A stretch of DNA of 35,500 bases from a bacterium (GCA_043801585.1 JAZDLX010000002.1:1-35500), one strand, 5' to 3'; shown: positions 1 through 35,500, numbered from the stretch's first letter. The notes: a model not told the origin generated them from the letters alone. Numbers and translations: made by a program.

Positions 1-2081
1 GGATTCGGATAGACCTGTTGAATGGTAAATACCTTGGGGAGCGACTGGCTGCCATCATCGACGCCCGTCGAATTGTCTTTATAGATTTTCAGCGAGTTAC
101 TGCTTCCGCTGGAGACTGTCTTCGAAGTCGTTGCCTCACCGTAGCTGTCGACGATGTAGACATAACCATTCTCATAGTCGAGACCGCGGGCATAACCGAA
201 TCCACTCAGCGATTGGTAGGCAATCACCGGATTTAATGGATCTACCACCGAGATCACGCTGAAACCCTGTCCCCCGTTTGTCATCAGGACCCGGTCATCT
301 GCGTACTCCATGTCCGTCGCGTACCAGGGTGCTACGGAAAGATCGGACAGAGCCGGGAATCCTGAACCAGCATCTGACAAGTTGTAAGTATGAAAAGTAA
401 AACCGTAGCCAAAAACATATGGGTCGCCATCCCCAACGATATATCTTGCATCCAAGTTGCTATTCTCCAGTTCAACTGGATACTGTGGAGTACTAACGTC
501 AAAGAGGAAGGCAGCAGTATCATCGACAAATAGAACCGCAACTCCATCAACGACTGAAACAGCCTGGACCTCGCTCGTCTGTCCACCTGGAGGAGGTATC
601 GTGGAAATCATCTCTGGAGAGTCGGGATTAGACACATCGAGAATCACCAATCCCCCGGTCAGGCATGCGAGGTAGGCAACCGAATCGACCACGGCAACAT
701 CGATAACTTGCGGATCGAATGCCATAAATGAACCGGGCATGTAGTCACCCCGTTCGATCGGGTTTTCTGGATTCGAAACATCATAGATGTGGAATCCATC
801 AACCCCATTCGCGACAAAGGCGTAATCTCCTTCGATTTCGATACACTTTGGATCGGTGTATTTAGTGAGAGTCCCTGTCTCGAATGGTGTTAAAGGATCG
901 TGCAGATCCAAGATGCGAATGCCGGCATTCTCCTGCAGCAGATACCCGTACGAACCGATTACCGCAATATCCATTAAAAGACCACCAGGTGAATACCTTG
1001 ATATTTCTTTTGGGGTTGATAAACTACTGCAATCATTTACTGTGATTGCAGAATTTTCGAATGCAAGATACAAACGTGAATCATAACGCTTTAATTGATA
1101 CAAAGTAGCATTGTAATGTTTTGTTAAAATGATTTCAGGCATTTCTACATTTGTAAAATCTATAATTCTTATCGAATCAGAAATACCACATGCAATTAAT
1201 GTATCATTACGAACAGTTCCATGATAAATTGAACTCCCAATATTATAATATCCTATTCGATCTATATTTTGCAAATCAGTAAGATCATAAACTTCAACAC
1301 TATCGTCTTGACAAAAGATATAAGCTTTATTTTCGTCTATCTCAATATCAGTAGCATACCAAGAATAATATTCTTCATCCCATAAAATTTGTAAAGTTGA
1401 TATTTCATTAATATTCCGTGGATCATTGATATTAAATACTTTAATACCATACATATCCATAAGAACAACTAAATAACATTCATATAATTCAAGATCAATT
1501 ATATTTGGATAATTAAAAGGTCGTCTATCATCAAATTCACTAAGAATATCAATTTGATTAAGAAGTATTGGATTTTCAGGACTTGATATATTATAGAATG
1601 ATAAGCCTAAATCATCTTCCATAATTACCAAAGTATCCTTTATAAGAATCTGCCTGTTGGGAATCGAAGGAATACATGACGTGATCACGGTTGGATTTTT
1701 CGGATTTGAGATATCGATGAAGTAATTCTTTTGGTCAATCCCGGTAACTACAGCCAGATCGCCCTGCACTGCCATTTGATCACCTTGTAATAGTTGATAA
1801 CCTGAAGAGAGAAATTCAGAAATATTTAGGTTAAGATGGCCAATCTCATGGATGTTGGACATGTCGCTCAAATCGAGTACATGAAATCCTGTCCCTCCTG
1901 CCGCGATGTATGCGTAGTCTCCCTGGACAATGAGGTCGCGAACATTACCCAACGGATCACATTCAAAGTGACTGACAAGGTCAAACCCGTCAGATGCAGT
2001 TGCAATTGAAGAATTGAACCAGGGAATCAACAGGAAAACGATAGAGAATACAATTAAAACTTCGCGACTATGGTGATTCAT
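1..2081 (-). CDS. Secreted LVIVD-repeat (beta-propeller) protein with the start of a T9SS type A/Por-secretion-like C-terminal sorting domain; 3'-truncated by the window edge
   Basis: Hand translation from ATG at 2081 (GGGGGA RBS at 2086-2091) is open to position 3 (693 codons). Signal peptide MNHHSREVLIVFSIVFLLIPWFNSSIATA; repeats such as VQGDYAYIAAGGTGFHVLDLSD, IEGDYAFVANGVDGFHIYDVSNPENP and VVDSVAYLACLTGGLVILDVSNPDSP; ends GVDDGSQSLPKVFTIQQVYPN(P). Absent from the ORF track because there is no stop in the window. Confidence 0.88.
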   Translation of the reverse strand, partial: MNHHSREVLIVFSIVFLLIPWFNSSIATASDGFDLVSHFECDPLGNVRDLIVQGDYAYIAAGGTGFHVLDLSDMSNIHEIGHLNLNISEFLSSGYQLLQGDQMAVQGDLAVVTGIDQKNYFIDISNPKNPTVITSCIPSIPNRQILIKDTLVIMEDDLGLSFYNISSPENPILLNQIDILSEFDDRRPFNYPNIIDLELYECYLVVLMDMYGIKVFNINDPRNINEISTLQILWDEEYYSWYATDIEIDENKAYIFCQDDSVEVYDLTDLQNIDRIGYYNIGSSIYHGTVRNDTLIACGISDSIRIIDFTNVEMPEIILTKHYNATLYQLKRYDSRLYLAFENSAITVNDCSSLSTPKEISRYSPGGLLMDIAVIGSYGYLLQENAGIRILDLHDPLTPFETGTLTKYTDPKCIEIEGDYAFVANGVDGFHIYDVSNPENPIERGDYMPGSFMAFDPQVIDVAVVDSVAYLACLTGGLVILDVSNPDSPEMISTIPPPGGQTSEVQAVSVVDGVAVLFVDDTAAFLFDVSTPQYPVELENSNLDARYIVGDGDPYVFGYGFTFHTYNLSDAGSGFPALSDLSVAPWYATDMEYADDRVLMTNGGQGFSVISVVDPLNPVIAYQSLSGFGYARGLDYENGYVYIVDSYGEATTSKTVSSGSSNSLKIYKDNSTGVDDGSQSLPKVFTIQQVYPN

Positions 2082-2313
2082 AGTGTCCCCCGATGATGAT
2101 TGTACCTAAGTTTATTTCACGGACAGACTATACTCAAGAAAAACTTTTCCTTTCCTGATTTCTACTACCTGCCAGTCTCCATAGGGTTTTCAACCTATCA
2201 ACCACAGAACTCTTTACATCGCTTAAAAGCACGCCCCCGGTGGTTCCGACCGGTGGCGCTTGGATCTGCTGTGTGCGGGGGTTGCCCCCCACAACCTTGT
2301 GTTCCCACATCAA

Positions 2314-2338
2314 GCCGGGTTCGGAGAACCCAGCCTAC
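2314..2338 (-). repeat. GTAG-type REP-like palindrome
   Basis: Minus strand GTAGGCTGGGTTCTCCGAACCCGGC: GTAG tetramer followed by a GGGTTC/GAACCC hairpin; similar architecture to the doublet at 34253-34312. Confidence 0.55.
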
Positions 2339-2377
2339 ACCACTCACCGAAAGGTGAGTAGGCTATGCTTTACAACG

Positions 2378-2408
2378 TGAAACCCGGGACTGAAGTCCCG
2401 GGCCACCC
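2378..2408. repeat. REP-like palindrome (empty allele), possible terminator role downstream of the SDR gene
   Basis: tgaaacccgggactgaagtcccgggccaccc, with a perfect CCCGGGACT/AGTCCCGGG stem; a second copy carrying an insertion lies at 34125-34167. Confidence 0.7.
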
Positions 2409-2415
2409 ATTACAA

Positions 2416-4161
2416 TTATCTCTTCGTCCGCTTGCCCTTGTCCACGTTGATGAAAATCCACGCCGCCATTTTGCCCGGGTTGATCTCCTGGTCCGGATCG
2501 AAGTAGTCCTCGTCGAAATCGTAGCGGCTCGATGTGTCCTCGGGGCTGCGCCGGTCCTTCTGCTGAACGAGGGCCGTGAACCAGTTGTCCCACTCCTTCA
2601 TGTGTGACGGACGCAGATCCACCCAGCCCTTGGCGCACCACGCTTCCAGCGATTCCGGTGTAACCTCGAACTCCTTCTTCACCGGATGGTGCGGAATCAA
2701 CAGCTTTGGTCCCCGGAGTAATGTTTTTCCGTCCGGCAGCAAAATCGGAATACCGACGCTGAGGATCGCACTGCGCAGTTTCGGGTGCGTTTTGAGCACC
2801 TCAACAGCCGCTTTCGCCATCTCGGTGGGCGCCGCCTCAACCGCGTTACGCATCGACGTATAAGCGTGGCGCAGCAGGTTGGCTTCATGGAGCAGTTTCG
2901 TCAGGCGCGGCGGACCGAGCAGTTCGAACGCCACCGATTCGTCCAGATCCATCCCTTCGGCCTGAGAGCGCTTCATCATCTGGCGCAGTTTGTTCAGCGC
3001 CACCTGACGCAGAACTCCCGCCCTATATGATGGTTCCATCACCGCACCGTCGAGAGCACCGATCACATCATGTCCGGAAGATCCGCCCATGATCTCCCAG
3101 ACCACATGCTGGGCGATCTCTTCGGGGGTGACAAATTCCATCTGCCCCACTTCGGTGATTGCGGTGAACTCGCCCTCGGAGAAGATCCCGTTCTCACCGG
3201 TGTCGATGTAGACCGAACGCAGTGTGTCGTTCTTCAACTCCCACGGTCCCTCGGAGAGATCGGTGTTGAGCGTCGTGTTCAAAGAAACCGCTTTATCCAA
3301 CGGCAGATCGAAACGCGGGAAGTTCTGTCCTTTCTTGCGGATTTCCCCAGCCTTGACGCCCTTCCAGGCGATGGCGGCGGCGGGTTTCACCTCCTTGACA
3401 AAAATCTCACGCACACTTCCATCGTCCTGTTGCAGCGGCGTACGCGCCATCAGCAGCAGCATCAGCGTCTGCGCGCCACCCATGGCGTTTTTCGTCAGCA
3501 GCACACGGCTGGGGCGGTCCTCGCTGTGTGTATAGGGGATGTTCAATCCCATCCCGCCAGTGCCGGTGGTGCCAACCTTGAGGTAACCGCGAACGTTTCC
3601 ATCGACGAGAGCGTTGTGGAGCACCTGGATGTGCCGGACGAGTTGAGGCGCGTTGAGGCTGGCAATCAAATCCTCGACCATGGTCACGAATTCATCATCC
3701 ACCGGTTTGCCCTTCGACCGGTCGAGTTTGTCGAGAACCAATTCGCTCTGTTCGTAAAGATCCTGGTAGGCGATGCCGGTGGCGGTGTTGACACAGTCGA
3801 TCACGATGTCGGGCTTGTGATGAACGATCTGATGATAGAGCGTAATCCGTCCGGCGACTGCCGGAGTCAGTGGATCGAGGATATCACGAATGAAGGTTTT
3901 GCGGCGCTGAGGGTCTTTGAGAAGTTCTTTCCGGGGGATGTCCTTGAAATCGGTGCGTACGAAAAGATCCCCCCAGTCCGGCGTGAATGTAACGCCATGA
4001 AACTCCTTTTTCAGGATATCACTGGCGGAAACCGCCTCATCCTCATTCAGGGAGGTGACGATTACGGTCTTTGCACCCTCTTCCGCGACTTTCCGACAGA
4101 CGGCCATTCCCACAAGACCAAAGCCGCCGAGCACCATTACCACCTTCCCCTTCAGATCCAT
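2416..4161 (-). CDS. Long short-chain-dehydrogenase-like (Rossmann-fold) protein of unknown substrate
   Basis: 581-aa ORF; N-terminal KGKVVMVLGGFGLVG nucleotide-binding motif; conserved-looking GTTGTGGMGLNIPYTHSE and DTGENG motifs; GAGG RBS upstream. Confidence 0.7.
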   Translation of the reverse strand: MDLKGKVVMVLGGFGLVGMAVCRKVAEEGAKTVIVTSLNEDEAVSASDILKKEFHGVTFTPDWGDLFVRTDFKDIPRKELLKDPQRRKTFIRDILDPLTPAVAGRITLYHQIVHHKPDIVIDCVNTATGIAYQDLYEQSELVLDKLDRSKGKPVDDEFVTMVEDLIASLNAPQLVRHIQVLHNALVDGNVRGYLKVGTTGTGGMGLNIPYTHSEDRPSRVLLTKNAMGGAQTLMLLLMARTPLQQDDGSVREIFVKEVKPAAAIAWKGVKAGEIRKKGQNFPRFDLPLDKAVSLNTTLNTDLSEGPWELKNDTLRSVYIDTGENGIFSEGEFTAITEVGQMEFVTPEEIAQHVVWEIMGGSSGHDVIGALDGAVMEPSYRAGVLRQVALNKLRQMMKRSQAEGMDLDESVAFELLGPPRLTKLLHEANLLRHAYTSMRNAVEAAPTEMAKAAVEVLKTHPKLRSAILSVGIPILLPDGKTLLRGPKLLIPHHPVKKEFEVTPESLEAWCAKGWVDLRPSHMKEWDNWFTALVQQKDRRSPEDTSSRYDFDEDYFDPDQEINPGKMAAWIFINVDKGKRTKR

Positions 4162-4236
4162 GCCTGCCTCAGGTTAGGGTACGTGATCACATGGTATCCG
4201 CGACGGATCGCGGCAAGTCGTGACAAAGATAACGAG

Positions 4237-4270
4237 AAAAAAAGACGCCCAAGCAATCTCTGAGGGCGTC
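4237..4270 (-). terminator. Rho-independent terminator after scpB
   Basis: Minus strand GACGCCC-TCAGAGATTGCTT-GGGCGTC followed by TTTTTTT, starting 17 nt after the scpB stop. Confidence 0.75.
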
Positions 4271-4287
4271 CAAAACTATTGTAAAAC

Positions 4288-5316
4288 TTACTCCTTGTCG
4301 TCTTTTTCGGGGTTTGCATCGGGGGTGCCTGACGGCGCCTCCTCTTCATCAGGCTCCGGTTCCACCGTTTCGTCCGCCCTCGACTCCTGTTGCATCACCG
4401 GAGCCTCTTCTTCATCGGGTTCCTCTTGATGAATCCCGTCCCGGTGCACCATGTCATCGGTCCTGTACGTCTCCTCTTCAACACCTTCGCCCGCACCTTT
4501 GAAGGGTCCGCTGCGCAGATGGTTTGCCGTGCCAGACTCGCCTTCCTCAAGTTCGCCGAAAATTTCTTCCGGCTTCGGGAGGCTTGCGAGGTCATCCAAT
4601 CCGAAATATTCGAGGAATTTTTCTGTCGTTGTATAAAGAATCGGACGCCCCGGAGCCTCTGCGCGCCCGGCGACTCTGATCAGTTCCCGCTCGAGAAGAT
4701 TGCGGATGACCGGGCTGCTGTCCACACCGCGCATCTGGTCCACTTCCGGGCGGCTGACAGGCTGACGGTAGGCGATGATCGACATCGTTTCGAGGCTGGC
4801 GCGCGAAAGGCGCCCTTTGATTTTGCCGCGAAGGTGACGGCGGATCACATCGGCGAATTCCGGACGAGTCGCGAGACGCCATCCCCCCGCGACACGCTGA
4901 ACGGTCAGGGCGCGTTCGTTCTCTGCGTACCATTCGTCGAGGGACTGGATGAGCAGCGGAACGTTTTTCGTCACCACGTCAGGAATCGACTCGTGCACCT
5001 CTTTGGCGTTCAAAGATTCCTCGGCTGCGAACAGGAGCGCCTCGAGCATCGGGAGCAAACGTCCGAGATCGAGCTCCTCGAAGTCCTGTTCGGGTTCGGA
5101 TTCCTGAACGGTTTCGTCGCTCTCTTCGGCAATCACCTCCGCTCCCCTGTTCTCATCCGTAAACGGTTCCTCGGCGGGATCGGGGTCAACGGTGTTGTCC
5201 ATGTCGGGTTCGTCCCCATCCATCTCCGTACCGTTGGGCTCGATCTGTTCGGACTCCGTTTCGGACATCGAGTCCCGAGTGAGTTCGACTGGTTTTTCCG
5301 GTTGTTTTTTACTCAT
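4288..5316 (-). CDS. scpB: SMC-Scp complex subunit ScpB with acidic N- and C-terminal extensions
   Basis: LEALLFAAEE, VAGGWRLAT, LSRASLETMSIIAYRQPVSR, APGRPILYTTTEKFLEYFGL; 4-bp overlap with scpA. Confidence 0.95.
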   Translation of the reverse strand: MSKKQPEKPVELTRDSMSETESEQIEPNGTEMDGDEPDMDNTVDPDPAEEPFTDENRGAEVIAEESDETVQESEPEQDFEELDLGRLLPMLEALLFAAEESLNAKEVHESIPDVVTKNVPLLIQSLDEWYAENERALTVQRVAGGWRLATRPEFADVIRRHLRGKIKGRLSRASLETMSIIAYRQPVSRPEVDQMRGVDSSPVIRNLLERELIRVAGRAEAPGRPILYTTTEKFLEYFGLDDLASLPKPEEIFGELEEGESGTANHLRSGPFKGAGEGVEEETYRTDDMVHRDGIHQEEPDEEEAPVMQQESRADETVEPEPDEEEAPSGTPDANPEKDDKE

Positions 5317-6500
5317 CGATCATCTTCAATGTTGTCACGTTCGTCCGTCTCATCAGAATCCCGATCCTCGAAATCTTCGGGATTCTGCGGGACCTGAAAT
5401 TCTGATTCATCATCCAGCGTGTTGTCAGCCATATCCTCTGCGCCGACAAGAGGTTCAGCCTGTTTGCTCTCTTCTCCCCCGCCATCGCCACCTTTCAGCG
5501 CTTTCTCCGCCTCGAGTGCCGCCCGTCGGGCCTCACGGGCTTCCTGTTTCTCACGTTGCTGGGCCTCGAAGGATTCCATCTCGACGCGTGACTCTTCGTC
5601 AATTTTATCGCGACGTGCGCGGTCCTCCACGGTATCAACATCGCGCATCTCGGCGTCCGTTTCGGCGTCAAAGTGAGGCCCTCGCATCACCCAGATCTCA
5701 CCGAACAGTTCATCCTGTATGATTCTGATTCTGCGGTAACGGATCAGTTCGAGAATCGCAAGGAACGCGACCACGACCTCCAGGCGTTCGTTCAAACGTT
5801 CGGCAATTTCAGCGAATCCAAGGCCGTCTTTGTGACGGAGACGGCTGAGCAACATCGTGGACATGTCCTCGATGGTGAGGGTGAACATCGCGAGCTGGTG
5901 GACCGGTGTCTTGTCCACCCGGTTCTGAAGATCTCGAAACGCCTCGGCGAGAGTAACCAGGGTGATGTTCTTCAGAAGCTGTTCCGCAGGATCAATTTCT
6001 ATCTGCCCTGCAGCATTTCCCCTCGGGAAATAATCCCGCTGAACCTCCTCGCTGCGTGCGAGTTCACGGGCGGCAGCAACGATCTCACGGTACGCCTCTT
6101 CGAGCTCCTCATCACGTGCCACGATGGCGTCCAAGTCCTCGAGTTCCTCGTCCTCCTCGCGCGGAAGCAACGCTCGCACTTTCATGCGCACGAGAATCGC
6201 CGCAACGAGCAGCACCTCACCCGCGCCGTCGAGATCGAGGGCGGGATTCGAGCGGACGTAATCGAGAAAGTCCTGGGCAACCTGTCCGACAGGCAGTTCA
6301 ATCAGGTCAATGGAACGCTGCCGAACGACATAGAGCAGCAGGTCCATCGGTCCCTCATAAACGGGGACATGGACCTGAAACAGGGAGTCGGGACGGAACC
6401 CGTTCTCCTCCAGTTCCTCCACAAGCTGCGCCGGCTCGACTCCCTCGTCCTCCAGGAAGTCGCTGTCGGGCTGCTGCTGAATGTCGTCCTGATCGCTCAT
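5313..6500 (-). CDS. scpA: Segregation and condensation protein A (kleisin ScpA) with acidic C-terminal tail
   Basis: YEGPMDLLLYVV, KVRALLP, VVVAFLAILEL, QDELFGEI; directly upstream of scpB. Confidence 0.93.
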   Translation of the reverse strand: MSDQDDIQQQPDSDFLEDEGVEPAQLVEELEENGFRPDSLFQVHVPVYEGPMDLLLYVVRQRSIDLIELPVGQVAQDFLDYVRSNPALDLDGAGEVLLVAAILVRMKVRALLPREEDEELEDLDAIVARDEELEEAYREIVAAARELARSEEVQRDYFPRGNAAGQIEIDPAEQLLKNITLVTLAEAFRDLQNRVDKTPVHQLAMFTLTIEDMSTMLLSRLRHKDGLGFAEIAERLNERLEVVVAFLAILELIRYRRIRIIQDELFGEIWVMRGPHFDAETDAEMRDVDTVEDRARRDKIDEESRVEMESFEAQQREKQEAREARRAALEAEKALKGGDGGGEESKQAEPLVGAEDMADNTLDDESEFQVPQNPEDFEDRDSDETDERDNIEDDR

Positions 6501-6541
6501 GTCACTCTTGTTGAAAACAACGGTTTAAACACGTTGTTGCT

Positions 6542-7594
6542 TTACCCGATTTTCATTGCCTCGCGAACCTGCCTCATCGTTTCGCCCGCAACGATCCGGG
6601 CACGTTCCTCGCCGGATTGGAGCACCTTCAGCACCCCACTATCATTGTACTGAGCGCGCCGTTCCCGGAGAGGACGGAGATGTTCGTTCAGTTTTGCGGC
6701 GCAGTTCTGCTTGCAGGCGACGCATCCCAACGCCCCACTGCGGCAATCCGCTTCAATCTGGGGTATTTCGTCGGGGTTGAACTTCTGGTGATAGGTGAAC
6801 ACGTTGCAGATCTCCGGGCGCCCCGGATCGTTCTTGCGGACTTTCTGCGGGTCGGTGATCGCACCCATGATTGCCTTGACCGTTTCCTCTTCGCTGTCCG
6901 CCAGATAGATGGTATTCCCGAGGCTTTTGGACATGCGCCGTCCGTCCGGTCCGGGAAGGCGGCTGAATTTCGTCTCCTTCAGCACCACTCCCTCCGGCAC
7001 CGGGAAGACTTCTCCGAAACTCCTGTTGAACCGGCGAGCGATCTCCCGTGTGATCTCGATATGCGGAAGCTGATCCTCGCCGACGGGAACGGCGTTGCCC
7101 TTATACAGCAGGATGTCCGCCGATTGAAGCACAGGATAACCAAGGTGCCCATAGGTGATCAGGCTCATTTCGGTCGCTTCGTTTTCGGCAAGCTCCTCCC
7201 CCGCCAGCTCACGGGCGCGCAGACGCTCTTCCAGATCCCGCACCTGATCTTTCAGGGTCGGATTGCGTTGCAGGCGAGCAGTCGTTATCAGCATCGAGAA
7301 AACAAGGTGGAGTTCGGCATGTTCCTTGATCTGGCTCTGCCTGAACATCGGGCTTTTTTCCGGATCGATCCCCGCGGCAAGCCAGTCTTTGACCATTTCG
7401 AGGGTGTTGGGATAGATCTCGTCCGCATGCTCGTAGTCAGTCGTCAGCACATGCCAGTCGGCTACGAGGTGGTAGTTTTCGTACTCACCCTGCATCCGCA
7501 CCCAATTCTCGAGTGCGCCAACGTAGTTGCCCAAATGGAGGCGCCCCGAAGGGCGCATACCGGAAAGAACCCGTTTCCTGCTGGCGGTGGTCAT
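6542..7594 (-). CDS. trpS: Tryptophanyl-tRNA synthetase
   Basis: SGMRPSGRLHLGNY (HIGH), YPVLQSADIL, VPVGEDQ, RMSKS (KMSKS). Start placed at ATG 7594; the ORF track start 7627 is an alternative. Confidence 0.96.
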   Translation of the reverse strand: MTTASRKRVLSGMRPSGRLHLGNYVGALENWVRMQGEYENYHLVADWHVLTTDYEHADEIYPNTLEMVKDWLAAGIDPEKSPMFRQSQIKEHAELHLVFSMLITTARLQRNPTLKDQVRDLEERLRARELAGEELAENEATEMSLITYGHLGYPVLQSADILLYKGNAVPVGEDQLPHIEITREIARRFNRSFGEVFPVPEGVVLKETKFSRLPGPDGRRMSKSLGNTIYLADSEEETVKAIMGAITDPQKVRKNDPGRPEICNVFTYHQKFNPDEIPQIEADCRSGALGCVACKQNCAAKLNEHLRPLRERRAQYNDSGVLKVLQSGEERARIVAGETMRQVREAMKIG

Positions 7595-8016
7595 TGCGTC
7601 TCTTCCCCGGTCCCGTGAAACATTCAAGAGTTCGTGAAACAGGCACGGCCAGGCGGGTCACCGTCCTGCCGTGCGGATGGGGTGCAAAATACGCCCGCAC
7701 CTGCACGTGAGCAAGGTGGATACCGTTTTCAATCCCTCAAAGGTTCCGGAATCCAAGGAGGAGAATTCTACCGATCTTGCCACGCTGGTGAAGCGTGCCT
7801 GATGCACGATCATTCCCGGATACGATTTAAGCTTTTGCCGATTTCATGTCTTCTTTTGGTAACTTACGTAATTACAGTATCTTGTATTTTCTTTTTGAAA
7901 TAACATTTTTCATGGCCCAACCCTTGTCCAATCATTGTTCCAACAGGAATCACGGGTCTATATTCGGCGTATTGTCAACTGCACGGTTACTCTCCACACG
8001 TACGAGGAACATAGCG

Positions 8017-9978
8017 ATGCCCGCCTCTCAGACTGCGAACACGGATATCACCGAACTCACCTGGTACAAAAAACACTATCGCGGCCACTTGCCACAACTT
8101 ACCCTCCGCAGCGCTGTGATGGGCGGTCTGCTCGGCGCGGTGATGAGTCTGACGAACCTTTACATTGGTCTGAAAACCGGCTGGGGATTCGGCGTGGCAA
8201 TCACCGCCTGCGTTCTCAGTTGGGCGATCTGGAAGGGAGTCCGCAAAGCCAAACTGGCCAAGACGGACATGACCATCCTCGAAAACAATGCGATGCAATC
8301 CGTGGCGAGCTCCGCCGGATACTCGACCGGTGGCACACTTGTCAGCGCCGTTGCGGCGTTCCTCATCGTCAACAACGTCCAAATCTCCTACGGCCTGCTG
8401 ACCCTCTGGATTTTCTTTCTCGCGATCCTCGGCGTAACCATGGCGATTCCGATGAAACGGCAGATGATCAACATTGAACGTCTCCGTTTCCCCTCCGGCA
8501 TCGCCGCCGGGATGACACTGAGAAGTCTCCACCAGGATTACGAACATGAACCCGCCCTTGGGAAACCGATCGCGGATATCGTTCCCGGCGAGGAAGAGGA
8601 TTCTGGTGACGCCTCGGACGTCGAAGGAGCTCTCGATACGGAAGCGGCTGCAATATCGGCGCGCAACCTCTTCATCGGAGGCGGCGTCGGCGCCCTGATC
8701 TCCATTTTCCGTGACGGTTTCACGATGCTTTCGGATATCGGCGCACCCTGGAAACCCTTCCACCTGATCAGAGAAGCCTACCCGATCTTTGGCCAGAAAG
8801 CCCTGAACTACACGGTGGGCATGGAGGGCAGCCTGCTGCTTGTCGGCGGCGGGATGCTGATGGGATTGCGTGTCGCCGCGTCGGTAATGCTCGGCGCGAT
8901 TATCAACTGGGCGATCCTCGTCCCCTGGATGCACAACATGGGTGTGATCGAAGCGCTCACTTTCCGGTCGATGGTTTCCTGGTCGCTCTGGGGTGGCGCC
9001 GCCTGCATGGTCACCAGCGGGTTGCTGGCCTTCGTGTTCCAGTGGAAATCCGTCGTCCGTGCGGTCAGCGGGGTGACGGATCTGTTCAAGACACGGAGAC
9101 TCGAGGGCGAACAGGGCAGTGAACTCGAGCAGTGGGTCAAGCGCGTGGAAGTCCCCTCGTCCTGGATGATGGCCGGACTTCTTGCGGGCGGGATCGGAGT
9201 GATGGCTGTCGCCAAGGTCGCTTTTGGCATGCCCCTGTGGCAGAGCCTGCTGGCGATCTTCCTTTCCTTCTTCCTCGCTCTCGTCGCTTGCCGGACGACC
9301 GGTGAAACGGACACGAGTCCGATCGGAGCAATGGGCAAGGTGATGCAGCTCGCTTACGGCGCCATCGCACCGGGCAAGACGACGATCAACCTGATGGCCG
9401 CCAACATCACCGCCGGCGTCGCCGATTCCTCCTCCGCCCTGCTGATCGACTTGAAAAGCGGCTACATCCTCGGCGGCAATCCGCGCAAGCAGTTCCTCGC
9501 GCAGTTCATCGGCATATTCATCGGGACGGCAATCACCGTTCCCAGTTTTTACCTGCTCGTCCCGGACGCCAGCGCACTCGGCACGGACCAGTGGCCGGCA
9601 CCCGCCGCACAGGTTTGGGCGGGAGTGGCACGCCTTCTCGCTGCCGGCCTTGAATCCCTGCATCCGACCGCACGCATCGCACTCCTGGTTGGCGGCGCTG
9701 TCGGCATCATCCTGGTGGTTCTCCCGCGCTTGCTCCCACAGAAAGCCCGTGTCTGGGTCCCTTCACCGCTCGGCCTCGGACTCGCTTTTACATTTCACTT
9801 CTGGTATGCCCTGTCGATGTTCATCGGCGGTGTGATCCAATACGTGGTCAGCAGGCAAAATTCCCGAGCGGAGTCGACGTTTACCGTACCGATAGCTTCG
9901 GGGTTGATCGCCGGAGAGAGTCTCATGGGCATCTTCATCATCCTTCTGCCCTTGATCGCCGGACTTCTTCATTCCTAA
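8017..9978 (+). CDS. OPT-family oligopeptide/metal-chelate transporter
   Basis: QLTLRS, NLYIGLKTGWG, ENNAMQSVASS, LRFPSG, DLKSGYILG, PAPAA, ASGLIAGE; many hydrophobic segments; ATG 8017 with GAGGA RBS. Confidence 0.9.
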   Translation: MPASQTANTDITELTWYKKHYRGHLPQLTLRSAVMGGLLGAVMSLTNLYIGLKTGWGFGVAITACVLSWAIWKGVRKAKLAKTDMTILENNAMQSVASSAGYSTGGTLVSAVAAFLIVNNVQISYGLLTLWIFFLAILGVTMAIPMKRQMINIERLRFPSGIAAGMTLRSLHQDYEHEPALGKPIADIVPGEEEDSGDASDVEGALDTEAAAISARNLFIGGGVGALISIFRDGFTMLSDIGAPWKPFHLIREAYPIFGQKALNYTVGMEGSLLLVGGGMLMGLRVAASVMLGAIINWAILVPWMHNMGVIEALTFRSMVSWSLWGGAACMVTSGLLAFVFQWKSVVRAVSGVTDLFKTRRLEGEQGSELEQWVKRVEVPSSWMMAGLLAGGIGVMAVAKVAFGMPLWQSLLAIFLSFFLALVACRTTGETDTSPIGAMGKVMQLAYGAIAPGKTTINLMAANITAGVADSSSALLIDLKSGYILGGNPRKQFLAQFIGIFIGTAITVPSFYLLVPDASALGTDQWPAPAAQVWAGVARLLAAGLESLHPTARIALLVGGAVGIILVVLPRLLPQKARVWVPSPLGLGLAFTFHFWYALSMFIGGVIQYVVSRQNSRAESTFTVPIASGLIAGESLMGIFIILLPLIAGLLHS

Positions 9979-10001
9979 TCAAAGGAGGAGCTTTGGAATC
10001 C

Positions 10002-10892
10002 ATGAAGATGCTCGTCCTCGCCAACCCTCGCGCAGGAGGCGGGCGTGTCTTTCGCAAGCTGCGAAAAATCGAACGTTGGTTCAGCCTGACGCAGCACGAT
10101 GTAACAATCCAGATCCCCCATGGACAGAAGGAGACCATCCGCCTCGCCAGCGAAGCGAAGGAGAACGGGTTCGACGCGGTTATCGGAATGGGCGGCGATG
10201 GGACAGTGAAGGATGTGATTCAAGCGTTAACGGGCAAGGGGATCAAGTTCGGAGCCATCCCCGGCGGCAGGGGGAACGACATGGCGCGGAATCTCGGTTA
10301 TCGCGGCAGTCTCGAGGATATCGTCCGCGGTTTCGCGAATGCGCGCATCCGGAAGATGGACGTCCCTACGGTCAACGGACGCTATTTCGGGAACAATTGC
10401 GGGGTCGGATTTGACTCCGCCGTCGTGGAACTCTCAACGGACGGCACCTGCAAACTCCCAGGCACCCTTTGCTACTTCTGGAACGTTTACCGGGGAGTCA
10501 TCCGGTTCAAACCAATTCCGATGAAGGTGACCATCGACGACCAGGTCTTCGAAGGGAGATACACACTCTGCACCGTGCTCAACGGACAGGATTTCGGCGG
10601 CGGGATGAAAATGGCTCCCGGGGCCCAGATGGACGACGGCATCCTCGACATTTGCCTGGTGGAGAATGTCAGCGCTCTGCGCCTGATGACCATTTTCCCG
10701 TTGGTCTACAAAGGAAAGCACATCGAGCTCCCCGAAGTCACGATGCACCGCGGAACGAGGGTTCTGATCGAGGCGGAAATTCCTTCGCCGATCAACTACG
10801 ACGGCGACCTGATCGGTGTCACCCCCGCACTCGTCGAGATCGGGAAGTATCACCTGGAGGCACTCGTTCCAAGTCCTCCGGAAATAGGTTAA
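10002..10892 (+). CDS. Diacylglycerol kinase family (YegS/DAGK) lipid kinase
   Basis: NPRAG, GGDGT, PGGRGND, GVGFD, FGGG, DDG and YDGD motifs; AGGAGG RBS; TTG 9993 is an alternative start. Confidence 0.92.
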   Translation: MKMLVLANPRAGGGRVFRKLRKIERWFSLTQHDVTIQIPHGQKETIRLASEAKENGFDAVIGMGGDGTVKDVIQALTGKGIKFGAIPGGRGNDMARNLGYRGSLEDIVRGFANARIRKMDVPTVNGRYFGNNCGVGFDSAVVELSTDGTCKLPGTLCYFWNVYRGVIRFKPIPMKVTIDDQVFEGRYTLCTVLNGQDFGGGMKMAPGAQMDDGILDICLVENVSALRLMTIFPLVYKGKHIELPEVTMHRGTRVLIEAEIPSPINYDGDLIGVTPALVEIGKYHLEALVPSPPEIG

Positions 10893-10910
10893 CCGCTGAT
10901 TCAACGAAGA

Positions 10911-11007
10911 GCGACAGTTTCCTTTGAAGGCAGTTTTTCAAAGGCGACTGTCACTTTAAATGTAGTCAGGGACAGTCCCCATACGGTTTTTCAGGAACTG
11001 TCCCTGA
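10911..11007. repeat. Two adjacent GACAGT-core inverted repeats between convergent genes (probable bidirectional terminator or REP-like relics)
   Basis: gcgacagtttcctttgaa/ttcaaaggcgactgtcac (10911-10954, 15/18) and tcagggacagtccc/ggaactgtccctga (10966-11007). Confidence 0.6.
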
Positions 11008-11015
11008 GTGCAGGC

Positions 11016-14000
11016 TCATGGTTGAGTCAGAATCCGCACATCGTGCAGCGGCTTGCCATCCGGTGTCAGCAGATGGCCCGCGAATTCCCAGCCTCCGCCC
11101 CATTGGCTGATCTTGAGCATCAGCACGTTCGTTCCCTGCTTGAGGGTGATCGGAAGGCTGTCCTCCCTGGGAGTGTACGGCCGCCCCACCTGCCGGCGAG
11201 CCAGTTCCTGGCCGTTCAACCAGACAACGTAGCCGTCATCGGTTCCGAAATCGAAACGGGCGTTCATCTCCCTCGGTGATTCGATGTAGCTGACAGCGTA
11301 TCCCACCGCTCTCTTGATTTCGCCTCCAAACTGCTTCTGCAGGTCCACGACAAATTCGGCGTCGGGATCGATGCCGGGCGCCGCCTTCCGTTCGGCCAGA
11401 GTCCAATTGATCCGCTGACGGTCGATGCCGCGATAGGTTTTGTTCAACCGTGGTTTCTTCAGGACTTTCTCGGGCTTCTGCTTCTCGTCGAGTGCGGTTT
11501 TCCATTCTCGAATCGGGAAGGGTCCGAGGACATGCCAGATGGGGATCGATGGCAGCACCTCGGTGGACCAGGGGACACTGACTTCTCCATGTGGCGTGGT
11601 CAGAGTGACATTGGCGAGGAACTGACCGGGCACCATCGATTCCGGCGGTTGATAGGTGATGGAAAACCTCCATGGTTTCCCGACAACTTTCAGATCGCCG
11701 GATTGATCCCGGCTGACGGCCTTCCAACCGCCGGGATCGGTGCATTTCACCACTACACCCAAGTCCCTGATCGGTTCGAGAGCATCGACGACGACGTTCG
11801 CCGAGTAAAGACCTCCCTCCGCTGCGTCCAGCGATACCGACACGCTGAGACCGAGCATCCGCAGCATCGCCTCTCGCCGAACCGCTTCCGGAGCGTCAGA
11901 CGAAGTAATCGCCGTGAGGATATCGTTCCACCCGCCGTTGACGGCTCGAACGAGTCCTGCAGGGTCATTGTTTCCACCGGCGCCGAAGTTCTTCCGCGAT
12001 TCGAGAACGTCGCGAAGTAGATCGGGTATCTGATCCCCCATCCGCCCGGCGAGATCCTCGAGCAGCATGCACCGGCCCTGCAATCCCGAGCGGAGGGACG
12101 CCGGATCTGCATCGGAGAGTGAGACGCTGATCGCCGCGGCCTCGTGCACGGACCGGGACGGCACCCGCACGACAACGCTGAAGTCCTCCGGTTCGTACCA
12201 CCAGGCAGCACGGTCTCCGGCTTCATCCCTCGATGCGACACGCGGGATGGCAGTTCCGTCGAATGACACCTGCCCGGCCGGCCACATCTGCTTCAATTCA
12301 ATCCGGATGGCGCGTGCCTCCAACATTCCCGAGTACGAACCCTCGGCGGGTCCGACACTGACCGTGCAGACATTGTCAACTGTCTGCATGCTGATCGGGG
12401 TTCGCGTGAATTGCCCCTCGAGGTAGTGATCCGTCGAGCCGTCATCTTCGTACAGATTGAAACTGCCCGATTCCCCCGGATACACTCGCACGACAAGAGG
12501 ATCCAACGGGGCGTCACTTCGCTCATTAAACTCCTTCATCGGAATGATGGCACCCGACCGCGCGAAGACCGGTAGATCGTTCAACGTGCTGGCGACTCGA
12601 ACGGTGTCCGGCCCTTCATAAACCCGCCCGGTGAAGAGGTGGGTCCAGCGTCCCGGTGGGAACCAGACGTCACGCACGGCAGTGCGGCTCACGGTGTCTC
12701 TCGGGACGGCGACAGGTGCCACGAGCAGCTGGCTGCCGAAGAGATATTCATCCCCGTGATCGTACGCACCTTCGAGTTCAGGCCACTGCCAATAGAGCGG
12801 TCTGACCAGTGGAGTAGCGTCGTCGTAAGCCGCCCGTGCGGTGGTGTAGATGTAGGGGAGCAGCTCATAACGGAGGTGGAAAAACATCAACGTACTGTTG
12901 AAAATTTCGTCATCAAAGGCCCAGATCCTGCGTTCGGCTTTAGCGTTCTTCGTTGCATGGGTGCGCAGGATGGGGTTGAACACTGCGTACTGTATCCAAC
13001 GGGCATAGATTTCCGGATTGACCGTGCCGGGAAGGTGTCCGCCGATGTCATGGCTCCAGAAGGGAAAGGCGACATTCGCGGCGGTTGCGGTGAACTCGGG
13101 TTGGAATTTAAGAGTCGCCCAGGTGCTGCGGGTGTCACCGGAAAAACCGATCTGGTAGCGATGACTGCCAAAACCACCCCAACGGCTGAAGATCAGCGGG
13201 CGAGTGTGGGGACGCTGGAGGTCGTGCGTCATCTCCTCCCAGTGCTGATCGTTCAACCAGAACAGCGGGTCGAGTCCCGGAATCGCCGATTCTTCTCCCT
13301 GTTGCCAGTCGATCCACCAGAAATCCACACCCTGCCGCTCCAGCGGACGGTGAAGCAGCTCAAAATAGTTCTTCATGTAACGGGGGCTTGCGATGTCGAA
13401 GGGAATCCGCTGTTTCGTTGCAGGATCGACCCCCATCGCCCGGGCAAATTCCAGGTAAGCCACTTCATAAGACTGGACACCGGAATGCGGGTGCAGGTTC
13501 AGGGTGACTTTCAACCCACGTTCGTGCATCCAACGGAGGAATCCCTCGGGATCGGGGAAGTACTTCGGATTCCAGGTGTATCCCGTCCATCCCTCCATGT
13601 GCCAGTCCATGTCCACCACGAGCACGTCGAGCGGGACATTGTGCTTGTGGTAATCGGTGACGAGCTCTTCGAGTTCCCTGTCGGTGTACGCCCAGTACCT
13701 GCTCCACCACGCTCCAAAGGCGAATTTCGGCGGCAACGGGATCCTTCCGGCAACCGTCGTGTAGTCCCTGAGCGCACGAGGATAATCATGCCCGTACCCC
13801 ATGAACACCCAATCCAGTGCAAGGGAATCGGGACGGGGAGTCGCCCAGTGCAGGCTGTCCGTTCCGTAGAGCAGGTTGCGGCTGTCGTCCACAAGCACCC
13901 ATCCGTCCCGGCTTATCAACCCCGGATCGAGCGGGGAACGGCCATTTACCTGGTCAAGCGTGCGCACGGTTCCACCGAGGTTCGCCGTATCCGGCATCCC

Positions 14001-14387
14001 CGGACGCCAAACCCCGGTGCTGTCCAGCGATTTGATACGGACCGCCAGATTTTCGGGTGCGAACGGGCCTCCATTCTCCTTGTAGCGCAGCTCGAGCTCG
14101 TCCGTTTCGAGAATCAACCATCCCTGGAAACGACGGGTGGAGACCGTTGGCACAGGGAGACGACGGTTGACAAACGTCAGACTGGCGCGGTCTTCGAAAG
14201 TCGCGGACGGTGACCACTCCATACGGATCATCGCCGGGGTGAGCACCGTGAAACGGGTGTTTCCGGTGACCACCATCGCATCCGGATTGGCTACCGGATC
14301 ACAGATTACGGAACGTTGTGCCATGGCAGATCCAACCATCAGGGTGAGGGCTACGGTGAGGATCATCGCAGTCTTTGGGGTGGACAT
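11016..14387 (-). CDS. Secreted glycoside hydrolase family 31 (alpha-glucosidase-like) with a DUF5110-like region and extra C-terminal beta-sandwich domains
   Basis: Signal peptide ending SAMA; GAWWSRYW, VDMDWH, WWIDWQQG (nucleophile), IGFSGD (acid/base), WSHDIGG, LRTH, LYEDDG; ATG 14387 with GGAGG RBS. Confidence 0.92.
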   Translation of the reverse strand: MSTPKTAMILTVALTLMVGSAMAQRSVICDPVANPDAMVVTGNTRFTVLTPAMIRMEWSPSATFEDRASLTFVNRRLPVPTVSTRRFQGWLILETDELELRYKENGGPFAPENLAVRIKSLDSTGVWRPGMPDTANLGGTVRTLDQVNGRSPLDPGLISRDGWVLVDDSRNLLYGTDSLHWATPRPDSLALDWVFMGYGHDYPRALRDYTTVAGRIPLPPKFAFGAWWSRYWAYTDRELEELVTDYHKHNVPLDVLVVDMDWHMEGWTGYTWNPKYFPDPEGFLRWMHERGLKVTLNLHPHSGVQSYEVAYLEFARAMGVDPATKQRIPFDIASPRYMKNYFELLHRPLERQGVDFWWIDWQQGEESAIPGLDPLFWLNDQHWEEMTHDLQRPHTRPLIFSRWGGFGSHRYQIGFSGDTRSTWATLKFQPEFTATAANVAFPFWSHDIGGHLPGTVNPEIYARWIQYAVFNPILRTHATKNAKAERRIWAFDDEIFNSTLMFFHLRYELLPYIYTTARAAYDDATPLVRPLYWQWPELEGAYDHGDEYLFGSQLLVAPVAVPRDTVSRTAVRDVWFPPGRWTHLFTGRVYEGPDTVRVASTLNDLPVFARSGAIIPMKEFNERSDAPLDPLVVRVYPGESGSFNLYEDDGSTDHYLEGQFTRTPISMQTVDNVCTVSVGPAEGSYSGMLEARAIRIELKQMWPAGQVSFDGTAIPRVASRDEAGDRAAWWYEPEDFSVVVRVPSRSVHEAAAISVSLSDADPASLRSGLQGRCMLLEDLAGRMGDQIPDLLRDVLESRKNFGAGGNNDPAGLVRAVNGGWNDILTAITSSDAPEAVRREAMLRMLGLSVSVSLDAAEGGLYSANVVVDALEPIRDLGVVVKCTDPGGWKAVSRDQSGDLKVVGKPWRFSITYQPPESMVPGQFLANVTLTTPHGEVSVPWSTEVLPSIPIWHVLGPFPIREWKTALDEKQKPEKVLKKPRLNKTYRGIDRQRINWTLAERKAAPGIDPDAEFVVDLQKQFGGEIKRAVGYAVSYIESPREMNARFDFGTDDGYVVWLNGQELARRQVGRPYTPREDSLPITLKQGTNVLMLKISQWGGGWEFAGHLLTPDGKPLHDVRILTQP

Positions 14388-14518
14388 GGAATGCCTCCTC
14401 TGCATCAGTCGTAGAAAGGTGAGAACGCCGTATGGGAGGGGTCAAGCACAAATGCCCTGCGAGACAAATATGGTTGTCATCTGGAGAACTTGAGCCGATG
14501 CCCGGTGCGATAATCGGA

Positions 14519-14603
14519 ACAGGAAAATGTACCAGGTACCTTTTCACGTACGAGGCCGCATTTGTCCTGATCGGGATAAAAAGTACCTGGTACATTTTCC
14601 TGT
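14519..14603. repeat. Long inverted repeat (MITE/REPIN-like), ATGTAYCAGGTAC family
   Basis: Arms acaggaaaatgtaccaggtacctttt and aaaaagtacctggtacattttcctgt match 25/26 around a 33-nt spacer; related copy at 28624-28701. Confidence 0.8.
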
Positions 14604-14608
14604 GTCTG

Positions 14609-15193
14609 TTACCCTTTCTCCACCACCCATTCGAGGATCGCGTCCTGAAGAGGTTCAAGTCCCTCACGTTTCGCAGCGCTGGTAGAAAACACCTGAACGT
14701 CAATCCCCACCTTGTCCCGGATAGTTCTGACCGTTTGCGCGAGTTGTCCGCGTCCGAGTTTGTCGGACTTGGTCAGAATCACCGCCGCACGCACCCCCTC
14801 ATCGACGCACCATTGGATCATTTCACTGTCCAGTTCGCCAAGCCCCCGGCGCACATCTACCAGCACGAGAACGCAACGGAGGTTGCCGTGATCGCTGAGA
14901 AAGTCGGTGACCATCTCACGCCAGCGGACGCGCAGGTCCTCGCCCACCTTCGCAAATCCATAACCCGGAAGGTCAACCAGGTCCCAGCGGTCGTTGATCA
15001 GGAGACGGTGAACGCCGCGAGTCCGTCCCGGCGCCTTCGAGGTGGCGACAATTTTCTGACCGAGCAGGGCGTTGATCAGGGTGGACTTGCCCACGTTGGA
15101 GCGTCCCGCAACGGCAATCGCCGCGCGCGGTGTCCCCTTGTACTTCGGGGGCATTTTCTGGATGGTCTTGATCAGCCAGCGGGACTTTGGCAT
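14609..15193 (-). CDS. engB: Ribosome biogenesis GTPase EngB (YihA/YsxC)
   Basis: GRSNVGKS, PGRT, DLPGYG, TKSDK, TSA; lies downstream of lon, as is common. Confidence 0.94.
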   Translation of the reverse strand: MPKSRWLIKTIQKMPPKYKGTPRAAIAVAGRSNVGKSTLINALLGQKIVATSKAPGRTRGVHRLLINDRWDLVDLPGYGFAKVGEDLRVRWREMVTDFLSDHGNLRCVLVLVDVRRGLGELDSEMIQWCVDEGVRAAVILTKSDKLGRGQLAQTVRTIRDKVGIDVQVFSTSAAKREGLEPLQDAILEWVVEKG

Positions 15194-15239
15194 GGGATGA
15201 GCTCCGTTTGGTAGTTGTGGAGAGTATAAGAAGAGCGGA

Positions 15240-15264
15240 ACAGGATGGACAGGATCAACAGGAT
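15240..15264. repeat. Solo arm of a 9-bp-periodic (ACAGGATNR)x3 repeat
   Basis: acaggatggacaggatcaacaggat, 24/25 identical to 27688-27712. Confidence 0.7.
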
Positions 15265-15313
15265 GCCCGGGAGAATGTCATTGACAGCATTAAAATGTGA
15301 AGGTGACTATATC

Positions 15314-15428
15314 TGTCATTGCGAGGAATCCGTCAGCCGACGGATGACGAAGCAATCTCGAAGTTGCATGCGTAACAAATTCTTGAACAGTGAGATTGCT
15401 TCGGCGACTGTGCCGTCGCGCAATGACA
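15314..15428. repeat. GTCATTGCG..GAAGCAATCTC REP doublet containing a nested 16-bp palindrome
   Basis: Left unit tgtcattgcgaggaatccgtcagccgacggatgacgaagcaatctc, right unit gagattgcttcg..cgcaatgaca; the left unit is 46/47 identical to 34068-34114. Confidence 0.8.
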
Positions 15429-15662
15429 AAATAGTCTCTCTTTCGTAATGCTGGATCCTTAGCGCAGCGGTGGGTGGCTCGATTTGCTCGCAAATCGGGT
15501 TTCTCGACCGTTCAGATACCCGATCCACTAAGGTCGCGATCGGGTTTCTGAAAACAAGTAAACCCTGTCGGAAGAACCTACAGGGCCAATACCTGTCGTG
15601 TCAGGTCGTCAGTGGAGGGAGAATTGAAACACTAAACGAAACGGTAATCTCAAACACAATGA

Positions 15663-15689
15663 GACCCGACTTGACGAGCAAGTCGGGTC
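15663..15689. repeat. Perfect hairpin (REP-like) at the left border of the AT-rich islet
   Basis: gacccgacttg-acgag-caagtcgggtc, 11-bp perfect stem. Confidence 0.6.
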
Positions 15690-15691
15690 AC

Positions 15692-15871
15692 CCAGTCGCA
15701 ATTTCTATCCTCAGCCTTGGCGGTGCAATTCACACTGCAGGATGGAGTCTATTAACAGCAGGAATTGCTCTTTTCGAAGGTTATAAAAGTGTCACTGAAT
15801 ATCAGAATAACGTTAAACTTAATCCAGCTTATTTTCTTTGGAAAATAAATAAACAAAGAACTGTTAAATAA
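15692..15871 (+). pseudogene. AT-rich 3' remnant of a foreign gene
   Basis: Reads PVAISILSLGGAIHTAGWSLLTAGIALFEGYKSVTEYQNNVKLNPAYFLWKINKQRTVK*; protein-like and AT-rich, while the in-frame sequence upstream is palindromic repeat DNA. Confidence 0.5.
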
Positions 15872-16032
15872 TAAATCAGTTATCATTAGCATCCACATTA
15901 TAATATAATTACTCCACAACTTCGAAGGGTGGACAGTTGTAAATGGCCTGCCACTCCAGGGTCAGGTCTTCAATATAGGACAGTTATTACGCATTAAGTA
16001 AAGCCAACTTAGCGAGCATGACAGGACTTATT

Positions 16033-16527
16033 TTAATTCTTTGATAAATTGTAGACATCTCCAAAGTCTTGTTCATCTAACCTGTATCTCTTAATTTTAC
16101 CATCAACTTCTCTAAGTTCGATAAACTTATAATTATTTTCGTAATCATATTGTACTGGTACATACAATTTAATTCTGCTACCCTTTCTTGATAAAACTAT
16201 CTTCTCTGGTCCTTTTTCTCTAGGGTTCCACTTATTTTCATCAATTATCGCATTGCGTTCATAAGCATAATAACCAATCGTGTTAATTATTCTGTTTATA
16301 TCATCAATGCTGTATTTTTTCTCATAAACTACTATATCTCTGGTTGTACCTATCTTTATACCAGAAAGATCATCTATCTTTTCCAATGTAAAATCAATAT
16401 TTTCTGATAGAGTCATTAAACAAGCGCTTAATGAATCCCTTAATTTATTTTTCTCCTTCCATTCATTGAACCAAATAAATACTAGAATAAGTATTATGAG
16501 AAATAACACTAGTATTATACTAATCAT
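16033..16527 (-). CDS. Hypothetical N-terminally membrane-anchored protein, AT-rich
   Basis: 164-aa ORF with MISIILVLFLIILILVFIW anchor; 23-30% GC in two sampled 60-nt lines; AGAGGG RBS; ATG 18 nt after the lon stop. Confidence 0.75.
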   Translation of the reverse strand: MISIILVLFLIILILVFIWFNEWKEKNKLRDSLSACLMTLSENIDFTLEKIDDLSGIKIGTTRDIVVYEKKYSIDDINRIINTIGYYAYERNAIIDENKWNPREKGPEKIVLSRKGSRIKLYVPVQYDYENNYKFIELREVDGKIKRYRLDEQDFGDVYNLSKN

Positions 16528-16545
16528 TGGATGGCCCTCTTTAAA

Positions 16546-18906
16546 TCACTCGATAAACGCCTCTTTCCACACCTCTTCGATGTGACTGACGAACTTCACC
16601 TCGAGGCCTTTGCCGACACCCTTGGGACGGTCCTCCCACTCGGGGATGTTCTCGTAGGGCATCAAGACCGTCTTGATCCCGGCGCGTTGAGCGGCCATCA
16701 CCTTTTCATTGATCCCACCCACCGGAAGCACCTCGCCCTGCAGCGCGATTTCGCCGGTCATCGCGAGGTCGCCGCGAACCTTTTTCCCGGAAAGCGCCGA
16801 GAGCAGCGCCGTGGCGAGGGTGACACCGGCGCTGGGACCGTCCTTCTTGACCGCGCCTTCGGGAACGTGAATGTGGATCTCACGGTCCTTGAACATCTTT
16901 TCGTCGACGCCGAGTTCCTTGGCTTTGCTGCGGATGTAGGTGAGCGATGCCTGTGCCGACTCCTTCATCACTTCGCCGAGCTGGCCTGTCAGGGTGAGCT
17001 GGAATTTGCCGGGCATGGTGCGTACCTGGATCTTCAGCACGTCACCGCCGACGGGGGTCCAGGCGAGGCCGATGGCGCCGCCGATCATTGGCTCGAAATC
17101 GAGCTGGCTGCGGTGATGCCGCGAGATTCCCAACAGCGATTTCAGACGGCTGGTGCCGATGGTAATCTGGCCGTTGGCCTTGCCGTTCTCCACACGCTTC
17201 CGTGCGATCCGCCGTATCGCTTTCGCGATCATCCGCTCGAGCTCACGGACGCCCGCTTCACGCGTGTACTCCTCCGTGATCTGGAGGATGGCGTCACGTG
17301 TGAAACGAAGATCAGCGGGTTTGAGGCCGTGCTCCTTGATCTGTTTCGGGATCAGGAATCCCTCGGCGATGTGCAGTTTCTCTTCGGTGAGATAGCCGGG
17401 CAGTTCGATGATCTCCATGCGGTCCTGCAGGGGCAGCGGGATGCCGTCGCGGGTGTTCGCAGTCGTCACGAACAAAACCTGGCTGAGGTCATACTCGACC
17501 TCGAGATAATGGTCGGAAAACAATGCATTCTGTTCCGGGTCGAGCACCTCGAGCAGCGCAGAGCTCGGATCGCCACGGAAATCCACAGACATCTTGTCGA
17601 CTTCGTCAAGCAGGAAAACCGGGTTGATCACGCCCGCCTTGCGCATTGACTGAATAATCCGTCCCGGCTGGCTGCCGATATAGGTCCGCCGGTGTCCACG
17701 GATTTCCGCTTCGTCACGCACACCCCCGAGACTGACGCGGACGAATTTCCGATTCAGGGCGCGGGCAATGGACCTTCCGAGAGACGTCTTCCCCACTCCC
17801 GGTGGACCGACGAGGCAGATGATCGGACCGCGCATTTTTTTGACCAGTGAAAGCACCGCAAGGTGTTCGAGGATTCGCTCTTTCGGTTTGAAAAGGCCGT
17901 AGTGGTCCTCATCAAGTATCACGGCTGCCCGTGATATATCATGGCGGTCGCGTGTTTTTTTCGACCAGGGAAGCGCAAGAATCCAGTCGAGGTAATTGCG
18001 GACGACGGTCGCCTCGGGCGAAAGCATCGGCATTCCCTTGAGCTTCTCGAGCTCCTCCTCCACTTTCTCCCGCGCGGGGGGGTTGAGCTTCACCTCCTCC
18101 ATTTTCTTCTGGTAGGCGAGGACATCTCCGAAATCGTCATCCGCCTCGTCACCGAGCTCCCGTTTGATCGCGCGGAGTTGCTCCTGCAGGAAGAAGGTAC
18201 GTTGAGAGGTGCTGATCCGTTCGCGCACCTGCCCCTCGATGCTTCGTTCGATCTGAAGCACTTCAATCTCATGGGCGAGCTGATTGGAGATCTCGACGAA
18301 CTGATCGTAGGGAGTCTGGGCCTCGAGAATCCGCTGCTTGCGCTGGTAGGGAACGTTCAGATGCGCCGAGACATAATCCGCAAGCCGTTGCGGATCCCGG
18401 ATCGAATCAAGCGAGTAGAGGAGTTCGTCCGGAAGGTTGCGGTTAAGTGGTACATACTCTCTGAAAAGGCCGACAGCATGCCGCTGCGCCCCCTCAAGGC
18501 GGATGTCCTGGCGAACGCTGGCGACGATGGGAACGAGGTTCGCCGCGAGGTAGCCTTCTTTTTCGACAGGTTCGGTGACACGAGCGCGAATGATTCCCTC
18601 GATGAGAACCTTCACCATCCCGTTGGGCAGCTTCATCACCTGAACGACTTTCGCCACGATGCCGATGCGGAAAAGGTCGTCAAAGGTCACTTCGTCCATC
18701 GCAGCGTCCTGCTGAGCGAGCAGCAGGAGCAACCGTTCGTTCATCATGGCGGCTTCGATGGCGCGGAGCGTTCCCTCTCTGCCGACGAGAAGCGGGAAAA
18801 CCATGCGGGGAAAAATGACCTGGTCACGTACGGGAAAAACCGGCAGCAACCCGGGTATCTTCGGCTGCGCCTCTTCTTCAGTGGGGAGTGTTTCTCGCTT
18901 GTTCAT
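16546..18906 (-). CDS. lon: ATP-dependent protease Lon
   Basis: LPVFPVRD N-domain, [21 protein letters not shown] (catalytic Ser), GGINEK (catalytic Lys). Confidence 0.98.
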
Positions 18907-18910
18907 GTCC

Positions 18911-20164
18911 TCACGCGCGCTTGCGGTTGCCCGGCATGTCGAGCACCGCGTCCATCTTGCCCAGCACCACGTCCTTCGTGATCAGGACACGGCGCACATT
19001 CTTGCGTGAAGGTACGGTAAACATCGGCTCGAGCATCACCTGTTCCAGTATCGAACGCAGGGCGCGTGCACCGGTCTTGCGCTCCCGGGCCATCTGGACG
19101 ATCTCGTCGAGAGCGTCGTCATCGACGATAAGGTCCACATTCTCAAGCTTGAACAGGCGTTTGTATTGCTTCAACAGCGCATTTTTCGGCTCGAGGAGAA
19201 TCTGCTTCAACGCCTCGTCGGAAAGTTCGCTGAAGGGACCAATCACCGGCAAACGACCGATCAATTCCGGAATCAACCCGTAATGAACGAGATCCTGCGG
19301 CTGAGTCTGACGCAACAGTTCGAACGTCGAAAGATCGGCCATTTTGCGGATGTCCGCACCGAATCCCATCATCCGCTTGCCGATGCGCCGTTTGACGATA
19401 TCCTGCAACCCTTCGAAGGCACCGCCGCAGATGAAGAGAATGTTACGCGTATCGATGGTAATCAGTTTCTGTTCGGGATGCTTTCGGCCGCCTTCCGGAG
19501 GAACGCTCGCCTTGGTCCCCTCCAGTATTTTGAGCAATGCCTGCTGGACACCCTCACCGGACACGTCACGTGTGATGCTTGCGTTCTGGCTTTTGCGGCT
19601 GATCTTGTCGAGTTCATCAATGTAGACAATGCCGACTTCCGCGTTGGCGACATCGTAGTCCGCGGCCTGCAGCAGTCGAACCAGCACATTTTCCACATCC
19701 TCTCCGACATATCCCGCTTCGGTCAAGGTGGTGGCGTCGGCGATTGCGAACGGCACCTGTAGCAGTTTCGCGAGAGTCTGAGCGATCAGCGTTTTTCCGG
19801 TTCCCGTGGGACCGACCAGGAGGATGTTGGATTTCTCGAGTTCAACGTCGTCCTCGATCTGGGTGCTGTTGATTCGCTTGTAGTGGTTATACACCGCAAC
19901 AGCGATCTTCCGTTTCGCCTCGATCTGGTCAATGACATACTCATCCAGCCGGATCTTGATCTCTTCCGGCGTCGGGAACGTCTCCACAGGGCGTGACTGG
20001 TGCTTGGAGGAGTTCTGGCGGATGATGTGGTCTGACGCTCGTATGCAATGATCGCAGATCATCACTCCGGATGGTCCGCTGATCATCACCTGGGTCTGGT
20101 CCGCGGTCCGTCCGCAAAAGCTGCACCGCTGATGGTTTCTGCCGGTATCCTTGTTCTCACTCAT
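18911..20164 (-). CDS. clpX: Clp protease ATP-binding subunit ClpX
   Basis: CSFC..CDHC zinc finger, [29 protein letters not shown] loop, TGARALR. Confidence 0.98.
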
Positions 20165-20188
20165 CGAAGCCTCCCGATCCCGACTACT

Positions 20189-20815
20189 CTACTTCTTGCT
20201 CTTGCTGCTCTTGCTCTTTTCACGATCACTACCCTGGATTTTGTCGATAATGCCGTACTTCAGCGCCTCGGCAGGATCCATGAAGTGATCGCGGTCCACA
20301 TCTTTCGCAATTTGATCGACACTTTGGCCGGTGTGATGTGAGAGAATCTTGTTCAGTTTTTCGCGAGACTTCAACACCTCGCGGGCGTGAATTTCGATAT
20401 CCGCAGCCGTTCCGCGGAAACCTCCGGAAGGCTGGTGAATCATGATCATGCTGTTGGGGAGGGCCGAACGCTTGCCTTTGGTGCCCGCAGCGAGAAGCAC
20501 CGCGGCCATTGACATAGCCATGCCAATGCAGATGGTCTGCACGTCCGGTTTAATGTGTTGAATTGTGTCGTAAATCGCGAGTCCATCCGGAACCGACCCA
20601 CCGGGGCTGTTGACATAAAGGCTGATGTCCCGCTCGGGGTCTTCCGCTTCGAGAAAAAGCAACTGAGCGATGACAAGGTTGGCGATGTTGTAGTCGATCG
20701 GGTGACCGATGAAGATGATATGCTCCTTGAGCAGCCGGCTGTAAATATCATAGGCCCTTTCGCCGCGACCTGTCTGCTCAATGACCATGGGGATCAGTTG
20801 GCTCGTCGTACTCAT
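20189..20815 (-). CDS. clpP: Clp protease proteolytic subunit ClpP
   Basis: [23 protein letters not shown] (catalytic Ser), MIHQP. Confidence 0.98.
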
Positions 20816-20853
20816 GGTATTCCTTCCCTCTGGTTGACGCGGTGATGTCCGGG

Positions 20854-22149
20854 CTACCGAAGCACCTGGACGAAATCCACCTTCTTTTCCTTGAGCTTCA
20901 CACCCTCTTTCAACGCATCGATCAGCTTGCGGCCAACGATTTCGTCGGCAAGGCGCTGACGGTTGTCGCCGCCGCCGAACATCAATTTGAGATCTTTGAT
21001 GTTCGCGCCTTCGGTGCGTTGTGCATATTCCTCAATGTGTTTATCAATGTCTTCGTCCGTTGCTTCAAGCTGCAAATCGCTGATCAATTGATTTCGCAGG
21101 AAGTACCAGCGCAGTTGACGTTCCGCGTAGGGCTTGAGCTGTTCGCGAAGCGTTTCCGCTTTTACCCCTTTGCGAACATGTTCCGGCTGTTCCTCATAGA
21201 GACGGTTGATCGTGTCTTCCACCAGGCTCGGCGGCACATCGAACTCGTGTGCATTGACGATGGCGTCCACCATGCGCCCCTCGAGACGCTGATCCGCCTG
21301 GTACTTCGCGTAGTTTTCGAGTTGCTGGCGGGCGTCATCACGAAGCGCCTGCATCGTCGCGAATTTTTCATCGACGGACTGGGCGAAGGAGTCGTCCAGC
21401 TCCGGAAGCTCGATCTTCTCGACCTTCTTCACATTCACCTGCCACATGACGTCCTGCGTCGCTTCCTTGCCGCTTTCATCATGCACATGGCGGTGTGTTT
21501 TCACTTTACGGCTTTCACCGGTGACGAGGCCGACAAGTAATTCATCGCTGCCGTGGCCCAGCGTCTCCTGCCCAAGCTCGAACGCCGCATCTTCATGACG
21601 ATGCCCGATCATCGGGAGACCGCCTTCGTCCAGCTCCTGCAGGTCAGCGGTGATCCTGTCGTTCATCTCGGCGCCCTCGTCCGCGGGACGTTCCGAAATG
21701 ATGGCACGTTCGCGGCGCATTCCGGCCAAGTGACGTTCGACATCATCATCTGAAACCAGAGGAACCTCTTTTTCCACCGCGAGATCCTTCCACTTGTCCG
21801 CTTTGAACTCGGGTTCCACTTCCACAACAGCCGTAAATTTCAGGTGTTTGTCCGGATCATACTCCACATCCTCAACCGAGCCGGGCGCAACCGGTTCGAC
21901 CTTCGCCTGCTCAATCGCTTCCGGATAGACCGACTGGATGATATCCTCGGCAGCCTCGGCTTTGATCGATGCTCCGAACCGCTTTTCGATTACAGACAGC
22001 GGGACCTTCCCTTTGCGAAAGCCATCCAGTTTAGCCTCATTCTGAGCCTTCTTGAACGCTTTTTCGATGTGCGGTTTGATTTCTTCCGCATCGAGTTCGA
22101 CACGGAACTTGACAAGGATTCCCTCACGGGTAGGTGGGCTGACGTTCAC
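20854..22149 (-). CDS. tig: Trigger factor
   Basis: GFRKGKVP ribosome-binding motif and [12 protein letters not shown]; upstream of clpP. Probable GTG start at 22149 rather than 22218. Confidence 0.94.
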
Positions 22150-22416
22150 TGTTTCCGTTTCCTGCGTATTTATGCCACGTTGGCTGTCTCTATCGGAAAT
22201 GTAAAGTCCGGGCGGCAAAGAGAAGTAGGCTTAAGTCCCACCCCCCGGAGACGTTTCTGGGGATGCTGAAAAACCCCTCGGCCTTAGTGTCGGGTTTTAA
22301 AGGTCGTGGAGCAAGAGTCTGAATGTGGATTGTGCTCCGTTCGGGGAAGGTTCAATCAGGGGAACAAATCGTGTTTCCATGTGTTTTTCTAAACCGGATC
22401 CGCGAGCGCGATCGCG

Positions 22417-22854
22417 TTAAAAAACGCCACCGAGATCGTCGATCGTGTTCTCCAGCGTCCAGTCCGCGCTCGGAAATTTCCCGGCGACGGACCACCAGTC
22501 GATATCTCCGGCAGAAGGAACCCACCGAAGGAACTCTTTCCACCTCAGTGTCAGACCATCGGTGACCGCGACGATTTCTTCATATAATTCCTCATCCGTC
22601 GCGTCCGATTCCACCACCAGGCGCATCGTGTTGTAGAACATCTCTTCATCCGGGAAATCGATCTTCGCGTGCCAACGAATTGATTTCGCTTCAGGAACGA
22701 CCTTGAAGAGCTCACGCCAGCGCATATAGATCTCACGGAAATACTGGCCGCCATGCGCCTTCTTCAATCGTTCGGCCAGCAATTCGTTGGGATATTCATT
22801 GGCAACGATGATCAGACTGATCGCATCATTGAAGGGACGGTGGTCACTCATCAT
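22417..22854 (-). CDS. Hypothetical protein (about 145 aa) with an internal duplicated RW-x-E..VP-x-A..I-x-W motif
   Basis: AAAGGAG RBS before ATG 22854/22851; the longer ORF-track version (to 22995) overlaps the tRNA and is unlikely. Confidence 0.7.
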   Translation of the reverse strand: MMSDHRPFNDAISLIIVANEYPNELLAERLKKAHGGQYFREIYMRWRELFKVVPEAKSIRWHAKIDFPDEEMFYNTMRLVVESDATDEELYEEIVAVTDGLTLRWKEFLRWVPSAGDIDWWSVAGKFPSADWTLENTIDDLGGVF

Positions 22855-22956
22855 CGCTCCTTTCACCCGGACGTTCAACAAACCACGTTCATCAATCCTG
22901 CTGACAGTGGATCGAACCACGATATCAGGAGTTGATTCAGATTCCAGAAAAGATCG

Positions 22957-23038
22957 TGCGAGCGGAGGGACTCGAACCCTCACGCCACAGGGCACAAGAT
23001 CCTAAATCTTGCGTGTCTGCCAATTCCACCACGCTCGC
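22957..23038 (-). tRNA. tRNA-Leu (anticodon TAG), CCA not encoded
   Basis: GCGAGCG acceptor stem, TGGTGGAATTGGCAGACAC D-arm, CAAGA-TTTAGGA-TCTTG anticodon arm, long variable arm, GAGGGTTCGAGTCCCTC T-arm, discriminator A. Confidence 0.96.
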
Positions 23039-23374
23039 GGGTGACTGCAAAGTACGTGGTGAAGAAGAAAAAATCCACCAGTCAAGCCTCGCACCTGTAC
23101 TGATGAATCATTCGGGTCACATTCGACTTCGCCATTTCATTTGCCAGCGATATCCGTAATAATTCTTTATCCTTTTCCTTGCCGGAAAATGGATTTTTCG
23201 TTTTGCGAACTTCATTCATTCGGCTTCCAACTTGCGTTGAAGGCAACTCGTATGACTCTGTTGAACAGGCTGACGAAACCATAAGGTCAAAACAGCGCCA
23301 AGTCGAGTGACGTGTTTCCCCACTCCTCTCGGAAACGTATCTTCTTTTAAATTGCGAAAGCAACGAGGACACCT

Positions 23375-24280
23375 GTGCATCGTATCAAAGCAATCTCACT
23401 TTTCCTGCTCGTCCTGCTCTTCGCTTCAGGTTGCAGCCGGAAACCCGTACTGTCGCCGACGGCCCGGTTCCAGATGTCCATTGAAGCGCAAATGGCGTTT
23501 CAAAATGGACAGTACTCCGTAGCGGCCAACCGCTACAGCACGCTTTACACTCTCACCGGAAAGCGCCTTCACTACGCCGTGGAGGCTGCCGCAGCCTGGG
23601 CCATGGCAGGCGAGTCGGGCAGGGCGATACAGTTTCTTCACCGGGCGATTCAGGGCGGTTACCATGATCTGAACGAATTGGAATCCCGTGATGCGTTCAG
23701 CACCTTGAAAACGACTCTCGAGTGGAACGGAATTGTCAACGGTGTCAGGGAGAATGAAAAACTCTACCGTCAGCGCATCAACCTGACCCTGTACGATCTT
23801 TTTCAGGCGGATCAGGACGACCGCCGGAACCTGGATTGGGATGCACTGACCGATGACCAGATCAAAACCTGGGTGATGCGGGACCGGCAACGGATGATGG
23901 CCACCGACAGCGTCTTGTTAGCCGACAGCAGCCGACTTACTTCGGACGATTTTTTCCACGCCGCGATCATATTCCAGCACGGACCGGACTCGACCTGGTA
24001 CCACCGCGCCAATGTGCTCTGCCAACGCGCCCTCGAACTGAATCCCGACAACGAGGATGCGAATTGGCTGTATGCCGCTTCCATGGACCGTTACCTGCAC
24101 AGTGTCGGGAAGCCACAGATCTACGGAACGCAGCGGAATTTCAAGAATGGCATCTGGACTGTTGAGCCGTTCGACACCTCCGCCGTCACCGATGACAATC
24201 GCATCGAGCACGGCATCCCACCATTGGGATTCCTCCGTGCGCAAGTCGAAAACTCGAACCGGAAATCCGGAAACCAGTAG
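23375..24280 (+). CDS. Lipoprotein with TPR-like N-terminal half and DUF6624-like C-terminal half
   Basis: Lipobox FASG-C; AAAWAMAGESGRAIQFLHRAIQGGY (TPR-like); ADQDDR, AIIFQH, DRYL and QIYGTQ motifs; GAGGA RBS before GTG. Confidence 0.72.
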   Translation: MHRIKAISLFLLVLLFASGCSRKPVLSPTARFQMSIEAQMAFQNGQYSVAANRYSTLYTLTGKRLHYAVEAAAAWAMAGESGRAIQFLHRAIQGGYHDLNELESRDAFSTLKTTLEWNGIVNGVRENEKLYRQRINLTLYDLFQADQDDRRNLDWDALTDDQIKTWVMRDRQRMMATDSVLLADSSRLTSDDFFHAAIIFQHGPDSTWYHRANVLCQRALELNPDNEDANWLYAASMDRYLHSVGKPQIYGTQRNFKNGIWTVEPFDTSAVTDDNRIEHGIPPLGFLRAQVENSNRKSGNQ

Positions 24281-24320
24281 ACGATCTTGCCGCTGGAATG
24301 GAAGTACCGCTGAGATAGAA

Positions 24321-24342
24321 GCCCGGACATTTACGTCCGGGC
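24321..24342. terminator. Hairpin between convergent lipoprotein genes (REP-like, possible terminator)
   Basis: gcccggac-atttac-gtccgggc, perfect 8-bp stem without a strong U tract. Confidence 0.5.
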
Positions 24343-24374
24343 CGATTCACCCTGCACCCGCTTGAACCGGGAAG

Positions 24375-26258
24375 TTACTCCTGATACATCACCCAACTGT
24401 TACGGCCGAATTCATCCGCATATGCAAGGATATAATCATAATCGCGATCTGACGGATCATAATCATGAATGACGAGATAGAATCCCCCACCTTTTGCCGC
24501 ACATATACGAGGATGATCACCGGATAGCAGGTGGTATATTCTACTCCACATCAAGTTTCCATTTTCATTAAAAGATTCCAATCTGTTATCCACCATGGCG
24601 ACAAGATTCCCCTCAGGAGTAGGAGCGATTTGTGGAGAATAGTTAATATCAAGTTCCCGCTCCCACAGCATCTCTCCTGCTCCGCTGATCCTGACAAGTA
24701 GAACTCTATAATCCGATGTCACCAAACACATTCCAAATCCGCCGTCATTGAATGAAACAATCCTGTTTTGAACGAAATCTCCCTGGACTTCGAGGGGCTG
24801 CGATGCAATGATTTCACCATCCTCGGAAAGCTGATAACTGCGGTATTGCATGCTCGATCCATCTACCACTTTTTCTTCAGCAAGGAGATGGTATCCTCCG
24901 ACATTTTCCGCCAAGGCCACTCCGCTGATACTCACTTCTGTCCGATAAAATCTGCGCCACAGTTCATTCCCCATAGCGTCAAGTTTGTAAGAAATCAGGA
25001 AAGCTTCCGTTGAATCATGAGGCAACAGACTACCCGTGACTAAAACACCATCATCTGTTTTTACTAAGCCACCCAGTGTATTCCACCCACTCACCTGCTT
25101 TGTCAAAGTGTCACCATTTCCATCCAACACCTGGATTTCCTGGAGAGTGTCAAAAAATGTATGACTCCACAACACGGCGCCGTCAAGCGATTGCCTGCGA
25201 ATAAGGATTTTTCGGTCCAACGGTATGTAGTATTCATACGGTTCATGACCGACTACAATTTTTTCAAAAGTATGGGTGGTAGAGAAGAGTTCTTCCGAAG
25301 TTGCAGCGAAGAGTCTTGAGCCATCAAAGTAAACAGATGGTCCGATGGAAGCTTGCTGATCGTCAACCTGAATTTCATACCAGCTGTAACCGGTTCCCAA
25401 TCCTGAATGTGCACTTCCAGTTTCATATTCCTCCGTTAAAATGAATTTATCCTCGCTTAAAGGGATTAGACCCATAAACCGGAAACAAGGAGGGCCACTA
25501 AAGCAGACAAAATCGAATTTATGCTGTAGCCGATAAATCCAACCATATACTTCATTTCCAGGAGGATTGACATAGAACAGGGCATCAGGGCTGTCATAAA
25601 CCGATAACCCTGAATCCAGTACCGAAATCGACCATCGATACCATTGATACGGTTCATCAATGGACACTTCAAGTCTCCTTGATTCCAGGTTATCCGCGAT
25701 TTGCCTTTTTTCTCCATTTGCAGGACCGAAGTATACACGATACTTCAGATCCGCTGGCGCTTCATCCTCGGAATACAACCACCATTGAAGGATGATATTT
25801 TGGCTGTCGATGGTATCACCATCAATGGGGAAAATCGCTGCAATTGAATAGGGGGCGGGTTTATTGACGAGCGTTTGAAACATCCAGATATCGCTTACTC
25901 CGAGCGTTTCCGCATCGTCCGTGCCAATGACTTGCCATCTATGCCTGCCTGCAGAAATCACGGGAATATGCACCGAATCGCCATCTGCTTCGAATTCATC
26001 AAGAACGATGTCCGCAAAGCCATGGTAGAGCAGCACTCGCTCTTCGAAAGAGTCCGGTGTGATCCCATCCCGCTGCCACGATAAATCGAGTGACCAAGTG
26101 TCAAGGATGGCGCTGTCGGGTGGGATCGGCGAGCGAAAGGTAATCGGATAACCGTTTTCTGAGGGTCCCTGTTCGGACTCTGGCTGTTCACAGCTCAAGG
26201 CCGTCAACAGAAGAACGATGCCAATAAAAATCCATTGCATTTGAAAATTGTATTTCAT
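24375..26258 (-). CDS. Hypothetical lipoprotein with two Ig/FN3-like domains and a C-terminal beta-propeller-like region
   Basis: Lipobox TALS-C; twice L-x-W ... R-W-x-[VI] pattern; repeated GAVLWSH, GNELWRR, GEMLWER, GNLMWSR blades; lower GC than neighbours. Confidence 0.7.
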   Translation of the reverse strand: MKYNFQMQWIFIGIVLLLTALSCEQPESEQGPSENGYPITFRSPIPPDSAILDTWSLDLSWQRDGITPDSFEERVLLYHGFADIVLDEFEADGDSVHIPVISAGRHRWQVIGTDDAETLGVSDIWMFQTLVNKPAPYSIAAIFPIDGDTIDSQNIILQWWLYSEDEAPADLKYRVYFGPANGEKRQIADNLESRRLEVSIDEPYQWYRWSISVLDSGLSVYDSPDALFYVNPPGNEVYGWIYRLQHKFDFVCFSGPPCFRFMGLIPLSEDKFILTEEYETGSAHSGLGTGYSWYEIQVDDQQASIGPSVYFDGSRLFAATSEELFSTTHTFEKIVVGHEPYEYYIPLDRKILIRRQSLDGAVLWSHTFFDTLQEIQVLDGNGDTLTKQVSGWNTLGGLVKTDDGVLVTGSLLPHDSTEAFLISYKLDAMGNELWRRFYRTEVSISGVALAENVGGYHLLAEEKVVDGSSMQYRSYQLSEDGEIIASQPLEVQGDFVQNRIVSFNDGGFGMCLVTSDYRVLLVRISGAGEMLWERELDINYSPQIAPTPEGNLVAMVDNRLESFNENGNLMWSRIYHLLSGDHPRICAAKGGGFYLVIHDYDPSDRDYDYILAYADEFGRNSWVMYQE

Positions 26259-26352
26259 TGTTAATCCCCGGTGAGATACTATGAAATAAAGAAAAGCAGG
26301 TGTTACGTCCTCCTATAAAAAACGTCGGATGCAATAAGTCTAAGTGGTCTTT

Positions 26353-27408
26353 TCACTTCTTTTTTCGTTCCTGCTGTTCGCTGGGGGTCTCCTCCCCCTC
26401 GTGCTCCTTCAGAAACCGCTCCAGCGTCTCCACTTCGCTGCGGCTGCCCATGAACAACGGCACTCGCTGATGAAGTGTTGTTGGCTGCACATCGAGGATC
26501 GGGATCTTTCCGTTGCTGGCGTAACCACCCGCTGTTTCGAGCAGGTAGGCCATCGGATTCGCCTCGTACATCAGGCGCAGCTTGCCTTCGGGAGCCCCTT
26601 TCTGCCCCGGATAAAGGAAGATTCCGCCATAAAGCAGGTTGCGATGAAAATCGGCGACCATTGATCCGATATACCTCGCGGACATCGGTTTTTTCAACCC
26701 CTCTTCACCAAAGCCTTTGCAGCGGTCCACATAGAGCTGGACACCCCGTGACCACTTGTGGTAATTCCCTTCATTCACCGAAAAGATGCCGCACTTTTCA
26801 GGAATTTTCAGGTTCGGGTGGGAAAGAATGAAGGTCCCGACCGAGGGGTCCAGCGTGAATCCGTGCACGCCATTGCCCGCCGAATAGACCATCATCGTCG
26901 AAGAACCGTAAAGCACGTAGCCCGCCGCGATGATGTTTCTACCGGGTTGAAGGAAATCCTCCATCGTCCCCGGACCGCCGGGATTCGAGACACGATGGTA
27001 GATCGCGAAGATGCTGCCGATGGAAACATTGGCATCGATATTCGAGGAACCATCCAGCGGGTCCATCAATACCACGTACTTGCCGCTGTTCGTGTACGTC
27101 GGACCGAGGATCAAGTCCTCATCCTCTTCGGAGGCCATGGCACAGACGAGTCCTGAATACTTCAGGATGTGCTTGAACAGGTCATTCGCGTACACATCCA
27201 GTTTTCGAACCTGTTCGCCCTGGACGTTCATTTCACCGGTAAATCCGGAAATCTCGTCGATCAGTCCGGCTTTTTTCACCTCCCGGCTGATGACTTTCGC
27301 CGTCAGCACGATTTCATCCATCAATGCACTGAAATCGCCGGTGGCCTGCGGAAATTTTCTCCTCTCAATGCCAATGAACCGCGTGATGGTGATGAACTCC
27401 TGTGGCAC
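26353..27408 (-). CDS. fbp: Fructose-1,6-bisphosphatase class 1
   Basis: NVQGEQVRKLDV, ASEE, DPLDGSSNID, RYIGSMVADFHR, GKLRLMYEANP; GTG start with GGAGGA RBS. Confidence 0.97.
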   Translation of the reverse strand: MPQEFITITRFIGIERRKFPQATGDFSALMDEIVLTAKVISREVKKAGLIDEISGFTGEMNVQGEQVRKLDVYANDLFKHILKYSGLVCAMASEEDEDLILGPTYTNSGKYVVLMDPLDGSSNIDANVSIGSIFAIYHRVSNPGGPGTMEDFLQPGRNIIAAGYVLYGSSTMMVYSAGNGVHGFTLDPSVGTFILSHPNLKIPEKCGIFSVNEGNYHKWSRGVQLYVDRCKGFGEEGLKKPMSARYIGSMVADFHRNLLYGGIFLYPGQKGAPEGKLRLMYEANPMAYLLETAGGYASNGKIPILDVQPTTLHQRVPLFMGSRSEVETLERFLKEHEGEETPSEQQERKKK

Positions 27409-27687
27409 AGATCCTCCTTACCCGGTTATTCCCATCATCGTGATCCGCATCCCTCGTTGACTCGAGCTCGAACCTTGGCAAAATAGTGTGCCCACTCACG
27501 GTGGGCAATGAGGTACTGCTCTCTCAACAAGACGATCAGAATATTGTGATTATTGCAATTAAAAACGCGCCGATCGTGAATTTCAATCGACGCTCGGGAC
27601 AATTCCCGGCTGGCAGGCAGCCGGGCCACACATCGGCGTTCGGAAATTCTATCATCCTTGAGACACCGAAAGGCCACAAAAACATTC

Positions 27688-27785
27688 ACAGGATGGACAG
27701 GATAAACAGGATAGTTAAAATCGGAAATAAGCTTCACCCTTTTTGGACACGATCATGTCCATCCTGTTTATCCTGCCCATTCTGT
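27688..27785. repeat. Inverted repeat built from 9-bp periodic units (ACAGGATRR ... ATCCTGTYY)
   Basis: Left acaggatggacaggataaacaggat (27688-27712); right atcatgtccatcctgtttatcctgcccattctgt (27752-27785); 39-nt spacer. Confidence 0.78.
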
Positions 27786-27805
27786 TATTCTTTTCATCTT
27801 CCTGA

Positions 27806-28504
27806 TTACCTGTCGCTGACCATTCCCCGCAGGAGCAGGAGTCGGACGAGGTTGAGAATCGAGGATGCCGCGGCTGCCACGTAGGTCCACGCTGCGGCGG
27901 TGAGCATCGCTTTCGCGCCCGCAGCTTCGTCGGACATCACATAGCCATCGGTGTTCAGCACCGCGAGTGCACGCCGCGAAGCGTCGAACTCCACCGGCAA
28001 TGTCACCATGTGGAAAAGGACCACCAGGCTGAACAGGACGATGCCGGCATCGATCAGGTGAATCCCGCCACTGCCCATGATGAAACCGATGATGACCAGC
28101 GGAAACGCCAGCCAGCTCCCGAACTGTACCGGACCGACCAGTGCATGACGGAACCGGAGCATCGAATACCCTTCCATGTGCTGGACGGCGTGTCCAACCT
28201 CGTGCGCCGCTACCGCCAGCCCCGCCACGGATGGCTTCGAATAGTTCTGTTCAGACAGGAAGACCGTGTGGCTGCGAGGGTCGTAGTGATCCGAGAGCAA
28301 ACCCCTCGTCGCCTTGACTTCCACATCCTGCAACCCAAACCGGTCGAGGATGCGCCGCGCCGTCTGGGCGCCGGTGAGTCCGCTGCGGTTTGCGATACGG
28401 CTGTATTTCCGATAGGCGCTCTGCACCTTGTTCTGAGCCCACACCGCCAGGATGATCGCCGGTATCAGCAGGATCATCGTTGGATCGAACAGCGGGAAAA
28501 ACAT
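27806..28504 (-). CDS. Membrane zinc metallopeptidase, YugP (Zn_peptidase_2) family
   Basis: LSDHYDP, AVAAHEVGHAVQH, TLPVEFDASRRA, AAAWTYVA. Confidence 0.93.
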   Translation of the reverse strand: MFFPLFDPTMILLIPAIILAVWAQNKVQSAYRKYSRIANRSGLTGAQTARRILDRFGLQDVEVKATRGLLSDHYDPRSHTVFLSEQNYSKPSVAGLAVAAHEVGHAVQHMEGYSMLRFRHALVGPVQFGSWLAFPLVIIGFIMGSGGIHLIDAGIVLFSLVVLFHMVTLPVEFDASRRALAVLNTDGYVMSDEAAGAKAMLTAAAWTYVAAAASSILNLVRLLLLRGMVSDR

Positions 28505-28623
28505 CCTGTTCTCCTTTCTCCATCACATTTGATGCATACCGGTGTTCGGTCATTGAAAATACGCTCGGAATGGGGGTTTCGTTCCAGTAGCCAGCACTGC
28601 TCAGGTCCCCGGGAGGTCAAGTT

Positions 28624-28701
28624 GAAAAATGTATCAGGTACTTTAATCAATCAGATTCAAGTAATACATCGGCACGAAAAAGGTATCTGGTACATTTTTC
28701 C
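28624..28701. repeat. Long inverted repeat, second member of the ATGTAYCAGGTAC family
   Basis: gaaaaatgtatcaggtacttt / aaggtatctggtacatttttc (18/21, all three mismatches G-T compatible). Confidence 0.75.
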
Positions 28702-28816
28702 TTTCCTGTCATCGAAGCCAGTTTACCAGTGAACTACTCAATCCCCGGACGTTAGACATTGCGCCCGCTCCCCGATCCGGTCTATCTTCACGCACCCCGA
28801 GGAACCGACGGACGGA

Positions 28817-29461
28817 TTGATGATCAATTACCAGTTGGCACGCGAGGAGATGGTGCAAACGCTGGAGCGCAAGGGGATACGCGATCCCCTTGTGTTGGCG
28901 GCAGTGCGCGAGATCAAACGGCACCTCTTCGTCCCCAACAACCTGCGCCACCGTGCCTACGAGGATTCCCCCCTTTCCATCGGCGAAGGACAGACGATCA
29001 GCCAGCCGTTCATGGTTGCCCGAATGACCGAACTGTTGGGGCTCCAGGGCGACGAAAAAGTCCTCGAGATCGGTACCGGGTCGGGCTACCAGGCGGCGAT
29101 TCTCTCGCGGCTTGCATCCAAGGTGTTCACCATCGAACGGATCAGCGCACTCGCCCGCCAGGCGGAAGAACGATTCGAGAAGATGGGACTCGGCAACATC
29201 GTACAACGGGTCGGTGACGGCTCAATCGGCTGGAAACAGGTTGGACCCTTCAACGGGATCATCGTAACCGCCGCATCGCCACACATCCCGACAGCTCTAA
29301 CCGATCAGTTGAGTGAAGGTGGCCGCCTTGTCATCCCAACAGGCCCGCGGCGAGTGCAGGATCTGAAGCTCGTCATCCGCATCGGCAATGAATTGAACGT
29401 AACGAGTCACGGCGGGTGTGTTTTCGTGCCCCTGATCGGGAGTGATGGATGGACGGACTGA
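28817..29461 (+). CDS. pcm: Protein-L-isoaspartate O-methyltransferase
   Basis: RHLFVP, IGEGQTISQP, VLEIGTGSGYQAAIL, GDGSIGW, IIVTAA, FVPLIG. Confidence 0.96.
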   Translation: MMINYQLAREEMVQTLERKGIRDPLVLAAVREIKRHLFVPNNLRHRAYEDSPLSIGEGQTISQPFMVARMTELLGLQGDEKVLEIGTGSGYQAAILSRLASKVFTIERISALARQAEERFEKMGLGNIVQRVGDGSIGWKQVGPFNGIIVTAASPHIPTALTDQLSEGGRLVIPTGPRRVQDLKLVIRIGNELNVTSHGGCVFVPLIGSDGWTD

Positions 29462-29982
29462 TCCTGTTGAGCATCGGAGAACGGGTTGCCAGCGCAATTG
29501 TCACATGGATGCAGGGCGTCCCTCCCTGGCTGATTGTTGTCGTCATTGCGATGCTCCCTATTGTTGAGCTCCGTGCAGCGATTCCCGTGGCGATTGCCGC
29601 TCTGCACATGCACTGGGCGGAAGCTGTGGTGTTCTCGATTCTCGGAAATATGATCCCGATCCCCTTTGTGCTCTGGCTGCTGGACCCGATCCGCCGACTG
29701 CTCAGCCGTTGGACGTTTTTTAACCGCCTGTTCGAGAAAATCTTTCAACACGCTTTGAAACGCAGCAAAGCTCTGCAGCACACTGAATCTATCGGATTGA
29801 TTCTCTTTGTCGCCATCCCCCTCCCCGCGACCGGCGCCTGGACAGGTTCTCTGGTCGCCTACCTGCTCCGGTTTCCAAGGGGCAAATCTTTGATTTACAT
29901 ACTTTACGGTGTGATTATCGCCTCGATTGTGGTCACCCTTGCGACCATCGGGACATTGGGAGCTGTACACCTGATCGGTTAG
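29449..29982 (+). CDS. COG2426 / putative small multi-drug export family membrane protein
   Basis: AMLPIVELRAAIP, GLILFVAIPLPATGAWTG; overlaps pcm by 13 nt. Confidence 0.88.
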   Translation: MDGLILLSIGERVASAIVTWMQGVPPWLIVVVIAMLPIVELRAAIPVAIAALHMHWAEAVVFSILGNMIPIPFVLWLLDPIRRLLSRWTFFNRLFEKIFQHALKRSKALQHTESIGLILFVAIPLPATGAWTGSLVAYLLRFPRGKSLIYILYGVIIASIVVTLATIGTLGAVHLIG

Positions 29983-30086
29983 TCAACGGTCACACCTGTG
30001 TGCTCCATGTCACATGTGTGGATTTCCTGTCCCACATTCAAACAAGCTAAATTCTCTAACAAACTGTTATTTAAGGATTATAGTTC

Positions 30087-30102
30087 TGGCATTGCGGTTG
30101 CA
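30087..30102 (+). promoter_or_regulatory. Sigma-54 (-24/-12) promoter
   Basis: TGGCATTGCGGTTGCA fits TGGCAC-N5-TTGCW with exact GG-N10-GC spacing, 41 nt before ATG 30144; IHF-like TAACAAACTGTTA at 30057-30069. Confidence 0.7.
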
Positions 30103-30143
30103 TTTGCATTGAGCAAGCCGGAGCATAATTCGAGGGACAGACG

Positions 30144-31952
30144 ATGAACAGTGACAACAAGGTTGCCTCATCCATTCATTCAAGCAAGCTGTTAAACAAA
30201 GGGTTAAAGACGCATCAGCAGCGTTTGAGCTACACCTTTCTGTCCCTTTTGGCGCTTTTCCTGCTGGCTGGTTTTGTATTTCCCGGCAGCTCGGCGCTTG
30301 CCCAATCAGACAACCCCGACAGCTTGGGGCTTTTTGGAAAGGATCTGATTGATAAAGAATTGAACTCTTCCTTCCCAAAAGACTTCTTCCCTCATCAGAA
30401 ACTTGATTCTTACCAGCAACGCTGGTTCAGTATCACCCTTTACAAGGGAATCAGTTTCTGGGGCACCAACTCCGACAATGTGATCAACCACGCCGTTATC
30501 GGACTCTCGGTGGACCGGATGGCACGTCTTGAGGGTATCGGAGTTGCAGCCATCGGAAGCGCGGCGATCGAACACGTTTACGGAATCCAGATTGCACCAT
30601 TGGGAGCCGCCGCCGGAGGGGATCTGATCGGATTTCAGGCTGGATTGGGAGCCGCAGCCGGTGGAAATGGAACCGGTATTCAGGTCGGTTTTGCAGGTGC
30701 TGTCATCGGGGAGTCATTTCGGGGTATCCAACTATCCCTTTTTGCTTCTGCAACAGGTAGAGACGTCACTTTAGTACAGATCAGCGGGTTGGCTGCTGTT
30801 GCCGGTCGAAGAGTTTCCGCCTTGCAGGTCGGTGGTTTTGCCTCTGTTGCGGGTAGCGAACTCAACGGAATTCAGCTCTCCGGGCTGAGTGCGGTGGCAG
30901 GGGCGGATGTTCGTGGCATTCAATTCTCAGGGTTGGCTTCCGTGGGTGGACGGGATGTCACCTTCGCCCAGGTCGGCGGTCTCGCTTCAGTTGCCGGCCG
31001 GGATGTCAACGCGATTCAGTTGGCAGGATTTGCGTCCGTTGGAGGCCGCGATGTCAACGGCGTGCAAATGGGTGGATTGGCTGCTGTTGGGGGTCGTGAT
31101 TTCAAGGGAATCCAAGCGGGTGGTCTCGCCGCAGTGACTGGTGAGAACATGATCGGCATCCAGGCGAGCGGTGTGGGGAGTGTCATCGGTGGACGGATGA
31201 GGGGCATCCAGATTTCCGGCCTTGCCAACGTCGCCGCGAATGACATGCAGGGGTTGCAGGTGGGTACAGCCAATTTCGGCTCGAGACAAAAGGGGCTTCA
31301 GATTGGTGCCATTAACGCCGCTGAGGACTTGCGGGGGTTGCAGATTGGCATCACCAACAGCACCTACGATCTCTACGGCATTCAGATTGGTTTGATCAAC
31401 CAGATTGATGGCGAGAACCACGGTATCCACATCGGCGCGATCACGAAAATCTCTGGTGAGAATCGTTACCTGGAACTCGGCTACGGCGCGGAAGGTTCCG
31501 CCGACATCAACTACATCACCGGAACACGCATTCTTCGTTCCATTGTGTCAATAAAAGTTGCGCCCTGGGAGAACCCCGATTGGTGGATGCTGGGCGGGGG
31601 CATTGGAACACAGTTCGCGGTGATCCCGGATGCGTTCGACGTCGAACTTGACGGTATTTATTACAAAATCAACGATGGCGATTTCTGGACTTCGAAGGAA
31701 CACTGGATGTTCACGGGACGTCTGATTGGCCTCGTCCCGATTACCGAAACGATCTCCTTGTATGGCGGACTCACCTACAACACCCTGACCTCGCGTCTCA
31801 ACGACGGGGAAAGGTACGAGGCTATTGCCCTGGATGATTCGGTCAATTGGAAGGTTTTTCATCGCAGATGGATCGGATACCAGGCTGGGATGCGCGTGAT
31901 ATTCAACCGAGTATCCATTTTCGAGTCACTGTTTAATGCCATGGTGATTTAG
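30144..31952 (+). CDS. Surface/outer-membrane protein with about 20 G-x-Q repeats (LA_2272-like) and a probable C-terminal beta-barrel
   Basis: Signal peptide ending SSALA; 16-aa repeats (e.g. RDVNGVQMGGLAAVGG) then 14-aa repeats (GLQIGAIN) at about 30525-31454; amphipathic strands near the end (GYQAGMRVIF). Confidence 0.8.
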   Translation: MNSDNKVASSIHSSKLLNKGLKTHQQRLSYTFLSLLALFLLAGFVFPGSSALAQSDNPDSLGLFGKDLIDKELNSSFPKDFFPHQKLDSYQQRWFSITLYKGISFWGTNSDNVINHAVIGLSVDRMARLEGIGVAAIGSAAIEHVYGIQIAPLGAAAGGDLIGFQAGLGAAAGGNGTGIQVGFAGAVIGESFRGIQLSLFASATGRDVTLVQISGLAAVAGRRVSALQVGGFASVAGSELNGIQLSGLSAVAGADVRGIQFSGLASVGGRDVTFAQVGGLASVAGRDVNAIQLAGFASVGGRDVNGVQMGGLAAVGGRDFKGIQAGGLAAVTGENMIGIQASGVGSVIGGRMRGIQISGLANVAANDMQGLQVGTANFGSRQKGLQIGAINAAEDLRGLQIGITNSTYDLYGIQIGLINQIDGENHGIHIGAITKISGENRYLELGYGAEGSADINYITGTRILRSIVSIKVAPWENPDWWMLGGGIGTQFAVIPDAFDVELDGIYYKINDGDFWTSKEHWMFTGRLIGLVPITETISLYGGLTYNTLTSRLNDGERYEAIALDDSVNWKVFHRRWIGYQAGMRVIFNRVSIFESLFNAMVI

Positions 31953-32017
31953 GCCGGTTCACAATGAATGGCCATCTGGGGGAGGGACCGGACCCGCCCT
32001 CCCCTGTTTCCTCCCAA

Positions 32018-32052
32018 GACACCCGAACGTCTGAAAAGGCGTTCGGGTGTTT
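32018..32052 (+). terminator. Probable terminator hairpin after the repeat-protein gene
   Basis: gacacccgaacgtct-GAAA-aggcgttcgggtgtt followed by a short T run. Confidence 0.6.
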
Positions 32053-32067
32053 GATTCAGAAATTAAA

Positions 32068-32152
32068 AAGGGGACACGTACCTATTAATTTTCTCGTTCA
32101 ATGCACGCAAGTGCATACCTCATTAACAGAATTAAAAGGTACGTGTCCCCTT
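32068..32152. repeat. Long inverted repeat, GGGGACACGTACC family
   Basis: aaggggacacgtacctattaatt / aattaaaaggtacgtgtcccctt match 22/23; inner hairpin atgcac-GCAA-gtgcat. Confidence 0.78.
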
Positions 32153-32174
32153 AATTCCCACGAACGCTAATCAA

Positions 32175-32294
32175 TCATTCTGAATCCGCCAGCCGGCGGA
32201 TGAAGAATCTCTCGTTGTGAGTTCTCAAGAACGACCGATTGAATCACATCGAGAGATCCTTCTCGTCCCGAACCTTCGTGACGTCAGGATGACA
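32175..32294. repeat. TCATTCTGA..GAAGAATCTC REP doublet containing a nested 16-bp palindrome
   Basis: Left tcattctgaatccgccagccggcggatgaagaatctc; right gagatccttc..tcaggatgaca. Confidence 0.72.
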
Positions 32295-32320
32295 CCTCGA
32301 CTGCGTCCTCGTTAAAGTAG

Positions 32321-32350
32321 AAAATCCCCCCAAATACATTGAGGGGATTT
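32321..32350 (-). terminator. Probable terminator of fumC
   Basis: Minus strand AAATCCCC-TCAATGTATTTGG-GGGGATTTT, 24 nt after the stop. Confidence 0.55.
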
Positions 32351-32374
32351 GATTCCTCACGATCAGTCGAAGGC

Positions 32375-33766
32375 TTATTTCTTCGGCCCGGTCATCAACT
32401 CCGGACGAACGACCTCGTCGAATTTCTCGGCGGTCATCAGACCCAGCGCGACCACCGCCTCCTTCAGGGTCGTCCCCTCCTTGTGCGCCTTCTTTGCCAC
32501 TTTCGCCGCGTTGTCATACCCGATGTGCGGGTTCAACGCGGTGACCAGCATCAGCGATTCCTGCAGGTACTTGTTGATCTGCTCGCGGTTCGGCTGGATG
32601 CCGACGACGCAATTGTCCGTGAGCGACAGGCAGACATCCCCGAGCAACTTGGCGGACTGGAGGAAATTGTAGATCATCACCGGCTTGAAGACGTTCAGTT
32701 CGAAATGGCCGGTCGCTCCGCCGATGTTGATCGCAACGTCGTTTCCCATCACCTGGGCCGCGACCATCGTCGCCGCTTCCGGCTGGGTCGGGTTCACCTT
32801 GCCCGGCATGATCGAGCTACCGGGCTCGTTTTCCGGAAGCATCAGTTCGCCAATGCCGCAACGCGGTCCGCTGCCGAGCAGGCGGATGTCGTTGGCGACT
32901 TTCATCAGGCTGACGGCTACAGTTTTCAACGCCCCGTGCGCCTCGACGATGGTGTCATGGGAGGCGAGCGCCTCAAACTTGTTCGGTGCGGTGACGAAGG
33001 GCAATCCCGTCAGTTCGGCGATCTTGGCCGCCGAGCGTTCGGCGAATTCCGGGTGGGTGTTGAGGCCGGTGCCGACAGCCGTTCCGCCGAGCGCCAGTTC
33101 GTAGACATGCGGGAGCACCGCTTCGATCCGCACCAGCGCCATCGTCATCTGGTGGGCGTACCCGCTGAACTCCTGGCCGAGGGTCAACGGCACGGCGTCC
33201 ATCAGGTGGGTGCGGCCGATCTTGACAATATCCTTGAACTCCTCGGACTTATCCTTCAGCCCATTGCGGAGTTTCAACACACCCGGCAGGGTGACCTTGT
33301 TCAGCATCGTCGCCGCCGCGATGTGCATCGCCGTCGGGAAGGTGTCGTTAGAGGATTGCGCCTTGTTCACATCGTCATTGGGATGGACCGGGTCCTTGCT
33401 GCCGATCACCCCGCCCGCCATTTCGATGGCGCGGTTGGCGATCACCTCGTTGACGTTCATGTTCGACTGCGTGCCCGACCCGGTCTGCCAGACGACGAGC
33501 GGGAAATGGCCGTCAAGCTTGCCCTCGATCACCTCGTCCGCCGCGGCGACGATCAGCTTCGCCTTCTCTTGCGGGAGTGTGCCCAGCTCGGCGTTGACCA
33601 GTGCGGCCGCCTTCTTCAGGATGCCGAACGCCTTGATCAGTTCCGGCGGCATCGTCTCCCCGCCGATCTTGAAATTCATCAGACTGCGGGCTGTCTGAGC
33701 GCCCCAGTACTTGTCGCTGGGCACTTTCATCTCGCCCATCGTGTCCTTTTCAACACGGTACTCCAT
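32375..33766 (-). CDS. fumC: Fumarate hydratase class II
   Basis: [48 protein letters not shown] signature; ATG 33766 with GGGAGG RBS. Confidence 0.98.
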
Positions 33767-33788
33767 GGGTAAACCTCCCACTTCCGCC

Positions 33789-33817
33789 ATTATGGCGGAG
33801 GTTTCATCCGGACGCAA
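33789..33817 (-). promoter_or_regulatory. Candidate sigma-70 promoter of fumC
   Basis: Minus strand TTGCGT-17 nt-CATAAT; the -10 box lies within the palindrome TCCGCCATAATGGCGGA. Confidence 0.5.
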
Positions 33818-34067
33818 CCGGGATTGCAGATGTGGCGGCGAATCGTCCAGGCAAACTTCTCCCCCGGACCCACTTCGCCCCGGATTTCCTTTTCAATGGA
33901 GAGAAGATAAGGCGTGATTTGCGGAAGGTGTAGTGGCCTCCCTCTCGGGGAATTTGGTGGAGATTTCGATTACAGGACTGAACTCTCCTGAGAATTTCCA
34001 AATAGTTAAGAAGGCTGTCGCTTTGTAACTGTCTGGATACTCCCCCGAGTATCCATCGTTGCGGTCG

Positions 34068-34312
34068 TGTCATTGCGAGGAATCCGTCAGCTGACGGATG
34101 ACGAAGCAATCTCGTCGTCTTTTATGAAACCCGGGACTGATCCGCCGGCTGGCGGACCGGGCCACCCTACTGAGCCACCCCTCTGTCATCCCCGCAACCT
34201 GTCCGCCCACCGGCGGAAGGCGGGGATCCATTTTCACCAAAAACACTAGCATGTAGCCCGGTTTCTTGAAACCGGGAGAATGATCACTCCCGGATTCGAG
34301 AATCCGGGCTAC
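34068..34312. repeat. Cluster of four REP-like families between elbB and fumC, three carrying the nested micro-palindrome
   Basis: 34068-34114 (GTCATTGCG type), 34125-34167 (CCCGGGACT type), 34184-34230 (GTCATCCCCGC..GCGGGGATCCA type), 34253-34312 (GTAGCCCGG doublet). Confidence 0.8.
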
Positions 34313-34326
34313 CGTAATTGAAACGG

Positions 34327-34986
34327 TTATTTCACCATCTTCAGCGTCGCGTCAACCAGCTTGCGGATGCCCTTGGCGACGTCGGAGATGCTGGCGTTGT
34401 ACATGTAGGCCGGTGCGGAAACGATCCGGTTCTTGCGGTCGATGACGACGTCATCCACGGGGCACTCGACATGTTCCGCGCCCATTTTCACAATCGCTGC
34501 GGCGGTGGCTGGATCGTTGCCGATGGTCAGTTTGACCGGGATTTTCGCCTTGCCGAGGACACGGGCGACGACAGTCGGGGCGATGCACATCGGGGCGATC
34601 GGTTTGCCTGCCTTGTGGAACGCCAGGATCAGTTTCTCGAGCTCACGATTGACCCGGCATTTCGCACCCTTGACGGCGAAGTTGCTGAGGTTTTTCGCGG
34701 CGCCGAATCCGCCGGGCAGGATCAGTGCATCATAACGGGCAGTTGCCTGCGAGAGGGGTTTGATTGCGCCCCTTGCGATCCGCGCGGCTTCCACGAGGAC
34801 GTTCCGTTTCTCCTTGGATTCCTTGCCGGTGAGGTGGTTGATCACGTGCATTTGTTTGACATCGGGCGCGAAGATGGTCACCTTGGCGCCTTTTTCGCTG
34901 AGACGCAGCAACGTGATCACCGCTTCATGCAGTTCGCTCCCATCGTACACCCCGCTTCCGGAAAGCACTACGGCGACATGTGCCAT
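34327..34986 (-). CDS. elbB: ElbB/ES1 (DJ-1/PfpI superfamily) glyoxalase
   Basis: VAVVLSGSGVYDGSELHE, NVLVEAARIARG, PGGFGAAKNL, MCIAP, LTIGND, PAYM. Confidence 0.95.
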   Translation of the reverse strand: MAHVAVVLSGSGVYDGSELHEAVITLLRLSEKGAKVTIFAPDVKQMHVINHLTGKESKEKRNVLVEAARIARGAIKPLSQATARYDALILPGGFGAAKNLSNFAVKGAKCRVNRELEKLILAFHKAGKPIAPMCIAPTVVARVLGKAKIPVKLTIGNDPATAAAIVKMGAEHVECPVDDVVIDRKNRIVSAPAYMYNASISDVAKGIRKLVDATLKMVK

Positions 34987-35032
34987 CCTGTCCTCCCTTG
35001 TGTTTCGGTTCGCGGTTCTGAAATGAATATTG

Positions 35033-35073
35033 TAGTCATTCTGAATCCGCCAACTGGCGCGTCAGGATGACTA
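35033..35073. repeat. Collapsed REP doublet hairpin between the sigma-54 regulator and elbB
   Basis: tagtcattctga-atccgccaactggcgcg-tcaggatgacta; both ends match the ends of the element at 32175-32294. Confidence 0.65.
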
Positions 35074-35118
35074 TATATACTTGTCATGACCCAAAATTAA
35101 ACGGAAAGTATCCCCTTT

Positions 35119-35500
35119 TTAATTTCCGGGTATTTTAATCCCGTACTGCTCAATCTTGCGGTCGAGGGTAGTACGGGCGATGTTCAGCGCCTCGCAGACC
35201 GCTTTCTTTTTCCAGCCGAGCCGTTGCAGGGCGTGCTGGATGTACCGTTTCTCCACCTCCTCGAGGCTGACGACGTCTTCGGGGAACTGGAAACCGCCCT
35301 CACTGTTGGTGCCGGTCCGGTCCAGTCCTTCTGAGGTCAGATCCGGCAGATACTGCGGGAGCAGGATGTCGCCCTTGGCCATGACGGTGGCATGGCGGAG
35401 AACGTTCTCCAGTTCGCGGACGTTGCCGGGGAAATTGAACTGTTTCAGTTTTTTCAACGCGTCGGGATCGATGCGGCGGATATTGCTCCCCTGCTCCATG
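35119..35500 (-). CDS. Sigma-54-dependent transcriptional activator (NtrC/Fis family), C-terminal part
   Basis: FPGNVRELEN (end of AAA+ domain) and Fis-type HTH KKAVCEALNIARTTLDRKIEQYGI; 5' end outside the window. Confidence 0.93.
   Translation of the reverse strand, partial: MEQGSNIRRIDPDALKKLKQFNFPGNVRELENVLRHATVMAKGDILLPQYLPDLTSEGLDRTGTNSEGGFQFPEDVVSLEEVEKRYIQHALQRLGWKKKAVCEALNIARTTLDRKIEQYGIKIPGN

What the first reader, a model, noticed from the sequence alone, without database searches (positions are those of the whole stretch)
15329..35059. A 16-bp micro-palindrome (TCCGYC-N4-GRCGGA) nested inside several unrelated REP families: candidate element that targets other repeats
Seen: tccgtcagccgacgga (15329-15344), tccgccagccggcgga (32185-32200), tccgtcagctgacgga (34083-34098), tccgccggctggcgga (34141-34156), tccgcccaccggcgga (34202-34217), truncated tccgccaactggcg (35046-35059), and a 17-bp variant at 33783-33799. 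Six of the seven copies noticed lie inside host palindromes from four families (GTCATTGCG, TCATTCTGA, CCCGGGACT, GTCATCCCCGC). The stem covaries (C-G versus T-A at position 5) while the loop varies, so the hairpin shape is what is conserved. Established: REPs are spread by HUH/RAYT transposases acting on single-stranded hairpins. Inference: a much smaller unit is independently written into other hairpins by an unknown trans-acting enzyme, none of which is visible in this window. Two of the filled copies may simply descend from an already filled host. I know of no description of this, but could not search the literature.
Basis: partly seen in the sequence, partly recalled or inferred. Interest (0 to 1): 0.8.

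Follow-up and report, generated by a model that had tools for sequence, protein, structure and literature searches.

The report
16-base cap overwriting DNA hairpin tips
A 16-base palindrome occurs 74 times in this genome and in several bacterial phyla, where it stands in place of the tips of other small hairpins (repeats, tRNA-gene copies, RNase P RNA) and of a few bases in genes; it is likely pasted in by a hairpin-cutting nuclease that has not yet been identified.

Summary
TCCGYC-N4-GRCGGA occurs 74 times in the genome; 64 copies lie outside predicted genes, where 0.16 are expected. Empty alleles exist for all four hosts, and four orthologous sites differ from the sister species by a clean 20-base indel. 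Two modes appear: the 16-mer replaces a 3-10-base mini-hairpin tip, or a 20-mer (16-mer plus CARG) inserts in a loop. It is not REP-specific. It also stands in duplicated tRNA pieces, RNase P helices, terminator-like hairpins, heptamer arrays and genes (net +12 bases, PPAGG). Sister 16-mers (TCCCGA, TGCCGA, TCAGCC arms) fill the same slots, once at identical junctions. The exact 16-mer lies in about 15,000 GTDB stretches, mostly Patescibacteria and Bacteroidota in the sample. Many copies hitch-hiked inside filled REPs. No enzyme is shown; small GIY-YIG nucleases are the best candidate, on a weak correlation. Ten literature searches found no description; the closest known kind is the cyanobacterial small dispersed repeats (paper not readable). 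This scan noted the same 16-mer earlier in another genome (e1-4996361).

The parts
15329..15344 (.). 16-nt cap (TCCGTC subfamily) in the C-GNA-G slot of a CGTC/SRM-type repeat (host 15315-15359; partner arm 15392-15427)
   Evidence: a host copy with CGAAG in the slot at C189:10518
32185..32200 (.). 16-nt cap replacing the 5-nt CGAAG mini-hairpin of a TCATYCTGA...GAAGRATC repeat (host 32175-32209)
   Evidence: 13 empty CGAAG alleles match its flanks; the whole doublet is absent at the orthologous site in G001
32266..32281 (.). decayed sister cassette (TCCCGA family) in the partner arm (32255-32292) of the same doublet
33783..33799 (.). 17-nt variant inside a hairpin (33771-33804) just upstream of the fumC start; G001 carries an extra 20-nt tailed unit here
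34083..34098 (.). 16-nt cap (TCCGTC subfamily) in a CGTC/SRM-type repeat (host 34069-34113); the G001 orthologue holds a multi-layered nest of hairpins in the same slot
34141..34156 (.). 16-nt cap in place of 4 nt (AGTC) of an AAACCCGG...CCGGGCCAC repeat (host 34127-34165); alternatively a 20-mer insertion later trimmed by 8 nt
   Evidence: 18 empty alleles match its flanks
34198..34217 (-). 20-nt tailed unit (16-mer plus CAGG on the minus strand) inserted in the GAAG loop of a GTCATCCCCGC repeat (host 34185-34229)
   Evidence: the orthologous site in G001 is empty: clean 20-nt indel
35046..35059 (.). truncated cap in a collapsed repeat doublet (35035-35071)
2380..2406 (+). empty allele of the host that is filled at 34127-34165

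Best explanation
The 16-mer is a GC-rich hairpin cap that stands in place of the tips of many unrelated small hairpins, and it is likely pasted there as a short folded DNA piece after a hairpin-cutting nuclease, most likely a small stand-alone GIY-YIG protein, opens the target in single-stranded DNA. SHOWN: filled and empty alleles; 3-10 host bases lost in one mode, mostly a whole small inverted repeat; a clean 20-base gain in the other mode (16-mer plus CARG, either orientation); sister 16-mers in the same slots; the same sequence across phyla. INFERRED: a nuclease cuts at the base or loop of a hairpin exposed in single-stranded DNA; the same kind of cut frees 16- or 20-base hairpins from existing copies; host ligation or repair joins one into the opened site; functional RNAs and genes keep it only where structure or frame survives; filled REPs then multiply it passively, and mobile GIY-YIG cassettes carry it between phyla. 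My odds: the unit is mobile and written in trans about 0.8; this particular nuclease-plus-repair route about 0.4.
For: Empty alleles: an automated flank match gives an empty allele present at least 5 times for 29 of 74 copies (hand count, after dropping one artefact, C64:6874). Orthologous 20-nt indels at 4 sites: window 34202, C81:1393, C191:23517 (sister family, same tail) and the fumC leader. One orthologous slot holds a TCCGCC cap in G000 and a TCCCGA cap in G001 (C78:33604). tRNA-Asn slot over 79 genomes: 24 of 29 matches keep the 10-nt parent (2 with one base changed); 5 of 29 carry a 16-mer at identical junctions, of two different sequences, in 3 genomes of 3 families. The replaced pieces are small DNA inverted repeats, two of which are not helices of the tRNA fold. 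Genes: CysS is filled in 1 of 16 aligned rows (net +12 nt against 13, +9 against 2); an ATPase-like gene has 1 exact copy, 1 decayed copy and 18 empty rows of 20. For GIY-YIG: excess copies correlate with GIY-YIG count over 41 genomes (rho 0.43, p 0.005) more than with Y1 count (rho 0.28, p 0.08). 8 of 9 genomes with a single GIY-YIG match have an excess of 2 or less. 6 of 7 homologues of the tRNA-lodged GIY-YIG have re-tipped tRNA pieces beside them (my reading). SsnA is a shown ssDNA hairpin-directed nuclease that ignores the loop and needs a C right after the palindrome (PMC11893778, section 8 and passages), as in the CARG tail.
Against: No enzyme gene sits regularly beside the copies: 2 GIY-YIG and 1 Y1 among 59 neighbouring ORFs scanned (59 of 90 candidates). 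SsnA cuts upstream of its hairpin, not at the tip, needs the stem sequence, and was not shown to join strands (PMC11893778). G042 has 11 copies but only one long GIY-YIG match and no Y1 (MAG, completeness not given). G003 has an excess of 12 with a single GIY-YIG match, although most of its copies look like chance matches. Kin are not independent, so the correlation is overstated, and it may only track repeat-rich genomes. Tandem arrays and coding sequence lose 4 bases without an obvious hairpin. A crude test for pairing across the site was weak (39 of 73 vs 276 of 740). In two genomes the refilled slot keeps part of the parent's stem (L387, L391), which fits local templating. No intermediate and no within-population polymorphism was seen.
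Confidence: 0.4

Rival explanations
1. An HUH (RAYT/IS200-type) tyrosine transposase cuts and rejoins the cap in single-stranded DNA, using the 4-nt tail as a guide.
For: HUH enzymes both cut and join ssDNA hairpins (PMC8266576, introduction). The genome has 13 Y1 matches, most flanked by their own inverted repeats. The tailed unit has the form hairpin plus tetranucleotide. Most cap families start with T, and GA is the commonest outward dinucleotide (38 of 206 ends).
Against: The 20-mer lies in both orientations relative to GAAG loops, whereas IS200/IS605 transposition is strand-specific. The junctions do not all follow a CT site. There is no GTAG tag. The correlation with Y1 count is weak: G002 has 24 Y1 matches and 2 copies; G018 has 1 and 23. 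Loss of 3-10 target bases is not a feature of IS200/IS605 insertion (own knowledge).
Confidence: 0.2
2. No dedicated enzyme: polymerase template switching and short-homology conversion at hairpins perfect and extend local palindromes, and convert them towards abundant existing copies.
For: Several parents already share the cap's inner stem (GCC-N4-GGC at L112 and L221). L387 and L391 keep part of the parent stem inside TCC/GGA arms. Symmetric arm changes link the sister families. The Rfam RNase P consensus already has a CCGCC/GGCGG stem in one helix that the cap occupies.
Against: It cannot readily write one exact 75%-GC 16-mer into A/T-rich arrays and genes that share no homology with it (103 of 134 sampled matches lie in flanks under 50% GC). 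It does not explain four clean 20-nt indels with a shared tail in two cap families, nor the patchy counts (0-81) among relatives.
Confidence: 0.22
3. The cap is copied from a small RNA by a reverse transcriptase or a primase-like enzyme and captured at breaks.
For: A fixed template would explain an invariant sequence across phyla, tandem units joined by CARG (C64:6874; G001 fumC leader) and self-nesting (C132:5692).
Against: No reverse transcriptase was tested or seen beside copies. Tailed copies have diverged loops (11 of 15 differ from AGCT at 3 or more positions). Two replaced pieces are hairpins only in DNA terms.
Confidence: 0.1
4. All filled copies descend from one or a few ancestral composite repeats and only hitch-hike.
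For: Two flank clusters hold 29 of 73 copies, most with the same loop.
Against: 23 flank clusters; unique targets in tRNA pieces, RNase P and genes; orthologous indels in both directions.
Confidence: 0.03

Closest known systems
Small dispersed repeats (SDR1-8) of Nostocaceae (Elhai et al. 2008, Genome Res 18:1484). Paper not held; seen only as cited in PMC5861425, PMC3116915 and PMC2884548; other details recalled
   Same: Very small (about 20 bp) repeats proposed to be mobile; SDR5 inserts into another repeat, HIP1 (PMC5861425 passage). Recalled: found in heptamer arrays and small transposons, self-nesting, no known enzyme.
   Different: Shorter (16/20 nt), a perfect palindrome with another sequence, found outside cyanobacteria in several phyla, and usually replacing target bases. 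PMC5861425 states that SDR-like repeats were not found in HIP1-rich cyanobacteria outside the Nostocaceae.
GTAG/CGTC REPs with RAYT (PMC3733652, parts 2-3 of 8 and passages read; PMC8266576, abstract and introduction)
   Same: Short palindromes, mostly intergenic and patchy among relatives. That paper notes shared complex loop types and REPs set inside small palindromes. Several hosts here are CGTC- or GTAG-type.
   Different: The cap has no GTAG/CGTC tag, does not form spaced doublets, has no adjacent cognate transposase, and sits inside REPs as their tip.
Ssn GIY-YIG nucleases with Ssn-related motifs (PMC11893778, section 8, discussion and passages)
   Same: Hosts of the GTCAT... type resemble SRMs and flank a small GIY-YIG gene here (C15). 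Loop identity is dispensable for cutting, so capped SRMs would stay targets. The CARG tail resembles the CYRG that follows the NTS palindrome.
   Different: The paper describes cleavage upstream of the hairpin and, in the parts read, no tip replacement or nested 16-mer.
Rickettsia palindromic elements (PMC10969869, passages)
   Same: Palindromic repeats inserted in frame in unrelated genes.
   Different: About 150 bp against 16 bp; the cap removes target bases.
REP-targeting insertion sequences (PMC1525189, abstract)
   Same: Elements that use REPs as targets.
   Different: Those are full-size IS elements with their own transposase.

Membership tests
REP/REPIN (RAYT-mobilised) | conserved GTAG or CGTC tetranucleotide at one end of the stem | tested here: not met
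   Flanks vary; the only recurring own tail is CARG, in 15 of 74 copies.
REP/REPIN (RAYT-mobilised) | copies arranged as spaced inverted doublets or clusters around a cognate RAYT gene | tested here: not met
   2 of 13 Y1 loci show a cap within the 260 bases read on each side, both inside host repeats; 1 Y1 among 59 neighbouring ORFs.
REP/REPIN (RAYT-mobilised) | cleavage and strand transfer by TnpA-REP | not testable with these tools
   Needs a biochemical assay.
MITE | terminal inverted repeats around an internal region, matching an autonomous transposon | tested here: not met
   The unit is only a 6+4+6 palindrome; no autonomous partner was seen.
MITE | target-site duplication | tested here: not met
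   Target bases are lost. The 20-nt insertions are clean, with at most a 2-nt TC ambiguity. In heptamer arrays a 4-nt loss cannot be told from a 3-nt duplication.
Small dispersed repeats (SDR) | very small repeat with filled and empty alleles, nested in other repeats (features partly recalled) | tested here: met
   self-nesting at C132:5692.
Small dispersed repeats (SDR) | sequence or structure of SDR1-8, and restriction to Nostocaceae | tested here: inconclusive
   SDR sequences could not be read. No cyanobacterial record among the 128 sampled GTDB loci.
Ssn-related motif (SRM) | HGTC tag, palindrome and downstream RNCYNB, cut by Ssn | tested here: not met
   By eye against the published pattern: the GTCAT... 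hosts resemble it, the 16-mer has no HGTC tag. Cutting was not testable.
Rickettsia palindromic elements | about 150-bp palindrome inserted in frame | tested here: not met
   In-frame copies exist (13 of 14 ORFs of 350 aa or more read xPPAGG), but the unit is 16 bp and replaces bases.

The most novel reading that the evidence does not exclude
A superfamily of 16-nt hairpin caps is among the smallest mobile elements yet seen. It spreads by a cap-swap reaction with no gene, no terminal repeats and no target duplication: a structure-guided nuclease/ligase clips the tip off a small DNA hairpin and seals a pre-folded oligonucleotide in its place. This has re-tipped REPs, terminators, tRNA copies and RNase P helices and written PPAGG loops into essential proteins across Patescibacteria, Bacteroidota and other phyla.
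Probability: 0.45. Interest if true: 0.88.

Novelty: new variant of a known kind. Interest (0 to 1): 0.7.

Why it matters
It would set a new lower size for mobile DNA and add a replacement mode that known REP, MITE and IS chemistry does not explain. It offers a cause for the variable loops of CGTC/SRM repeats, for variable RNase P helix tips in Bacteroidota, and for recurring PPAGG insertions in Patescibacteria proteins. It gives exact donor and target sequences, so the open question of how very small repeats move becomes testable with oligonucleotides and a few small proteins. An enzyme that pastes a short hairpin into single-stranded DNA would also be a useful tool.

Tried and rejected
Viral contigs: 86 matches to the tailed 20-mer; by eye all but one (L103) look like chance matches in ordinary sequence, so no sign of a viral home. 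Metagenome scan for fumC orthologues: 3 hits, none aligned to the window. Searches for relatives of two GIY-YIG proteins in viral contigs found none. Cross-site pairing test: too noisy to support hairpin targeting. Rfam found nothing at the G001 orthologue of the hairpin at C78:33604. Chance copies were recognised: C98:54934 and C130:2747 are shared with G001 without a length change, and several G001 and G003 matches are codon coincidences. Rolling-hairpin duplication was rejected for this family, because the loops of tandem units are not reverse complements. A strict CT-site rule was rejected on the junctions. GxxExxY, four-helix-bundle and reverse-transcriptase families were not profiled across genomes. 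Only about 0.3 Mb of G001 was held, so the orthologue survey is partial. No supplements were read; those of PMC3733652 and PMC11893778 may list such loops.

Full report
Observation. The pattern TCCGYC-N4-GRCGGA has 5 exact matches in the window at the stated places, against a shuffle mean of 0.05. The truncated and 17-nt copies are in the sequence. The genome (3.28 Mb, 225 contigs, 56% GC) has 74 copies at spacer 4 and 0-10 at each other spacer from 0 to 11. With a simple gene model of my own (89% coding), 64 of 74 lie outside genes, where a third-order Markov model expects 0.16; 30 of 40 control-spacer matches lie inside genes. A frequent 11-mer flanks 56 of 73 copies, against 149 of 740 GC-matched random sites; the immediate flanks form 23 clusters, the largest with 18 and 11 copies. 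The window's genes are ordinary housekeeping genes (lon, clpX, clpP, tig, fumC, elbB and others); none of the 24 ORFs scanned matched a transposase or nuclease family.

Filled and empty alleles. All four window hosts have empty alleles in the genome. Two modes appear. In mode 1 the 16-mer stands in place of a small piece, most often the 5-nt CGAAG/CGCAG mini-hairpin. In mode 2 a 20-nt unit (16-mer plus CARG) is inserted in a GAAG/CAAG loop with no loss, in either orientation. An automated flank match gives an empty allele present 5 or more times for 29 of 74 copies (hand count; its other matches are mostly single and unreliable). Comparison with the same-genus genome G001 (83-86% identity in fumC and elbB) shows clean 20-nt indels at four orthologous sites: window 34202, C81:1393, C191:23517 and the fumC leader; three are filled in G000 and one in G001. 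At all four the unit lies at T^TC on the strand that reads 16-mer then tail. Many other orthologous intervals were uninformative because the whole host repeat is missing in one genome.

A family of caps. The same slots are filled by other 6+4+6 hairpins: TCCCGA arms (41 copies), TGCCGA (19), CCCGCC (7), CCTGCC (6). One orthologous slot holds a TCCGCC cap in G000 and a TCCCGA cap in G001. Units occur in tandem joined by CARG (C64:6874) and nested in themselves (C132:5692). Tail-less copies stay close to the perfect palindrome (44 of 59 within one change of loop AGCT); tailed copies are diverged (11 of 15 differ at 3 or more loop positions).

Targets are not only REPs. At C174 a tRNA-Asn gene is followed by a small GIY-YIG gene and a copy of the tRNA's 3' half, in which a 10-nt inverted repeat is replaced by the 16-mer. 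Across 79 genomes of the phylum, 24 of 29 matches to this slot keep the 10-nt parent and 5 carry a 16-mer at identical junctions, of two different sequences. Sister caps tip terminator-like hairpins in G000 (by eye). The exact 16-mer is estimated in about 15,000 stored GTDB stretches from a 1/64 scan; a uniform 50%-GC genome set of that size would give about 139. Of 128 sampled loci, 43 are labelled Patescibacteria-group and 38 Bacteroidota (hand count of titles); Cloacimonadota, Elusimicrobia and others follow. 103 of 134 distinct matches lie in flanks under 50% GC; the GC-rich rest are probably largely chance. In three Bacteroidota RNase P genes the 16-mer forms or tips a helix (four helices in all), though one of these helices has a similar stem in the Rfam consensus. 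Same-locus empty alleles show replaced pieces of 3, 4, 8 and 10 nt. In 8 of 9 heptamer arrays the best phase is 4 nt missing, 6 of 7 among the well-scoring ones; this cannot be told from a 3-nt duplication. In 13 of 14 long ORFs that span a copy the frame is xPPAGG. Two genes were aligned with relatives: both show net +12 nt against most empty rows. Within the phylum, counts range from 0 to 81 per genome, with 15 of 41 at an excess of 10 or more over the control.

Mechanism. Shown: the cap appears in one piece at unrelated sites, removes 0-10 bases, makes no clear duplication, and is exchangeable with sister caps. Inferred: a nuclease opens a small hairpin in single-stranded DNA, and a folded 16- or 20-nt piece freed from another copy is joined in. 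No enzyme gene is a regular neighbour (2 GIY-YIG and 1 Y1 among 59 ORFs). Excess copies correlate with GIY-YIG count (rho 0.43) more than with Y1 count (rho 0.28) over 41 related genomes; kin are not independent, and G042 and G003 are exceptions. Six of 7 homologues of the tRNA-lodged GIY-YIG have re-tipped tRNA pieces beside them, but unselected hairpin-rich DNA may simply collect caps. SsnA shows that such proteins cut ssDNA next to hairpins, but upstream of the stem and without shown joining (PMC11893778). I give nick-and-capture by a small GIY-YIG 0.4, local templating 0.22, HUH strand transfer 0.2, reverse transcription 0.1. Part of the copy number is plain hitch-hiking in filled REPs.

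Comparison and novelty. It works like the small dispersed repeats of Nostocaceae (paper not held; known from citing passages and from recall) but is shorter, of another sequence, cross-phylum, and replaces bases. It fails the tested features of REP, MITE, SRM and RPE. Ten literature searches, including the exact 16-mer as a term, found no description; subscription journals and supplements are not covered. Papers seen: PMC3733652 (parts 2-3 of 8 and passages), PMC11893778 (section 8, discussion, passages), PMC8266576 (abstract, introduction), PMC1525189 (abstract), PMC3116915, PMC5861425, PMC2884548 and PMC10969869 (passages). Earlier AI notes of this scan describe the same 16-mer in a CPR genome and related caps elsewhere. 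They gave me the SDR, Ssn and RPE leads and are not independent evidence.

Verdict. New variant of a known kind; interest 0.7.

Noticed in passing
window 32266-32281: Decayed TCCCGA-family cap in the partner arm of the doublet that holds the 32185 copy.
   Followed up: yes
window 32068-32152: Inverted AAGGGGACAC doublet; the same repeat type flanks a Y1/RAYT-like gene on C112 and recurs many times in G001.
   Followed up: partly
window 34253-34312: GTAG-type REP doublet; G001 has a different repeat at this site.
   Followed up: partly
window 15392-15427: Partner arm of the 15315 repeat carries a different hairpin tip.
   Followed up: no
window 22956-23038 and 30144-31952: tRNA-Leu(TAG) gene; a 602-aa ORF with LA_2272-type surface repeats.
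   Followed up: no
G000 C174:22544-22907 (L364): tRNA-Asn, a small GIY-YIG gene starting right after it, then a duplicated tRNA 3' half; homologous cassettes in several other genomes of the phylum, some with many nested caps (L385, L386, L388).
   Followed up: partly
G000, 13 Y1 loci: Many RAYT/TIRYT-like genes, most flanked by their own inverted-repeat family.
   Followed up: partly
G000 C78:33550-33680 and L361: Conserved intergenic hairpin with no Rfam match whose side slot holds different cap families in the two species.
   Followed up: partly
G000 C25:23470-23560 and G001 fumC-elbB gap (L016): Multi-layered nest of three or more hairpins inside one CGTC-type repeat, shared between the species at different loci.
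   Followed up: no
L368, L375, L377 (G044): Sister cap TCCGAC-N4-GTCGGA occurs as head-to-head doublets around one base, in tRNA-like pieces beside GIY-YIG genes.
   Followed up: no
L183, L186, L207, L353, L392-L418: RNase P helix tips vary strongly among Bacteroidota, and several are recognisable caps of sister families.
   Followed up: partly
L274 vs L180: A decayed +12-nt insert at the same codon of an ATPase-like gene, so in-frame caps can persist and drift.
   Followed up: partly
G000 C78:90415-90507: Selenocysteine tRNA gene.
   Followed up: no
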